From: an uncultured Candidatus Rokubacteria bacterium
GTDB lineage: Bacteria; Methylomirabilota; Methylomirabilia; Rokubacteriales; CSP1-6
NCBI GenBank assembly: GCA_963762145.1
Contig: CAVXJS010000021.1
Coordinates: 736,001 to 800,000 of the forward strand
DNA: 64,000 nucleotides
Reading direction: 5' to 3'
The notes below the pieces were generated by a model, which worked only from the letters and a program-made list of their open reading frames with translations, was not told the DNA's origin and ran no database searches. Below, piece after piece: positions 1-64,000 of this stretch; positions within the stretch are counted from its first letter, which is position 1; each line of letters begins with the position of its first letter. Position numbers and translations under genes: made by a program.

Positions 1-200
1 ACCGCCGCGGCCTCCGCCACCGTGGGGAACCGCGCGGTCCAGTCCTGGCGGTTGCGGGTGAGCAGCTTGACGCGGCCGCGCTCGATCCGGAGCAGGATCC
101 GGTAGCCGTCGAGCTTGATCTCGTGCACCCACCCGTCTCCGGGCGGCGGCCCGGACACCAGCGTGGCGAGCTGGGGCGCGACCCACGCGGGCAGCGTCAT
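1..200 (-). CDS. ligD: NHEJ ATP-dependent DNA ligase domain protein (LigD ligase module), N-terminal part; runs off the window edge
   Basis: Own translation from ATG at 200: MTLPAWVAPQLATLVSGPPPGDGWVHEIKLDGYRILLRIERGRVKLLTRNRQDW; ligase motif I (KxDGxR); ATGA overlap with upstream PE ORF. Confidence 0.88.
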   Translation of the reverse strand, partial: MTLPAWVAPQLATLVSGPPPGDGWVHEIKLDGYRILLRIERGRVKLLTRNRQDWTARFPTVAEAAA

Positions 201-739
201 GCCGGCTTCGCGCGGGCTGGCTTCGCCCGGGCGGGCTTCGAGCGGGCGGGCGCGTCTCGCTCCTTGATCAGCAGCCAGTTCTCCTTTCGCGCGGGCTTCC
301 GATCGCCGTCTCGATCACGCATGCGCACCAGCGCCCAGCCACCGCGGAGCTTGCGCCCGTGCAGGACGAACTTCAACGAGCCCTTTCGATAGCCGGCGCG
401 CGGGTCGCCCGCCGGCTCCCACCAGCCCCGGTCCCAGATCGCGACCTGGCCGGCGCCGTAGTGCCCCTCCGGGATCTCCCCGTGAAAGCTTCCGTACTCG
501 AGGGGGTGATCCTCGACGTGCACGGCCAGACGCTTCTGGCCCGCGACCGGCGCCGGCTGCTTCGGCACCGCCCAGCTCTTCAGCACGCCGTCCAGCTCGA
601 GCCGGAAGTCATAGTGCAGGTGGCTCGCGGCATGGCGCTGGATCACGAAGGAGAGACGCTTCGCGGCCCGACGGGGGCGCCCCCGGGGCTCCGGTGTGTG
701 AGCGAAATCCCGCTTGCGACGATAGACCGCGAGGCTCAC
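197..739 (-). CDS. LigD 3'-phosphoesterase (PE) domain protein with basic KPARA-repeat tail
   Basis: Motifs FVIQRHAASHLHYDFRLE, SWAVPK, VEDHPLEY, IWDRG, NWLLIK of the LigD_N/PE domain. Confidence 0.92.
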   Translation of the reverse strand: MSLAVYRRKRDFAHTPEPRGRPRRAAKRLSFVIQRHAASHLHYDFRLELDGVLKSWAVPKQPAPVAGQKRLAVHVEDHPLEYGSFHGEIPEGHYGAGQVAIWDRGWWEPAGDPRAGYRKGSLKFVLHGRKLRGGWALVRMRDRDGDRKPARKENWLLIKERDAPARSKPARAKPARAKPA

Positions 740-742
740 CGC

Positions 743-1567
743 TCAGGCGGACTTGCGTCGACGAGGCCGGCGCCGGTCCTCTCCCGTCTTGGCGAGGCTC
801 TGCTTGAGCAGCTCCGCGATGTCGATGATGTCGGCCCGCTTGCGTGGCGTGGCCTCTTCCTCCGTCTCCGGCGCCGTCACCAGCTTGCCCGACCGGCTGC
901 GCTTCTTGATGAACGCCAGCAGCTCGTCCCGGTACTCGTCGTGGTACTGCGCGGGATCCCAGTCCTCGGTCATCTCCGCGATCAGCCGCTCCGCCATCTT
1001 GAGCTCCCGGTCCGCGATCTTGACCGTGGCGGGCACTTGGACCCGGGCCGGCTCGCGCAGCTCGGAGGCGTACCGCAGCACGTCGAGCACGAGGACCCGG
1101 TCGTGCACCACCACCGCGGCGAGATGCTGGCGCGTCTTCACCACGACCGAGGCCACCGCGAGCTTGCCGCTGCGCCGCAGGGCCTCGCGGAACAGCGCGT
1201 AGCCGCGCTCCCCGCCGCGGGTGGGCTCGAGATAGTACGGTCGATCGAAATAGATCGGCGGGATCGCGGTCGCTTCCACGAAGGCGAGCACGTCGATGCG
1301 CTGAGTGCGCTCGGGGCTCGCCCGCCGCAGGTCGGTGTCGCTGACGACCACGTACCGCCCGTTGGCCTGCTCCACGCCCCGCACGATCCGATCGCCCGGC
1401 ACCGGCTTCCCGGTCCGCTTGCTGATCTTCTGGTACCCGATCGGAGAGCTGTCCCGCTTGTCGAGCAGCGTGAAGTCCAGATCGTCGCGCTGCTCGGCCG
1501 TCACGAGGGACACCGGGATGTTGACGAGGCCGAAGCTGATGCTGCCGGTCCAGATCTTCGAGGGCAC
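743..1567 (-). CDS. ku: NHEJ DNA end-binding protein Ku
   Basis: IWTGSISFGLVNIPV start, YFDRPYYL, YHDEYR, basic C-terminal tail; GGAGG SD before GTG; adjacent to ligD. Confidence 0.96.
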   Translation of the reverse strand: MPSKIWTGSISFGLVNIPVSLVTAEQRDDLDFTLLDKRDSSPIGYQKISKRTGKPVPGDRIVRGVEQANGRYVVVSDTDLRRASPERTQRIDVLAFVEATAIPPIYFDRPYYLEPTRGGERGYALFREALRRSGKLAVASVVVKTRQHLAAVVVHDRVLVLDVLRYASELREPARVQVPATVKIADRELKMAERLIAEMTEDWDPAQYHDEYRDELLAFIKKRSRSGKLVTAPETEEEATPRKRADIIDIAELLKQSLAKTGEDRRRPRRRKSA

Positions 1568-1580
1568 GTCGCGCCTCCGC

Positions 1581-2552
1581 TCAGCCGGCGGCGGCGACCG
1601 CGACCCGACCCGGCGACGGGGCCGGTACGTCGATCAGGTCGGCCCACGCCGGCCGCACCCGCATCCGGGCGAGCACGGAGAGGACCCGACGGGGACTCCC
1701 CAGATCACACCAGGTCACCCGGGGAAGACGCGAGACCGCGAGGTGCTCCAGATGTGCCTCCAGGACAGCTCGCGAGAAGCTCGCCCGGGCCATGAAGGAG
1801 TAGGCTTCCTGCACCGCCTCCACTTCCCGCTCCGAGTCGAGCCAGGGCCGGATGCCGGCCAGGCACCGGCTCATCTCGGGCAGCGCGCACGCGCCCAGCT
1901 CCACGAGCGCTCGCGCGCGCGCGACGGTGATCGCGGTGTTCCACAGGCACGCGGTGGTCAGACACGTCTGGACGCGATCCTCGGAGGGCTTCTCCCAGAA
2001 CTGGCGCACCCTCGAGACGACGCCGTTGTCGCCATCGATGGGCGCGCCAGGCTCGACCCAGCCGTACTCCCTCTCGGGCGATGTCGGCTGGGCCCCCAGC
2101 AATGTCACGTGATCGGGGCGCCGGGCGAGCACCCCGGCCACCTGCTGGACGTGGGCCATGAAGGTGGCCTCGCCCAGGATGAAGTGATCGGACGGGAGGA
2201 CGACCACCGTCGCGCCCGGATCGCGCCAGGCGATCCACTGGGCCGCGTACAGGATCGCGGCGGCGGTGCCTCGATCGGCCGGCTGCACGAGCACGTAGGG
2301 CGGCTGGGCAGAGCCCGCGAACTCCTCGGCGATGTAGGCGAGATGCTGACGGACCGTGACCACGACGGTGCGCTCCGGCGAGATACCCAGAGCCGCGCGG
2401 TCCAGCGTCTGCCGCAGCAGGCTTCGCGGCCCCAGGAGCTTGACGAACTGCTTCGGCCGATCCTCACCGAGCATGCGCCGGACGATGGGTCGAAGCCGGA
2501 CCCCCTCGCCGCCGGCGAGGACGATGCCCCAGAGGCCCCCGCGATCGCCCAT
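1581..2552 (-). CDS. Sugar-phosphate nucleotidyltransferase (mannose-1-phosphate guanylyltransferase-like)
   Basis: GIVLAGGEGVRL...PKQF, PSDH, YGW, WNT, WCDLG motifs; start reassigned to ATG 2552, 5 nt after the upstream stop. Confidence 0.85.
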   Translation of the reverse strand: MGDRGGLWGIVLAGGEGVRLRPIVRRMLGEDRPKQFVKLLGPRSLLRQTLDRAALGISPERTVVVTVRQHLAYIAEEFAGSAQPPYVLVQPADRGTAAAILYAAQWIAWRDPGATVVVLPSDHFILGEATFMAHVQQVAGVLARRPDHVTLLGAQPTSPEREYGWVEPGAPIDGDNGVVSRVRQFWEKPSEDRVQTCLTTACLWNTAITVARARALVELGACALPEMSRCLAGIRPWLDSEREVEAVQEAYSFMARASFSRAVLEAHLEHLAVSRLPRVTWCDLGSPRRVLSVLARMRVRPAWADLIDVPAPSPGRVAVAAAG

Positions 2553-2557
2553 CGGGG

Positions 2558-2794
2558 CTACGCGTTGACCTTGTGCTCGGGCACGCCCGCCATCTCCGCG
2601 CAGTGCGCGCAGCAGAAATAGCGCCCGTCCGGCGCCTCGACGCCGTGGCCGATGATGCGGCACGCGCAGTGCGCGCACGTCGGCGCCATCGCGTGCAGGG
2701 CACACTCGAACGAATCGAAGGTGCCCTTCCGCTCAGGGGTGGTGATCACCATGGCCTTTTCGTAGTCGTTGCCGCAGACGTCGCAACGTCCCAT
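2558..2794 (-). CDS. 78-aa Cys/His-rich metallothionein-like / metal-binding protein
   Basis: MGRCDVCGNDY...FDSFECALHAMAPTCAHCACRIIGHG...FCCAHCA (9 Cys, 5 His); GGGAGGA SD. Confidence 0.85.
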   Translation of the reverse strand: MGRCDVCGNDYEKAMVITTPERKGTFDSFECALHAMAPTCAHCACRIIGHGVEAPDGRYFCCAHCAEMAGVPEHKVNA

Positions 2795-3105
2795 CGCTTG
2801 TCCTCCCGGGGCAACCCGTTCACGAGGCGCTCCGCCACGATCGCAGGGTCTTCGAACGAGTACGGGGTGCGGCGCGCGGCCCGCTCCCGCTGCCGCCGGG
2901 CCACATGCATCGGCGGAACCGCGCTCAGCGCCACCAGCGCGACCAGGGGCGAGAGGAAGAACGCCAGCACGAACCACGCGACGGGCTCCCGGCCCTTTTC
3001 CCACGCGACCCAGGCGGTCATGGACGCTCCGCCCACCCAGGCCGCGAACCCGAACAGCGTGAGCAAGAATCCCAGCCTCATGAAGTCGGCCACCAGCTCG
3101 TTCAT
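2746..3105 (-). CDS. Small hypothetical membrane protein (2-3 TM)
   Basis: Hydrophobic segments LGFLLTLFGFAAWVGG and WFVLAFFLSPLVALVAL with KGR..W..L motif; operonic position. Confidence 0.65.
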   Translation of the reverse strand: MNELVADFMRLGFLLTLFGFAAWVGGASMTAWVAWEKGREPVAWFVLAFFLSPLVALVALSAVPPMHVARRQRERAARRTPYSFEDPAIVAERLVNGLPREDKRWDVATSAATTTKRPW

Positions 3106-3109
3106 GTTC

Positions 3110-3190
3110 CTACCGTCCGACACCCAGCAGGAACAGGATGAGGATGAGGCTCAACGGCAAACCCAGCAGCCAGAGCAGAATAAGTACCAT
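3110..3190 (-). CDS. 26-aa single-TM microprotein MVLILLWLLGLPLSLILILFLLGVGR (absent from ORF track)
   Basis: ATG overlaps the upstream stop (TGATG); exactly fills the gap; LLWLLGxP hydrophobic motif. Confidence 0.75.
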   Translation of the reverse strand: MVLILLWLLGLPLSLILILFLLGVGR

Positions 3191-3828
3191 CACCAGCCTC
3201 CCGCCGCGGCCCGTTCACGCCGCGTCCGATAGTGTGTGAAGGTCATCGGCTCCCCCGAGCCCATCCAGCCGCCCACGACGCCGCCCATCAGACCCAGGAG
3301 CAAGGCGGTCACCGCCGCCAGAGCGGCGTTCCGGGCCGCCATGGCCGCCGCCGGATCCGGCGTGGCCGCGAGGGCCTGCGCCGCGGCGGGCGGCAGTCCG
3401 GCGAGCCCTCCGTACCAGGCGCCGAAGTAGGAGCCCGTGCCCATCGACGCCAGTACCACGAGGATCGGCACGGCGACGAGCCAGACGATCGCTCCGTGGA
3501 GCATCGCGGTCTCGGAGCGCCGAATGCCGGCAACCTTGGCCGCTACCCAGCCACCGAGCGCGAAGGCCAGGAACGAGCCGAAGACGCTGAACGCCAGAGC
3601 CAGGAAGCCGACCTCGCGCCAGGTGCCGAAGGGCTGGCCGACGCGATGAGCGCCGAGCGCGATGGCCACGAGCCCGAAGACGAGCGCCAGCGCGACCGCC
3701 GCCAGCGTCCCGACCCACACGCCGCTCCACGCCAGCGGCCAGGGGAACAACATGTCTCCCCGCTCTCCGTAGCTCACCGTGGTGATCTCCTCCACTCTCA
3801 CCCGCTCGCCACCCCGCTCCCGCTCCAT
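3190..3828 (-). CDS. Multi-TM Ala/Gly-rich membrane protein (YrzE/DUF3792-like)
   Basis: AWSGVWVG..., GGWVAAK...LHGAIVW pattern, about 4 TM; AGGAGG SD before ATG 3828. Confidence 0.75.
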   Translation of the reverse strand: MERERGGERVRVEEITTVSYGERGDMLFPWPLAWSGVWVGTLAAVALALVFGLVAIALGAHRVGQPFGTWREVGFLALAFSVFGSFLAFALGGWVAAKVAGIRRSETAMLHGAIVWLVAVPILVVLASMGTGSYFGAWYGGLAGLPPAAAQALAATPDPAAAMAARNAALAAVTALLLGLMGGVVGGWMGSGEPMTFTHYRTRRERAAAGGW

Positions 3829-3857
3829 TCCGTGTGTCCTCCTGGTTCCGGGGAAGA

Positions 3858-3871
3858 GCAACTTCTGTGCC
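3858..3871 (-). promoter_or_regulatory. Putative sigma54 (-24/-12) promoter for the 3828-to-ligD operon
   Basis: Minus strand CCGGGCACAGAAGTTGCT = GG-N10-GC with GGCAC and TTGC. Confidence 0.7.
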
Positions 3872-3942
3872 CGGCCTGCACCTCGTGAAACCCACGCTCG
3901 CGTGCGCCGACGGCTCGCCGTACGAGCAGAAATCGGAACGGT

Positions 3943-4956
3943 TTACCCGGTAAGAACGGCGCGGACCCTCGGAAGGAGCTCGTGCTGATAAAAACGCATG
4001 AAGCCCGCCTGGTCCGGCCCGACCTGGTGCAGGCAGACGTGGTCGTAGCCGGCGTCGGCGTACTTCGCGATCCCGGCCACGTAGCGCTCCGGGTCCGGGC
4101 CGCAGACCACCGATTCAGCGACCGCGTCCTCGGTGACCAGCTCGGCGACGGCCTCGAAGTGAGCGGGCAGCGGCAGCTCCCACGACAGGCTGCTCTCCAT
4201 CGCCGCGGTGGGCCAGACCTCCCGCGCGGTGCGGCGCGCGGCCGACTCGCTCCGGGCCCAGCACACGGTCAGCTCCGCGTAGCGCGGCTTCCCGGCGCCT
4301 CCGGCCCGCTGAAACCGGTTGATCGCCTCGGCCGACGGGTCGGTCCCGACCATGCCGTCGGCCACCCGCCCGGCCAGATCGGCGCTCCGCGGGCCGCCGA
4401 CCGCCAGCAGCAGCGGCGGCGGCGCCTCCGGACAGGAGTACAGCCGCGCGTTCTCGACGGTGAAGTGCCGGCCGTGATGGCTCACGTTGTCGCCCGTCCA
4501 CAGCCGCCGGATCACCTGGACCGCCTCGAGCAGGCGCTCCTGGCGGACCTCGGTCTCGGGCCAGCCCTGCCCGACGATGTGCTCGTTGAGGTTCTCGCCC
4601 GTGCCCAGACCCAGGAAGAAACGCCCGTCCATCATGAGCGCGCACGTGGCGGCAGCCTGGGCCACCAGCGCGGGATGCATCCGCACGGTCGGACAGGTGA
4701 CCGCGGTGCCAAGCTCGAGACGCCGCGTGGCCTGCGCGATGCCGCCGATCACGCTCCAGACGAACGGACTCTGTCCCTGCCGATCGGTCCACGGGTGGAA
4801 GTGGTCGGAGATGAGGGCGAACGAGAAGCCGTGCTCCTCGGCCATGCCGGCCAGGCGAACCAACTGTCGGGGACCCTGCTCCTCGCTGGACAGCTTGTAG
4901 CCGATACGCACCGGACGGTTCCGGCGGCGCGTCGGCCGCCGCGTGCGCTTCCTCAT
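3943..4956 (-). CDS. F420-dependent LLM-class oxidoreductase (G6PDH-like, TIGR03557-type)
   Basis: IGYKLSSEEQ, ISDHFHPW, GTAVTCP, LGTGENLNEH motifs; ATGA overlap with upstream kinase. Confidence 0.88.
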   Translation of the reverse strand: MRKRTRRPTRRRNRPVRIGYKLSSEEQGPRQLVRLAGMAEEHGFSFALISDHFHPWTDRQGQSPFVWSVIGGIAQATRRLELGTAVTCPTVRMHPALVAQAAATCALMMDGRFFLGLGTGENLNEHIVGQGWPETEVRQERLLEAVQVIRRLWTGDNVSHHGRHFTVENARLYSCPEAPPPLLLAVGGPRSADLAGRVADGMVGTDPSAEAINRFQRAGGAGKPRYAELTVCWARSESAARRTAREVWPTAAMESSLSWELPLPAHFEAVAELVTEDAVAESVVCGPDPERYVAGIAKYADAGYDHVCLHQVGPDQAGFMRFYQHELLPRVRAVLTG

Positions 4957-6857
4957 ATCCGGCGCTCCTGGGGCAGCAGACTCGCGATCAGCGGCGCGAA
5001 CGCGGACGCTTCCACCGGCTTGGCCACGTGGCTGTCGTACCCCGCGCGCAGCGTCCGCCGCCGGTCCTCGGCCGCCGCGTACGCGGTCAGCGCGATGGCC
5101 GGGATGTGGCGGCCGCGCCCCGCCTCGAGGTGGCGCACCCGGCGGATCAGGTCGTAGCCGTCCTCGCCGGGCATGCCGATGTCGCTCACCAGCACGTCGG
5201 GCCACCGCTGCTCGATGGCGGCCACCGCCTCGGCCACCGACGGCGCGGTCGTCACCCGTGCCCCCTCGAAGCCGAGCGCCACCTTCAGGACCTCCCGCGT
5301 CTCGGCGTCGTCGTCCACGACCAGCACGTCCACGTTCTCGAGCCGGCGCGTCACGGTCGGATCGGGTCTGCCCGGCCGGGCGCGGGGCGGCGCCGGGACC
5401 GCCTCCGCCGCCGCGAGCGGCAGGCGGACCGTGAAGGTGGCGCCGCGGCCCTCCCCCGGACTCTCGGCCCGGATCGTGCCGCCGTGCAGCTCCACGATCT
5501 GCCGCGCGATCGAGAGCCCGATCCCGAGGCCGCCGTGCGATCGCATCGTGCCGCTCTCGCCCTGGCGGAAACGGTCGAAGACGTGCGGGACGAGCCCCGG
5601 CGTCATGCCGCGCCCCGTGTCGGTCACGGTCACCTCGGCCTCCGGGCCCACCCGGCGCAGCACCACCGTCACCCGGCCGCCCGCGGGAGTGAACCGGACC
5701 GCGTTCGACAGGAGGTTCCACAGTACCTGCTGCAGCCGCGTCGAATCGCCGAGCACCGGCCCGGTCGCGGGGTCGAGCGCGGTGGTCACCGTGATGGAGC
5801 GGTTCTCGGCCGCGGCGCGCACGGTCTCGATGGTCGGGACGATGACCGCGGCCAGGTCCACCCGCTCGATGGCGAGACGGAAGCGCCCCGAGACGATGCG
5901 CGAGACGTCCAGGAGATCCTCGATGAGCCGCGCCTGCAGGACCGCGCTGCGGTCGATGGTGTCGACCGCGCGGGCGAGGGTCTGCGAGTCCCGGGGCCCG
6001 TTGCGCAGGACACCCGCCCAGAGCCGGAGCGTGTTCAGCGGCGTGCGCAGCTCGTGGGAGACGACGGCCAGAAAATCGTCCTTGGCCTGGCTCGCCGCCT
6101 CCGCGTCCTGCCGGGCCTTTCGCTCGCGCGCGAGCAGCTCGCCGCGCTCGAGGTCGCGCGCCCGCGCGATCTCCTCGGCCACGTGGCGGCCGGTGGCATC
6201 GAGCGCCACGATCGCGACCGCGCGGGGCTCGCCCGCTTCGCGGGCCAGCGAGAGATTCACGGTCACCCGACGGATCGATCCATCCGGCCGGGCGTGCTGG
6301 GTCTCGAACGACGCCTCGGGAGCGTCCGGCCTCAGGCCGCGGAGCGCGGCCACCGCGCGGGGCCGATCCGCGACGGGGATGGTCTCCGCGAACGAGGCGT
6401 CGCGCACCTCGTCGGGGGCGCGGCCGACGAGGTCGCAGTAGCGCGCGTTGACGAGCACGAAGTGGCCAGCGAGGTCGGTCTGCGCGATGCCGACGGTGGG
6501 CTGGCCGACGATCGCGTCGAGCTGGGCGTCGCGGCTGCGGTCCGCGCGCCGGGCCAGGTCCCGCGCCTCCCCGGCCGCCTCGAGGTCACGCGTGAGATCG
6601 TCCGCCGTCTCCGCCATCCGCGTCATGGACCGGATGATGGCCTGGCCCGCGACCGCCGCCAGCCCCAGCGCAGACAGCAGCACCGCCGCGCATATCACGC
6701 CGAGCGCCCACATCCACGGCGTGGGCGCCGGCGCGACGAGGGCGAGGGTCAGCCACACCGAGAACGCCACCGCCGGCACCGCGCACAGGAGGACGAGCCC
6801 CACGAGGTACGCGCGGAGCGACAGGTGCGGCCGGCGCGGGGTCAGCGGGCCAGACAT
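4953..6857 (-). CDS. Hybrid sensor histidine kinase/receiver with 2 TM and PAS
   Basis: H-box SHELRTPL, N-box NLLSNAVRFT, DTGRG, GGLGIGL; receiver VDDD...SDIGMP...AKP. Confidence 0.93.
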   Translation of the reverse strand: MSGPLTPRRPHLSLRAYLVGLVLLCAVPAVAFSVWLTLALVAPAPTPWMWALGVICAAVLLSALGLAAVAGQAIIRSMTRMAETADDLTRDLEAAGEARDLARRADRSRDAQLDAIVGQPTVGIAQTDLAGHFVLVNARYCDLVGRAPDEVRDASFAETIPVADRPRAVAALRGLRPDAPEASFETQHARPDGSIRRVTVNLSLAREAGEPRAVAIVALDATGRHVAEEIARARDLERGELLARERKARQDAEAASQAKDDFLAVVSHELRTPLNTLRLWAGVLRNGPRDSQTLARAVDTIDRSAVLQARLIEDLLDVSRIVSGRFRLAIERVDLAAVIVPTIETVRAAAENRSITVTTALDPATGPVLGDSTRLQQVLWNLLSNAVRFTPAGGRVTVVLRRVGPEAEVTVTDTGRGMTPGLVPHVFDRFRQGESGTMRSHGGLGIGLSIARQIVELHGGTIRAESPGEGRGATFTVRLPLAAAEAVPAPPRARPGRPDPTVTRRLENVDVLVVDDDAETREVLKVALGFEGARVTTAPSVAEAVAAIEQRWPDVLVSDIGMPGEDGYDLIRRVRHLEAGRGRHIPAIALTAYAAAEDRRRTLRAGYDSHVAKPVEASAFAPLIASLLPQERRI

Positions 6858-8377
6858 GCCGGGCTCCTGGCCGCGGCCGGCTCGTCCGCCTCCGCATCCC
6901 GGTAGGCACGGAAGTGCGGATAGAGATCCACCGGATGCAGGAGCGGCGCCGCGGGCAGCCGCACGGATGGCGGGTGGAGAATGAAGGTGTGCAGCTCCTC
7001 CTCGGACGGGCCGGCGTGCGCGCCGAGCTCGTCGATGAAGCTCACGTCGCCCCCGGGCGCGCCCGTGCCGTACAGCACGATGTCACCCGCGCTCGGCATC
7101 GCCAGCAGGTCATGGAGCCCGGCCACGACCACCGCGCGATCGGCGCGCCGCGCGAACGGATCACGCACCGCGGGGTCGGACCCGCGGCCCAGCGGCACGC
7201 GATGACCGCGGTACCAGCAGAGGGGCCCGCGCGCGCCGCGCACGAGCACGAGACCGATCCCGGTGTGGCGCGACAGGCGCGCGAGGACACCCGGGTGGCG
7301 CGACTCGATCTCGGCCGCCGACAGGGTCTCGCGGCGATCCATGAAGTACACGAAGGCGTTGGGGCCGGCCGCGATCACCTTGACCTCGTCGCCCTCCACG
7401 CCGAGGGCGTCGCGCACCACTCGCTCGATCGTGATCCCCCGCGTGACGCGATGGAACGGCCGGGTCGGCGCCTGCCCGTGGTCCGAGAGGATGTAGAGGT
7501 CATAGCCCATCTCGGGGATGCGGCGGATGACGCGGGCGAGCTGCTGGATCGAGCGGTCCACCCGCCGCAGCGCGCGAAAGGCAAGACGGTCCGCGGGCCC
7601 GAAGGCGTGCGAGAACACGTCGTAGTCGAGGAAGTTGACGTAGATCGCGGGCACCCCGCGGTAGAGGTCGGCGGAGACGAGCAGCGTGAAGAGCTGCCGC
7701 GCCCAGATGGACACGCCGATGTCGATCGCGAGCGCCTCGATGGCGCGGCGGAGCGAGAGGCGCCCGGCGGTCAGCGCGGTCGCGGTACGGCCCACCGAGC
7801 GGGCGAGGGTCACGAGGGTGAGTCCCACGCACTTGAGCGCCACCCACCCGATCAGCAGCAGCGAGAGCGCGGTGCGGCGCAGACCGGAGCCGGCCCGGGT
7901 GAGGCGCTTCAAGCGCGCGTAGGTCCACAGGCTCTCGGGCGCACCGCCGGTGAAGACGCAGCCGTAGCAGGCGCCGTCCTCGAGGATCCCCGCGTGGCCG
8001 GCGGAGAGCCGACTCTCCACGTGATCGGCCACGCCGCGCTCGGGGAAGTGCAGCTCGCGGCCCTCGCGCTTGTCGTAGTAGTGAAAGCCCGGGATGTCCG
8101 GCCGAACGCCGTACATGATCGACGCCTGGAAGGCGGGCGTGGACGTGGGCAGCCCGACCGACAGTTCGCGCCGCTCGAGCTCGCCGGTCGCGAGGAGCCG
8201 CCGCGTGTTGCGCATGCTGCCGCCGGCCAGCGCCCGGTCGAGGATCCCGCGGGAGAGCCCGTCGATCTGGATGATCAGGAAGCGGCGGCGCGGCTCGATC
8301 CCGCCGGTCGGCGCGAGCCGCATCCACCGGCTCCATCGGTCCATCCCCGCCTGCAGTCGAAGGAAGAGCGACTCCAT
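6842..8377 (-). CDS. Alkaline-phosphatase-superfamily (NPP-type) phosphodiesterase
   Basis: IQIDGL, PTSTP nucleophile, DYDVFSH, SDHG, GAHAG metal ligands. Confidence 0.82.
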   Translation of the reverse strand: MESLFLRLQAGMDRWSRWMRLAPTGGIEPRRRFLIIQIDGLSRGILDRALAGGSMRNTRRLLATGELERRELSVGLPTSTPAFQASIMYGVRPDIPGFHYYDKREGRELHFPERGVADHVESRLSAGHAGILEDGACYGCVFTGGAPESLWTYARLKRLTRAGSGLRRTALSLLLIGWVALKCVGLTLVTLARSVGRTATALTAGRLSLRRAIEALAIDIGVSIWARQLFTLLVSADLYRGVPAIYVNFLDYDVFSHAFGPADRLAFRALRRVDRSIQQLARVIRRIPEMGYDLYILSDHGQAPTRPFHRVTRGITIERVVRDALGVEGDEVKVIAAGPNAFVYFMDRRETLSAAEIESRHPGVLARLSRHTGIGLVLVRGARGPLCWYRGHRVPLGRGSDPAVRDPFARRADRAVVVAGLHDLLAMPSAGDIVLYGTGAPGGDVSFIDELGAHAGPSEEELHTFILHPPSVRLPAAPLLHPVDLYPHFRAYRDAEADEPAAARSPACLAR

Positions 8378-8381
8378 CGCG

Positions 8382-9044
8382 CTACCCACGAGCGAGGGCC
8401 TTCCGGCCCAGCGCGGCCAGGACGACGAGCACGAGCGCGGCGGCGGCCGCCGCGGCGAGCAATGCCCAGGAGGCGGTCCCGCGCGTCGTCGCGTCCAGGA
8501 GGAGGCCGGCACCCACCACGAGCACCGCGTTCATCGGGATCATGGCCAGCTCCGACCAGCCGAAGTAGCGCCAGAAGGTGATGCCGGTCAGGCCGAAGCC
8601 GTAGTTCACGACCGCGAACGGCAAGATCGGAACGATGCGCAGCACCGGGATCACGGCCCAGTCGTGCTCCTCCACCAGCGCGGAGAGTCGCGTGAAGCCG
8701 TCGGTGCCGGCGAGCCGTTCCGCGAGGGCGTCGCGCGCGAGGTAGCGGGCGATGAGAAACCCGAGCGCGGCCGAGATCGCACTCGCCACCACCATGACGA
8801 CGAACGCGGGGACGATCCCGAAGAGAAACGGCGACAGCAGGGTGAAGGGCATGCCGGGCACGCCGATCAGGGTGGCGCCGACGTAGACGAGGACGAAGAC
8901 GGCGGGAGCGAGGACACCCAGCGTCGCGGTCCAGCCCTGCGCGGCCTCCAGGTACCGGCCCACGTCGACGACGTGGCCGACCCCCACCATGGCGAGCAGG
9001 AACAGGCCCGCCGCGACCAGCGGCCAGATGCGGCGCCGGCTCAC
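8382..9044 (-). CDS. TVP38/TMEM64 (VTT/DedA-superfamily) membrane protein
   Basis: LRIVPILPFAVVNYGFGLT, GFLIARYL motifs; multi-TM. Confidence 0.9.
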   Translation of the reverse strand: MSRRRIWPLVAAGLFLLAMVGVGHVVDVGRYLEAAQGWTATLGVLAPAVFVLVYVGATLIGVPGMPFTLLSPFLFGIVPAFVVMVVASAISAALGFLIARYLARDALAERLAGTDGFTRLSALVEEHDWAVIPVLRIVPILPFAVVNYGFGLTGITFWRYFGWSELAMIPMNAVLVVGAGLLLDATTRGTASWALLAAAAAAALVLVVLAALGRKALARG

Positions 9045-9104
9045 GGCAGGCGGGGGACGGGCGCGGCCACCGCGCGAAGCGGAGAGGCGGGCATGGCGGG
9101 CGCC

Positions 9105-9998
9105 CTAGGCCGACGGCTCGGGGGCCGGCGGTGCGGCGAGCGCGTCCGCGCCGATCGGCCGACTCGCCGCCTCGTCGATCGCAGCCGTCCAGATGGACGC
9201 GTCCTCCTCGCTCATGCTCCCGTGCGGCAGGAGCCGCGCGTCCTCGTAGCCCCAGAGCTGCACGTCCACGAGGTACTGCGCGCGCGAGGTCAGCGGGCCC
9301 CGGCAGATGCGCCGCGCGGGGGCCTGGCGCATCTCCTGCTCGAGGATCTCGAGGCACCGCCGCATGAGCGGCTCCGGGATGCGTCGCCGCTCGGACGGGT
9401 AGATGAAACCGAACATGATCAGGTGGCTCAGGAGCACGCGCCAGTGCTGGCCGAAGCGGCGGGTCAGGCGGCTCCAGTCGATCTGCTCGGCGCGCGCGTG
9501 GATGAGGTGCGCGATGTCCGCGCCGTCGTAGCGCTCGCGCTCCATCACGTAGGCCTTGGACCAGATCGTCTCCTCGACCGGGCAGAGATGCACCGGCTGG
9601 CCCATCACGGTCGCAGGAACCGCGTGACGGAACCACTCGTCGTCCACCGGGCAGGCCGAGTTGCCCGAGCTCCAGATGACGTCGATGTGGTCGTGGTCGT
9701 CGCGCTTGATCTTGCCGAGCCAGTGCGGAAACGTGAGCTCGCTGCGGTAGCCGAGACGCCGCTCCAGATGCGCGAGCGCGCGCGGCGCGTCCCGCTCGCG
9801 CATGAACAGGTCGAGATCCTTCACCGAGCGGCCGATGCCGAGATAGCGCTCGAGGGCGTGGCCGCCGCCCACGAGGAATGGAAATCCGCCCGCGCGCAGC
9901 TCCGCGAGCACTCGGCGGTAGAAGCGGCGCGTCGCCACCGGCAGCGCGGGCCTCCGAACCGGCGCGCGGCCCGCGGGGGCCGCCACCGCCGGGGTCAT
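9105..9998 (-). CDS. Pol-beta-superfamily nucleotidyltransferase of unknown function
   Basis: FLVGGGHAL...KDLDLF (hGG...DhD) plus HIDVI third acid; ATGA coupling to metallophosphoesterase. Confidence 0.82.
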   Translation of the reverse strand: MTPAVAAPAGRAPVRRPALPVATRRFYRRVLAELRAGGFPFLVGGGHALERYLGIGRSVKDLDLFMRERDAPRALAHLERRLGYRSELTFPHWLGKIKRDDHDHIDVIWSSGNSACPVDDEWFRHAVPATVMGQPVHLCPVEETIWSKAYVMERERYDGADIAHLIHARAEQIDWSRLTRRFGQHWRVLLSHLIMFGFIYPSERRRIPEPLMRRCLEILEQEMRQAPARRICRGPLTSRAQYLVDVQLWGYEDARLLPHGSMSEEDASIWTAAIDEAASRPIGADALAAPPAPEPSA

Positions 9999-10789
9999 GC
10001 GCGAGCCCCCGCGACCGTCGTGCCGTCCGCGGGCGCGCCATGGCCAGCCGGCTCCTCGCCAACCGGGATCTCGACCACACGGAAGGGAAGCTGATCGGGG
10101 AAGCGCCGGCGCAGGAGCGGGAGCGCCACGTTGTACACCGGCACCCCCGCCGAGGTGGTGCCCTCGAGCTGGCCGCGGTGGGCGTGCCCGTGGAACACCG
10201 CATCGGGCCGGTAGCGATTGATCGGCTCCTCGAGGCGGCTCGAGCCCAGGAACGGATAGATCTCGACGGGCTCACCGTCCACGGTGGCGCCGATGGGCGC
10301 GTAATGGAGTACCGCCACGCGGCCCCGCGTGCGCAACCGGGCGAGCGCCGATTCGAGCTTGAGCGCCTCCTCGACCGCCGCGGCCACGAACGCCTTCACC
10401 GGGCCTTCGCCCCACGACTGCAGCGCGCGGGCCCCGAATCCTCCCGGGAAGCCCTTGGCCCCCGCGAAGCCCACACCCTGCACCTCGATCGCGGTGCCGT
10501 CCAGCACCGAGACGCCGGCCGCGTCGGTCAGGATCCGGGCCACCTCGTCGGGGACACCTGATTCGAAATCATGGTTGCCGAGCACCGCGACCTTCGGCAC
10601 CTTCGTCGCACTGAGTTCCTTGGCCAGGACGCGCGCCTCCTCCGGGGTGCCGTAGTCCGTGAGGTCGCCGCAGAGGACGAGCACGTCAGCGCTTTCCGCA
10701 ATCTTTGCGAAGAGGGACTGGAAGGCGCCCTCCGAGGTCCGGGTGCAGTGGAGGTCGCCGACGGCGGCGACGCGTAGCGACGGAGTCAT
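9995..10789 (-). CDS. Calcineurin-like metallophosphoesterase
   Basis: GDLH, GDLTD, GNHD, LHY, GHAH motifs. Confidence 0.92.
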   Translation of the reverse strand: MTPSLRVAAVGDLHCTRTSEGAFQSLFAKIAESADVLVLCGDLTDYGTPEEARVLAKELSATKVPKVAVLGNHDFESGVPDEVARILTDAAGVSVLDGTAIEVQGVGFAGAKGFPGGFGARALQSWGEGPVKAFVAAAVEEALKLESALARLRTRGRVAVLHYAPIGATVDGEPVEIYPFLGSSRLEEPINRYRPDAVFHGHAHRGQLEGTTSAGVPVYNVALPLLRRRFPDQLPFRVVEIPVGEEPAGHGAPADGTTVAGARA

Positions 10790-10803
10790 GAGGGGTGGGG
10801 GCT

Positions 10804-10817
10804 GCAACCCCCATGCC
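10804..10817 (-). promoter_or_regulatory. Putative sigma54 promoter for the metallophosphoesterase operon
   Basis: Minus strand CCGGGCATGGGGGTTGCA; -12 C lies 15 nt from ATG 10789. Confidence 0.68.
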
Positions 10818-10886
10818 CGGGGGCGGCCTCGCCAAACCTCGTGTTACCGGCAGGCGGCCGCGCGAAGCCACCCGGGTCGGAAGCTC

Positions 10887-11384
10887 CTACCCGGTAGATT
10901 TGCCTCGCCCCGTCCCCCCCGGCCGGGCCGTGAGCCCCGAAGCCAGGAGCGCGCCGAAGCCGAGCAGGAACAGGCCGCACCGGGCGGCGTGCGTGAACTC
11001 CCACTGATCCCGGAGCCGGGTCCAGTCGGCGGGTACGCTGGCCGGCGTCCAGGCCGCGAACGCCGCGTTCACCGGGTTGACGAGGAGCCAGAACAGCACG
11101 TGCGCCAGCACCAGGCACGCGGCCCCCGCCGCCGCCCAGCGACGCGCGGCGACGGGTGATGTGCGCGACCTTGCAAGACCGGCAGCCCAGATCACCGCCA
11201 GGGCGACGGCGCCGACCTCGATCACCGCGCCGACGATCGCGAAGTAGCGATAGAGCGTATGGGTGACGGTCACGTAGAGCGCCGGATCATACGTGCGACG
11301 GACCGGCATCTCGAGCACGTGCGCGAGCGGCGCGCCGATCGCCAGCGCAGCGAGCAGCAGGGTGATGAAGGCCAGGGCGACCAT
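10887..11384 (-). CDS. DUF1772 / anthrone-oxygenase-family membrane protein
   Basis: AHVLEMP, VNPVN, W...RDQWEFTH..R motifs; 4 TM. Confidence 0.8.
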   Translation of the reverse strand: MVALAFITLLLAALAIGAPLAHVLEMPVRRTYDPALYVTVTHTLYRYFAIVGAVIEVGAVALAVIWAAGLARSRTSPVAARRWAAAGAACLVLAHVLFWLLVNPVNAAFAAWTPASVPADWTRLRDQWEFTHAARCGLFLLGFGALLASGLTARPGGTGRGKSTG

Positions 11385-11398
11385 GGCCGCTGTTGACA

Positions 11399-11412
11399 GC
11401 AACCGCGGTGCC
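11399..11412 (-). promoter_or_regulatory. Putative sigma54 promoter (consensus match) for DUF1772 gene
   Basis: Minus strand CTGGCACCGCGGTTGCT; 15 nt to ATG 11384. Confidence 0.78.
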
Positions 11413-11447
11413 AGCCGGATCGGGTCGTCCCGACCGGGTCTCCCCCT

Positions 11448-11461
11448 GGCAGCGGGCTTGC
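11448..11461 (+). promoter_or_regulatory. Putative sigma54 promoter for the secreted protein at 11476
   Basis: CTGGCAGCGGGCTTGCA; 15 nt to ATG 11476. Confidence 0.75.
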
Positions 11462-11475
11462 AGATCAATTCGGTC

Positions 11476-12303
11476 ATGCGAAGCGCGCGCACATGGCACG
11501 GAGGTCTGCTGATCGGGCTTGGTCTCGTCCTGTCCCTCGCGTCCGTCGCTCCGGACGCCCTGGCCGGGCCGGTGGCGGTGCGCTACACGGAAGGCGTCAC
11601 CCACGGTTTTCTGACCCTCCGCTCGACCGCCGGCGACCTGCTGGCCGACGGCGACCTGCTGCAGGTCGTTCGCCCCGAGGGCGTGGATTCGCGCCTCGTG
11701 TTCCGCTTCAAGGACGGCTCGCTCTACGACGAGACCGTGGTGTTCACGCAGAACAAGGTGTTCACCCTCATGAGCTATCGCCTCGTGCAGCGCGGACCGA
11801 GCTTTCCCGACGCGATGGAGATCGCGGTGACCCGCGAGGGCGAGGGTAAGGGCCGCTACAAGGTCACGTCACGGCGCGCGGGCGGCGAGGCGGAGACCGT
11901 GACCGGCGAGATGGATCTGCCGTCCGACGTCTACAACGGCATGTTCATCATGCTGCTCAAGAACCTGCCGAAGGCCACGGCCGAGACGGTCCACGTGCTC
12001 GCGTTCACGCCGAAGCCGACCCTCCTCCAGGTCGAGCTCACCCCGCAGGCCGGGGAGACGGTCCTGGCGGGCGACCGCCGGGTCCCGGCCACCCACTTCG
12101 TGCTCAAGCCGAAGCTCGGGTTGGTGCGCGGCGCGGCGGCCGCGCTGTTGGGAAAGACCCCGCCCGACTATCACTGCTGGATCACGACCGCCGACCTGCC
12201 CGCGTTCGTGGCGATCGACGGCCCGCTCTACACCGGCGGCCCCATCTGGCGGTTCGAGACGACGAGCCCGCGGGGCCCGGAGCGGCCGGCGGCGGGCCGC
12301 TGA
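11476..12303 (+). CDS. Secreted hypothetical protein (beta-rich)
   Basis: Signal peptide ending ALA-G; GC3-rich codon usage; start reassigned to ATG 11476. Confidence 0.8.
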   Translation: MRSARTWHGGLLIGLGLVLSLASVAPDALAGPVAVRYTEGVTHGFLTLRSTAGDLLADGDLLQVVRPEGVDSRLVFRFKDGSLYDETVVFTQNKVFTLMSYRLVQRGPSFPDAMEIAVTREGEGKGRYKVTSRRAGGEAETVTGEMDLPSDVYNGMFIMLLKNLPKATAETVHVLAFTPKPTLLQVELTPQAGETVLAGDRRVPATHFVLKPKLGLVRGAAAALLGKTPPDYHCWITTADLPAFVAIDGPLYTGGPIWRFETTSPRGPERPAAGR

Positions 12304-12310
12304 TCGGGTC

Positions 12311-15300
12311 TCAGGCCGCGCCGCGCCGTCCGGCCGCGGCGAGCCCGGCCGCGATGTCGATGAGGCGGGCCGGATCCACCGGCTTCGAGAGGTGCGCGTC
12401 GAAGCCGGCCGCGAGGGCGCGGCGCGTGTCCTCCTCGCTCGCGTACGCGGTCAACGCGATCGCGGGCAGCCGCCGGCCCAGGCCTTCCTCCATCGCCCGC
12501 AGGCGCCGCACCAGGACGTAGCCGTCCTCGACCGGCATGCCGATGTCGCTGATCAGGAGATCGGGCCGCTCGTCCCGGATCGCGTCGAGGGCCTGGGCGG
12601 CCGAATCAGCGACCCGCACCTGCGCCCCGCCGCGCTCGAGCATGAAGCGCATCACCTCGCGGGCGTCGGCCTCGTCGTCCACGATGAGCAGGCGCAGGCC
12701 CGAGAGGCTCTGGCGCACCGGCCCGTCGGTGCTCACCGCGGCGGGCGCGCGCTCGGCGTCGCGGACCGCGGCCGCCACCGGCAGGTGCACGCTGAACGTC
12801 GCGCCCTGCCCCTCGCCCTCGCTCTGCACCGTCACGCTGCCCCCGTGGAGCTCGACGAGATGCCGGACGATGGCCAGGCCGAGCCCGAGGCCGCCGTAGG
12901 CGCGGTTGGTGCTGCTCTCGGCCTGGCGGAAGCGCTCGAACACGTGGGGCAGGAACTCGCGCTTGATGCCCGCCCCGGTGTCGGCCACCGTGAGCATCAC
13001 GTCCGAGTTGCGCCCGGCCACCGACACGGTCACCCGCCCGCCCTTCGGCGTGAACTTGATCCCGTTCGAGAGCAGGTTCCAGAGCACCTGCTGCAGCCGG
13101 TCCGGATCGCCCATCACCGCGGGCAGCTCTGGCTCGATCCGCGTCTCGAGCGTCACGTTCTTGGCGAGCGCGGCGGGCTCCACCGCCTCCATCGCCGCGC
13201 GCACCACCGCGGGCAGGCGAACCGGGCGGGCCTGCAGCCGCAGCTTCCCGGTGACGATGCGCGACACGTCGAGGAGATCCTCGATGAGCTGGCCGAGCGT
13301 CTTGGTGCTCCGCTCGATGGCGTCTAGCGCGCGCTCCGCGCTCGCCGGATCGAGATTGGGCGAGCGCAACAGGTAGGCCCAGTTCAGCAGGGGCTGGAGC
13401 GGGCTGCGCAGCTCGTGCGACAGGGTGGCCAGGAACTCGTCCTTGGTCCGGCTCGCGCTCTCCGCCTCCGCGCGCATCTGGTGCTCGTGGGCCAGCATGC
13501 GCATGTTGTGGATGGCGATGGCCGCGTACTCCGCGAGCTGGCGCAGGACGGTCTCGGTGCGGTCGTTGAACGGCTTCGCGGTGCGCCGGTGCACGTAGAG
13601 CAGTCCCTCGACGCGGCCCTCCACCATGATCGGCACCACCAGGGTGGCCACGAGATCCTCGAGCTCGACGATGTCTCCGCGGGCTCGCGTGATCCGCGGG
13701 TCCACCGCCATGTTGTCGCTGCGGAACGGGTGGCCCGACTCGAGCACGAGCCCGCCCGCGCCGAAGCCCGGCTCGACCACCAGGCGCTCCGACGCGCCCC
13801 GGTACTCGCCGGCTCGGTTCCGCATGACGATGGAGCCGCTCTCCGTCTCGCGGAGGGCCACGCTGGTGAGATCGCACCGGCAGAGCTCCTTGGCGCCGTC
13901 CACCACGCGCTGCAGGACGGTGGACACGTCCTGGGCGGTGTTCAGCGAGCGGGCCAGCGCGGCCAGGACCTCCGCCTCGCGCCGCTGCCGACCCGCTTCG
14001 ACGAAGAGGATCGCGTTCTCGACCGCGACCGCGGCCTGCACCGCGAGACCCTCGAAGCCCGCGAAGTCCTCGAGCCGGAACGGGACGTCCTTGCGCCGGG
14101 CCGCCACCAGCACGCCCAGGAGCCGGTCTCGGCTCACGAGGGGCTGCGCCATCGCGTGGCGCACCCCGAGACGGACCACCTCCGGGAGCGCGTAGGGCGA
14201 ATTCGGGTAGTCGTTGACGAGCAGCGCGCGGCGCTCGCTCGCGCAGCTCGCGACCATCCCGCCCGCGGCCGGGAACGGGGCCTCCGACTCCGGCTCGGCC
14301 CGGCCCCAGACCCGGCCGAGGGACTGGCTGTCCTCGTCGAAGAGATAGGCGAAGCCGGCGCCCTCGAACAGCCGCCCCGCCCGCTCCACGATCATGCCGA
14401 GGAGACGGTCCAGGTCGAGCTCGGCGCTGAGATCGCGCTGCACGGTGGCGAGGGCCTCGAGCTGCTCGCGGCGTGATGTCTCGAGGGCGAAGAGCCGCGC
14501 CTTCTCGAGCGCGACGGCGGCCTGGTTGGCGAAGTCCTGCAGCCGCCGGATCTCGTCCGCCCCGAAGGTGCGGCCCGTCGTGTCCCCGACCGCGAGCACG
14601 CCGGTGATCAGGCCTCCGATCGCCAGGGGCACCGCGAGCACCGAGCCGTGGCCCGACTTCTCGACCAGCGCGCGCGTCTCGGGGGTCAAGGTGAGACGGG
14701 GATCGGTCAGGACATCGGGCGTCGAGACCGGGCGGCCCTCGGTCACCGCGAAGCCGGCGAGCATCTGGCCTCGTGGAATCCGGGTCCCCGGGGGAAACGG
14801 GCCCCCTTCGCCCGAGGTCGCAACCACCACGAGCTGATGCGTCACGTGATCGAGCTCCCACAGCGCGGACAAGGTCCCGCCGAGCAGGCCCCGGGTGGCC
14901 TCCGCGATGTGACGGCCCACGCTCCCGGCGTCGAGCGACTGCACGAGCGCCTCGCCCACCGCCGAGAGCGCCGCCGCGTCGCGCCGGGCCGCTCGCTCGC
15001 GCGCGAGGACGTCCGCCTGATCGCGCTCGATCGCGCGCCGCTCGGTCAGATCGCGGAATACCAGCACCACGCCCACCGTCTGTCCGGCGCGATCCCGGAT
15101 GGGGTCCGCGCCGCCCGCGATCGTGTGCTCGGCACCGCCGCGGCGCACGAGCAGGACGCCGGCGGGCAGCGCCGCCGTCCGGTGCTCGCGGAGCGCGCGC
15201 GCGGCCGGGCTCTCGGCCGGCGACCGGGTCTCCTCGTCGACAAGGCCGAAGACGGTCGCGAGGGCGCGGCCGCGGGCCTCGGCCGCCGGCCATCCGGTGA

Positions 15301-15760
15301 GCCGCTCCGCCGCCGCGTTCATGAACGTGATGCGCTCGGCGCGGTCGGTCACGACGACCGCGTCCCCGATGCTCGCGAGCGTGACCGCCATCTCCTCCTG
15401 CTGCGCGAGCGCGTGATCCTCGGCCCGGCGGCGCCCGGCGGCCAGCAGGCTGATGGCGACCGCCACGAGCACGAAGATGAGGAGACGGAGGAGGTCGTCG
15501 CCATAGGGCGCCTTGATGAAGATCAGGTGCCCAACGATCGAGACGGCGGTGGCCGCGAGCCCCGGGCCCAGACCTCCGTACCAGGCGCCGACGACCACCG
15601 CGGCCAGGAGCAGGACGAGCTGCGATCGCTCGGCCAGCGCCACGGACAGGTAGCTGCACGCGAGGGCCACGCCGACCGCCAGCAGGGCGGCGCCGTAGGC
15701 GTTGCGAGACTTCGCCGAGCGGAGAGCAAGCACGTCGAATCGAACCGCGGGCCGCTGCAT
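12311..15760 (-). CDS. Hybrid histidine kinase: DUF4118-like TM, PAS, three GAF, HisKA, HATPase, receiver
   Basis: TLASIGDAV PAS, three GAF repeats ending QAAVA(L/V)E / YAAIAIHN, SHELRSPL, SDIGMP; start ATG 15760 (or 15784). Confidence 0.92.
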   Translation of the reverse strand: MQRPAVRFDVLALRSAKSRNAYGAALLAVGVALACSYLSVALAERSQLVLLLAAVVVGAWYGGLGPGLAATAVSIVGHLIFIKAPYGDDLLRLLIFVLVAVAISLLAAGRRRAEDHALAQQEEMAVTLASIGDAVVVTDRAERITFMNAAAERLTGWPAAEARGRALATVFGLVDEETRSPAESPAARALREHRTAALPAGVLLVRRGGAEHTIAGGADPIRDRAGQTVGVVLVFRDLTERRAIERDQADVLARERAARRDAAALSAVGEALVQSLDAGSVGRHIAEATRGLLGGTLSALWELDHVTHQLVVVATSGEGGPFPPGTRIPRGQMLAGFAVTEGRPVSTPDVLTDPRLTLTPETRALVEKSGHGSVLAVPLAIGGLITGVLAVGDTTGRTFGADEIRRLQDFANQAAVALEKARLFALETSRREQLEALATVQRDLSAELDLDRLLGMIVERAGRLFEGAGFAYLFDEDSQSLGRVWGRAEPESEAPFPAAGGMVASCASERRALLVNDYPNSPYALPEVVRLGVRHAMAQPLVSRDRLLGVLVAARRKDVPFRLEDFAGFEGLAVQAAVAVENAILFVEAGRQRREAEVLAALARSLNTAQDVSTVLQRVVDGAKELCRCDLTSVALRETESGSIVMRNRAGEYRGASERLVVEPGFGAGGLVLESGHPFRSDNMAVDPRITRARGDIVELEDLVATLVVPIMVEGRVEGLLYVHRRTAKPFNDRTETVLRQLAEYAAIAIHNMRMLAHEHQMRAEAESASRTKDEFLATLSHELRSPLQPLLNWAYLLRSPNLDPASAERALDAIERSTKTLGQLIEDLLDVSRIVTGKLRLQARPVRLPAVVRAAMEAVEPAALAKNVTLETRIEPELPAVMGDPDRLQQVLWNLLSNGIKFTPKGGRVTVSVAGRNSDVMLTVADTGAGIKREFLPHVFERFRQAESSTNRAYGGLGLGLAIVRHLVELHGGSVTVQSEGEGQGATFSVHLPVAAAVRDAERAPAAVSTDGPVRQSLSGLRLLIVDDEADAREVMRFMLERGGAQVRVADSAAQALDAIRDERPDLLISDIGMPVEDGYVLVRRLRAMEEGLGRRLPAIALTAYASEEDTRRALAAGFDAHLSKPVDPARLIDIAAGLAAAGRRGAA

Positions 15761-15818
15761 CTCGTCAGGCTCCCGCCATATCATACTCTCGGGGCGCGGC
15801 CCGGAACGTGCTGAGAAC

Positions 15819-15832
15819 GCAATGGCCGTGCC
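15819..15832 (-). promoter_or_regulatory. Putative sigma54 promoter for the multi-GAF kinase
   Basis: Minus strand TCGGGCACGGCCATTGCG. Confidence 0.62.
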
Positions 15833-15951
15833 CGATCTCGGGCCGGCGCAACGGCGTGGTTTCTTGGCGCTTGTCGCACCGTGTCGCGCGCGGACCCGGT
15901 CTCGACAGGTAAGTTAAACCCGGTAAGGTTCGATCCGGCTCGGAGGAGCGA

Positions 15952-16056
15952 ATGAGAGACACGGTTTGGCTGATCGTGGCGATCGTGGCCCTGGTGCTCA
16001 CGGTCGTCGGCTGGATCGCCCGCGAGCGCTGGATCATCCGGCGGCGGCGGCGTTGA
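15952..16056 (+). CDS. 34-aa single-TM microprotein MRDTVWLIVAIVALVLTVVGWIARERWIIRRRRR (absent from ORF track)
   Basis: Strong SD GGAGGAG; TM helix plus poly-Arg tail; TCGACA-N16-TAAGGT promoter-like sequence upstream; hairpin right after the stop. Confidence 0.72.
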   Translation: MRDTVWLIVAIVALVLTVVGWIARERWIIRRRRR

Positions 16057-16084
16057 CGCCCTTGCGCGCTCGCGCGCAAGGGCG
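16057..16084. terminator. 13-bp perfect inverted repeat after the microprotein stop (terminator-like or operator)
   Basis: CGCCCTTGCGCGC-TC-GCGCGCAAGGGCG; no U-tract. Confidence 0.45.
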
Positions 16085-16141
16085 GTAGCCTACGCAGGGC
16101 CCCGCGGCGTGGGGATCGAGGCCGCGGGCCGGGGGGAATTC

Positions 16142-17185
16142 ATGGGCGTTCAGAAGGCGCGGATCGGCATCATCGGGGCCGGAGCCATCGGCTGCGTGGT
16201 GGGCGGCCTGCTGGCGAAAGCCGGCCACGACGTGACCCTGGCCGATCCGTGGCCGGAGCACGTCGAGCAGATCAAGAGCAGCGGGCTGCGACTCTCCGGG
16301 AGCTGCGGCGAGCACGTGGTGCCGGTGCGGGCCCTGAGCCTGGGGGAGTGGAGTCAGGTGCGCGAGCCGTTCGAGGCGGTGTTCGTCGCCGTGAAGTCCT
16401 ACGACACGGAGTGGGCCACCCAGATGGCGGTGGATCGCCTGCGGATTCCCGACGGCGTGGTGGTGGATTTCCAGAACGGCATCAACGATCATCGCGTGGC
16501 CGCGGTGGCGGGGCGCGAGCGCACCCTCGGCTGCGTCATCCTCATCAGCGCCGGCATGTACGAGCCGGCCCACGCCATCCGCACCGATCGCGGCAACGCC
16601 GCCTTCAAGATCGGCGAGCACGACGGCACCGACTCGCCTCGCGCCCGCCGGATCGCCGCGATCATGAGCGAGGTCGCGCCCGCGGTGGTGACGACCAACC
16701 TGTGGGGCGAGCGCTGGTCGAAGCTCGCGCTCAATTGCATGCTGAACCCGCTCGCGGGCCTGAGCGGGCTCGGCACCGCCGAGGTACGGTCGGACCCGCA
16801 GTCGCGCCGCGTGGCCGCGCAGATCGGGGCCGAGGTGGTGCGGGTCGGGACCGCGCTCGGTCACCGCGTCGAGTCCATCCTGGGCATCGAGGCGAAGCGC
16901 TTCGCGGACGCCGCGGGCGCGAGCGACATCGAGACGCTCGGCCGCGAGATCGCGGCGGACGCGCAGAGCCGGAGCGGGGGCCGGCCGTCGCTGCTCCAGG
17001 ACGTGATGAAGGGCCGTCGCACCGAGATCGACTACCTCAACGGCTTCGTCGCCCGCGAGGGCCGCAACGCCGGCATTCCCACGCCCTTCAACGACGCGGT
17101 GGTCGCCGCCTTCCACGCGCACGGCGTCGGGCAGCTCAAGCCCGATCCCCGCAACCTCGAGCCCCTGGTCCGCCTCCTGGCCTAG
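16142..17185 (+). CDS. Ketopantoate reductase (PanE/ApbA) family protein
   Basis: GAGAIG, VAVKSYD, FQNG, WSKL..N, SLLQD, TEIDYLNG. Confidence 0.9.
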   Translation: MGVQKARIGIIGAGAIGCVVGGLLAKAGHDVTLADPWPEHVEQIKSSGLRLSGSCGEHVVPVRALSLGEWSQVREPFEAVFVAVKSYDTEWATQMAVDRLRIPDGVVVDFQNGINDHRVAAVAGRERTLGCVILISAGMYEPAHAIRTDRGNAAFKIGEHDGTDSPRARRIAAIMSEVAPAVVTTNLWGERWSKLALNCMLNPLAGLSGLGTAEVRSDPQSRRVAAQIGAEVVRVGTALGHRVESILGIEAKRFADAAGASDIETLGREIAADAQSRSGGRPSLLQDVMKGRRTEIDYLNGFVAREGRNAGIPTPFNDAVVAAFHAHGVGQLKPDPRNLEPLVRLLA

Positions 17186-17208
17186 CCCGGGCCCCCTTCG
17201 ATCTCGTA

Positions 17209-17934
17209 GTGGAGCTGCTGTTCGTCCTCGGTGTCGGTCTGGCCGCCGGCACCATCAGCGGCATCGTGGGCTTCGGCTCGTCCATCATGCTGATGCCCGT
17301 GCTGGTGATCGTGTTCGGGCCGCTCCACGCGGTGCCGATCATGGCCATCGCGGCGATCCTGGCCAACCTGTCGCGGGTGCTGATCTGGTGGCGGGAGGTG
17401 GACTGGCGCGCGGTGGCGGCCTACTCGGCCACCGGCGTGCCCGCGGCGGCGCTCGGCGCGCGGACCCTGCTCGTGCTGCCGCCGCGCCTGATCGAGTGCG
17501 CCCTCGGCGTCTTCTTCCTGCTCATGATCCCGGCGCGGCGCTGGCTCGCCGCCCGCGGCTTCCGCCTGCGGCTGCCGCACCTGCTGGTGCTCGGCGCGGG
17601 GATCGGCTTCCTGACCGGCATCGTGGTCACCACCGGCCCGATCACCGCGCCGATCTTCCTCGCCTGCGGGCTGGTGAAGGGCGCGTTCATCGCCACCGAG
17701 GCCGCGGCGTCGCTCGCCGTCTACGGGAGCAAGACCGCGGTGTTCCGCCACTTCGGGGCCCTGCCGCTGCCGGTCATCACGCAGGGCCTCATCACCGGCG
17801 CCTCGCTCATGGTCGGCGCCTGGATCGCCAAGCGCTTCGTCCTCCGCCTCGACCCCGACCGCTTCCGCCTCCTGATGGACGCCCTGATGCTCCTCTCCGG
17901 CCTCGCGATGCTCTACTTTGGGGTCAGGTCTTGA
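17209..17934 (+). CDS. Sulfite exporter TauE/SafE family protein
   Basis: GTISGIVGFGSSIMLMP; multi-TM; stop codon lies inside the palindromic element. Confidence 0.88.
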   Translation: MELLFVLGVGLAAGTISGIVGFGSSIMLMPVLVIVFGPLHAVPIMAIAAILANLSRVLIWWREVDWRAVAAYSATGVPAAALGARTLLVLPPRLIECALGVFFLLMIPARRWLAARGFRLRLPHLLVLGAGIGFLTGIVVTTGPITAPIFLACGLVKGAFIATEAAASLAVYGSKTAVFRHFGALPLPVITQGLITGASLMVGAWIAKRFVLRLDPDRFRLLMDALMLLSGLAMLYFGVRS

Positions 17935-18006
17935 ATTACGACATTTCCGCGCGCGTGGCCTGCCGACCGCGAGCGGCGGAAATGTCGTAATTCAAGACCT
18001 GACCCC
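17920..18006. repeat. Palindromic REP/MITE-like element, copy 1
   Basis: 31-bp perfect arms GGGGTCAGGTCTTGAATTACGACATTTCCGC and its reverse complement, 25-bp spacer; homologous to 54250-54333. Confidence 0.92.
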
Positions 18007-19136
18007 TACTTGATCTCCGCGTCGTGCTCGCCGATGCGCGGGGGGGCGCGGCGGATCGGGGGACGCTGGCCGTCGAAGGACAGCGGCAGGGCGACGACGT
18101 CGTAGTCGTCGCCGGGGAGGCGCTGGATGATGCCGATGGCCTCGGCCTGCGGCTGCGCGACCGCCTCGGGCAGGCTGTGAATGGGGCCGCAGGGCACGCC
18201 ACCGGCTTCCAGCACATCGATCCACTCGCCCTTGGTCCGGGTGAGGAAGATCGCGTCGAGCTCGGCGAGCAGCGCGGCCTTGTTGTCGACCCGCGCGGCG
18301 TTGCTGACGAAGCGCGGATCCTTCGCCCACTCCGGATGCCCGACCACGGCGGCGAGCTTGGCGAAGAGACGGTCATTGCCCGCGGCCACGATCATGGTGC
18401 CGGTCTTGGTCTCGAAGCCCTGGAACGGCACCACGCGCTTGCTGCCCGTGCGGTGGCGCTCGGGCACCTCGCCGGAGGCGCGGTAGCTCGCGAAGTGGCC
18501 CTTCAGCCACGCGAGGCCCGTCTCGAAGAGCGAGGCGTCGACCACGCAGCCGCGCCCGGTCTGCTGACGCTGCACCAGGCCGGCGAGGGCGCCCATCGCG
18601 GTCCACATGCCGGTGCCGTAGTCGAGGATGGAGGTGCCGATCCGGGTGGGCGGCCCGCCCTCGTCGCCGTTCATCATCATCAGACCCGAGAAGGCCTGCA
18701 CCATCGGCTCGAACCCGGGCTTGAGCTTGAGGGGCCCCGAGCGCCCGAAGGCCCAGACCGAGCAGTAGACGAGACGCGGGTGCCGCGCGAGCACCACGTC
18801 CGACCCGAGCCCCAGCTCCTCGAGCGAGCCCGGCCGCAGGTTCTGGACCAGCACGTCGGCGGTCCCGAGGAAGTCGAGCAGCCACGCGACCGCCTTCGGG
18901 TCCTTGAGATCGAGGCTGATCCCGCGCTTGTTGGCGTTGACCGCGAGGAACCCGGGCGAGACGCCCTTCCAGAAGGGCGGCCCCCACTTCCGCGCGTCGT
19001 CGCCCTCCGGCCGCTCCACCTTGATGACGTCCGCGCCCATGTGGGCCAGGATCTCGGCCGCCATCGGCCCGGCCAGGTTCTGCGCGACCTCGACGACGCG
19101 AATGCCCTCGAGCGGGAGCATCGGCGCGGCGCTCAC
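18006..19136 (-). CDS. CaiB/BaiF family III CoA-transferase
   Basis: LEGIRVVE, GADVIKVE, NANKRGISLDLK, DYGTG; GTGA overlap. Confidence 0.92.
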   Translation of the reverse strand: MSAAPMLPLEGIRVVEVAQNLAGPMAAEILAHMGADVIKVERPEGDDARKWGPPFWKGVSPGFLAVNANKRGISLDLKDPKAVAWLLDFLGTADVLVQNLRPGSLEELGLGSDVVLARHPRLVYCSVWAFGRSGPLKLKPGFEPMVQAFSGLMMMNGDEGGPPTRIGTSILDYGTGMWTAMGALAGLVQRQQTGRGCVVDASLFETGLAWLKGHFASYRASGEVPERHRTGSKRVVPFQGFETKTGTMIVAAGNDRLFAKLAAVVGHPEWAKDPRFVSNAARVDNKAALLAELDAIFLTRTKGEWIDVLEAGGVPCGPIHSLPEAVAQPQAEAIGIIQRLPGDDYDVVALPLSFDGQRPPIRRAPPRIGEHDAEIK

Positions 19137-20027
19137 GCCTTCGCCGCCGCGATCGCGTCCAGCATGACCGGCTCGAAGCGGTGGCCGTCCCCGTCGCGCA
19201 CGACGCGGCCGGGATGCGGGAAGTGGGCGGGCAGCACCAGGTCGCCCGAGGCAGCGTGGCGCTCCACGAAGGCCTTGCGGGTCTTCGCCGCCTGCTTGGC
19301 GTCGTAGCAGAAGATGCTGCTCCACTGCGGCTCCGCCACCTGCACCACGCGGTGCATGAGATCGCCGGAGAAGACCGCGTCGCCCGCGCTCGTGTGCACG
19401 CGCACCGCCACGTGCTCGGGGGTGTGGCCCACCCACGGCTCGTAGGAGAGCCACGGGTCGATGCGGTACGTGCTGTCCACCATCGTCGCCTGCCCCGCCT
19501 CCACCACCGGCACCACGCTGTCCGCGATGCAGCCGGACTTCTCGCGTCCGGCCTCGTACTCGTGCTTCCAGAACTCCCACTCGCTCGCCCGGGAAGACGT
19601 ACCTGGCCTTCGGGAACGTGGGCACCCACCGCCCGTCCACCAGTCGCGTGTTCCAGCCCACGTGGTCCACGTGCAGGTGCGTGCACAGCACCAGGTCCAC
19701 CTGCTCGGGAGTGACGCCGGCCGCGCGGAGATCGTCGAGGTAGCCGCCCCGCCGCTTGTTCCACAGATCGGTCTCGTGCCGGATCTTGTCGTTGCCCACC
19801 CCGGTGTCTATCAGTACCGTGTGACGTGGAGTTCGCACGATCCAGGTCTGGATGCGCGAGCCCATGTCCCCGGTCACGTCGTCGAAGAAGTGCGGCTTGA
19901 TCCAGCGGTGGTGCTGGACGATCCGCCCCGCGTCGGACTCCGGGAGCATCTGGGTGGTGGGAAAGGCCGAGCGGCCGATCTCGACGATTCGCGAGATCGA
20001 CACCTCACCGAGCGTGAGCGTGTGCAT
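19133..20027 (-). CDS. MBL-fold metallo-hydrolase (one frameshift near 19585)
   Basis: THLHVDHVGWN, GHTPEH, GDLMH, PAHF split over two frames. Confidence 0.85.
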
Positions 20028-20036
20028 GATCCTCTC

Positions 20037-21107
20037 CTAGCGTGACGTCATGTGCGGCCAGAGCGCTTCGCCGCCCCGGGCCGCGACCGCGCGCCCGAGT
20101 GCCACCGACCAGTGGTTCTCCGCGCCGAACTCGGCCCGCCACGACCAGAGCCGCCGCGTGACGAAGTGCAGCGAGTGCTCGTAGGTGAAGCCGATGGCGC
20201 CGTGCGCCTGGTGCGCGATGCCCGCGCCCAGGCTCGCCGCCTCGCCGGTGCGCACCTTGGCCACCGCGATCTCGAACGACGCGTCGCCACCCTCGCCGGT
20301 GCGCTCCACGATGTGGAACGCCTGCTGCGCCGCCATGCCCGCCGCGGCGGTGTGCCCGGCCAGGAGGGCCAGGTTCTGCTGGATGGCCTGGAACGCGGCG
20401 AGCGGCCGGCCGAACTGCTTGCGCTCGGTCACGTACTTCACCGACTGGGCGAGCAGGAACTCGAGCCCGCCCGCCATCTGCGCCGCGCGCACCAGCGCGC
20501 CGCCCGCCCACACCGGCTGCGTCCCGAGCCGGCCGCGCAGCGGCGCCGCGGCCACGACCGGCGCGGCGGACCAGGTGAGCGTGTCGCGCGGCTCACGCGC
20601 GAGGCTCGCGTCGGCCTCGGTCTTGGCGCTCCCGCCGGCCACCAGCGCGATCATCGGCGCGCCGCCCGCGTCGGCCACCACCACCACGTGCTCGGCGCGC
20701 GCGCCCCAGGGCACCCGGGTCGCGCGGCCGCTCAGGGCGAACCCGCTGCCCTGCCGGGCCAGGGTGAGGCCTTCATCTATATGCACCGGGGCCACGGTCA
20801 TGGGCCCGAGCGGCGCGTCCAGGCCCGCCTCCGCCAGGATCGAGCCGGCCAGGATGGTCTCGGCCAGCGGCACCGGCGCCGCGAAGCGGCCGGCCGCCAT
20901 CAGCACCACGAAGGCGTCGTTCCAGGAGCCGCCCGCGCCGCCGCGGGCCTCGGGCACCTGCGGCAGCGTGAGGCCGTTCTCCTCCAGCGCCTGCCAGAGC
21001 GCGGCGGGCCACTCGCCCTTCTCCGCGCCCTCCAGCACCGCGGTGGTGGCGTGATCGGTGAAGAGGCGCGTGCACGTCTCGGCGAGGATCGTCTGCAGCT
21101 CGTTCAT
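20037..21107 (-). CDS. Acyl-CoA dehydrogenase family protein (beta-subunit-like)
   Basis: RKQFGRPLAAFQAIQ, HQAHGAIGFTYEH; degenerate N-terminal FAD motif. Confidence 0.88.
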   Translation of the reverse strand: MNELQTILAETCTRLFTDHATTAVLEGAEKGEWPAALWQALEENGLTLPQVPEARGGAGGSWNDAFVVLMAAGRFAAPVPLAETILAGSILAEAGLDAPLGPMTVAPVHIDEGLTLARQGSGFALSGRATRVPWGARAEHVVVVADAGGAPMIALVAGGSAKTEADASLAREPRDTLTWSAAPVVAAAPLRGRLGTQPVWAGGALVRAAQMAGGLEFLLAQSVKYVTERKQFGRPLAAFQAIQQNLALLAGHTAAAGMAAQQAFHIVERTGEGGDASFEIAVAKVRTGEAASLGAGIAHQAHGAIGFTYEHSLHFVTRRLWSWRAEFGAENHWSVALGRAVAARGGEALWPHMTSR

Positions 21108-21117
21108 GATCGGGCTC

Positions 21118-22266
21118 CTACCGTAGTCCCAGACCGCGGGCGATGATTCCCCGCAGGACTTCGCGCGTCCCGCCCCGCAGCGAGAACGACGGCGCGTGCT
21201 GCACCAGGTAGCCGAGCGTCTTCTCGAACTCGGTGCCGCTGCCGATGCGCGGCTCGGCGCCGGTCAGCGCGTGCACCGCCTCCGGGATCTCCTGCTCGAA
21301 GGTGGTGCCGATGTCCTTCATCACCGCGGCCTCCAGGTTCGGGTTCAGCCCGGCCTGGAGCATGGTGGCGATCGAGAGCGACATCTGGCGCAGGGTCACC
21401 AGGTGCGCGGTGAAGTGGCCGATCAGCGCGGCGGCCCGCTCGGGCGGCTCCTTCCCCGCCTCGCGGATCAGCTCGATCACGAGCTGGAGCGAGGAGAGGT
21501 AGCGCTCGGGGCCGCTCCGCTCGAAGCCGAGCTCGGTGGTCACCTGCTTCCAGCCCTCGCCGTCCTTGCCGACCAGCATGTCGTCGGGCACCAGGCAGTC
21601 CTGGAAGTGCACCTCGTTGAAGTGGTGGCCGCCGGCCAGGTCGATGATCGGGCGGATCGAGATGCCGGGCGACTTGAGATCCACCAGGAACTGGGAGAGG
21701 CCCTCGTGCTTCTTGTCCGGCACCACCTTGGTGCGGAAGAGCGCGATCGCGTAGTCGGAGAGGTGCGCGTTGCTCGTCCAGATCTTGGTGCCGTTGACCT
21801 TGTAGCCGCCCGCGACCTTCTCGGCGCGCGTGCGCACGGAGGCCAGGTCCGAGCCCGAGTCCGGCTCGCTCATCCCGATGGCGAAGGCCAGCTCGCCGCG
21901 CGCGATCCTCGGCAGGAAGCGCTGACGCTGCTCCTCGGTGCCGAAGCGGAGCAGCAACGGGCCGCTCTGGCGGTCGGCCACCCAGTGCGCGCTCACCGGC
22001 GCGCCCGCGGCCAGGGTCTCCTCGAGCACCACGTAGCGCTCCAGCGCGGTGCGCTCGTGGCCGCCGTACTTCTTGGGCCACGTCATGCCGATCCAGCCGC
22101 GCTCGCCCATGCGGCGCGAGAAATCGCGATTGAACCCGCCCCAGGAGCGCGCGCGCTCCGCGGGCCGGTACTGGGCCATCTCGGTCTTGAGGAAGGTGCG
22201 GACCTCGTCGCGCAGCGCCTCTGCCTCGGGTGGGAGCGTCGAGAGCTCGAAGTTGAATGTCGCCAT
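21118..22266 (-). CDS. Acyl-CoA dehydrogenase family protein (alpha-subunit-like)
   Basis: GMSEPDSGSDLAS, NGTKIWTS, FNEVHF, SLRGGTREV. Confidence 0.92.
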   Translation of the reverse strand: MATFNFELSTLPPEAEALRDEVRTFLKTEMAQYRPAERARSWGGFNRDFSRRMGERGWIGMTWPKKYGGHERTALERYVVLEETLAAGAPVSAHWVADRQSGPLLLRFGTEEQRQRFLPRIARGELAFAIGMSEPDSGSDLASVRTRAEKVAGGYKVNGTKIWTSNAHLSDYAIALFRTKVVPDKKHEGLSQFLVDLKSPGISIRPIIDLAGGHHFNEVHFQDCLVPDDMLVGKDGEGWKQVTTELGFERSGPERYLSSLQLVIELIREAGKEPPERAAALIGHFTAHLVTLRQMSLSIATMLQAGLNPNLEAAVMKDIGTTFEQEIPEAVHALTGAEPRIGSGTEFEKTLGYLVQHAPSFSLRGGTREVLRGIIARGLGLR

Positions 22267-22280
22267 GATGTGCTCCTGAT

Positions 22281-23444
22281 TTATCTGAACAGTGAGCGGG
22301 CGATGACCATGCGATGGACCTCGGAGGGCCCCTCGCCGATGCGGCGCACCCGGGCCTCGCGATACCAGCGCTCCAGCGGGAACTCCTTCGACACGCCGTA
22401 GCCGCCGTGGATCTGCACCGCCGCGTCGATCACGCGGCCCAGCACCTCGCTCGAGTAGAGCTTGGCGATGGAGGCCTCGACCCGCGCGTCCTCCCCGCGA
22501 TCGGCCTTCCACGCGCCTTCCCAGATGAGCCACCGGCACGCGCGCAGCTCCACCTCCGCGTCGGCCAGCATCCACTGGATCGCCTGGCGCTGGCTGAGCG
22601 GCGCCCCGAACGTCGAGCGCTGCTTGGCGTGGGCCACCGCCATGCGGTGTGCCGCGGTGGCGACCCCGAGGTTGCAGGCCGAGTATGGGAAGCGGTTCTT
22701 GACCAGCAGATCGAACGCCAGATCGAGGCCCTGCCCTTCCTGGCCGATCAGGTTCTCGGCGGGGATCTCGCAGTCCTCGAAGCTCACGTCGTTGGGAATC
22801 GCCGAGGTGCGGATCACCCGGATCGGCTTGGCGGTGAAACCGGGCGTGCCGTGCTCCAGGATGAAGCACGAGATGCCGCCGCGGCCCTTCCCCTTGTCGG
22901 TGCGGGCGAAGACGATGCCCCACGGCGCGTCGTGCGCGCGGGAGATGAAGACCTTCCGGCCGTTCAGCACCCACTTGTCGCCGCGGCGCTCCGCGCGGGT
23001 CTGGATCGCCCCGGCCGGATCGGAACCCCCGGACGGCTCGGTGATCGCAAAGAAGGTCTCGTTGCCGTCGCGCAGCGTCGGCACTGCGTACTTCTCGATC
23101 TGCGCCTTGGTGCCGGCCCAGATCGCGGGCGGCGGGTAGCGACCGAAGACGCCGCAGCCCGGGTTGTAGAGGCCCATGCGGTGCTGCGACATCGCCTCCA
23201 GCGCCACGCACATGCTGAACGTATCGAGCCCGCCGCCGCCGTACTGCTCGGGAGCGGCCAGCGTCCACAGGCCGGCGGCCTTGGTCTTCTCGGCGAGGCG
23301 TACGTAGTCCGCGCGCGGAATCTCGGGTGCGTCCGGATCGATGGTCTGCTCGAGCGGGATGATCTCGTCCTGCACGAAGCGCCGGATCTGCTCGCCGAGC
23401 AGGCGCAGCTCCTCCGGAAGGGTGAAGCCGGGGAACACCGTCAT
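22281..23444 (-). CDS. Acyl-CoA dehydrogenase
   Basis: FAITEPSGGSD, NGRKVFIS, QIHGGYG, RIGEGPSEV. Confidence 0.93.
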   Translation of the reverse strand: MTVFPGFTLPEELRLLGEQIRRFVQDEIIPLEQTIDPDAPEIPRADYVRLAEKTKAAGLWTLAAPEQYGGGGLDTFSMCVALEAMSQHRMGLYNPGCGVFGRYPPPAIWAGTKAQIEKYAVPTLRDGNETFFAITEPSGGSDPAGAIQTRAERRGDKWVLNGRKVFISRAHDAPWGIVFARTDKGKGRGGISCFILEHGTPGFTAKPIRVIRTSAIPNDVSFEDCEIPAENLIGQEGQGLDLAFDLLVKNRFPYSACNLGVATAAHRMAVAHAKQRSTFGAPLSQRQAIQWMLADAEVELRACRWLIWEGAWKADRGEDARVEASIAKLYSSEVLGRVIDAAVQIHGGYGVSKEFPLERWYREARVRRIGEGPSEVHRMVIARSLFR

Positions 23445-23566
23445 GGTGGTAGTGGCTCCCTGGAGACCGTGATGTGGGGGGATCATACCACCGCGCGGAA
23501 AACCGGGTACACTCGGGGGCGGCCCGGCGGGCCGGCAGGACGATACCCGGAGGAGAGAGCTCGAAC

Positions 23567-24601
23567 ATGCGGAAGCGCTGGTCCCTGTCGGTGCCGATGG
23601 ACGGCTTCGCCCTGCCCGAGCTGACCGAGGTGGCCCGCGAGGCCGAGCGGCTCGGCTACACCGACGCCTGGTCCTTCGAGGTGGACGGCGTGGACGCGTT
23701 CACGCCGCTGACCGTCATCGGGCTCGCGACGCGGATGCGGATCGGCACCGCGATCGCGAACGTCTACACGCGCGGGCCCGCCACGCTCGCCTCCACCGCG
23801 GCCGGGCTGGCCGACGTCGCGCCCGGGCGCTTCGTGCTCGGCATCGGCGCGGGCTCGCAGCCCATCGTGGAGTCGTGGAACGGCGGCAAGTTCAGTCGGC
23901 CCGCCACGCGCGTGCGCGAGACGGCCAAGTTCCTGCGCGCGGCCCTCGCGGGCGAGCGCGTGGTGTTCAAGGGCGAGACCTTCGCGGTGGACGGCTTTCG
24001 TCTCACGAAGGTGCCAAAGGAGCCGGTGCCGATCCACGTCGCGGCGCTTCGCGAAGGGATGCTACGAGTCGCGGGCCAGGTGGGCGACGGCGTGATCCTC
24101 AACTGGCTGTCGCCCGACGACGTGCCGCGCTCCGTCTCCGTGGTGCGCGACGCCGCGAAGCAGGCCGGCCGCGATCCCCTGGCCATCGAGGTCACCGCGC
24201 GGCTCTTCGTCAACCTCGATCCGCCCGGGCCGGAGTCGGAGCTGGTGGTGCGCCGCCACATCGCCGGGTACCTGAACGTCCCGGTCTACCGCGCATTCCA
24301 GGAGTGGCTTGGCCGCACCGAGGCGCTCGGGCCCATGTGGGCCGCGTGGGGCGCGGGCGACCGCAAGGGCGCGGTGGCCGCCATCCCCACCCGGGTGATG
24401 GACGATCTGATCCCGACCGGGACCCTGGCCGAGCTCAAGGCCCGCATCCAGCTCTACCTGGACCGCGGCATCGACACCGCGTTCCTCTCGTTCATGACGA
24501 CCGAGCAGGATCCCACCAAGAAGCGCGACCTCATGCTGAGCGCATTGCGCGCGATGGCTCCCTCAAGAGAGACGCTTACGGAGGCAACCCATGGCGGATG
24601 A
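23567..24601 (+). CDS. LLM-class (probably F420-dependent) oxidoreductase
   Basis: EAERLGYTDAW, GTAIANVYTRGP, GRFVLGIG; GGAGG SD. Confidence 0.88.
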   Translation: MRKRWSLSVPMDGFALPELTEVAREAERLGYTDAWSFEVDGVDAFTPLTVIGLATRMRIGTAIANVYTRGPATLASTAAGLADVAPGRFVLGIGAGSQPIVESWNGGKFSRPATRVRETAKFLRAALAGERVVFKGETFAVDGFRLTKVPKEPVPIHVAALREGMLRVAGQVGDGVILNWLSPDDVPRSVSVVRDAAKQAGRDPLAIEVTARLFVNLDPPGPESELVVRRHIAGYLNVPVYRAFQEWLGRTEALGPMWAAWGAGDRKGAVAAIPTRVMDDLIPTGTLAELKARIQLYLDRGIDTAFLSFMTTEQDPTKKRDLMLSALRAMAPSRETLTEATHGG

Positions 24602-25361
24602 GATCCTGCTCTCGGTGGACTCGGGCATCGCGACGGTCACGATGAACCGTCCGGACCAGCGCAACGCGATGAACATCCCGCTGCTCCAGGCCCTGCGCGC
24701 GACCTTCGACGACCTGGACGGGCGCCGCGACGTGCGCGTGGTGGTGGTGCGGGGCGCCGGCCCCGCCTTCTGCTCGGGCATGGACCTGAAGGAGATGGAG
24801 CAGCGCCGCGGCGAGGCCGATCCGGAAGGCAACGTCGTCCAGATCCTGCAACGCGTGGAGCGCTCGAAGCATCCCACGATCGCCGCGGTGCACGGCGACG
24901 CGATCGCGGGCGGCTGCGAGCTGGCCCTGCACTGCGACCTGCGGGTGGCCGCGGAGCCCGCGCGGCTCGGCATGCCGCTGGCCCGCATCGGGCTCGTGAT
25001 CCCCTTCCCGCTCGGCCAGAAGCTGGTGGAGATCATCGGCCCCGCCCACACACGCCAGCTCCTGTTCACCGGCCAGCCGATCGACGCGCGGCGCGCCTAC
25101 GAGATCGGCATGGTGCACCAGGTGGTGCCCGCGGACGACCTCTCGGCGGCGGTGCAGACGCTCGCCCGCCGCATCGCGGACAACGCGCCGCTCTCGCTGG
25201 CCGGGATCAAGGCGAGCATCCTGCGCGCGACCTCGGCGCGGGAGCAGATCGCCCACGACGACCTGAACGCGGCGGCCACGAAGGCGCGCTCCAGCGCGGA
25301 CGCGCAGGAAGGGCGCCGCGCGATGCTGGAGAAGCGGAGGCCGGTCTTCCGGGGGGAGTAG
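24591..25361 (+). CDS. Enoyl-CoA hydratase/isomerase family protein
   Basis: NRPDQRNA, FCSGMDL, AGGCELALHCD. Confidence 0.92.
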   Translation: MADEILLSVDSGIATVTMNRPDQRNAMNIPLLQALRATFDDLDGRRDVRVVVVRGAGPAFCSGMDLKEMEQRRGEADPEGNVVQILQRVERSKHPTIAAVHGDAIAGGCELALHCDLRVAAEPARLGMPLARIGLVIPFPLGQKLVEIIGPAHTRQLLFTGQPIDARRAYEIGMVHQVVPADDLSAAVQTLARRIADNAPLSLAGIKASILRATSAREQIAHDDLNAAATKARSSADAQEGRRAMLEKRRPVFRGE

Positions 25362-25365
25362 CCGG

Positions 25366-25995
25366 TCAGCGCGGCGGCGCGCCGCCCATCAGCGCCGCCA
25401 CCGCCCGCGCCAGCGGATCGTCCGCGGCGCCGAGCGCCTCGCGGGTTCGCGCCTGGTCCACCGCGTCACGGTTCTGGCTGAGCTTGGCCTTGCCCTCGAG
25501 CCGCTCGATGGGGATCTCGAAGGCCACGATGCCCCGCTGCATGCCGGCCAGGTAGTCCGCGGGCAGGCCCTCGAAGGACCACGCGGTCGGCCCGCCGCCC
25601 TCGTAGGTTCGCACCAGATCGGCGAGCAGCGTCTTCACCTGCTCGGGGTCCTCGACCAGCGCGCCGGTGCCGGTGGCGTGCACCGCCACGTAGTTCCAGG
25701 TGGGCACGCTCGGATGCGTCGCGTACCACGACGGCGAGACGTAGGCGTGCGCGCCCGAGAAGATCACGAGGGTCGGCCGGCCGGCGGCCAGGTAGCGCCA
25801 GTGCGGGTTGGCGCGGGCCACGTGACCGCGCAGGGTGCCGAGCGTCCCGCGCGCGGGATCCACCAGGATCGGCAGGTGGGTGGCGAAGGGCGCGCCCGCG
25901 TCGTCGGCGGTGATCATGGCCGCGAAGCTCTGCACCCGCATCAGCGTGTGGCACCACGCGGGATCGGTGATCTGGAACTGCGTGGGGATGTACAC
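25366..25995 (-). CDS. PaiB-family FMN-binding protein
   Basis: MYIP, GHVARANP, YVSPSWY, VPTWNY, KLSQNR. Confidence 0.92.
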   Translation of the reverse strand: MYIPTQFQITDPAWCHTLMRVQSFAAMITADDAGAPFATHLPILVDPARGTLGTLRGHVARANPHWRYLAAGRPTLVIFSGAHAYVSPSWYATHPSVPTWNYVAVHATGTGALVEDPEQVKTLLADLVRTYEGGGPTAWSFEGLPADYLAGMQRGIVAFEIPIERLEGKAKLSQNRDAVDQARTREALGAADDPLARAVAALMGGAPPR

Positions 25996-25997
25996 GC

Positions 25998-26909
25998 TCA
26001 GGGCACCCGCAGCCGGCCCTCGATCACGGGCACCACGCTGCCGCCGACCAGGATCTCGCTCACGCGCCCGGCCGTCATCCCGACACGGATCCGGATGAAG
26101 CTCGGCCGGCCCATGCGCGTGCCCTGCTCGCTCACGATGTCCACGGTGGCGGCCGGGGTCACCAGTCCGCGCTCGACCAGATAGGCCCCGAGCGGCCCGC
26201 TCGCCGATCCGGTCGCCGGATCCTCCGGGATGCCCGACGTGTGCGGAGCGAACATGCGCGAATAAACGCGCCCGGCCTTCGGATCAGGATCGGGAGCGAA
26301 CACGAACACTCCGACGTTCGGCCCTTCCCCCTGCACGGCCAGCAGCGCGGGCACGTCGAGCCGCGCCCGGTCCACGGTCTCGCGATCCCGCAGCGGGACA
26401 TAGAGGAAGGCGTTGCCGGTGGAGCCGGTGCAGATGGGCGCCCCCGCGAGCAGATCCGACTCGGCCAGGCCCAGGGCCCGCGCGAAGCCCTCGCGATTCG
26501 TCAGCGCCGGTCCGAATCGCGCCTCGCCGTGCCGCATCCAGAGAAAGCTGGGGCGCGCGGGGTCACCCTCGAGGGTCACCTCCACCGGGCCGATGCCTTC
26601 CTCCAGGTTGAAGCGGTGGGTGTTCGGGGGCAGGAGCTCCTCGGTGGCCAGCACCCACGCGGTCCCGATGGTCGGATGGCCCGCGAACGGGATCTCGCGC
26701 GCCGGGGTGAAGATCCGCACCCGCGCCTCGCAGTCCGGCCGCGTCGGGGGCAGCAGGAACGTGGTCTCCGAGCAGTTCATCTCGCGCGCGATGGCCTGCA
26801 TCTCCGCGTCGGAGAGCCCGGCCGCCTCGAACACGACCGCGAGCGGGTTCCCACCGAAGACACGCTCGGTGAACACGTCCACCTGGACGAACAGGAGCTC
26901 GAGCGACAC
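25998..26909 (-). CDS. PhzF-family isomerase/epimerase
   Basis: QVDVFT...GGNPLAV, SETTF, FAGHPT, EDPATGSA. Confidence 0.93.
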   Translation of the reverse strand: MSLELLFVQVDVFTERVFGGNPLAVVFEAAGLSDAEMQAIAREMNCSETTFLLPPTRPDCEARVRIFTPAREIPFAGHPTIGTAWVLATEELLPPNTHRFNLEEGIGPVEVTLEGDPARPSFLWMRHGEARFGPALTNREGFARALGLAESDLLAGAPICTGSTGNAFLYVPLRDRETVDRARLDVPALLAVQGEGPNVGVFVFAPDPDPKAGRVYSRMFAPHTSGIPEDPATGSASGPLGAYLVERGLVTPAATVDIVSEQGTRMGRPSFIRIRVGMTAGRVSEILVGGSVVPVIEGRLRVP

Positions 26910-26917
26910 GGGCGTCC

Positions 26918-27121
26918 CTAGCCGACGCGGCGGCGGCCCTTGCGCACGACGTAGCTCAGGTGCTCGCGCTGCAGCTCGAGCTCCGTGATGCGCAGGAGCC
27001 ACTCTTCCCGCACCATGGCCATGCCGTCCCCGCCCAGCCGGTTCACTTCCTTGAGCGTCTGCCGGAACGTGACCAGCGTCTCCTCGAGCGTCCGGAGCTC
27101 GTCTTCCGCGTTCATGATCAT
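26918..27121 (-). CDS. 67-aa hypothetical coiled-coil protein
   Basis: MIMNAEDELRTLEETL...; ATGA overlap with upstream gene; fills the gap exactly. Confidence 0.65.
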   Translation of the reverse strand: MIMNAEDELRTLEETLVTFRQTLKEVNRLGGDGMAMVREEWLLRITELELQREHLSYVVRKGRRRVG

Positions 27122-27981
27122 CTCCGCTCCACGCGCGCGATCGTCGCGATCTTGTCGGCGAAGTTCACCTGGCTGTCGTCCTCCGGCGCGTAGCCGAGCT
27201 TGATGCGCGCGCTCGCGATGGACCAGAACCGGTGCGTGTTGCCGCTGATGCCGTAGACGATGAGGAACGGCACCCCGTGCTCGTCCCGGATGTCCTCGGT
27301 CTCCACCATGCGCACCGCCTGCTGCACCTGATCCCGCTTCGAGAGATAGGCGCCGAGCGCGCGGTGCATGACCTTGATGTCGCCCGGCTTCACCTGGTCG
27401 ATATCGTCGTCGCGCGGGCCTCCGATGCGCCACTGAACGATCTCGAGCTTGCGCCCGTCCACCTTGCCGGTGGCGAAGACGAAGCCCAGAAGCTCGTAGG
27501 CCGCCTTGGCCCAGCCGTACCAGTTGTCCGAGCGCGGCGGCATCTCGGGCGTCACCATGTCGAGCCGGCCGTCCCAGACGAGCCGCTCGTAGTAGTCGGC
27601 GGCATGATTGGAGCTGCACACCACGACCCGCCGCACGCCCTCCTCGAGGGCGACGCGACAGACGTTGTAGGCGAGCGCGATGTTGGTGTGCTCGGCCCAG
27701 AACTTTGCGTCGCTGTTGTCCTGCCAGGTGGTGGCGTCGAGCCGGGGCGCGCTCACGAAGCCGCAGTGGATCACCGCGTCCGCGCCCCGGAAGTGCTGGC
27801 GGTACTCGTTGCGGTCCGGCTTCGTCAGGTCGGCCACCATCAGGCCGGGGACGGTCTTGCCGTCACGGGTGGTGGGCCGCACGTCGAGCAGCACCAGATC
27901 CCAGCGCTCCCGGAGCGCCGGCAGCATTCGCTGGGCGACGTACCCCGCCGCCCCGGTCACGACCACGCGCTTCTTGGCCAA
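27118..27981 (-). CDS. NAD-dependent epimerase/dehydratase (uronate-dehydrogenase-like SDR)
   Basis: TGAAGYVA, SSNHA, YGWAK; GAGGAGG SD before TTG. Confidence 0.85.
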   Translation of the reverse strand: MAKKRVVVTGAAGYVAQRMLPALRERWDLVLLDVRPTTRDGKTVPGLMVADLTKPDRNEYRQHFRGADAVIHCGFVSAPRLDATTWQDNSDAKFWAEHTNIALAYNVCRVALEEGVRRVVVCSSNHAADYYERLVWDGRLDMVTPEMPPRSDNWYGWAKAAYELLGFVFATGKVDGRKLEIVQWRIGGPRDDDIDQVKPGDIKVMHRALGAYLSKRDQVQQAVRMVETEDIRDEHGVPFLIVYGISGNTHRFWSIASARIKLGYAPEDDSQVNFADKIATIARVERR

Positions 27982-28002
27982 TGGATCCTCCTCGATGGCC
28001 GG

Positions 28003-29456
28003 CTAGTAGCCCGGCGGGGGAACGAAACCCTGGAACTCGCGCTCGAGCAGGCGCGCCAGCTCGATGCAGGTGCGGTCGCCGTACTGGGGGCCGACGATCT
28101 GCACCCCGATGGGCAGCCCGGCGCGCGAGAAGCCGGCGGGCGCCACCGTGGAGGGCAGCAGGGCCACCCCCGAGTAGCCGGCCCAGAAGAGCTGGTCGGT
28201 GGTGGGCACCCGGCGGCCGTTGACGAGGACGGTTCGCTCGTGGCGCTCGCCTTCGTGATCGTGCGGGAAGGCCGCGCTCGCCGCGGCCGGGCACAGCAGC
28301 ACGTCGTAGTCGCGGAAGAACTCGGCCCAGCGCCAGCGCATCTGGTGGCGGGCCTCGTTGGCGGCCAGCCAGTCGCGGTGCGGCGCCACGTTCGCCCGCG
28401 TCATCTGGCGCAAAGTAGCTCTCGTCGTCCGGGCGGAGCCCGCGCGCGATCTCCGCGTTCCGCGCGAACTCCTCGGGCGACTGCCGGCCCGAGGTGGCCG
28501 CGCGCAGCAGGAGGACGTAGACGCGGTGGATCTCCGCGGTGTCGATGGCGGGCCGCGCGGTGTCGCTCACCCGGGCCTTCTTCCGGGCGAGGAAATCGGC
28601 GACCGCCTGCACGCGCGCCTGGACCTCGTCGTCCACCTCGGAGACCGGATCGGTCGCGCATCACCGCCACCCGGAACTCGCGCAGCGCCTTCCGCCGCGG
28701 AGCGGGCAGCTCGAGCCGCCAGCCCTCGCCGTCGATCTCGTCGGCGCCCGCCATCACCGCGAGCCCGATCGCCAGGTCGTCCGCGCTGCGCCCCATCGGC
28801 CCGATCACCGAGATGTCGCCCTGGGCGACCCGGCCGGGCAGGGCCTGGCCGCGGGGCGGCACGATCCCGAAGGTCGGCTTGTGGCCGTAGACGCCGCAGT
28901 AGTGCGCGGGGTTGCGGATGGACGAGCCGATGTCGCTGCCCGCCTCGAAGCCGGTCAGGCCCGCGGCGAGCGCGGCCGCCGAGCCACCCGAGGAGCCGCC
29001 GGGGCTGCGGGTGAGATCCCAGGGATTGTTGGTGGTGCCGTAGACCCGGTTGTAGGACTGGTAGTCGGCCAGCCACGCCGGGACATTGGTCTTGCCGAAC
29101 AGCACCGCGCCCGCGCCGAGCAGGCGATCCACCGACAGCGCATTGCGCGTGGGCACGTTGTCCTTCAGCTCGCTGAGCCCCCACGTGGTCGGCATGCCGA
29201 CCACGTCGTACGACTCCTTGATCGTCATCGGCACGCCGTGCAGCGGGCCCCAGACCTTCTTCTTGCGGAGCGCGGCGTCGGCCTGGCGGGCGCGGCGGCG
29301 GGCCGCCTCCACGTCGCTGGCCACGATCGCATTGAGCTGCGGATTGAAGCGATCCACCCGCGCGAGGAACAGGTCGAGCGCCTCGAGAGCGCCGATCTTG
29401 CCGCGCCGGATGTCGGAGGCGAGCTGCTTGGCGCTGCGGAAATGGGGAGCGATCAT
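28003..29456 (-). CDS. Amidase-signature family protein (frameshifts near 28655 and 28415)
   Basis: GVPMTIKE, GGSSGGS, GSDIGSSIRNPA, GLPIGVQI. Confidence 0.88.
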
Positions 29457-29463
29457 GGGCACC

Positions 29464-30186
29464 TCACGGCTCGAGGGTGAACGTCACGGTCACCGAGGCC
29501 TGGATCTCCTGCTCGCCGGGCGCCACCGGCACCGCGGCCATGGTCATCCGCGGGGCCATCTCCGCGCGCGGGGAGGGCGCGCCGGCTTCCTGCACCGCCA
29601 CCACGCGACCGACCCGGAGCGACGCGGCGCCCGCGTAGAGCTCCGCCTTGCGCCGCGCATCGGCCATGGCCCGCCGGCGCGCCTCGTCCCGCAGGGGCTC
29701 GGGCTCCTGCCGCCCGAACTGGATGCCGTGGACGAGATTGGCGCCCTGCCCCACCTGCTGATCGAGCACCCGTCCCAGGATCGAGAGGTCGCGGACCTTC
29801 ACGCGCACCTGGTTGGTCACCTCGTAACCGGTGATCTCGGGCGGCTGCCCGTCACGACCCTGGCGACGGAGCGGCGACACGCTGATGTTCGTGGTCTGGA
29901 TGTCGCGGGTGGCGATGCCGAGGGTCCCCAGCGCCTGGAGGAGCCGCTCCATCGCCTGGCTGTTGGCGGCGAGCGCCTCCGCGGCGGTGGGCGCCTGCGT
30001 CACCACGCCGCTGGTGATCTCGGCCATGTCGGGCGCGGCCGACACCGTGCCGGTTCCGGCCACCGTCACCGTCGAGGTCCCGGCGTGATGGCCGCCGTGC
30101 CCCATGGGCGCGCACGCCGCCGCGCCGAGGGCGATCACCGCGAGGCCGAGCGCGGCGGGGAAGCGCTTCACGGTCGGCGCGCGCAT
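29464..30186 (-). CDS. SIMPL/DUF541 domain lipoprotein
   Basis: Signal ending AAAC; TVTVAGTG..PD, ADARRKAE, PGEQEIQASVTVTF. Confidence 0.9.
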   Translation of the reverse strand: MRAPTVKRFPAALGLAVIALGAAACAPMGHGGHHAGTSTVTVAGTGTVSAAPDMAEITSGVVTQAPTAAEALAANSQAMERLLQALGTLGIATRDIQTTNISVSPLRRQGRDGQPPEITGYEVTNQVRVKVRDLSILGRVLDQQVGQGANLVHGIQFGRQEPEPLRDEARRRAMADARRKAELYAGAASLRVGRVVAVQEAGAPSPRAEMAPRMTMAAVPVAPGEQEIQASVTVTFTLEP

Positions 30187-30677
30187 CAGAGCGACCCCAT
30201 CATGAACAGGTCCAGCTCCTCGTCCTTGGCACGCAGCCGGGTGATGAGGAAGCGGAGCAGGTTCAGGTAGATCACCTTGCCCACCCGCGCGTCGCCTTCC
30301 GCGATGCTACGGAACTCCTCGCGCGAGAGGAAGAAGAGCTTGGCCCCGGCCGGGGAGCGCGCCGCCGCCGAGGTGGAGTGCTCGTCGATCAGCGAGTACT
30401 CGCCGAGGCACCGGCCGGGGCCCATCGTGTTCAGGTGCACCTCGGTGGGGCGGCGGGTGCGGCCGGCGGCCGCGTCGGGCAGGAAGATCTCCACGAGGCC
30501 TTCCAGCACCACGTAGAGGCCGGGGCCGCGGGTGCCCTCGGTGAGCACCGTCTCGCCCGGCGCCACCTCGATCAGCAGCCCGCGCGCGATGATGTGATCG
30601 AGCGCGGCGGGTGGGAGGTGCTCGAAGACGACCGAGCCTCCGAGAATATGACGGTAGGCATCCTTGGCGAGCTCCAT
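30186..30677 (-). CDS. Stand-alone cyclic-nucleotide-binding domain protein
   Basis: PGETVLTEG, LYVVLEG, LGEYSL, SAAARS; no HTH. Confidence 0.85.
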   Translation of the reverse strand: MELAKDAYRHILGGSVVFEHLPPAALDHIIARGLLIEVAPGETVLTEGTRGPGLYVVLEGLVEIFLPDAAAGRTRRPTEVHLNTMGPGRCLGEYSLIDEHSTSAAARSPAGAKLFFLSREEFRSIAEGDARVGKVIYLNLLRFLITRLRAKDEELDLFMMGSL

Positions 30678-30742
30678 GAGGGGCTCAGTCTGCCACAGAC
30701 GCCCGCGCTCCGCAGGACCACCACGACGACAGGATGGTAGGA

Positions 30743-30758
30743 TGTGACCGGTCACACA
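30743..30758. promoter_or_regulatory. CRP/FNR-like palindromic operator
   Basis: TGTGACCGGTCACA perfect palindrome; also reads TGTGA-N6-ACACA. Confidence 0.5.
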
Positions 30759-30789
30759 CCCTGGCGGCGCCCGCCGACGGCGGGCGCGC

Positions 30790-32239
30790 TCACGGCCGGC
30801 CGGGGCGCGCCCCCGCCGTCCCCTCCAGCACCGCCTCGCGCCACTCCCGCTTGAGCGGGAGGATGGGCGGCATCGGCGCCACGTCGGGCGCCGCGGTCGG
30901 CTGCGGCGACCGCGTCCTTGCGATCGGTCGCGGCCCCCTTCTTCATGAACAGGTTGTAGATGGACCACTGGAGCCGGCTGCGGCCGCCGCGGACCGGAAA
31001 GCGCCGGACCATGGACGACGGCGCGTAGAACGTCTCGTAGGCGGTGTTCTGCCCCAGCCGGAGCTCGTCGCCCGACATCTGCGCGGGCCGATAGACGACG
31101 TTGGCCTGGTCGTACTTCTCCCAATCGAAGGAGACGATGCGGTTGGCCTTCTTCATCTCGTACCAGGTCAGCGTGCCCGGATAGGGCGTGAGGACGGAGT
31201 AGGCGCAGGCATCGTAGTCGGCCTCGATGTTGAACCGCGCGGTCTCCTCGAACACCGAGCGGTCGTCGCCGTCGAACCCGAACATGAACAGGCCGAACAC
31301 CATGATGCCGTAGGAGTGGACCTTCTCCACGAGGGCCGCGAAGGTCTCGGGACGGTTCACGTGCTTGTGCACGCTCGTCAGCGTGGAGCGCGAGATCGAC
31401 TCGAAGCCGATGCTCAGCAAGGTGCAGCCGCTCGCGGCCGCGAGCTCGAGCATGCGATCGTCCTGCGCGAGCTTCGAGGTGACGCCGGCCTGCCACGTGG
31501 ACCCCGCGGCCCTTGAGGGCCCGCATGACCTCCTTCGGGCGCTCCGGCGTGCCGAAGAAGTCGGCGTCGTTGATCGAGATCATGCGCGAGCCGCAGTTCT
31601 CGACTTCGCGGATCACCTCATCGACCGGACGGTAGCGGAACTTCAGCCCGTTCATCAGCGGCTCGGCGCAGAACGTACAGCCCTGGTGGCAGCCGCGCGA
31701 GGTCTGCACGAACGTGCGGTTCACGTAGCGGTGCTTCTTGAGCAGGTCGTACCGCGGCATCGAGCAGGCCTTCCATCGGGTGCAGCCGCTCCGCCCGGTA
31801 GGTGCCGCGCATCGCGCCCCGCTCGAGATCGTCGAGGAGCTTGGGGAGCACGAGCTCCGCCTCGCCGATCACCACCGCGTCGCAATGCTTGAGCGCCTCC
31901 TGCGGCATGAAGCTCGGGTGCACGCCGCCCATCACGACCGGCACCCCGCGCGCCCGGAACGCATCGGCGATCTCGTAGCCGCGGTTCACGTAGCTCGTCA
32001 TGGCGGAGATGCCGACCAGGTCCGCCTTGAGGTCGAAGTCGATCGACTCGATGTTCTCGTCGGTCAGCACCACCTCGTAGCGGTCGCGCGGAATGGCCGC
32101 CGGCCACGGCGAGCAGGCCCGCGAGCGGCGAGTAGAGCGCCCGGTTGAGATAGAGGGGCCGGGTGGTCAGCGAATCGGTCTTCGGATTGATGAGATGAAT
32201 CACGCGGGAGCGCGTACCGGTGACCCGACGATTGACCAT
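30790..32239 (-). CDS. B12-binding radical SAM protein (several frameshifts)
   Basis: DLVGISAMT, VVMGGVHPS, GEAE, SRGCHQGCTFC (CxxxCxxC), GFES, TPYPGT. Confidence 0.88.
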
Positions 32240-32308
32240 GGCCTGCTCCTCTCTCACGAGGGCCAGACGGGTTGCGAAGTCGGCATGCAGCGTGTGGGAC
32301 GCGATCGA

Positions 32309-32337
32309 ATGGTAAGACCGGCCCGCGGGGTCGTCAA
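32309..32337 (-). promoter_or_regulatory. sigma70-type promoter for the radical SAM gene
   Basis: Minus strand TTGACG-N17-TACCAT. Confidence 0.65.
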
Positions 32338-32372
32338 GCCGGCGTGCGGAGAGCTGTGATACGGTACGCGCC

Positions 32373-33284
32373 GTGAGCGAGACGACGCCCGCGGGCCGGA
32401 CCACGGTGAGCCTGGGCACCGCCACCCCGGGCGGCGGATTCCCGGTCTACGGCGAGGCGGTGGCCGCGGTCATCAACGAGACCGATCCCTCCCTCGAGGT
32501 GCGGCCCCACAACACCAAGGGCAGCACCGAGAACGTGCCGCTGCTGGAGGCGGGCGGGCTCGATCTCGGGCTGGTGCAGGGCGAGGTCGCCTACGAGGCG
32601 CTCGCCGGCGTCGGCCGCGCGCCCGCCGACCTGCGCGTGCTCGCCGCCATGTTCTCCACCCCCGGCATGTTCGTGGTGCGCGCGGATTCCCCCTATCGCA
32701 CCATCGCGGATCTCAAGGGCCGGCCGGTGGCCTTCGGGGCGCGCGGCTCGGGCCTGATCGTCCTCGCGCGCTACGTGCTCGACGGCCTGGGCTACGAGCG
32801 GGACCGCGACTTCCAGGCCGTCTTCCTCGACGCGGCGGGCGACGGGCCCCGGATGGTGATGGACGGCACGGTGGCCGCGCTGTGGGGCGGCGGGCTCGGG
32901 TGGCCCGGCTTCACCGCGGTGGCCCGCGGGCCCGCCGGCGCGCGCTTCCTGGTGCCCGACCTCGACGGCATCCACCGCATCCAGACCAAGCACGCGTTCC
33001 TGCAGCTCATGCGCGTGCCCGCCGGGTCCTACCCGGGGCAGACCGCGGACCTGGTCTCGGTGGGCTCGTGGAGCTTCATCATGGCGCGGCCCTCGCTGCC
33101 CGACGAGGTGGCCTATCGCCTGGCGCGCGCGCTGCACCGCGGCGAGAGCGCGCTCGCGGGACGGCTCGCGCAGGGGCGCGAGACCACCGCGGCCAACACG
33201 GTCGCCGCGGTCGCGCGGCCGGAGTTGCTCCACCCCGGCGTGCGGCGCTACCTCGCCGAGATCGGGCTGCTGCGCGCCGGCTGA
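32373..33284 (+). CDS. TAXI-family TRAP solute-binding protein (no signal peptide)
   Basis: LGTATPGGGF, TKGSTENV, IADLKGRPVAFGARGSG, HPGVRRY. Confidence 0.9.
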   Translation: MSETTPAGRTTVSLGTATPGGGFPVYGEAVAAVINETDPSLEVRPHNTKGSTENVPLLEAGGLDLGLVQGEVAYEALAGVGRAPADLRVLAAMFSTPGMFVVRADSPYRTIADLKGRPVAFGARGSGLIVLARYVLDGLGYERDRDFQAVFLDAAGDGPRMVMDGTVAALWGGGLGWPGFTAVARGPAGARFLVPDLDGIHRIQTKHAFLQLMRVPAGSYPGQTADLVSVGSWSFIMARPSLPDEVAYRLARALHRGESALAGRLAQGRETTAANTVAAVARPELLHPGVRRYLAEIGLLRAG

Positions 33285-33303
33285 CGCCCCGCGCATTCCG
33301 CAT

Positions 33304-35490
<2,187 letters not shown>

Positions 35491-36675
35491 CTACGAGAGG
35501 TAGGGCCGGAGGTCCACGCGGCGCCCGGACGCGGCGGAGAGGTAGGCGCCGTAGATGACCGCGGTGACGTCGCGGGCGAGCGGGCCGCCGGAGAGCGGCT
35601 CGCGGCCGGTGGCCGCGCACTCCACGAAGTCCTGCATCTCCTGCGGGTAACCGGTGGTCCACTCCTCGTCGGGCTGCGGCGCGGTCCAGCCCGCCTTGGT
35701 CTCGATCTTCTCCACGATGTACTCGTCGCCGAACACGGAGGCCGCGGGCGCGTAGGCCTGCACGAGATCGTTGGGGTTGATGTTGCAGAGCACCACCGCC
35801 TTCGCGCCGTAGATCGCCATCTGGTTGCGGATGCCCCCCAGCACCGTGTCGGCCGCCGAGATTGCGGCCACCGTGCCGTCGTCGAAGGTGATCAGCATGG
35901 TGCCCCAGTCCTCCACGTCCGCGCCCTCCACGATGTTGAGATAGCGCGGGGTGGCCGCGCGGAAGGTCGCGGTGTCGGCGAGCTGCGCGGTCTCCGCCAT
36001 GACCGAGACCGGCCGCACCGGGGCCCCGCGCAGGCGCCTTCCCTCGTCCGCCTTCAGGTACAGCGCGGCGCCCAGGGGATGGCAGGCCTTGCCGATCAGC
36101 GAGCCGCCGCCGCCGGTGACCCAGCGCTTGTTGATCGGCGCGTGCGTGCCCGAGTGGCTCTCCTCGCCGACCAGCCGAAGCATGGGCCCGCCCGACGCGG
36201 TGAAGAGCCGGCGCGCCTTCTGGATCGGTGGCGCGTAGACCCAGTTCTCCGCGTAGCAGAGCCGCACGCCCGCGGACGCCGCGGCGGCGAGGACCTGGTC
36301 GGCGCTCGCGAGCGCGCGGGTGAGCATCTCCTCGCGCGGGGTGGCGGGCGGGCCGAAGAAGCCGGTGAGCGGCTTCTCCACGATCACGTGCTTGCCCGCG
36401 CGGGCGGCCTCGATCGCCATCGCGGCGTGCAGGTGCGCCGGCACGCAGAGATCCACCAGGTCCACGTCCGGATCGGCGAGCACCTCGTGGAGGTCGGCCG
36501 CCGCGCGCGCCACCCCGAACTCCCGCGCGAAGGCCTGCGCCCGCTCGGGACGCGCCGCGGTCACGCACGCGAGCTCGACGTCCACCCCGTGCACGTGACG
36601 GTACGCCTCGCCGTGGATGTGGGCCACGAAGCCCGCGCCCACGATCCCCACCCGCACTCTCGGTCGTGACCCCAT
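35491..36675 (-). CDS. Gfo/Idh/MocA oxidoreductase
   Basis: GIVGAGFVA, GKHVIVEKP, GGGSL. Confidence 0.9.
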   Translation of the reverse strand: MGSRPRVRVGIVGAGFVAHIHGEAYRHVHGVDVELACVTAARPERAQAFAREFGVARAAADLHEVLADPDVDLVDLCVPAHLHAAMAIEAARAGKHVIVEKPLTGFFGPPATPREEMLTRALASADQVLAAAASAGVRLCYAENWVYAPPIQKARRLFTASGGPMLRLVGEESHSGTHAPINKRWVTGGGGSLIGKACHPLGAALYLKADEGRRLRGAPVRPVSVMAETAQLADTATFRAATPRYLNIVEGADVEDWGTMLITFDDGTVAAISAADTVLGGIRNQMAIYGAKAVVLCNINPNDLVQAYAPAASVFGDEYIVEKIETKAGWTAPQPDEEWTTGYPQEMQDFVECAATGREPLSGGPLARDVTAVIYGAYLSAASGRRVDLRPYLS

Positions 36676-36699
36676 CGCGATCTCTCCCCTCCGGGCGCG

Positions 36700-37908
36700 T
36701 CAGCGCGCCCGCAGCCGCCACCAGCCGAGCAGCGCCGCGATCCCGGCCAGCCCGACGGTCCCGTTGGCCATGAGCGCCCGCTGGACGCCCCAGCGCTCGG
36801 ACATCGCCCCCACCATGAACGCGCCGATCGGGAACACGCCGCCCCAGATCAGCGTGTAGATGCTCATCACCCGCCCGCGCAGCGCGTCGGGGGCCGCGAG
36901 CTGCATGGTGGTGTTGCAGGAGACCACCCCGATGATGCCGAAGAACCCGGTGATGAAGAGCACCGCCACCGCGGGCCAGAACGCGCGCACCAGGGCGAGG
37001 CCGATGAGCCCGCCGCAGGCCACCGCGCACGCGGCGAACATCAGCGGGCGCGGGGGCCGCCGCGTGCCGAGGGTGCCGAGGGTGAGCGCCCCGCTCACCG
37101 CCCCCACCCCGAGCGCGGCCATCAGGAACCCGAACCCCTCCGCCCCGAGCCCGAGCATGGTGCGCACCACGAGCGGAACGTAGACCGTGAAATTGAACAC
37201 GGTGAGGCTGACCATGAAGGTGAGCCCGAGCGCGAGCAGCATCTCCGGCGTCCGCCAGACGTGACGGATGCCGATGAGGATCTCCTCGAACACCCCCTGG
37301 CCGGTGCGCGGCTGCGGATGCCCGCGCGCCTGCAGGGTCAGCATCATCGCGATCGAGACCGCGAAGCCCAGCGCATTGGCCGCGAAGGCGGGCGCGATCC
37401 CGTAGCGGCCGATGACCAGGCCGCCGATGCTCGGGCCCACGATGCGGGCCGCGTTGAAGCAGGCCGAGTTCAGCGAGATCGCGCTGCCCACGTCGGCCCG
37501 GCCCACCATCTCCGCCACGAAGGACTGCCGGGCCGGCGCGTCGAGCACGTTGGCGAGCCCGACCCCGGTGGCGAGCACCGCCACGTGCCAGTACTCGACG
37601 TGGCCGCCGTACACCAGGGCTCCCAGCACGAGCGCCTGCGCACCGAGCACCGACTGGGTCACGAGCAGCAGCCGGCGCTTGCGCACCCGGTCCGCGACCG
37701 CGCCCGACACGATCGAGAAGAGGAGGATCGGCCCGAACTGGAGCGTGCCGATCAGCCCCAGCAGCAGCGGCGACGAGGTGAGCTGGAGCACCAGCCAGGA
37801 CTGGGCCACCGTCTGCATCCAGGAGCCGACCTGGGCCACGAACTGCGCCGCGAAGAACCGCCGGAAGTCGGCGTGGCGGAACGCCCGCAGGCCGGTGGGA
37901 AGGGCCAT
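36700..37908 (-). CDS. MFS transporter (DHA3 / transmembrane secretion effector type)
   Basis: GSWMQTVAQSWLV, GAVADRVRKR, PARQS, RGRVMS. Confidence 0.92.
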   Translation of the reverse strand: MALPTGLRAFRHADFRRFFAAQFVAQVGSWMQTVAQSWLVLQLTSSPLLLGLIGTLQFGPILLFSIVSGAVADRVRKRRLLLVTQSVLGAQALVLGALVYGGHVEYWHVAVLATGVGLANVLDAPARQSFVAEMVGRADVGSAISLNSACFNAARIVGPSIGGLVIGRYGIAPAFAANALGFAVSIAMMLTLQARGHPQPRTGQGVFEEILIGIRHVWRTPEMLLALGLTFMVSLTVFNFTVYVPLVVRTMLGLGAEGFGFLMAALGVGAVSGALTLGTLGTRRPPRPLMFAACAVACGGLIGLALVRAFWPAVAVLFITGFFGIIGVVSCNTTMQLAAPDALRGRVMSIYTLIWGGVFPIGAFMVGAMSERWGVQRALMANGTVGLAGIAALLGWWRLRAR

Positions 37909-37918
37909 CGGCGGCCGC

Positions 37919-38854
37919 TCAGCCGCCGGCCACGCCCTGGGTATTGACGAAGATCGAGTAGAGCGACTGGCTCGCGGCGAGGAAGAGCCGGTTGCGCTTG
38001 GTCCCCCCGAAGCACAGATTCGCGCAGCGCTCCGGCAGCAGGATGCGGCCGATCAGCTTCGCGTCGGGGTTGTAGATCGCGACGCCGTCGAGGCCCTCGC
38101 CCCCGCCCCAGCCGCACCAGAGGTTGCCGTCGGTGTCGCAGCGCAGGCCGTCCGGGACGCCGGCCCCGGTGTTGACGAACACGCGCCCGTTGGCGAGCGC
38201 GGTGCCGCCCGCGACCACGTCGAACACCCGGATCTCTCGCGGCATCGCCCCCGACACCACCACGTAGAGCCGTCTCTCGTCGGGGGAGAAGCAGAGGCCG
38301 TTCGGACGTGGGATGTCGCCGGTCGCCACAACCGCCTTGCCGGTCCGGGGATCGAGGCGATACACGTTGGTGGGCAGCTCCACCGGCGCGGTGTGACCCT
38401 CGTAGTTGCTGAGCACGCCGAAGGGCGGGTCGGTGAACCACACGCTGTCGTCCGACTTGACCACCACGTCGTTCGGCGAGTTGAGCCGCTTCTGCTCGAA
38501 CGAGTCCATCAGGACCGTGACGGTGCCGTCGTACTCGGTGCGGGTCACCCGCCGGCTGTCGTGCTCGCAGGTGACCAGGCGCCCCTGGCGATCGCGTGTG
38601 TTGCCGTTCGAGAAGTTGGAGGGCTTCCGGAACACCGAGACCGAGCCGGCCTCCTCGTCCCAGCGCATGATCCGGTCGTTGGGAATGTCGCTCCACAGGA
38701 CGTAGCGGGCGTCGCCGAACCACACCGGTCCCTCCGCCCAGCGAAAGCCGGTGGCGAGGCGCTCCACCGCCGCGTTGAAGACACGGTACTTGGCGAAGCT
38801 CTCGTCGAGGATCTGCACCGCCGGATCGGGATAGCGCACGGGAGTGGTCTGCAT
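37919..38854 (-). CDS. SMP-30/gluconolactonase family protein
   Basis: WAEGPVW, SDIPN, NSPND, FTDPPFG, PNGL, PDG; TTGACT-N17-CACCAT promoter upstream. Confidence 0.93.
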   Translation of the reverse strand: MQTTPVRYPDPAVQILDESFAKYRVFNAAVERLATGFRWAEGPVWFGDARYVLWSDIPNDRIMRWDEEAGSVSVFRKPSNFSNGNTRDRQGRLVTCEHDSRRVTRTEYDGTVTVLMDSFEQKRLNSPNDVVVKSDDSVWFTDPPFGVLSNYEGHTAPVELPTNVYRLDPRTGKAVVATGDIPRPNGLCFSPDERRLYVVVSGAMPREIRVFDVVAGGTALANGRVFVNTGAGVPDGLRCDTDGNLWCGWGGGEGLDGVAIYNPDAKLIGRILLPERCANLCFGGTKRNRLFLAASQSLYSIFVNTQGVAGG

Positions 38855-38918
38855 GACCCCCGGATGGTGGCCACTCGCGGCGGAGAAGTCAACCACCTTG
38901 TGCTACAGTCACGCGGCG

Positions 38919-39557
38919 ATGAGCAAGCCCGCGCTCCGGCATCTCTCCGCGGTGGACCCGGTGATGCGCGCGCTCATCCGGCGCGTGGGACCCTGCGGCC
39001 TCGCGGTGCGCAATCACTCGCCGTTCGAGACGCTGGTGCGGGCCATCGCCCACCAGCAGATTCACGGGCGCGCCGCCGAGGCGATCCTGGGGCGCTTCAT
39101 CGCGCTCTTTCCCGGCCGTCGCTTCCCGCGGCCGGAAGACATCGCCACCATGGACCCGCGCAAGATGCGCCGCGCGGGCTTCTCGCGCGCGAAGATCCGG
39201 TCGATCAAGGACATCGCGCGGAAGACCCGCAGCGGGCTGATTCCCACCCGCGCCGCCTGCCACCGCCTCAGCGACGCCGAGCTGATCGAACGGATCATCC
39301 AGGTGCGCGGGGTCGGGCAGTGGACGGTGGAGATGCTGCTGATGTTCACCCTCGGCCGCCCCGACGTGCTGCCGGTTGACGACTTCGGGGTGCGCGAGGG
39401 CTTCAAGATCGCCTACCGGCGGCGCAAGCAGCCCACTCCGAAACAGCTCCGGCGCTACGGCGCGCGCTGGGAGCCCTACCGCTCGGTGGCCGCCTGGTAT
39501 CTCTGGCGCGCGGCCGAGAAGGCCCTGCACCGCAAGGTGGAGCCGGACGTCACGTAG
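38919..39557 (+). CDS. DNA-3-methyladenine glycosylase II (AlkA-family HhH-GPD)
   Basis: IAHQQI, RGVGQWTVEM, PDVLPVDD, WEPYRS. Confidence 0.92.
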   Translation: MSKPALRHLSAVDPVMRALIRRVGPCGLAVRNHSPFETLVRAIAHQQIHGRAAEAILGRFIALFPGRRFPRPEDIATMDPRKMRRAGFSRAKIRSIKDIARKTRSGLIPTRAACHRLSDAELIERIIQVRGVGQWTVEMLLMFTLGRPDVLPVDDFGVREGFKIAYRRRKQPTPKQLRRYGARWEPYRSVAAWYLWRAAEKALHRKVEPDVT

Positions 39558-40791
39558 CCGACGGGCGCGCCCGCATCTGCTCGGGGCTCATGCCGTAGAA
39601 GCTCCGCGCGCGCTCGCCCACGCCGGGCCACGGATGGGCGCGCAGCACCTCCTCGTTGATCTCGGCGCCCCAGCCCGGCCCCTCGGGCAGGAAGATGTGG
39701 CCGTCCTTGATCACGGGCGGCTTCGTCACCAGGTCCGCCTTCCACGAGACGTCGTCGATGTCGATCTCCATGATGCGCACGTTGGGGAGCACCGCGCAGA
39801 GGTGGAGCGAGTGGAGATCGGCCAGGTGGCTGTAGTAGTTGTGGGGCGCGATGTTGATCTCGTAGGTCTCGGCCATGCGCCCGATCTGCACCGCCTGGGA
39901 GAAGCCGTTCCACGGCACGTCGACGATGGCGACGTCCACCGCGTGCAGCTCCAGAAATGGCCGATATTGACGAGTGGACACCAGACTCTCGAGCGAAGCG
40001 AGTCTGGTGGTCGTGGATTGCTTGATCTGGAGCAGCGCCTGCGGGTCCCAGTTGTCGTACTCGACCCACTGCATGTCGAACTTCTCGAGCAGCTTGGCCA
40101 CCCGCAGCACGCCCTCGGTGCGGAAGTTGTAGTTGAGATCGAGGCAGAGGCCGACCTTGGGCCCCACCGCGTCGCGGAAGGTGCCGATCAGGCGCTCGAT
40201 CGCGTCGAGGATCTCCACCGTCGGCGCGCCGTCGGTGGAGTTGATGCCGCTCGCGAAGCCGGGGAAGTACACGGTGGCCGGCTCGCCCGGGATCACCATG
40301 TTGGTCTTGAGCGCGGTGAACCCGCGCGCCACCACTTCCTTGCCGAGCGCGGTGATGTCGGCGTAGCTGCGCAGCGGCGGCGTGCCCAGCACGTGGCCGA
40401 GCCGCGCCCGCGTGGTGCCGCAGTGCGACCAGTACAGCCGCATGCGATCGCGTAGCGGGCCGCCGAAGAGCTCGTAGACCGGCACCCCGAGGGCCCGGGC
40501 CTTGATGTCCCAGAGGGCCAGCTCGATGCCGGCCATCGCCTTGTGGCTCACCCCGCCCAGGTTCTGGCGCGTGGCCCGCAGCATGTCCCAGTACAGGCGC
40601 TCGACCGGCCGCGGATCCTGGCCGATCAGGAGCGGGGTCAGGTCCTGCACCGAGCCCGCGATGCCGTAGGGGCTCCGGTTGTCGCTGCATTCCCCCCAGC
40701 CCACGAGGCCATCGTCGGTCTCGATGCGAACGAAGGTCCAGGGTCTCCAGCCGCCGTCACAGTGCAGGGCTTCCACGCGCGCGATCTTCAT
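39550..40791 (-). CDS. Mandelate racemase/muconate lactonizing (enolase superfamily) dehydratase
   Basis: GLVGWGE, IELALWDIKA, YELFGG, APHN, GPGWG. Confidence 0.9.
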   Translation of the reverse strand: MKIARVEALHCDGGWRPWTFVRIETDDGLVGWGECSDNRSPYGIAGSVQDLTPLLIGQDPRPVERLYWDMLRATRQNLGGVSHKAMAGIELALWDIKARALGVPVYELFGGPLRDRMRLYWSHCGTTRARLGHVLGTPPLRSYADITALGKEVVARGFTALKTNMVIPGEPATVYFPGFASGINSTDGAPTVEILDAIERLIGTFRDAVGPKVGLCLDLNYNFRTEGVLRVAKLLEKFDMQWVEYDNWDPQALLQIKQSTTTRLASLESLVSTRQYRPFLELHAVDVAIVDVPWNGFSQAVQIGRMAETYEINIAPHNYYSHLADLHSLHLCAVLPNVRIMEIDIDDVSWKADLVTKPPVIKDGHIFLPEGPGWGAEINEEVLRAHPWPGVGERARSFYGMSPEQMRARPSAT

Positions 40792-40843
40792 GGCGACAGA
40801 CGATGCCATAGCTCGCAGGCCCGAACAAGAACCCTCGAGCGGA

Positions 40844-41632
40844 TCAGGGCCACGCGGAGAGGCCCTGGCGGAACTGCTGAAGCGTCAGCAGCCGGATGCG
40901 CGAGTCCGCGCGCGCGGCCGCCCGCGCCGCCTCGGTGTTGTACCCCCAGGCGGCGAGGAAGAGCGCCACGTCGTCCAGATCGGGATGGGTCGTCACGTGC
41001 TGGAGCGTCTCGAGGCGGTCTTCCACGAAGGCGAGCCGCGGCCGGCTCCCGCGCTCGGCGGTCCAGGCCGCGATCAGCGCGCGGAGGTTCAGGCACTTGT
41101 GCACGCCGGTCTCCTTGCCCTGCACGTCGGCGAGCCGGACGTCCCACGCATCCAGGATGCGCCGCGCGAACGCGCCCTCCTTGGTCGTGACCAGCACGCT
41201 CCGCGCGGGCTCGGCCACGAGACGGCGCAGCTCGTCCACGCTGCCGTACGGGGCGTGCCGCGCGAGCCAGCCCGCCTCGTCGGCGGCGATCCACTCGAGG
41301 CGCACCTCGTCCAGCGCGTGGCCGAGGCGCGCGATCAGCGCGTCGCCGCTCGGCGACCCGGTCGCGACCAGCTCCGCGCACACCCGCGGCCAGCCGCCCA
41401 GGATCTCCGCGCGGGGCACCCCGCGCGCGATGGCGCGGAGGAGCACCGGCATCTCCCAGCCGCTCAGGATCACCGGGCGGAGCGCGCAGAACGCCACGAA
41501 GGCGGCCTCGGCCGGCGGCGCCTCCTCGGGCCACACGCGCGCGCAGGTGCGCCGGCTCGTCTCGAAGTACTCGCGCAGGCCGTCGCAGCAGACGCCGTCG
41601 AAGTCGAGCGCCAGGATGTCCGGAATCGTCAT
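40844..41632 (-). CDS. HAD-family hydrolase
   Basis: ALDFDGV, VTTK, FVEDR, WGYN. Confidence 0.88.
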   Translation of the reverse strand: MTIPDILALDFDGVCCDGLREYFETSRRTCARVWPEEAPPAEAAFVAFCALRPVILSGWEMPVLLRAIARGVPRAEILGGWPRVCAELVATGSPSGDALIARLGHALDEVRLEWIAADEAGWLARHAPYGSVDELRRLVAEPARSVLVTTKEGAFARRILDAWDVRLADVQGKETGVHKCLNLRALIAAWTAERGSRPRLAFVEDRLETLQHVTTHPDLDDVALFLAAWGYNTEAARAAARADSRIRLLTLQQFRQGLSAWP

Positions 41633-41718
41633 GGGCGGACGCCGCCCTGACGCAAATCGCGCCGAAGAAGGTGCGCCCCCGCTCCATAAGCCGCCGACTT
41701 TTCAGTCATGGAAGGACT

Positions 41719-41732
41719 GGCCTCCGTCTTGC
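41719..41732 (+). promoter_or_regulatory. Putative sigma54 promoter for the gene at 41748
   Basis: CTGGCCTCCGTCTTGCT; 16 nt to ATG. Confidence 0.6.
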
Positions 41733-41747
41733 TCCCTCTCAACGCTC

Positions 41748-42272
41748 ATGGCCTCACCGGAGCGCAACATCAGCGCGGTGGATCAGCGCCTCGTCGGCCT
41801 CGAGGACGAGGCGACACGGCTGCGCGCGGAAGTGGCCGCGCTCCAGGAGGAGATCCGCTGGCTCAGCGGCCAGGACGAGGAGCCGGCGGGCTGGCTGTCG
41901 CGCGGCTGGGTGCGCGCTTCGCTGCTCCTGACCGCGATCGGCATGGTCGGTCTCGTCTCGCTCCCGTATCTCCTCAATCTCGACGCCTCCGGTCCGCATG
42001 CCGATCCGACGCCCGGCGCGGCCGCCTCCGCCCGCCCGGCTCCCGCCGCGCCGCGTCCCGCGGTCGCCCCCGCGCCCGTCAAGGCCGAGCGCCGCGACGA
42101 CGCCTCGACTCCGACCCGCGTCCGCGCCCCCGAGGGCCCCGAGCCCGCGCGCGTCCTGTCCGCGGAGGACCGTACCACCGCCGCCCCCCGCCCGCGGCCC
42201 GTCCGCGAGCGGCGCGGGCCCCAGCCGTCGGACGCCGTCGTCGTCGCGCCCGGTCGCGGCGAGAGCCCCTAG
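41748..42272 (+). CDS. Hypothetical protein: coiled coil, single TM, Pro/Ala/Arg-rich tail
   Basis: DQRLVGLEDEATRLRAEVAALQEEI heptads, then LLLTAIGMVGLVSLPYLL. Confidence 0.62.
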   Translation: MASPERNISAVDQRLVGLEDEATRLRAEVAALQEEIRWLSGQDEEPAGWLSRGWVRASLLLTAIGMVGLVSLPYLLNLDASGPHADPTPGAAASARPAPAAPRPAVAPAPVKAERRDDASTPTRVRAPEGPEPARVLSAEDRTTAAPRPRPVRERRGPQPSDAVVVAPGRGESP

Positions 42273-43501
42273 GCCCGCGCGGGCCCCCGCAGCCGCCCCG
42301 CCCACACCGAGAGCGCGGCCACCCCGGCCGCCGCGGCGGCCAGCACGAAGGCGATCGCGTAGCTCCCCGTCGCATCGAAGATCCGCCCGGCCAGCCACGC
42401 GCCCAGCGCGCTCCCGAGCGCGCTCGCCACCTGGGTCGCGCCGAAGATCGAGCCGAAGTGCGGCCCGCGGAAGCGGTCGCTCATCATGGCGGGCACGATG
42501 AACGCGGTGACCGAGTAGCCCACCCCGAACAGCACCGCGTAGCCGAGGGCGAGCCACGCCGTCGGCGCCAGCGCCACGAGCCACAGTACGCCCACTCCGC
42601 CGATCATGCCGATCATGCCGAGCGCGTAGACCAGCTCGCGCGAGAGGTGATCCGAGATCCAGCCTCCCCCGGTCTTGCCCACGATGCTGGAAGCGCCCAC
42701 CACGCTGATCACCGAGGCGGCGGTCATGGCCGGGAGGCCGTGGTCCACGAGGAACGCGGCCTGGTGGACGTGCAGCGTCTGGCTGCAGATGCTGCCGAGG
42801 AAGACGGCCAGACCGATGAGTCGAAAGGACGGATTGGCCAGCGCCAGCCCGAGGGAATGCTCGCCGGCGCCCGGCGTGCCCGCCGGGCCGCGCGCGGCGG
42901 GCTCGCGCGGCGCCGGCGGCGTGTCGCGGATGGCCAGGAAGGTCGCGGGCAGGATCCAGAGCGCGCACAGGATGGCGAGCGCGCGAAAGGCCCAGCGCCA
43001 GCCGAAGCCGTCGATCAGCGCCTGGCAGAGCGGGACGACCAGGAAGATTCCCAGGCCGACGCCGGAGCCCGCGATGCCGAGGGCCAGGCCCAGGCGCGCC
43101 TTCCACTGCCGCTGCACCATCACCACCGCCGGCGTCCAGCCCGCGGTCGCCACCCCGACCGCGGTGAGCAGACCGAAGGTCAGGTAGAGGTGCCACGCGC
43201 GCGTGACCAGGCTGTCCGCCCAGAGCGAGCCCGCCAGCAGCACGCCGCCGATCAGGATGAGCCGGCGCGGCCCGAAGCGATCGGCGAGCGCGCCCAGCAC
43301 CGGCCCGGCGCCCCCGCTGACCAGCGTGAAGATCGAGAAGGCGCCGGCCAGCACCGAGCGGCTCCAGCCGAACTCCCGCAGCAGCGCGACCAGGAAGACG
43401 CTGTAGGCGTACCAGACCCCGTAGGCCAGCGCGAGGGTGACGACGGTGACGCCGAGAGCGAGATACGACGGTGCGGGCGAGGCCGCCGGGTCAGGGCGCA
43501 T
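42269..43501 (-). CDS. MFS transporter (OFA/MCT-like)
   Basis: EFGWSR, GALADRFGPRR, GWRWA, GWISD, GRIFDATGSY. Confidence 0.92.
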   Translation of the reverse strand: MRPDPAASPAPSYLALGVTVVTLALAYGVWYAYSVFLVALLREFGWSRSVLAGAFSIFTLVSGGAGPVLGALADRFGPRRLILIGGVLLAGSLWADSLVTRAWHLYLTFGLLTAVGVATAGWTPAVVMVQRQWKARLGLALGIAGSGVGLGIFLVVPLCQALIDGFGWRWAFRALAILCALWILPATFLAIRDTPPAPREPAARGPAGTPGAGEHSLGLALANPSFRLIGLAVFLGSICSQTLHVHQAAFLVDHGLPAMTAASVISVVGASSIVGKTGGGWISDHLSRELVYALGMIGMIGGVGVLWLVALAPTAWLALGYAVLFGVGYSVTAFIVPAMMSDRFRGPHFGSIFGATQVASALGSALGAWLAGRIFDATGSYAIAFVLAAAAAGVAALSVWAGRLRGPARA

Positions 43502-43524
43502 GGGCGCCCCACCATACCGCGGCG

Positions 43525-44889
43525 TCAGTCCAGGCGGAAGCCGCCGGCGAGGCGCCGGGTCAGGAGCTCGCGCTCCTCCTCGAGGCTCGGATCGAGACGC
43601 ACCGCGGTCTGCACCGCGCGCAGGCCTTCCTGATCGCGGCCGAGGCTCAGCAGGCTGCGCCCCAGGTTCGCGTGGGTGGGCGCGTCGTCGGGATTGAGCG
43701 CGAGCGCGGCGCGGTAGGCCGCCACCGCCTCGTCGTACCGCCGGAGGGTCTGCAGCGCCACGCCCAGGTTGGCGTGGGCGCGGAAGTGATTCGGGTTGAC
43801 GCGGATCGCGTTGGAGAGCCAGTCCACCGCCAGGTCGTACTGGTCGAGCTCCATGTAGAGGCGGCCGAGGTTGGCGTACGGCCAGGAGAACTTCGCGTCG
43901 GCCGCGATCGCTTTCTGGTACGCGGTCGCCGCCGCGCCCTGATCGCCGAAGCGGTACTGGAGGTTGTACGCCGCGATGTTCAGCGACTCCGCGGTCTTCG
44001 GCACGTCGTACGCGGGCAGGCGGGTGCGGAGGAAGGTCTCCGCCTCGCGCCGCGCGCGCGCGTCCGGCGCGCGGCGGATCCGGTCCTGCAGCACCAGCCG
44101 CGAGAGCCGGACCAGGTTGGCGTCGGTCAGCGCGCGCCCGAGCGGCAGGAGGCAGTCCGAGCGCTCCGGCGCGGCGAGCAGGCCGACCAGGGCGCGCGTC
44201 TCGGCCCCCACCGTGCCGCGGCCGGCCGCGCAGTAGTCGGTGCCCTCGCGCACCCAGCCGCGCGCGCGCGCCACCTCGAGCGCCCGGGCGGGGTCGCCCG
44301 CCTCGAGGTGCGTGGCGAACAGGGCCGCCGCCACCACCTCGCGATCGAGCACCGCATTGGCCAGCCCCACCCGGCTCGCGTGCAGCGAGCGGAACACCCA
44401 GTCGGGCAGCATGCGGCCCCAGCGCGAGCCGTTGAGCGAGACGGTGAGCCGCTCGATCGTGTGCTGTCCGGTCTGCGCCCACCGCTCGCCGCGGGTGGAT
44501 GGCGCCTGCAGGCTGGCGTTCAGGTATTCGGTCGCGAGCGCGGTATTGCCCATGCGCTCGGCCATGGCCCCGGCCCGGTAGTAGACCAGGCCCGAGGGCT
44601 GCAGGCGGCTCGCGCGGCTGAAGGCGTCGAGCGCCTCGTCGAACTCGCCCAGCAGCTCGGCCGTCGCGCCACGCCGCATCTGCGCCTCGAGCGAGGCCGG
44701 CTCCGCGACCGCGGCGGTCCGGTAATGGTTCAGCGCCTCACGGAGGGCCCGCTGCTGGGCCGCCTCGTCACCGGCCTTGATCGAGCCCCGGGCCCTCGAG
44801 TCGGGGCCATTGCAGCCCATCGCCAGCAGGGACACGGCCAGGGCGATGCCGAAGATCCAGCGCATGAGCCCGGGAGGGATGGCCAGCAT
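43525..44889 (-). CDS. Tetratricopeptide-repeat lipoprotein
   Basis: Lipobox LAMG-C; TPR repeats (YANLG, HANLG, ALALNP). Confidence 0.82.
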   Translation of the reverse strand: MLAIPPGLMRWIFGIALAVSLLAMGCNGPDSRARGSIKAGDEAAQQRALREALNHYRTAAVAEPASLEAQMRRGATAELLGEFDEALDAFSRASRLQPSGLVYYRAGAMAERMGNTALATEYLNASLQAPSTRGERWAQTGQHTIERLTVSLNGSRWGRMLPDWVFRSLHASRVGLANAVLDREVVAAALFATHLEAGDPARALEVARARGWVREGTDYCAAGRGTVGAETRALVGLLAAPERSDCLLPLGRALTDANLVRLSRLVLQDRIRRAPDARARREAETFLRTRLPAYDVPKTAESLNIAAYNLQYRFGDQGAAATAYQKAIAADAKFSWPYANLGRLYMELDQYDLAVDWLSNAIRVNPNHFRAHANLGVALQTLRRYDEAVAAYRAALALNPDDAPTHANLGRSLLSLGRDQEGLRAVQTAVRLDPSLEEERELLTRRLAGGFRLD

Positions 44890-44903
44890 GACCCTTCCAG
44901 ACG

Positions 44904-44917
44904 GCAACATTCTTGCC
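44904..44917 (-). promoter_or_regulatory. Putative sigma54 promoter for the TPR lipoprotein
   Basis: Minus strand GTGGCAAGAATGTTGCC; 15 nt to ATG 44889; also a GGCAA-N5-TTGCC dyad. Confidence 0.62.
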
Positions 44918-45039
44918 ACCCGGAATGCGGGCCAAGTAATCGGAATTGCAGGAGCCGCCAGGCGGCGATGTGACGAAATTGGGCCGCCAGCTGACACCGA
45001 GTCGTCCGGTGTCCACGGGATGCCGGCGCCGCGGGCCGG

Positions 45040-45769
45040 CTAGGGGCGGACCAGACGGAAGCGGATGCCGCAGATCTGGACGAGGCCGGCGCGGGTCGAA
45101 TCGGCGCAGGCCAGGTCGAGACCCCCCAGCCCCTCGCCCCGTCCGTCGGTGGCCTCGGTGAAGCGGAGCGTCGCGTCGTCGAGGGCGATGACGCGCTGCC
45201 CGTCGCGCATCTGGACCGGGCGCTCCATGACCTCGCTCCAGCGCCGGGCCAGACGATCGGGGTCCTCGCTCTGGAGCTCGGCCGCCGTCATGGCCGTGAT
45301 CAGGCCCGGCTTGAGCGGCGTGTTGCCGTCGTGAGTGGGCGGGGTGCCACGGGCCGCCCGGATCACGCGCGCCGGGCTGCCAGCCGAAGGACAGCATCGC
45401 GGCCCCCACGTCGCGCGGGTGAAGCTGCAGCTCGCGGTATTCGGGATAGCCGATCTCGTTGGCGATGCGCACCCCGACCGCCTCGCAGCGCTTGCGCCGG
45501 GGGGCCAGATCGTCGCACTGCGTGATCACCATGTAGCCGCCGTCGCCGCCGCGCCGGTCGAGGTAGCGCCCCGCCGTCGTGCCCTCGCGCACCGGCGCCA
45601 CCACCTCGAGGAAGTTGTGGCCGATCGGGAACAGCGCGTTCTCGAGCCCGTACTTGCCCACGCCCGGATCCCGGTGGCAGACCTCGAGGCCGAGCGCCGC
45701 GCGGAACTCGTCCACCACCGGCGTCAGCTCGCGGGCCACCAGGCAGATCTGTCGCATGCGCAGGCTCAT
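45040..45769 (-). CDS. VOC/glyoxalase-like protein (frameshift near 45335)
   Basis: RQICLVA, GLENAL, FLEVVAP, GDGGYMVI, QLHPRD. Confidence 0.82.
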
Positions 45770-46997
45770 GAGGGGCTCCCCGCTTCCTTGGCCGCCATCT
45801 TCTGCTTGAGCTGCTCGGGCGTGAGCCGGACGATGTCCTCGTTCTGGTGCGCGTAGACCTTGAAGCCGTCGGTGTCGAGGTCCTCGAGGGTGATCGTCCC
45901 GGCCAGCACGTCGGCCTTCCAGCGCTGGTGCTCGGGCTCACGCGCCTGGAACTCGGGCATCACCTCGCGCGCGAAGAGCTCGAGGCTCGCGCAGATGTCC
46001 TCGTGGCTGGTGCGCCCGGTCTGGTTGAGCAGGATGACCTGGTCCACGTTCGAGGCCTCGAACTGGGCGAGCTTCCGGCGGATCGTCTCCGGCGAGCCGA
46101 TGAGCCCGGCGCTGGAGCGTCTCCTGCGCCTTCGGGGTGTGCCGCCACTCCTGGTAGAGCTTCCACATGTTGCCCTTGCCCGGGCTCGGCCATGCCGTGC
46201 CGACCGTAGTGCGAGAGACAGAACACGAAGAACGTCCAGCCCGCCGCCTTCTCGCGCGCCTCCTCGTCGGTCGGCGCGCACATGAAGGCGCTCACCATGG
46301 CGATGTTCGGATTCGCGGGGTAGTCGGCAAGCCGGTTGGGCTCGCGGGTGAGGCTCGTGTAGTAGCGGTTCACCCACGCGCGCGCCGCCTCCGGCGAGAC
46401 GAACTGGAAGCCGAGCGCGCCCATGCCCCACTGCCCCGCGCTCGCGATCGTCGCGATGTTCGAGCACGCGACCCAGAGCGGCGGGTGCGGCTTCTGCCGC
46501 GGCTTCGGGATGACGTTGCGGGCCGGGAAGTCGAAGTACTGGCCGTGGAACTCCACCGCGTCCTGGGTGAAGCACGGGATCAGCACCCGCACCGCCTCCT
46601 CCCAGACCTCTCGCTTGTCCCTCACGCGACGGCCGAACGGGTGGAGCTCGACCGGCCCCTGCCCCTCGCCCAGCCCGAGCTCCACGCGCCCGCCGCTCAG
46701 CAGATCGAGCGTGGCCACCCGCTCGGCCACCCGGATCGGGTGATTGGTCGGGAGCTGGATGATCCCGTGGCCCAGCCGGATGCGGCGGGTGCGCTGGGTG
46801 GCCGCGCCCAGGAACACCTCGGGCGCCGACGAGTGCGAGTACTCCTCGAGGAAGTGGTGCTCGACCTCCCACGCGTAGTCGTAGCCCAGCCGGTCGGCGA
46901 GCTCGATCTGGGTGAGCGAATCTTGAAGCAGCCGGTACTCGCTGTCCGGCCCCCAGGGCCGGGGGAGCTGATGCTCGTAGAAGATGCCGAACTTCAT
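45766..46997 (-). CDS. LLM-class flavin-dependent oxidoreductase (frameshifts near 46175 and 46110)
   Basis: MKFGIFYE, VEHHFLEEYS, LDLLSGGR, PRQKPHPP, IGSPET. Confidence 0.88.
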
Positions 46998-48713
46998 GAC
47001 GCGCGCAGCAGACGGCCGGGGCCGCGCGTGCCCGCGGGCTCGGGCAGCCGCCCGTCCTCGATGACGGCCCGGCCGTTGACGAAGGACCACCGGATGCCGC
47101 TGGCCCGCTGGACGAGCCGCGGGCCGCCGCCCGGGAGGTCGTGCACCAGCTCGGGCTCGTGGTCGGCGATGGTGTCGGGATCGAAGACCGTGACGTCGGC
47201 CGCGAGCCCGGGCCGCAGGCGCCCGCGGTCGCGCAGGCCGAAGAGATCGGCGGGCATCGACGTGATGCGGCGCACGCCGTCCTCCAGCGAGAGCGCGCGG
47301 CGCTCCCGCACCCAGTGGCCGAGCAGGCGGCTGGTCTGGCCCGCCTCGCAGAAGAGGGTCAGGTGCGCGCCCGCGTCGGAGAGCCCGATCAGCGAGCGCG
47401 GGTGGGTGAAGATCTCGGCCACCGAGGCCGCGTCGGTGTTCATCACCGCCACCGTGAACTGGGTCTGCAGATCGTCCTCGAGCGCCAGGTCGAAGAAGGC
47501 GTCGATCACGTCCTGGCCGCGCCGGGCCGCGACCTCCGCCACCGCGAGACCGACGAAGGGCTTGAACGCGTCCGCGCCGACCGCGTGCACCCGGAGGGGC
47601 GCGGTGTCGCCCCGGAAGAGCGGCGTGCGGCCGACCGAGGCCCGGAACTCCTCGCGGAAGCCCGCGTCGCGGAAGAGCGCGCGCCATCCCGACGACCGGC
47701 GCGTCGAGCACCCGCTTCCAGACCGGGAAGCGAAAGAAGACGAACGCGCTCGCGAGGTCGAACGTCGAGGTGAGCGGAGAGGTCGTCACCTGGGGATAGA
47801 TCTCGACGCCCTCGCGCGCGAGCGCCTCGATGCGCTCGAGGATCGCGCGGTGCTCCACCGGGTGCGACGGGTTGTGGCGCAGCGAGACCAGGGTCACCGG
47901 ACGGTTCGCCGCGCGCGCCAGCTCCGCGAAGCGGTCGATCTCGGCCAGGCGATCCGGACGGGTGCCGCCGATGGTCAGCTCGAGGATGCCGCGTCCCGAC
48001 TGCGCCCATGGTCCGCACCAGGCTCGTCAGCTCGTCCTCGTGGGCGAGCCGGCTCGGCACCGGGCGGCCCCCGATCGCCCACGTGGTTCTGGTTGGTCGT
48101 GGACGAGAGCCCCACCGCGCCGAGGGCCATCGCCTCGGTGACGAGGCGCGCCCATGCCCGCGATCTCCTCCGCGGTGGCCTCGCGCTCCCACGCCGCGTC
48201 GCCCATCACGTACTGGCGGATCGCGGAGTGGCCGATGAAGCAGCCCACGTTCGTCCACGGACCGATCCGCTCGACCGCGTCCTGGTACTGGGCGAAGGTC
48301 TCCCACTCCCAGCGGATGCCCTGGGTGAGCGCCTCGAGCGGCATGCCCTCCACGTAGGTGAGCATGCGCATCAGGGTCAGCCGGTCCTCGGCGCGGCACG
48401 GCGCGAGCGTGAAGCCGCAGTTGCCCATCACCACCGTGGTCACCCCGTGCCACGAGGAGCAGGAGGCGAGGCTGTCCCACGTGATCTGGGCGTCGTAGTG
48501 CGTGTGCGGATCGATGAAGCCGGGCGCGACGACCAGCCCCGCGGCCAATACCTCGCGCGTGCCGCGGCCCGACACCGTGCCGATCTCGCTGAGCTTCCCG
48601 TCGCGCACCGCCACGTCGGCGCGGCGGCCGGGGGCGCCGGTGCCGTCGACGACGAGTCCACCGCGAATCACGAGGTCGTGTGCCGCCGCCTGGGCCGTCC
48701 CCTGGGTCGTCAT
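46994..48713 (-). CDS. N-acyl-D-amino-acid deacylase-like amidohydrolase (several frameshifts)
   Basis: VVDGTG, PGFIDPHTHYD, GNCG, SDAGAH, DRGRL, FDP. Confidence 0.88.
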
Positions 48714-48744
48714 GGGGGCCTACTCTACGGCAACGCCATGGTCC

Positions 48745-48773
48745 TTGACCACCCCTCGGCCCGGCGCTACCCT
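48745..48773 (+). promoter_or_regulatory. sigma70-type promoter for the ThDP-enzyme operon
   Basis: TTGACC-N17-TACCCT, 9 nt before ATG 48783. Confidence 0.6.
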
Positions 48774-48782
48774 CCCTGCACC

Positions 48783-50499
48783 ATGATGAAACGAGCGACC
48801 GTCGAGTCCACCGCCGACGCCTATCTCGAGCTCCTGGCCGCCCGCGGCGTCGAGTACTTCTTCGCCAACGCGGGCACCGATTTCGCGCCCGATCATCGAG
48901 GCCTACGCGCGCCGCGGCGCGCAGGGCCAGGCGAGCCCGCGCCCCATCACGGTGCCCCACGAGGTGCCGGCGGTGGCGATGGCCCACGGCTACACCATGG
49001 TCTCGGGCCGGGCCCAGGCGGTGATGGTCCACGTCATCGTGGGCGCGGGCAACGCGGCGGGCGGCGTGATCAACGCGGCGCGCTCGAACATCCCCATGCT
49101 CTTCTCGGCCGGGCGCAACCCGATCACCGAGGCCGGCAACGCGGGCAGCCGCGACCGGCCGATCCACTGGGCGCAGGAGGCCTTCGACCAGGCGGGCATG
49201 CTGCGCGAGTTCGTGAAGTGGGACTACGAGCTCAAGCGCTTCGATCAGCTCGAGACGGTGGTGGACCGGGCGCTGACCCTGGCCCAGTCGGAGCCGCGCG
49301 GCCCGGTGTACCTCACCCTGCCGCGCGAGGTGCTGGCCGAGCGCCACGACGCCATCGAGTACGCCGATCCCGCGCGCGCGGCGGTGCCGGCCGCGACGCT
49401 GCCGGATCCGGCCGCGGTGGACGGAGGCGGCGGCGATGCTGGCCGCGGCCCGCAACCCGATCATCATCACCAAGGCCCTCGGCCGCGATCCGGCCGCGGT
49501 GCCCGTCCTGGTGCGGCTCGCCGAGACGCTCGGCGCGCCGGTGTTCGATCAGTTCCACACCTACGTGAACTTCCCGCAGGATCACGCGCTGCACGGCGGC
49601 TTCGAGGCCGCGCCGCACCTGGCGGAGGCCGACGCTGATCCTGGTCATCGAGTCGGACGTGCCGTGGTTCCCGCAGATGAGCCGCCCGAAGCCGGAGACG
49701 CGCGTCGATCCACCTGGGCGTGGACCCGCTCTTCTCGCGCTACCCGGTGCGCGGCTTCCCCGCGGACCTGGCGCTGGCCGGCACCCCGCGGCTGGCGCTG
49801 GCCGCGCTGGCGGACGCGGTGGCGCGGCGGGTGGACCGGGCGGCGGTGGCGGAGCGCGCGGCAGCGCTGGACGGCCGCGGGCGCCAGGCGACGCGAGGCC
49901 GCGGCCGCGAAGAGCCGCGCGGTCGCAGGCCGACACGCCCATCGACATGCTCTCGCTCTCCCGCGCGATCGGGGAGCTGGTGGACGACCGCACGATCGTG
50001 GTCAACGAGTACGATCTCGACGCGACCCAGTGCACGTTCACCCGGCCCGGCAGCTACTTCGCGGCGCCGCCCTCGGGCGGGCTCGGGTGGGGCCTGGGCG
50101 CCGCGCTCGGGGCCAAGCTGGCCGCGCCCGATCACAGCGTGATCTGCTGCGTGGGCGACGGGGCCTACATCTTCGGCTCGCCCACCGCCGTCGCACTTCG
50201 TCTCGCGCGCCTACAACCTGCCCGTCCTGTTCGTGGTCTTCAACAACCGCACGTGGAACGCGGTGAAGCGCGCGGTGCAGACCTACGCGCGCGACGGCTG
50301 GGCGGTGCGCACCGACTCGATGCCGCTCACCGCCCTCGAGCCGTCGCCCGACTACGAGATGATCTGCCGGGCCTCGGGCGGTCACGGGGAGAAGGTCGAG
50401 GATCCGGCCGCGCTGCCCGACGCCCTCCGGCGCGGGCTGCGCATCGTGAAGGAAGAGAAGCGCCAGGTCGTCCTCAACGTGATCTGCAAGAAGCCGTGA
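48783..50499 (+). CDS. Thiamine-diphosphate-requiring enzyme (several frameshifts)
   Basis: FANAGTDF, PHE..A..MAHGY, GGLGWGLG, GDGAY...NN motif. Confidence 0.88.
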
Positions 50500-51502
50500 A
50501 GATCCTCGCCTCCGGCCCCAGCGGGCCGGCGACCGAGCTCGACCCGCTCCGCGCGGCCGGCCACGAGGTGGTGATCGGCCGGCCGCTCGATCAGCCCGGG
50601 CGCGCGCGCGTACACCGAGGCCGACCTGCGGCGCGGCCGCGCGCGACGCCCACGTCATCCTCGCCTCGCATCTCGACGCGATCACCCGCGGGGTGATGGA
50701 GGCGGCGGCGCAGCTCCGCCTCGTCATCGTGCCGTTCATCGGCACCGACAAGATCGACATCGAGGCCGCCTCGCGGCTCGGCATCCTGGTGGCCAACAGC
50801 CCGACGCCGGAGAACTTCATCGCGGTGGCGGAGGCCACCGTGGCGCTCACCCTGATGCTGCAGAAGCGCATCAAGCACAACGAGGCCAAGCTGCGCCGCG
50901 GGGAGTGGGCGCAGCGGGGGGACCGCGGCGAGTTCCTCTTCGGCAAGACGGTGGGGCTGGTCGGCCTCGGCCGCGTCGGCTCGCACGTGGCGCGGCGCCT
51001 GGTGAACTGGGACGTGCGCCTGCTCGCCGCCGATCCCTACGTCTCCGCGGAGCGGGTCCGCTCGCTCGGCGCCACCCTGGTGGACCTGCCGACCCTGCTC
51101 GCCGAGAGCGACGTGGTGTCGCTGCACGCCTCGCTGACCGACGAGACGCGGACCCTGATCGGCGAGAAGGCGCTGCGGGCCATGAAGCCCACCGCGATCC
51201 TCATCAATACCGCCCGCGGCGAGATCGCGGACGAGGAGGCGATCGCCCGCGCGCTCACCGAGGGCTGGATCGCGGGCGCCGCGCTCGACGCCTTCACGCG
51301 CGAGCCCCTGCCCGCCGCGAGCCCGCTGCGCGCGGTGGACCCCGAGCGGCTGATCCTCACGCCCCACAACGTGAGCCATAGCGAGGCGGGCCGCCGCGCG
51401 AACCTCGCGCTCGCGCTGGAGCAGATCCTGGCCGCGGGCCGCGGCGAAGCGCCGGCCCACTGTGTGAACCCGGAGGCGATTCCGCGCTGGAGGAGCTCAT
51501 GA
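50496..51502 (+). CDS. D-isomer-specific 2-hydroxyacid dehydrogenase (frameshift near 50610-50640)
   Basis: GLVGLGRVG, NTARG, ALDAF, TPHN. Confidence 0.88.
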
Positions 51503-52527
51503 GCCAGGCCGCGTATCCGATCCTCGACGCCGACGGCCACATCACCGAGTCCATCGAGCAGGTCGCCAAGTACCTCGACGCGCCCTACAACCGGCGGCCG
51601 CTCAACTTCTCGTTCTACCCGTGGGACGGCTGGGACCGGCGGCTCCTCGGCACGCTGGGCGACACGGCGGGCACCGCGGAGCAATGGCTGCGCGCGCTCG
51701 ACCGGGGCGGCATGGAGCAGGCGGTGCTCTATCCCACGCTCGGGCTCTTCCTCTCCTTCCTGAAAGACCGCGAGTGGGCGGTGGCCCTCTGCCGCGCCTA
51801 CAACACGTTCCTGCACGAGGAGTTCGTCAAGAAGAGCCCGCGGCTGCACGCGGTCGCGCTGCTGCCGGTGCAGGATCCCGACGCGGCCGCGCGCGAGCTG
51901 CGGCGCGCGGTGACCGAGCTCGGCCTGGTGGGCGCGATGCTCGCGGCCGACGGCAGCCACCTGCTGGGGGACGCGCGCTTCCGGCCGATCTACGAGGAAG
52001 CGGACCGCCTCGACGTGATGCTGGGCATCCACGCCTCCGGCTCCCACCTGGGCGGCGCGGGGGTGGACCTCTTCCCGCAGTTCATCCAGGCCCACACCTG
52101 CTCGCACGCGTTCGGGCAGATGCGGCAGATCACCTCGATGGTCTTCGAGGGCATCCCGGAGCGCTTCCCGCGGCTGCGCATCGCCTATCTCGAAGCCGGA
52201 TGCGGCTGGGCGCCCTACTGGGCGGAGCGGATGGACGACGAGTACGCCAAGCGCGCCTCCGAAGCGCCCGCGCTCACCCGCAAGCCCAGCGACTACATCC
52301 GGAGCGGCTCCATCTTCTTCTCCTGCGAGGCCGACGAGTGGCTGCTGCCGCAGGCGCTCAAGCTCATCGGCGAGAACCAGATCGTCTACGCCTCCGACTT
52401 CCCCCACTGGGACCACAGCTATCCCGCCTCCCTCGACGAGATCCGCGACCGGGGCGACATCAGCGACCTCCAGAAGCGGAAGATCCTCTCCGACAACACG
52501 CGGAGGCTCTACGGACTCAAGGGATGA
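51499..52527 (+). CDS. Amidohydrolase_2 family protein
   Basis: DADGH, LYPT, RFP.L....LEAG, SDFPHWD. Confidence 0.9.
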   Translation: MSQAAYPILDADGHITESIEQVAKYLDAPYNRRPLNFSFYPWDGWDRRLLGTLGDTAGTAEQWLRALDRGGMEQAVLYPTLGLFLSFLKDREWAVALCRAYNTFLHEEFVKKSPRLHAVALLPVQDPDAAARELRRAVTELGLVGAMLAADGSHLLGDARFRPIYEEADRLDVMLGIHASGSHLGGAGVDLFPQFIQAHTCSHAFGQMRQITSMVFEGIPERFPRLRIAYLEAGCGWAPYWAERMDDEYAKRASEAPALTRKPSDYIRSGSIFFSCEADEWLLPQALKLIGENQIVYASDFPHWDHSYPASLDEIRDRGDISDLQKRKILSDNTRRLYGLKG

Positions 52528-53428
52528 CGCCGCCTCGGCTCCCGTCGCGCTGATCGGGGCGCACAAGCGCTACGGGGACGTCGAGGCGCTCCGCGGGATC
52601 GATCTCACCATCCACCGCGGCGAGGTCGTCGCGATGCTGGGGCCGAACGGCGCGGGCAAGACCACGTCCATCAGCCTGATGCTCGGCCTGCGCCAGCCCA
52701 CCGCGGGACAGGCGCGCCTCTTCGGCCTGCCGCCCACCGACCGCCGCGCGCGCAGCCGCTGCGGGGTGATGCTGCAGGAGTCGGGCACCACCAGCGTGCT
52801 GACCGTGCGCGAGATCGTGGACGTCTTCCGGGTCTATTACCCCGCCCCGCTCCCCGCCGAGCGCGCCATCGCGATGGCGGGGCTCGACGCGCAGGCCGGC
52901 GCGCGGGTCGGTACGCTCTCGGGGGGCCAGCGCCAGCGCCTCTACTTCGCGCTCGCGATCTGCGGCGATCCCGACGTCTTGTTCCTGGACGAGCCCACCG
53001 TGGGCATGGACGTGGAGGCCCGGCGCGCCTTCACGGCCAGCATCCGGACGCTCTCCGCCGCGGGCAAGACCATCGTGTTCACCACCCACTACCTGCGCGA
53101 GGCCGAGGAGCTGGCGCGGCGGATCATCGTGATCGACCGCGGGGCGGTCATCGCGGACGCGAGCCCGCAGGAGCTGAAGGCGCGGGTGCCGGGCAAGAAG
53201 ATCACCCTGGTCGCGGGGCGGCCGTTCGCCCCTGCCGATCTCGACGGCCTGCCCGCGCGGGTCCTGAGCGCCGGCGGCGAGCGTGCGAGCCTGCTCAGCA
53301 ACGAGCCGGCCGCGGTGCTGCGCGAGCTGTTCCGGCGCGGCGTGGACGTGGTGGACCTGGAGGTGACGGGGGCCGATCTCGAGGAGGCGTTCCTCGCGCT
53401 GACCCGGCGGGGGGAGGGCTCGTCGTGA
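52524..53428 (+). CDS. ABC-2 exporter ATP-binding protein (frameshift near the start)
   Basis: GPNGAGKT, LSGGQ, LDEPT, TTH. Confidence 0.92.
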
Positions 53429-54228
53429 GCGTCGCCGCGCCGCCGTCCACCGCGAGGCTCGACGTCGCGCCGCTCGGGCGCATGCTGCTGGCGCAAACGT
53501 GGAGCGAGCTGCGCATCCGCTGGCGCATCCCCGCCTTCAGCGTGACCATCGTGGCGCTGCCGGTGCTCTTCTTCACCTTCTTCGGGCTGCCCTACGCGAA
53601 GCAGACCCTGCCCAACGGCATGAGCCTCGGCGCCTACCTGGTCGCCTCGTTCGCGGCGTACAGCGTGGGGAGCGTGATGGTGTTCGGCTTCGGCATCGGG
53701 GTGGCCACCGAACGCGGGCTGAAGGTCGACGTGCTGATGCGCGCGACGCCGCTGCCGCCCCTGATCGCGATCCTGGCCAAGGTGCTGAACGCGCTCTTCT
53801 ACGCGCTGCTCTCGCTCGTGGTCCTGATCGTCTACGCGGTCGTGGTGGGCGGGATCCGCCAGGACCTCACGGTGTGGCTCGACATGATCGCGCGCCTGCT
53901 CGCGGGCTCGGTGCCGTTCATCGCGCTGGGCTTCGCCATCGGCTACCTCTGCGGCCCCAACGTGGCGCCCGCGGTCGCCAACCTGGTCTACCTGCCGCTG
54001 ACGTTCGCCTCCGGGCTTTTCATGCCGCTCTCCCAGCTCCCCGGCTTCGTGCGCGTCATCGCGCCCTATCTCCCCGCCTACCACTACGGCCAGCTCGGCT
54101 GGAGCGCGCTCGGAGCCAACACCGAGCGCCTGCCCGTGAGTCTCGCGTGGCTCGCCGGCTACACCTGCCTGTTCCTCGCGATCGCGATCCGCGCCTACCG
54201 CAAAGAAGAGTCCCGCAAATTCGGCTAG
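53425..54228 (+). CDS. ABC-2 exporter permease (YvfS-like)
   Basis: 6 TM; ATER...RATPL, SGLFMP, LPAYH. Confidence 0.9.
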   Translation: MSVAAPPSTARLDVAPLGRMLLAQTWSELRIRWRIPAFSVTIVALPVLFFTFFGLPYAKQTLPNGMSLGAYLVASFAAYSVGSVMVFGFGIGVATERGLKVDVLMRATPLPPLIAILAKVLNALFYALLSLVVLIVYAVVVGGIRQDLTVWLDMIARLLAGSVPFIALGFAIGYLCGPNVAPAVANLVYLPLTFASGLFMPLSQLPGFVRVIAPYLPAYHYGQLGWSALGANTERLPVSLAWLAGYTCLFLAIAIRAYRKEESRKFG

Positions 54229-54257
54229 CTTGGGGTCAGCGGCTAGCTCGGGGTCAG
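54222..54257 (+). repeat. 18-bp tandem duplication at the left end of element copy 2
   Basis: CGGCTAGCTTGGGGTCAG / CGGCTAGCTCGGGGTCAG. Confidence 0.85.
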
Positions 54258-54333
54258 GTCTTACATTCCGACATTTCCGTGCGGCCCGCTTTCGCGCGAC
54301 GCAGAAAAATGTCGGAATGTAAGACCTGACCCC
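54250..54333. repeat. Palindromic REP/MITE-like element, copy 2
   Basis: 27-bp perfect arms GGGGTCAGGTCTTACATTCCGACATTT and its reverse complement, 30-bp spacer. Confidence 0.92.
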
Positions 54334-55566
54334 TTACAAAGCGGCCTTGTTGGCGCGGAGGGTCTTGATCTCGTCGGCGGAGTAGCCGAGCGAGGCGAGG
54401 ACGGTGTCGGTGTGCTCGCCGCGCAGCGGAGCGGCGGTGCGGACCCCGGGGGACATGCGCGAGAAGTGGAGCGGGGTGCCGACGACCGGGATCTCGCCGA
54501 GCTTGGGATGCATCACGCGCTGCACGATCCCGCGCTCGGCGGTCTGCGGGTCGTTCATCACCTGGTCCACCGTGTTCACCGGCGTGGCGGGGACGTCGGC
54601 CTGGGAGGGGCCGGGTCGAGGCGCCGATGGTTCCGCCTCGAGCCGCTTGAGCAGGGGCTCGCGGTCGAGGGCGCCGATGGTCTTCTCGAGAATGCCCTCG
54701 AGCTCCGCCCGGTTGGCCACGCGCCCCTGGTTCTTCTCGAAGCGCGGGTCGGCGGCCATCTCGGTCAGGCCCAGGGCCTTCGCGAGCTTCTGCCAGAACC
54801 GGTCGTTGGCGGCGGCGATGAAGATCCACTGCCCGTCGCCGCACTTGAAGTTGCGGTAGGGCGAGAGCGAGGGGTGCCCCGAGCCGAGCGCGCGCGGCAG
54901 CGCGCCGGTGAGCAGGTAGCCCTCGGCGTGGAAGGCAAGCAGGCTCACCGCGGTCTCGAGGAGCGAGCCGTCCACCCGCTGGCCGAGGCCGGTCTTCGCG
55001 CGCTGGATGATCGCGTTGGACACGCCGAGCGCGCACAGGATACCGGTGGTGAGGTCGAGGAACGACACCCCCGCCCGCACCGGCTGGCCGCCCGGCTCCC
55101 CGGTGATGGACATGATGCCGCTGAAGGCCTGCATGAGCGCCTCGTAGCCGGGGCTGTCCTTGCGCGGCCCGGTGCGCCCGAACGCGGAGACCGAGCAGTA
55201 GATCAGCCGCGGATTGATCTGGGCCAGCACGTCGTAGCCCAGACCGAACGACTCCATGGTCCCGGTGCGGAAGTTCTCGATGACCACGTCCGCGTCCTTG
55301 ACGAGCCGCTTGACCACCTCCACCGCCTCCGGCCGCTTGAGATCCAGCGCGATCCCGCGCTTGTTGCGGTTGAAGAGCAGGTACGCGGCGGCCTCGCCGT
55401 CCTTGTGGGGCGGCCACGTGCGCGACTCGTCGCCGGGCCCGGTGTCCTCCACCTTGATGACGTCGGCACCGAGGTCGGCGAGCAGCGCGCCGCACCAGGG
55501 CCCCGCGATGACGCGGGAGAGATCGATCACACGGATGCCGTCGAGCGAGAGGGCGGGGTTGGTCAT
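54334..55566 (-). CDS. CaiB/BaiF family III CoA-transferase
   Basis: LDGIRVIDL, GADVIKVE, NRNKR, ENFR, DLTTG. Confidence 0.93.
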   Translation of the reverse strand: MTNPALSLDGIRVIDLSRVIAGPWCGALLADLGADVIKVEDTGPGDESRTWPPHKDGEAAAYLLFNRNKRGIALDLKRPEAVEVVKRLVKDADVVIENFRTGTMESFGLGYDVLAQINPRLIYCSVSAFGRTGPRKDSPGYEALMQAFSGIMSITGEPGGQPVRAGVSFLDLTTGILCALGVSNAIIQRAKTGLGQRVDGSLLETAVSLLAFHAEGYLLTGALPRALGSGHPSLSPYRNFKCGDGQWIFIAAANDRFWQKLAKALGLTEMAADPRFEKNQGRVANRAELEGILEKTIGALDREPLLKRLEAEPSAPRPGPSQADVPATPVNTVDQVMNDPQTAERGIVQRVMHPKLGEIPVVGTPLHFSRMSPGVRTAAPLRGEHTDTVLASLGYSADEIKTLRANKAAL

Positions 55567-55632
55567 GGCGCGTACTATACCGCCGTTGGCGGTGTATATT
55601 CACCCCCCGAGCACCCCTCGGAAGGAGACGCC

Positions 55633-56307
55633 ATGGAGCTCTACGACGTGATGCGCACCACCTTCTCGTGCCGCGACTTCACCGCCGATCCCCTCCCCGA
55701 CGCGACGCTCTACCAGATCCTCGACCGCGCGCGCTTCGCCCCCAGCGGCGGCAACCGCCAGGGCTGGCGCGTCATCGTGGTCCGCGACCAGAAGACGCGC
55801 GAGGGGCTCGGCGCCGCCACCGTGCCCGCGGCCAAGCGCTACGCCGCGCAGGTCGCGGTGGGCGAGAGCCCGTGGAACACGATCGTGCCCACGAAGGTGG
55901 ACGCGGCCACCGTCGAGCGCACGCCCGCGCCGCCCCGGCTGATCGAGCCGGTGTTCAAGGCGCCGGTGGTGCTGGTGATCTGCGTGGACCTGAAGGTGGT
56001 GGCCTCGATGGACTCGGAGCTCGAGCGCGTCGGCGTGATCAGCGGGGCCTCCATCTATCCGTTCGCGTGGAACATCCTGCTCGCCGCGCGCCACGAGGGC
56101 TTCGCGGGGACCATCACCACGCTGGCCGCGGCCCAGGAGCCGGCGCTGCAGACGCTGCTCGGCCTGCCCTCCCACGTGGCGGTGGCGGCGGTGATGCCGC
56201 TCGGCCGGCCGGTGAAGAACGTCACCAAGCTGACCCGCAAGCCGGTCGCGGAGTTCGCGATGCTCGAGCGCTGGGGCGGCGCGCCGCTCGGCCCCGGCCG
56301 GGGCTAG
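55633..56307 (+). CDS. Nitroreductase family protein
   Basis: RTTFSCRDF, APSGGNRQGW, NILLAAR; AAGGAG SD. Confidence 0.9.
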   Translation: MELYDVMRTTFSCRDFTADPLPDATLYQILDRARFAPSGGNRQGWRVIVVRDQKTREGLGAATVPAAKRYAAQVAVGESPWNTIVPTKVDAATVERTPAPPRLIEPVFKAPVVLVICVDLKVVASMDSELERVGVISGASIYPFAWNILLAARHEGFAGTITTLAAAQEPALQTLLGLPSHVAVAAVMPLGRPVKNVTKLTRKPVAEFAMLERWGGAPLGPGRG

Positions 56308-57959
56308 GCCCCGTCCCGGCGCAGTAGCTCGAGGATGCGCTCCCCGGTGATCTCGCCGGGGATCAGCACGTGATCGGCGCCCGCGCGCAGCAGGTCCTCC
56401 ATGTCGGTCCGCTCCTCGCCGGTCATCACGATGATCGCGCGCGGCGCGAGACGGCGCAGATTGCCCACCAGCCGGCGCGTGCTGATGCCCTTGAGAAAGG
56501 TGTCGGAGATCGTGGTCACCACGATGCGGGCCTCCTCGATCCCGAGGTGCTCGAGGGCGTCGGGATTGGCGAGATCGCCGTACTCCCAGAGGAATCCGCG
56601 GGCCCGGACCCCGTGGGCCCGATTGGCGTCGTAGTCCACCAGGGTGATGCGCTCCTTGAGCTCGGGCGCCTGCGCCTCCACCAGATCGAGCACCGCCTGG
56701 GCGATCCGGAAGTGGCCGAGCAGCACGATGCTGCGCTCCGGGCGCGGGCCCGTGGCGGGCGCGGCGGCCCCGCCCGCGGCGGGACCGCGCGCGAAGGGCC
56801 GCAGGAGCCAGCGGGCGATGCGGTCGTTGCCGATGATGAGGTAGGGCGACAGCAGCGAGGTGAGGATCATCGCGGTGAGCACCACCGCGCTCACGTGCGC
56901 CGAGACTTGACCATAGCCCGCCCCGAGGGTCAGGATCACGAGCGAGAACTCGCTGATCTGGGCGAGGTTCAGCGCGGTGACCAGACCCGCGTAGAGGCCG
57001 TTGCCCATGACGTACGCGGGGGGCAGCACCGAGAGCACGCGGCTCACCAGCACGAAGGCCACGATGAGCAGCGCATGGCCCAGGACGTCTCCGCTCGGCA
57101 CCGGCACCTTCATGCCGAGGGCCACGAAGAACAGCGTGACGAAGAAGTCGCGCACGCCGGTGACCTTGGAGATGACGTCGGCGCCGTACGGGAACGCGGA
57201 GATGCTCACCCCCGCGATCAGGGCGCCCATCGCGCGCGACAGCCCGAGCTCGTCCGCGACGCCCGCGATGCCGAAGCACCACGCCACCGAGGAGATCAGC
57301 ACCAGCTCCGGCCGGCGCGCGGACGCTTCGAGCAGCGGGGCCAGGAGGTAGCGGCTGGCCAGGAACGTGACGCCGACCAGCACCGCGCCCCCCGCGATGG
57401 ACTGCGCGATCCGGAGCACCCCCGGCTCGGCCAGGTTCGGCTGCACCGCCATGAACAGGATGGCCCAGATGTCCTGGACCACGAGGACGCCCAGGGTGAG
57501 CCGGCCCGAGAGGATCTTGAGCTCGAACTTCTCGCGCAGGAGCTTGACCACGATCAGGGTCGAGCTCAGCGAGATCACGATCGCGAGGTAGACGAGATCG
57601 AAGTGGCCGTCGGCCACCCGGTAGCCGAGCCAGGAGAAGAAGGCGAGGCCCAGCAGGCCGTTGATCGCGAACTGGCCCACCCCCAGGACCAGCATGGGGC
57701 GGCCCAGACGCTCGAGCTCGCGCAGGTCGATCTCGAGCCCGATGATGAAAAGGAGGAGGATCAGGCCGATCTCCGAGATCAGCTCGGTGCTCTCCGCGCT
57801 GGTGACGAGGCCGAAGCCCATCTGCGGGCTCAGCAGGATCCCCCCCGCGATGTAGCCCAGGAGCAGCGGCTGCTGCAGCAGCCGGGCCACGTGCCCCAGG
57901 ATCGCGGCGAACATGATCCCGAGGGCGATGTCGCGGAGCAGGGTCACGTCGTGCGGCAC
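56304..57959 (-). CDS. CPA2 (Kef-type) cation:proton antiporter with TrkA_N domain
   Basis: LLFIIGLE, SSTLIVVK, VQD, FFVALG, QISEF, YGD. Confidence 0.92.
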   Translation of the reverse strand: MPHDVTLLRDIALGIMFAAILGHVARLLQQPLLLGYIAGGILLSPQMGFGLVTSAESTELISEIGLILLLFIIGLEIDLRELERLGRPMLVLGVGQFAINGLLGLAFFSWLGYRVADGHFDLVYLAIVISLSSTLIVVKLLREKFELKILSGRLTLGVLVVQDIWAILFMAVQPNLAEPGVLRIAQSIAGGAVLVGVTFLASRYLLAPLLEASARRPELVLISSVAWCFGIAGVADELGLSRAMGALIAGVSISAFPYGADVISKVTGVRDFFVTLFFVALGMKVPVPSGDVLGHALLIVAFVLVSRVLSVLPPAYVMGNGLYAGLVTALNLAQISEFSLVILTLGAGYGQVSAHVSAVVLTAMILTSLLSPYLIIGNDRIARWLLRPFARGPAAGGAAAPATGPRPERSIVLLGHFRIAQAVLDLVEAQAPELKERITLVDYDANRAHGVRARGFLWEYGDLANPDALEHLGIEEARIVVTTISDTFLKGISTRRLVGNLRRLAPRAIIVMTGEERTDMEDLLRAGADHVLIPGEITGERILELLRRDGA

Positions 57960-58038
57960 GGGTCGCGGGCACCTCGGTCTTGAGATAGAATCGGTCGCCG
58001 TATCCTAACCAACTTTGGCAGGTTCCGAGGAGGAACTC

Positions 58039-59022
58039 GTGGAGCGACGCACACTCGGCAAGAGCTCGCTGGCGGTGTCCGCGGTCGGTCTCGGCTGCAT
58101 GTCCATGTCCAACGTGTACGGCAAGGGCGACGAGACGGAGTCCATCGCGGTCGTCCATCGCGCGCTCGACCTCGGCGTGAACTTCCTCGACTCCTCCGAC
58201 ATGTACGGCTGGGGCCAGAACGAGGAGCTGCTGGGCCGGGCCCTGCGCGGCCACCGCGACCAGGTGGTGCTCGCCACCAAGTTCGGCAACCTCCGCAAGC
58301 CGGACGGGACCGCGGGCGTCAACGGTCGCCCCGAGTACGTGCCCCAGGCCTGCGACGCGAGCCTGAAGCGCCTGGGGGTGAGCACCATCGACCTCTACCT
58401 CCAGCACCGGGTGGACCCGAGCGTGCCGATCGAGGACACGGTGGGCGCGATGTCGCGCCTGGTGGAGGCGGGCAAGGTGCGCTTCATCGGGCTGTCGGAG
58501 GCCTCCCCGGCCACCGTGCGCCGCGCGCACAAGATCTACCCGATCACCGCGCTGCAGTCCGAGTTCTCCCTGCTCTACCGCGTGGAGGCGGAGGAGACGC
58601 TGCCGACCCTGCGCGAGCTGGGCGTCTCCTTCATGGCCTACTCCCCGCTCGGTCGCAGCCTGCTGACCGGGCGCACCCGCTCCGCGGCGGAGATCCCCTC
58701 CGACGACCGGCGGCGCGACCACCCGCGCTTCCAGGAGGAGAACCTCAAGAAGAACCTCGATCTGCTGAAGCCGCTCGACGAGATGGCCCGGAAGAAGGGC
58801 TGCTCGCCCGGGCAGCTCGCGCTGGCCTGGCTGCTCGCGCGGGGCCGCGACATCGTGCCGATCCCGGGCACCAAGCGAAAGGACCGGCTGGAGGAGAACG
58901 TGGGCGCCGCGGACGTGCGCCTCACGCCCGAGGAGGTCGCCGCGCTCCAGGACGCCGTTCCAGCCGGCGCGGCCGCGGGCGAGCGCTATCCGGGGCCCGC
59001 GATGAAGTCGGTCTACATCTAG
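58039..59022 (+). CDS. Aldo/keto reductase
   Basis: GLGCM, DSSDMYG, ATKFG, HRVD, YSPLGR, PIPGT. Confidence 0.94.
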
Positions 59023-59035
59023 GCCCCCGGCACCC

Positions 59036-59878
59036 GTGGGGGACTGGCTCGAGACGTACCGCGGCACCGTCTTCCGCTGGGAGGTGGACCCGAACGACCA
59101 CCTCACCGTGGCGTACTACTTCGCCCGCATCGCCGACGCGGGGGCGGGGCTGCTGGCCGCGGTCGGCCTGAGCGCCGCGGTCGTCCACACCGCCGACTCC
59201 TACGTACGCTACCAGCGCGAGCTGCGGGTGGGCGACATCATGCACATGGAGAGCGGCGTGATCGCGGTGGACCTCGACGCGCTGGTGCTGGGCCACAAGC
59301 TCTTCGACTCCGGCGCGGGCGTCCTCTGCACCACGGTGGAGCAGCGCGTGCGCCTCGCCGGGCCCCTGCCCGCGGAGACGCGGCGGGCCCTGGAGGCGCA
59401 CCGGGTGGGCTGGGACGGGCCCGCCCGCGAGCGGCGGCCGCGGCCGCCGGGCCTCGCGGGCTTCCGGGACAGCGCGCGCGACGTCGTCAAGCCGCTGGAG
59501 GTGGACATCTCGGGCGGCGCCGCACTCTCGCACTACATCCACCGGTTCTCGGCGGCCAACGGCCACGCCATCGCCGCGTTCGGCATGACCCCGGCCTACA
59601 TGCGCGCGGAGCACCGCGGCTTCTCCACCTTCGAGTTCCAGCTCGAGCTCGGGACCCCTCTCCGGCCGGGGGACGGCGTGCGGGTGCGCTCCGGCGTGAT
59701 GCACGTGGGCAACTCGTCGCTGCGTCTCCTGCACGTGATGACGCGGGAGCCGGGCGACGAGGTCGTGGCCACGCTCGAGCAGTCCGGCGTCCACTTCGAT
59801 CAGGACGCGCGCCGGCCCGCCCCGCTGCCCGACGGCCTGCGCGAGCGCGCGCGGGCGCTCCTCGTCAAGGACGCCTGA
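59036..59878 (+). CDS. Double-hotdog acyl-CoA thioesterase
   Basis: WEVDPNDHL..AYY and EVDISG repeats; HVGNSS. Confidence 0.8.
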   Translation: MGDWLETYRGTVFRWEVDPNDHLTVAYYFARIADAGAGLLAAVGLSAAVVHTADSYVRYQRELRVGDIMHMESGVIAVDLDALVLGHKLFDSGAGVLCTTVEQRVRLAGPLPAETRRALEAHRVGWDGPARERRPRPPGLAGFRDSARDVVKPLEVDISGGAALSHYIHRFSAANGHAIAAFGMTPAYMRAEHRGFSTFEFQLELGTPLRPGDGVRVRSGVMHVGNSSLRLLHVMTREPGDEVVATLEQSGVHFDQDARRPAPLPDGLRERARALLVKDA

Positions 59879-60741
59879 TGCCGTTGAAGCTGGGGCTCTT
59901 CTCGATGACCACCGGCCCCTGCACCTATCCGGACGGGGCGGCCCGCGTGGCGCGCGCGGCGGAGTCGGCCGGTTTCGACTCGCTGTGGGGCGGCGAGCAC
60001 GTGGTGCTGCCGGACCCGCGCGTGCCCCCGTCGCCGCTCGAGCCCGAGGACCGCATCATGGACCCGGTGGTGACGCTCGCCTTCCTGGCCGCGCACACCA
60101 CGCGCATCCGGCTCGGCACCGGCATCATCATCCTGCCGCAGCGCAACCCGCTGGTGCTGGCCAAGCAGCTCGCCTCGCTCGACGTGCTCTCCGGCGGCCG
60201 CCTGATCTTCGGCGTGGGGGTGGGCTACCTCGAGCCCGAGTTCCGCGCGCTCGGCATTCCGTTCGAGCACCGCGGCCCGGTCACCGACGAATACCTGGCC
60301 GCACTGCGGGTGATCTGGAGCGAGGCGCGGCCCGCGTATCGCGGCCGCTTCGTGAGCTTCGAAGGAGTGCAGGCGCATCCCCACCCGGTGCAGCAACCCG
60401 GGCCGCCGCTCGTGGTGGGCGGGCACACCGAGGCCGCCTTCCGGCGGGCGGTCGAGCAGGGGCACGGCTGGTACGGCTTCGCCCTCGACGAAGGCGGCGT
60501 GCAGCGGTGCCTGGACGGTCTCGGTCAGGCGGCCGCGCGGCACGCGCGACCCGCCGCGCTGGGCCCGCTCGAGATCAGCGTCACCCCGCGCCCGACCCGG
60601 GGCGGCGAGGCGATGGACCGCGCGACCGCGGACCGCTTCGCCGCGCTCGGGGTCCACCGCCTGATCCTGATGCCGCCGCGGTCACTCGACGCGGCCGGTC
60701 TCGAGCGGTTCGTGGAGAAGGCCGCCCGCGAGCTCCGCTAG
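59878..60741 (+). CDS. LLM-class F420-dependent oxidoreductase (Rv2161c-like)
   Basis: GFDSLWGGEHVVLP, LGTGIIILPQRNP, LDVLSGGR, GVGYLEPEF. Confidence 0.9.
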   Translation: MPLKLGLFSMTTGPCTYPDGAARVARAAESAGFDSLWGGEHVVLPDPRVPPSPLEPEDRIMDPVVTLAFLAAHTTRIRLGTGIIILPQRNPLVLAKQLASLDVLSGGRLIFGVGVGYLEPEFRALGIPFEHRGPVTDEYLAALRVIWSEARPAYRGRFVSFEGVQAHPHPVQQPGPPLVVGGHTEAAFRRAVEQGHGWYGFALDEGGVQRCLDGLGQAAARHARPAALGPLEISVTPRPTRGGEAMDRATADRFAALGVHRLILMPPRSLDAAGLERFVEKAARELR

Positions 60742-60798
60742 GACGCCGCCTCCCGTAGCCTCGGCGGCGACCTCGCATATGGTCCTATCCCTCTGAAT

Positions 60799-60819
60799 CC
60801 CCCCCCCTCCCCCCCCCCC
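60799..60819. repeat. Homopolymer tract C9-T-C11 (G11-A-G9 on minus strand)
   Basis: Seen directly between convergent genes. Confidence 0.8.
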
Positions 60820-60824
60820 TGAGC

Positions 60825-61173
60825 TCAGTTCGCCCGCTCCGGGCGACCCCACTCGATCGCGAAGCCCACCCCCGGCCAGCCCGGATTGTCGTGATCACCA
60901 CCGACGCGGGAGCCCACCGGCGGATTCGCCGCACTCAAGCCCGCCACGCCCGCGCGACCCCGACTTGGTGTCCTTCGACAGTGGCGCGATGAAGTTCGGA
61001 CGACCCGGCAGCGCCGGGCGGTGCGGCTGAAGATCTCGTTCGGGAACCGCCGGCGCGATGCGCTCGCGCTGAGCCGGTGTCGTCTTCAGGTCCATCGACT
61101 GCGCGGCGACGGTGAGCGGCAGCAGCGTCAACGGCGCGGCAACGAGCAGAGCCACGATGGTTCGGATAAGCAT
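60825..61173 (-). CDS. Small secreted hypothetical protein (frameshift near 60960)
   Basis: Signal peptide MLIRTIVALLVAAPLTLLPLTVAA; AAGGAGG SD; second frame ends GWPGVGFAIEWGRPERAN*. Confidence 0.65.
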
Positions 61174-61215
61174 GGTCGTCGTCCTCCTTCGCTACTTGAC
61201 GACACTCCCTAGGAC

Positions 61216-61229
61216 GCACGGTCCATGCC
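61216..61229 (-). promoter_or_regulatory. Putative sigma54 promoter (weaker match)
   Basis: Minus strand TTCGGCATGGACCGTGCG. Confidence 0.45.
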
Positions 61230-61392
61230 GAATGTCCCGTCAATTGCCAATGGCGACAACGGTTTAGCCACGGCGGCAGCGGGGAGGCAGCCGGGACCGG
61301 AAGGATCGACCAGGTAGAAACTCCCCTTCCCGGGACCAGGCAACGCGCTTATCATGTCGGCACTTCACCGCTCACCTTCGAAGGAGAAGGCC

Positions 61393-63487
<2,095 letters not shown>

Positions 63488-63492
63488 GCGCC

Positions 63493-64000
63493 ATGCGCGC
63501 GCTGGTGACGGGAGCGGCGAGCGGGATCGGGCGGGCCACCTGCCTGCGGCTGGCGCGGGACGCGCAGGCGGCGCGGGCGGCAAGGCGCAGATCGCGGCGG
63601 TGGACCTCGCGGCCCTCGCCCGCGCTCGACGCGCTCGGCGAAGGAGCTCGGCGAGCTGGGCGCGGCGGCGATGCTGCCGCTCCGCGGCGACATGGCGCAC
63701 CGCGGACGCGCCCGGCGCGCGTCGTGGAGGAGGCGGTCGCGCGCTTCGGCGGGCTCGACGGGGTGGTGAGCAACGCGGGCGTCAACCGGCCCGGGCCGCT
63801 CGTCGACTACGCGGTCGAGGACTGGGACCGGCTGTTCGCGGTCAACACGCGCGCCACGTGGCTCCTCGCCAAGGCGGCCCACGGCGCTCGAGGCCTCGCG
63901 CGGCGCCATCGTGGCGGTGGGGTCCATGTCGGGCAGCAACGCCCACGCCAACCTCGGCGCCTACGGGCCGAGCAAGGCCGCGGTGATCATGCTCGTCGCG
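63493..64000 (+). CDS. SDR oxidoreductase, partial (frameshifts; runs off the window edge)
   Basis: [19 protein letters not shown]. Confidence 0.85.

Follow-up and report, generated by a model that had tools for sequence, protein, structure and literature searches.

Sigma-54-type promoters abutting start codons in a Candidatus Rokubacteria genome, with probable leaderless transcripts

The genome of an uncultured soil bacterium (Candidatus Rokubacteria/Methylomirabilota) carries -24/-12 motifs that are, in all likelihood, genuine sigma-54 (RpoN) promoters, and about a quarter or more of these probably serve leaderless transcripts, their -12 element lying 13-17 nt before the start codon. The observations behind this reading are the motif, its spacing peak and conservation, the presence of rpoN and activator genes, and the N-termini of the encoded proteins. 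About 50 genes genome-wide have a start codon 13-17 nt past the -12 C, and their products are chiefly envelope proteins and small proteins of signal transduction, namely PilZ proteins and single-domain response regulators. The layout was noticed in the window, the 64,000-nt stretch of DNA analysed here, by a first-pass annotation; its observation is confirmed, and its interpretation as a sigma-54 regulon with near-leaderless mRNAs is supported, each of the in-silico tests it suggested having turned out in its favour.

Promoter motifs and genes of the window

Eight GG-N10-GC motifs had been listed, and their coordinates and strands all proved correct (Table 1; at the two plus-strand sites the bare motif begins at 11448 and 41719). 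The composition described for them was likewise recovered: TTGC is present in seven of the eight (GTGC at 61216), GGCA in seven of the eight (GGCC at 41719), and a CGGGCA variant is read at 3858, 10804 and 15819. Apart from 61216, the sites match four to six of the six additional consensus positions. The distance to an ATG, given as 15-16 nt for five motifs, measures 15, 15, 15, 16 and 15 nt. The other three sites are conserved sigma-54-type promoters with Shine-Dalgarno (SD) leaders.

Table 1. Sigma-54-type promoters, upstream boxes and associated genes in the window; distances to the A of the ATG are counted from the -12 C.
Feature	Position	Strand	Distance (nt)	PWM score	Remarks
Sigma-54-type promoter GGGCAC-N5-TTGCT	3858..3872	-	30	14.6	Ordinary short leader with AGGAGG; ATG 3828
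Gene behind promoter 3858, 212 aa	3190-3828	-			ATG 3828
Sigma-54-type promoter GGGCAT-N5-TTGCA	10804..10818	-	15	13.6	-12 C at 10804; no SD
Metallophosphoesterase gene, 264 aa	9995..10789	-			ATG 10789; Pfam Metallophos
Perfect-consensus sigma-54 promoter TGGCAC-N5-TTGCT	11399..11413	-	15	18.7	Genome-wide rank 29
Membrane protein gene (Anthrone_oxy-type), 165 aa	10887..11384	-			ATG 11384
Sigma-54-type promoter TGGCAG-N5-TTGCA	11447..11461	+	15	14.6	
Gene of 275 aa	11476..12303	+			ATG 11476; no Pfam family
Sigma-54-type promoter GGGCAC-N5-TTGCG	15819..15833	-	35	12.0	ATG 15784
Hybrid histidine kinase gene, 1157 aa	12311-15784	-			Pfam domains
Conserved T-rich box (GACTTTTCAG.CATCG)	41696..41711	+			A short way upstream of the -24 element; seen at relatives' loci
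Sigma-54-type promoter TGGCCT-N5-TTGCT	41718..41732	+	16	15.9	
Gene of 174 aa	41748..42272	+			ATG 41748; no Pfam family
Sigma-54-type promoter TGGCAA-N5-TTGCC	44904..44918	-	15	13.3	
Conserved upstream box, AATTCCA.GTACTTAGCC type	44930..44947	-			About -55 to -38; kept in genus relatives
TPR protein gene, 454 aa	43525..44889	-			ATG 44889
Weak sigma-54-type motif CGGCAT-N5-GTGC	61216..61230	-	43	< 9	42-nt spacer containing GAAGGAGG
Gene behind motif 61216, 92 aa	60895-61173	-			ATG 61173; signal-peptide-like N-terminus

The promoters at 11399 and 11447 stand back to back in divergent orientation, with a gap of just 33 bp. The gene behind promoter 41718 is present in 17 of 20 genus genomes; a longer ORF overlapping it (41708-43633) is probably spurious, the opposite strand encoding an MFS transporter (42269-43501). 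This transporter gene follows the TPR protein gene on the same strand, and the two probably form one operon. The box upstream of the TPR promoter may serve DNA bending or the binding of a regulator.

The sigma-54 machinery presupposed by the first-pass annotation is encoded in the genome, namely a single rpoN gene of 490 aa (Sigma54_AID 2-47, CBD 127-314, DBD 327-484) and about 21 full Sigma54_activat domains (PF00158, E 1e-58 or better); none of the about 21 enhancer-binding proteins is encoded inside the window.

Spacing peak and conservation

The bare motif GG-N10-GC occurs in the window at chance level (1891 matches vs 1865 +/- 39 in shuffles), and TGGCA-N6-TTGC with at most two mismatches is under-represented there (90 vs 136 +/- 12). 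Because the bare motif is uninformative, the significance of the window sites rests on their position. At PWM scores of 13-14 bits, a range that covers three of the five ATG-abutting window sites, real and null match numbers are about equal genome-wide, and these three sites rest on position and conservation.

Genome-wide, the perfect consensus is found 57 times vs 5 in a reversed-sequence null, nearly all 57 sites lying in non-coding DNA, and a real ORF opens 14-17 nt further on at 10 of them with ATG and at 3 with GTG. When one mismatch is allowed, overall enrichment is absent (289 real vs 314 in the reversed-sequence null). Near-consensus sites, defined as.GG...N5..GC with at least five of six further consensus bases (whole genome, n=289), nevertheless show the sharp spacing peak that a regulon of this kind had been predicted to produce: ATG lies 14, 15 and 16 nt past the -12 C in 16, 27 and 9 cases, that is 52 of 289 vs about 11 expected from a background of 3.55 per position with a maximum of 10 (distances 40-189; Poisson p 1e-19). 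The peak is specific to ATG, as GTG at 13-18 nt occurs 7, 10, 5, 3, 4 and 5 times vs a background of 5.5, or 18 vs about 17 expected at 14-16 nt, which agrees with the AUG preference of leaderless genes; a crude caller assigns 2621 ATG and 1715 GTG start codons genome-wide. A further cluster of starts, with SD sequences, lies at 24-30 nt. The logo of 63 abutting sites reads as the canonical TGGCAC-N5-TTGC(T/A). Any regulon size obtained with the PWM is partly circular, since the abutting sites trained it. Upstream, a phased A/T element appears at -55, -45 and -34, and the T-rich box at 41696..41711 coincides with its genome-wide T-rich position, -45 to -41.

Conservation upstream of orthologues, anticipated for true promoters, was found for all eight sites. 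At the five abutting promoters the genus relatives retain the two boxes, with a spacing of 13-18 nt, but differ in the sequence of the spacer. For 10804 the boxes are kept in 9/9 genus relatives (ATG at 14-17 nt, spacer diverged), although the motif was not seen at the single locus from another family (f4); 11399 is kept in 4/4 relatives (ATG at 14-15 nt). The boxes of 11447 recur in 12/13 genus relatives with a spacer unrelated in sequence and ATG at 13-16 nt, and at 14 orthologous loci of the 275-aa gene beyond the genus the layout is not kept. Of the relatives' loci, the 18 whose upstream DNA could be read all retain promoter 41718 (ATG at 15-18 nt), its T-rich box being nearly invariant at 16 of the 18, with the box beyond the compared stretch at the other two; TGGCA(A/G)G(A/G)ATGTTGC marks promoter 44904 in 15/16 genus relatives (ATG at 14-17 nt), the motif being cut off by the edge of the compared stretch in the sixteenth. 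As for the SD-led sites, GGCACAGAAGTTGCTC at 3858 is identical in 3/4 relatives, 5/5 relatives keep the 15819 motif together with a portion of its leader, and CGGCA(T/C)G-N4-(G/A)TGCGTCC at 61216 is kept in 3/3 despite its weak match.

When 41 genomes from the order are scanned, the exact pattern gives 136 matches at a spacing of 15 vs 1 in a backward control, compared with 20 at a spacing of 21 and 827 for spacings 5 to 35 summed. Against a uniform expectation of about 3 per cent, the spacing-15 share is 35/202 in the genus, 118/920 in the rest of its family (f1), 13/133 in f4, 4/67 in f7, 13/232 in f8 and 1/46 in f6, f9, f10 and f11 pooled.

Start codons, transcript starts and competing readings

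The ATGs abutting these promoters appear to be true N-termini. Profile position 1-2 of the Pfam family falls at residues 3-10 in REC, ROK, LpxC, DAGK, HPF, PilZ and pseudopilin proteins, position 1 of Metallophos aligns to residue 5 of the window metallophosphoesterase, and orthologues of the TPR protein conserve their N-terminal sequence from residue 1. Hence, while the starts came from a crude home-made coding score and 11 of 51 non-window genes lack a Pfam domain anchoring the N-terminus, mis-assignment, with true starts downstream behind an internal ribosome-binding site and ordinary leaders, is exceedingly improbable: many of the encoded proteins enter a Pfam domain at residues 3-10, orthologues are conserved from codon 1, public gene calls start exactly at these ATGs for all five window proteins, and unused ATGs would give no reason for an ATG-specific peak at a fixed promoter distance. 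It is also very improbable, if marginally less so, that sigma-54 does not read the motif at all, the sites belonging to another factor or arising by chance in GC-rich DNA while other promoters drive the genes. The link to sigma-54 is drawn from sequence, and in the window neither the bare motif nor its looser forms exceed chance; yet no informative position of the logo departs from the sigma-54 consensus (T at -26, CAC at -23 to -21, TT at -15/-14, T/A at -11), perfect sites far exceed their null, rpoN and activators are encoded, and the boxes are conserved where their flanks have diverged. From these data we infer sigma-54 dependence in vivo.

Between the -12 C and the ATG lie 13-17 nt, nearly all or all of them ahead of any plausible transcript start. 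With ATGs 14-18 nt past the -12 C, the layout implies a transcript 5' end 0-5 nt from the start codon. In SD-led genes of this genome GGAG/GAGG begins 9-13 nt ahead of the start codon; at 13-17 nt from the -12 C to the ATG, therefore, no SD could be transcribed, and the absence of an SD claimed for the five abutting genes holds. The genome seems, moreover, to possess a larger sigma-70-type leaderless class of several hundred genes: TANNNT begins 12, 13, 14, 15 and 16 nt ahead of ATG 60, 81, 72, 62 and 51 times vs a background of about 15, and is also enriched 12-13 nt ahead of GTG starts. Leaderless translation would therefore already be in use here, and the abutting layout is apparently not peculiar to sigma-54 in this genome. 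C occupies position -1 in 47/60 sigma-54 cases and in 75 per cent of the sigma-70 leaderless class, vs 719/1348 SD-led starts (p 1e-4). RNA data comprise four soil metatranscriptome contig sets, assembled contigs with short gene-body pieces only.

The exact start of transcription is where two accounts of real sigma-54 promoters part, and start position is all that distinguishes them. By the -24/-12 naming the textbook sigma-54 start lies 12 nt past the -12 C, so that an ATG at 15 nt leaves a 3-nt leader, not zero; the 3-4 nt leader proposed earlier is thus one of two readings, the other being a start on the A of ATG, which would fit the C at -1. The canonical start, giving leaders of 2-6 nt as in the first-pass annotation, is quite possible, if a little short of an even chance. 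The naming convention itself speaks for it, as does G, a good initiating base, at -3 in 38/60 sigma-54 cases vs 536/1348 SD-led starts, and the 5-nt-wide -10-to-ATG window (12-16) of the sigma-70 leaderless class points to a tolerance of short leaders in this genome. The G at -3, however, keeps its position relative to the ATG and not to the promoter in the 14-nt and 15-nt classes (81 and 61 per cent); the C at -1 and A at +1 form the pyrimidine-purine pair usual at transcription start sites, shared with the sigma-70 leaderless class; and the few GTG starts of perfect sites sit at 14, 14 and 15 nt. More specifically, Rokubacteriales sigma-54 may start exactly on the A of ATG, 14-15 nt past the -12 C and 2-3 nt beyond the textbook position, which together with the phased A/T element at -55/-45 would amount to a distinct lineage-wide, leaderless and enhancer-gated architecture of about 50 genes per genome; this we advance tentatively, with rather more doubt than conviction.

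For the leaderless sigma-54 promoters as a whole, we infer the transcript start and the mode of translation as follows. Sigma-54 RNA polymerase would bind TGGCAC-N5-TTGCW as a closed complex, to be opened by one of the about 21 enhancer-binding ATPases; transcription would begin on the A of ATG or at most about 4 nt ahead of it, and the resulting mRNA, devoid of an SD, may be translated by the leaderless route, like the sigma-70-type leaderless genes of the genome.

Known systems and biological meaning

Canonical enhancer-dependent -24/-12 promoters such as glnAp2 and nifH have the same two boxes, 10-bp spacing and extended consensus as the sites described here. They usually precede an SD-bearing leader, a layout shown by three of the eight window sites, whereas the start codon follows the -12 C by 13-17 nt at five window sites and in about 50 genes genome-wide. 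The sigma-54 consensus reportedly derives from the Barrios 1999 compilation. PMC5243855 names Barrios 1999 as its weight-matrix source.

Leaderless genes of the sigma-70 type, with the -10 box beside the ORF, are described in Deinococcus-Thermus (PMC12340547), and leaderless genes feature in start-site maps of S. meliloti (PMC3616915) and B. japonicum (PMC4842269), the latter paper stating that specific promoters have not been described for leaderless genes. Such genes share the transcript start at or beside the AUG, the lack of an SD and the strong ATG preference. Here, in contrast, the promoter is enhancer-dependent and needs an ATPase to open the DNA, and expression should therefore be strictly signal-gated. 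In Desulfovibrio vulgaris Hildenborough, the sigma-54 promoters of orp1 and orp2 have IHF sites at -42/-43 (PMC3897727), a bending site that resembles the phased A/T element, although the latter is out of register with the IHF consensus. The orp1 and orp2 mRNAs have leaders, the legend of Figure S1 in that source marking Shine-Dalgarno sequences. A literature search found no description of sigma-54 promoters abutting start codons without a leader; the pairing of two known mechanisms, a sigma-54 promoter and a leaderless message, is apparently undescribed.

To our knowledge, sigma-54 promoters are the sole bacterial class that stays silent without an ATP-driven activator, and leaderless mRNAs escape all control by the 5' leader. 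In combination, the enhancer-binding protein alone would set gene output, and among the genes placed under such control here are numerous response regulators of a single domain and receptors for c-di-GMP (PilZ). If confirmed, the layout would widen the known geometry of sigma-54 initiation, showing that the start site is shifted or else that leaders of 2-4 nt are translated efficiently, and would provide expression signals that are both compact and tightly switchable. Such genes can be mis-handled by gene finders that rely on an SD and by sigma-54 predictors built on the assumption of a leader. Start codons and regulons would become predictable by sequence alone in uncultured, very abundant soil phyla.

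Position of sigma-54 motifs relative to start codons

The signal of the sigma-54 sites is positional and does not lie in the frequency of the bare motif. Re-reading of the window recovered all eight GG-N10-GC motifs of the first-pass annotation at their coordinates (see the table), with TTGC in seven of the eight, GGCA in seven of the eight and a CGGGCA variant at 3858, 10804 and 15819. The gap of 15-16 nt claimed between the -12 C and an ATG was confirmed at five of them, which share the layout termed abutting here: a -24/-12 promoter with ATG about 14-18 nt after the -12 C and no SD. The leaders of 3858 and 61216 contain SD-like sequence. Bare GG-N10-GC is not enriched over shuffled sequence in the window (1891 vs 1865 +/- 39), and TGGCA-N6-TTGC with up to two mismatches is rarer there than expected (90 vs 136).

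The assembly containing the window (6.26 Mb in 25 contigs, G+C 70 per cent, completeness 88 per cent, contamination 5.4 per cent), in which the window is G000:C21:736001-800000, was scanned with a consensus set independently of start codons,.GG...N5..GC with five or more matches to T, C, A, C, T, T. Genome-wide, the one-mismatch consensus is not above the reversed-sequence null (289 vs 314), so only the spacing of this class is counted as evidence, never its totals; many of the 289 matches being noise, the spacing peak is the more striking. The predicted peak was found: ATG counts at 14, 15, 16, 17 and 18 nt are 16, 27, 9, 9 and 7, against a background of 3.55 per position (maximum 10) measured at 40-189 nt; the 52 cases at 14-16 nt correspond to a Poisson p of 1e-19. 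Over 14-18 nt, 68 ATGs were observed and about 18 expected, an excess that places the abutting layout in about 50 genes. No GTG peak accompanies it among these matches (7, 10, 5, 3, 4 and 5 at 13-18 nt vs a background of 5.5).

The perfect consensus occurs 57 times genome-wide vs 5 in reversed sequence, and at nearly all 57 sites the upstream DNA is non-coding. A real ORF opens 14-17 nt away with ATG at 10 and with GTG at 3 of the 57, and at about nine further sites an SD-led start lies 24-30 nt away; the latter, together with a lower ATG bump at 27-30 nt among the 289 matches, correspond to minimal SD-bearing leaders. Alignment of 63 sites with ATG at 14-16 nt yields T-GG-CAC-N5-TT-GC-(T/A), which, judged by sequence, is the sigma-54 consensus. 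Position weight matrix (PWM) counts suggest a total of about 120 sigma-54 promoters, a rough figure because the matrix was trained on abutting sites and the scan is partly circular; the PWM served for ranking and approximate regulon size only. The machinery that such a regulon presupposes is encoded: a single rpoN (490 aa, with AID, CBD and DBD domains) has an ABC ATPase gene upstream and a rapZ-like gene downstream, and about 21 full sigma-54 activator domains of bEBPs are found in the genome, none of them inside the window. Two extra motif matches in the window (13.5-13.6 bits), absent from the first-pass list, have no start codon at abutting distance and are for this reason probably due to chance. 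At gathering thresholds, Rfam gave no match anywhere in the window.

Profile alignments argue that the ATGs at abutting distance are real N-termini. In genes with this layout, Pfam position 1 or 2 aligns at residues 3-10 in six REC proteins, 8-10 in PilZ, 8 in ROK and DAGK_cat, 7 in N_methyl, 5 in S30AE/HPF and Metallophos, and 4 in LpxC. Public gene calls contain all five window proteins from the abutting ATGs, letter for letter, and most members of their clusters have the same length.

Features of the window and side loci (positions without a prefix refer to the window; spacing is counted from the -12 C)
Feature	Position (strand)	ATG in window	Boxes kept	ATG distance or leader in relatives
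Promoter 3858	3858-3871 (-)	30 nt	3/4 relatives	SD leader
Promoter 10804	10804-10817 (-)	15 nt	9/9 in genus, absent in single f4 locus	14-17 nt
Promoter 11399	11399-11412 (-)	15 nt	4/4 relatives	14-15 nt
Promoter 11448	11448-11461 (+)	15 nt	12/13 genus relatives	13-16 nt
Promoter 15819	15819-15832 (-)	35 nt	5/5 relatives	35-nt leader in window
Promoter 41719	41719-41732 (+)	16 nt	18/18 loci	15-18 nt
Promoter 44904	44904-44917 (-)	15 nt	visible in 15/16 relatives, 16th outside displayed stretch	14-17 nt
Promoter 61216	61216-61229 (-)	43 nt	3/3 relatives	SD leader
Gene downstream of 61216	60895-61173 (-)
Upstream A/T element	41696-41711 (+)
Upstream A/T element	44930-44947 (-)
GGTTTC/GAAACC box	3881-3893 (-)		partly conserved
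GGTTTC/GAAACC box	10832-10848 (-)		partly conserved
GGTTTC/GAAACC box	15847-15865 (-)		partly conserved
Between -24 T's of divergent promoters	11414-11446
Extra motif match	9326-9339 (+)
Extra motif match	63936-63949 (-)
Open frame, 641 codons	41708-43633 (+)
MFS transporter gene	42269-43501 (-)
HPF/S30AE gene L084	G000:C21:1174261-1174656
HPF/S30AE gene L089	G000:C17:29053-29727
lpxC gene L090	G000:C21:137436-138350

Conservation among relatives

Relatives of RpoN at 62-98 per cent identity come mostly from records labelled Candidatus Rokubacteria, Rokuibacteriota or Methylomirabilota, with a few bins labelled otherwise. Across 41 genomes of the order, the pattern with spacing 15 has 136 matches, vs 1 for the same pattern backwards as control and 20 for spacing 21; all spacings from 5 to 35 together give 827, so that spacing 15 takes 16 per cent of matches vs 3 per cent if they were uniform. 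Per-group shares of spacing 15 among all spacings 5-35, taken over 121 sampled genomes from the phylum (G068, G084, G095 and G132, flagged unpublished, left out), are descriptive and not tests, because kin are not independent: 35/202 in the genus, 118/920 in the rest of family f1, 13/133 in f4, 4/67 in f7, 13/232 in f8, 1/23 in f11, 0/6 in f3, 0/10 in f6, 0/3 in f9 and 0/10 in f10.

Conservation upstream of orthologues, proposed as a check by the first-pass annotation, extends to all eight promoters, at which both boxes are kept (counts in the table). In every promoter the spacer sequence has been rewritten and the boxes retained, with spacer length within the 5-6-nt range seen genome-wide. 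The loci of the 61216 relatives are homologous at the DNA level. For the 275-aa gene served by promoter 11448, a consistent motif at abutting spacing was not found in other genera (14 loci, 40-50 per cent identity).

Probable leaderless translation and the transcript start

This genome is rich in SD sequences, and leaderless translation is, by the following signature, probably in use as well. Genome-wide, TANNNT lies 12-16 nt before ATG starts 60, 81, 72, 62 and 51 times vs a background of about 15. Ahead of GTG starts its counts at 12 and 13 nt are 43 and 32 vs about 10. This enrichment reads as the signature of a large sigma-70-type leaderless class. That the range spans 12-16 nt for ATG and only 12-13 nt for GTG suggests that AUG tolerates a leader of 0-4 nt, whereas GUG must be at the very 5' end.

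The sigma-54 transcript start may lie at either of two positions. Transcription may begin on the A of the ATG, in keeping with the dinucleotide C(-1)A(+1) and with the GTG starts at perfect sites, which stand at 14-15 nt; C is found at -1 in 47 of 60 sigma-54 cases and in 75 per cent of sigma-70 leaderless cases, vs 719 of the 1348 starts led by an SD (p 1e-4). Alternatively, it may begin at the canonical position and give a leader of 2-4 nt, as would be consistent with the textbook start 12 nt after the -12 C and with G at -3 in 38 of the 60 cases. The allowed range is five positions wide in both classes, 14-18 nt for sigma-54 and 12-16 nt for sigma-70, and this shared width suggests a leader tolerance of about 0-4 nt, which would place the sigma-54 start near 13-14 nt. 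A search of soil metatranscriptomes returned 6 runs with 6-8 per cent of sampled words; contigs from four runs are short, lie within the metallophosphoesterase and 275-aa genes, mostly at 90-95 per cent identity, and come without ends or strand.

Upstream elements and genes served

Genome-wide, the 160 strongest sigma-54 sites are preceded by a position-specific A/T element, with A enriched at -55/-54 (0.39), T at -44 to -42 (0.34-0.38) and, more weakly, T at -34/-33, spaced roughly a helical turn apart. At 29 of the 160 sites, a word of the type TTTCC, GATTT or TGATT begins at -45/-44, vs about one per position elsewhere. The element may serve to bend the DNA or as a contact for the alpha subunit. 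These words resemble half of the IHF consensus; that consensus fits the -45 element poorly, the A peak at -55/-54 being about 2 nt out of register.

Two promoters stand back to back at 11399-11461; only 33 bp separate their -24 T's, so each occupies the upstream region of the other, and 4 relatives show the same arrangement. The CGGGCA-variant promoters each have a box containing GGTTTC/GAAACC about 10-35 nt upstream of the -24 element, and the three may share a regulator.

A Pfam survey covered 51 genes with the abutting layout outside the window. Receiver domains occur in 12 (2 hybrid kinases and 10 response regulators, of which most have a single domain), PilZ in 3, HPF/S30AE in 2, and one gene each encodes an enhancer-binding protein and a small Fis-type HTH protein; envelope proteins are many (LpxC, OmpA, SLT-LysM, MlaC, pseudopilin, glycosyl and nucleotidyl transferases), metabolic enzymes few, and 11 lack a Pfam family. 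The five genes with this layout in the window encode a metallophosphoesterase, a small membrane protein, two family-less proteins and a TPR protein; an MFS transporter gene follows that of the TPR protein. No Pfam family matches the 641-codon open frame antisense to the MFS transporter gene; this frame is probably a shadow ORF of GC-rich DNA. The HPF/S30AE ('sigma-54 modulation protein') genes L084 and L089 lie behind abutting sigma-54 promoters, and one of them is fused to a cold-shock domain. The gene for the lipid A enzyme LpxC (L090) appears to lie behind a perfect-consensus promoter, with ATG at 17 nt.

Full-text searches, with subscription journals outside their scope and absence unproven, found no literature joining sigma-54 with leaderless mRNAs; the texts consulted include PMC12754779, PMC3616915, PMC4842269, PMC5243855, PMC9045368, PMC12403871, PMC11704786, PMC3897727 and PMC4641369. 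A B. japonicum start-site paper states that leaderless genes have had no specific promoters described for them (PMC4842269). On the sequence evidence, the abutting sigma-54 layout is a real, conserved and lineage-wide variant of two known mechanisms.
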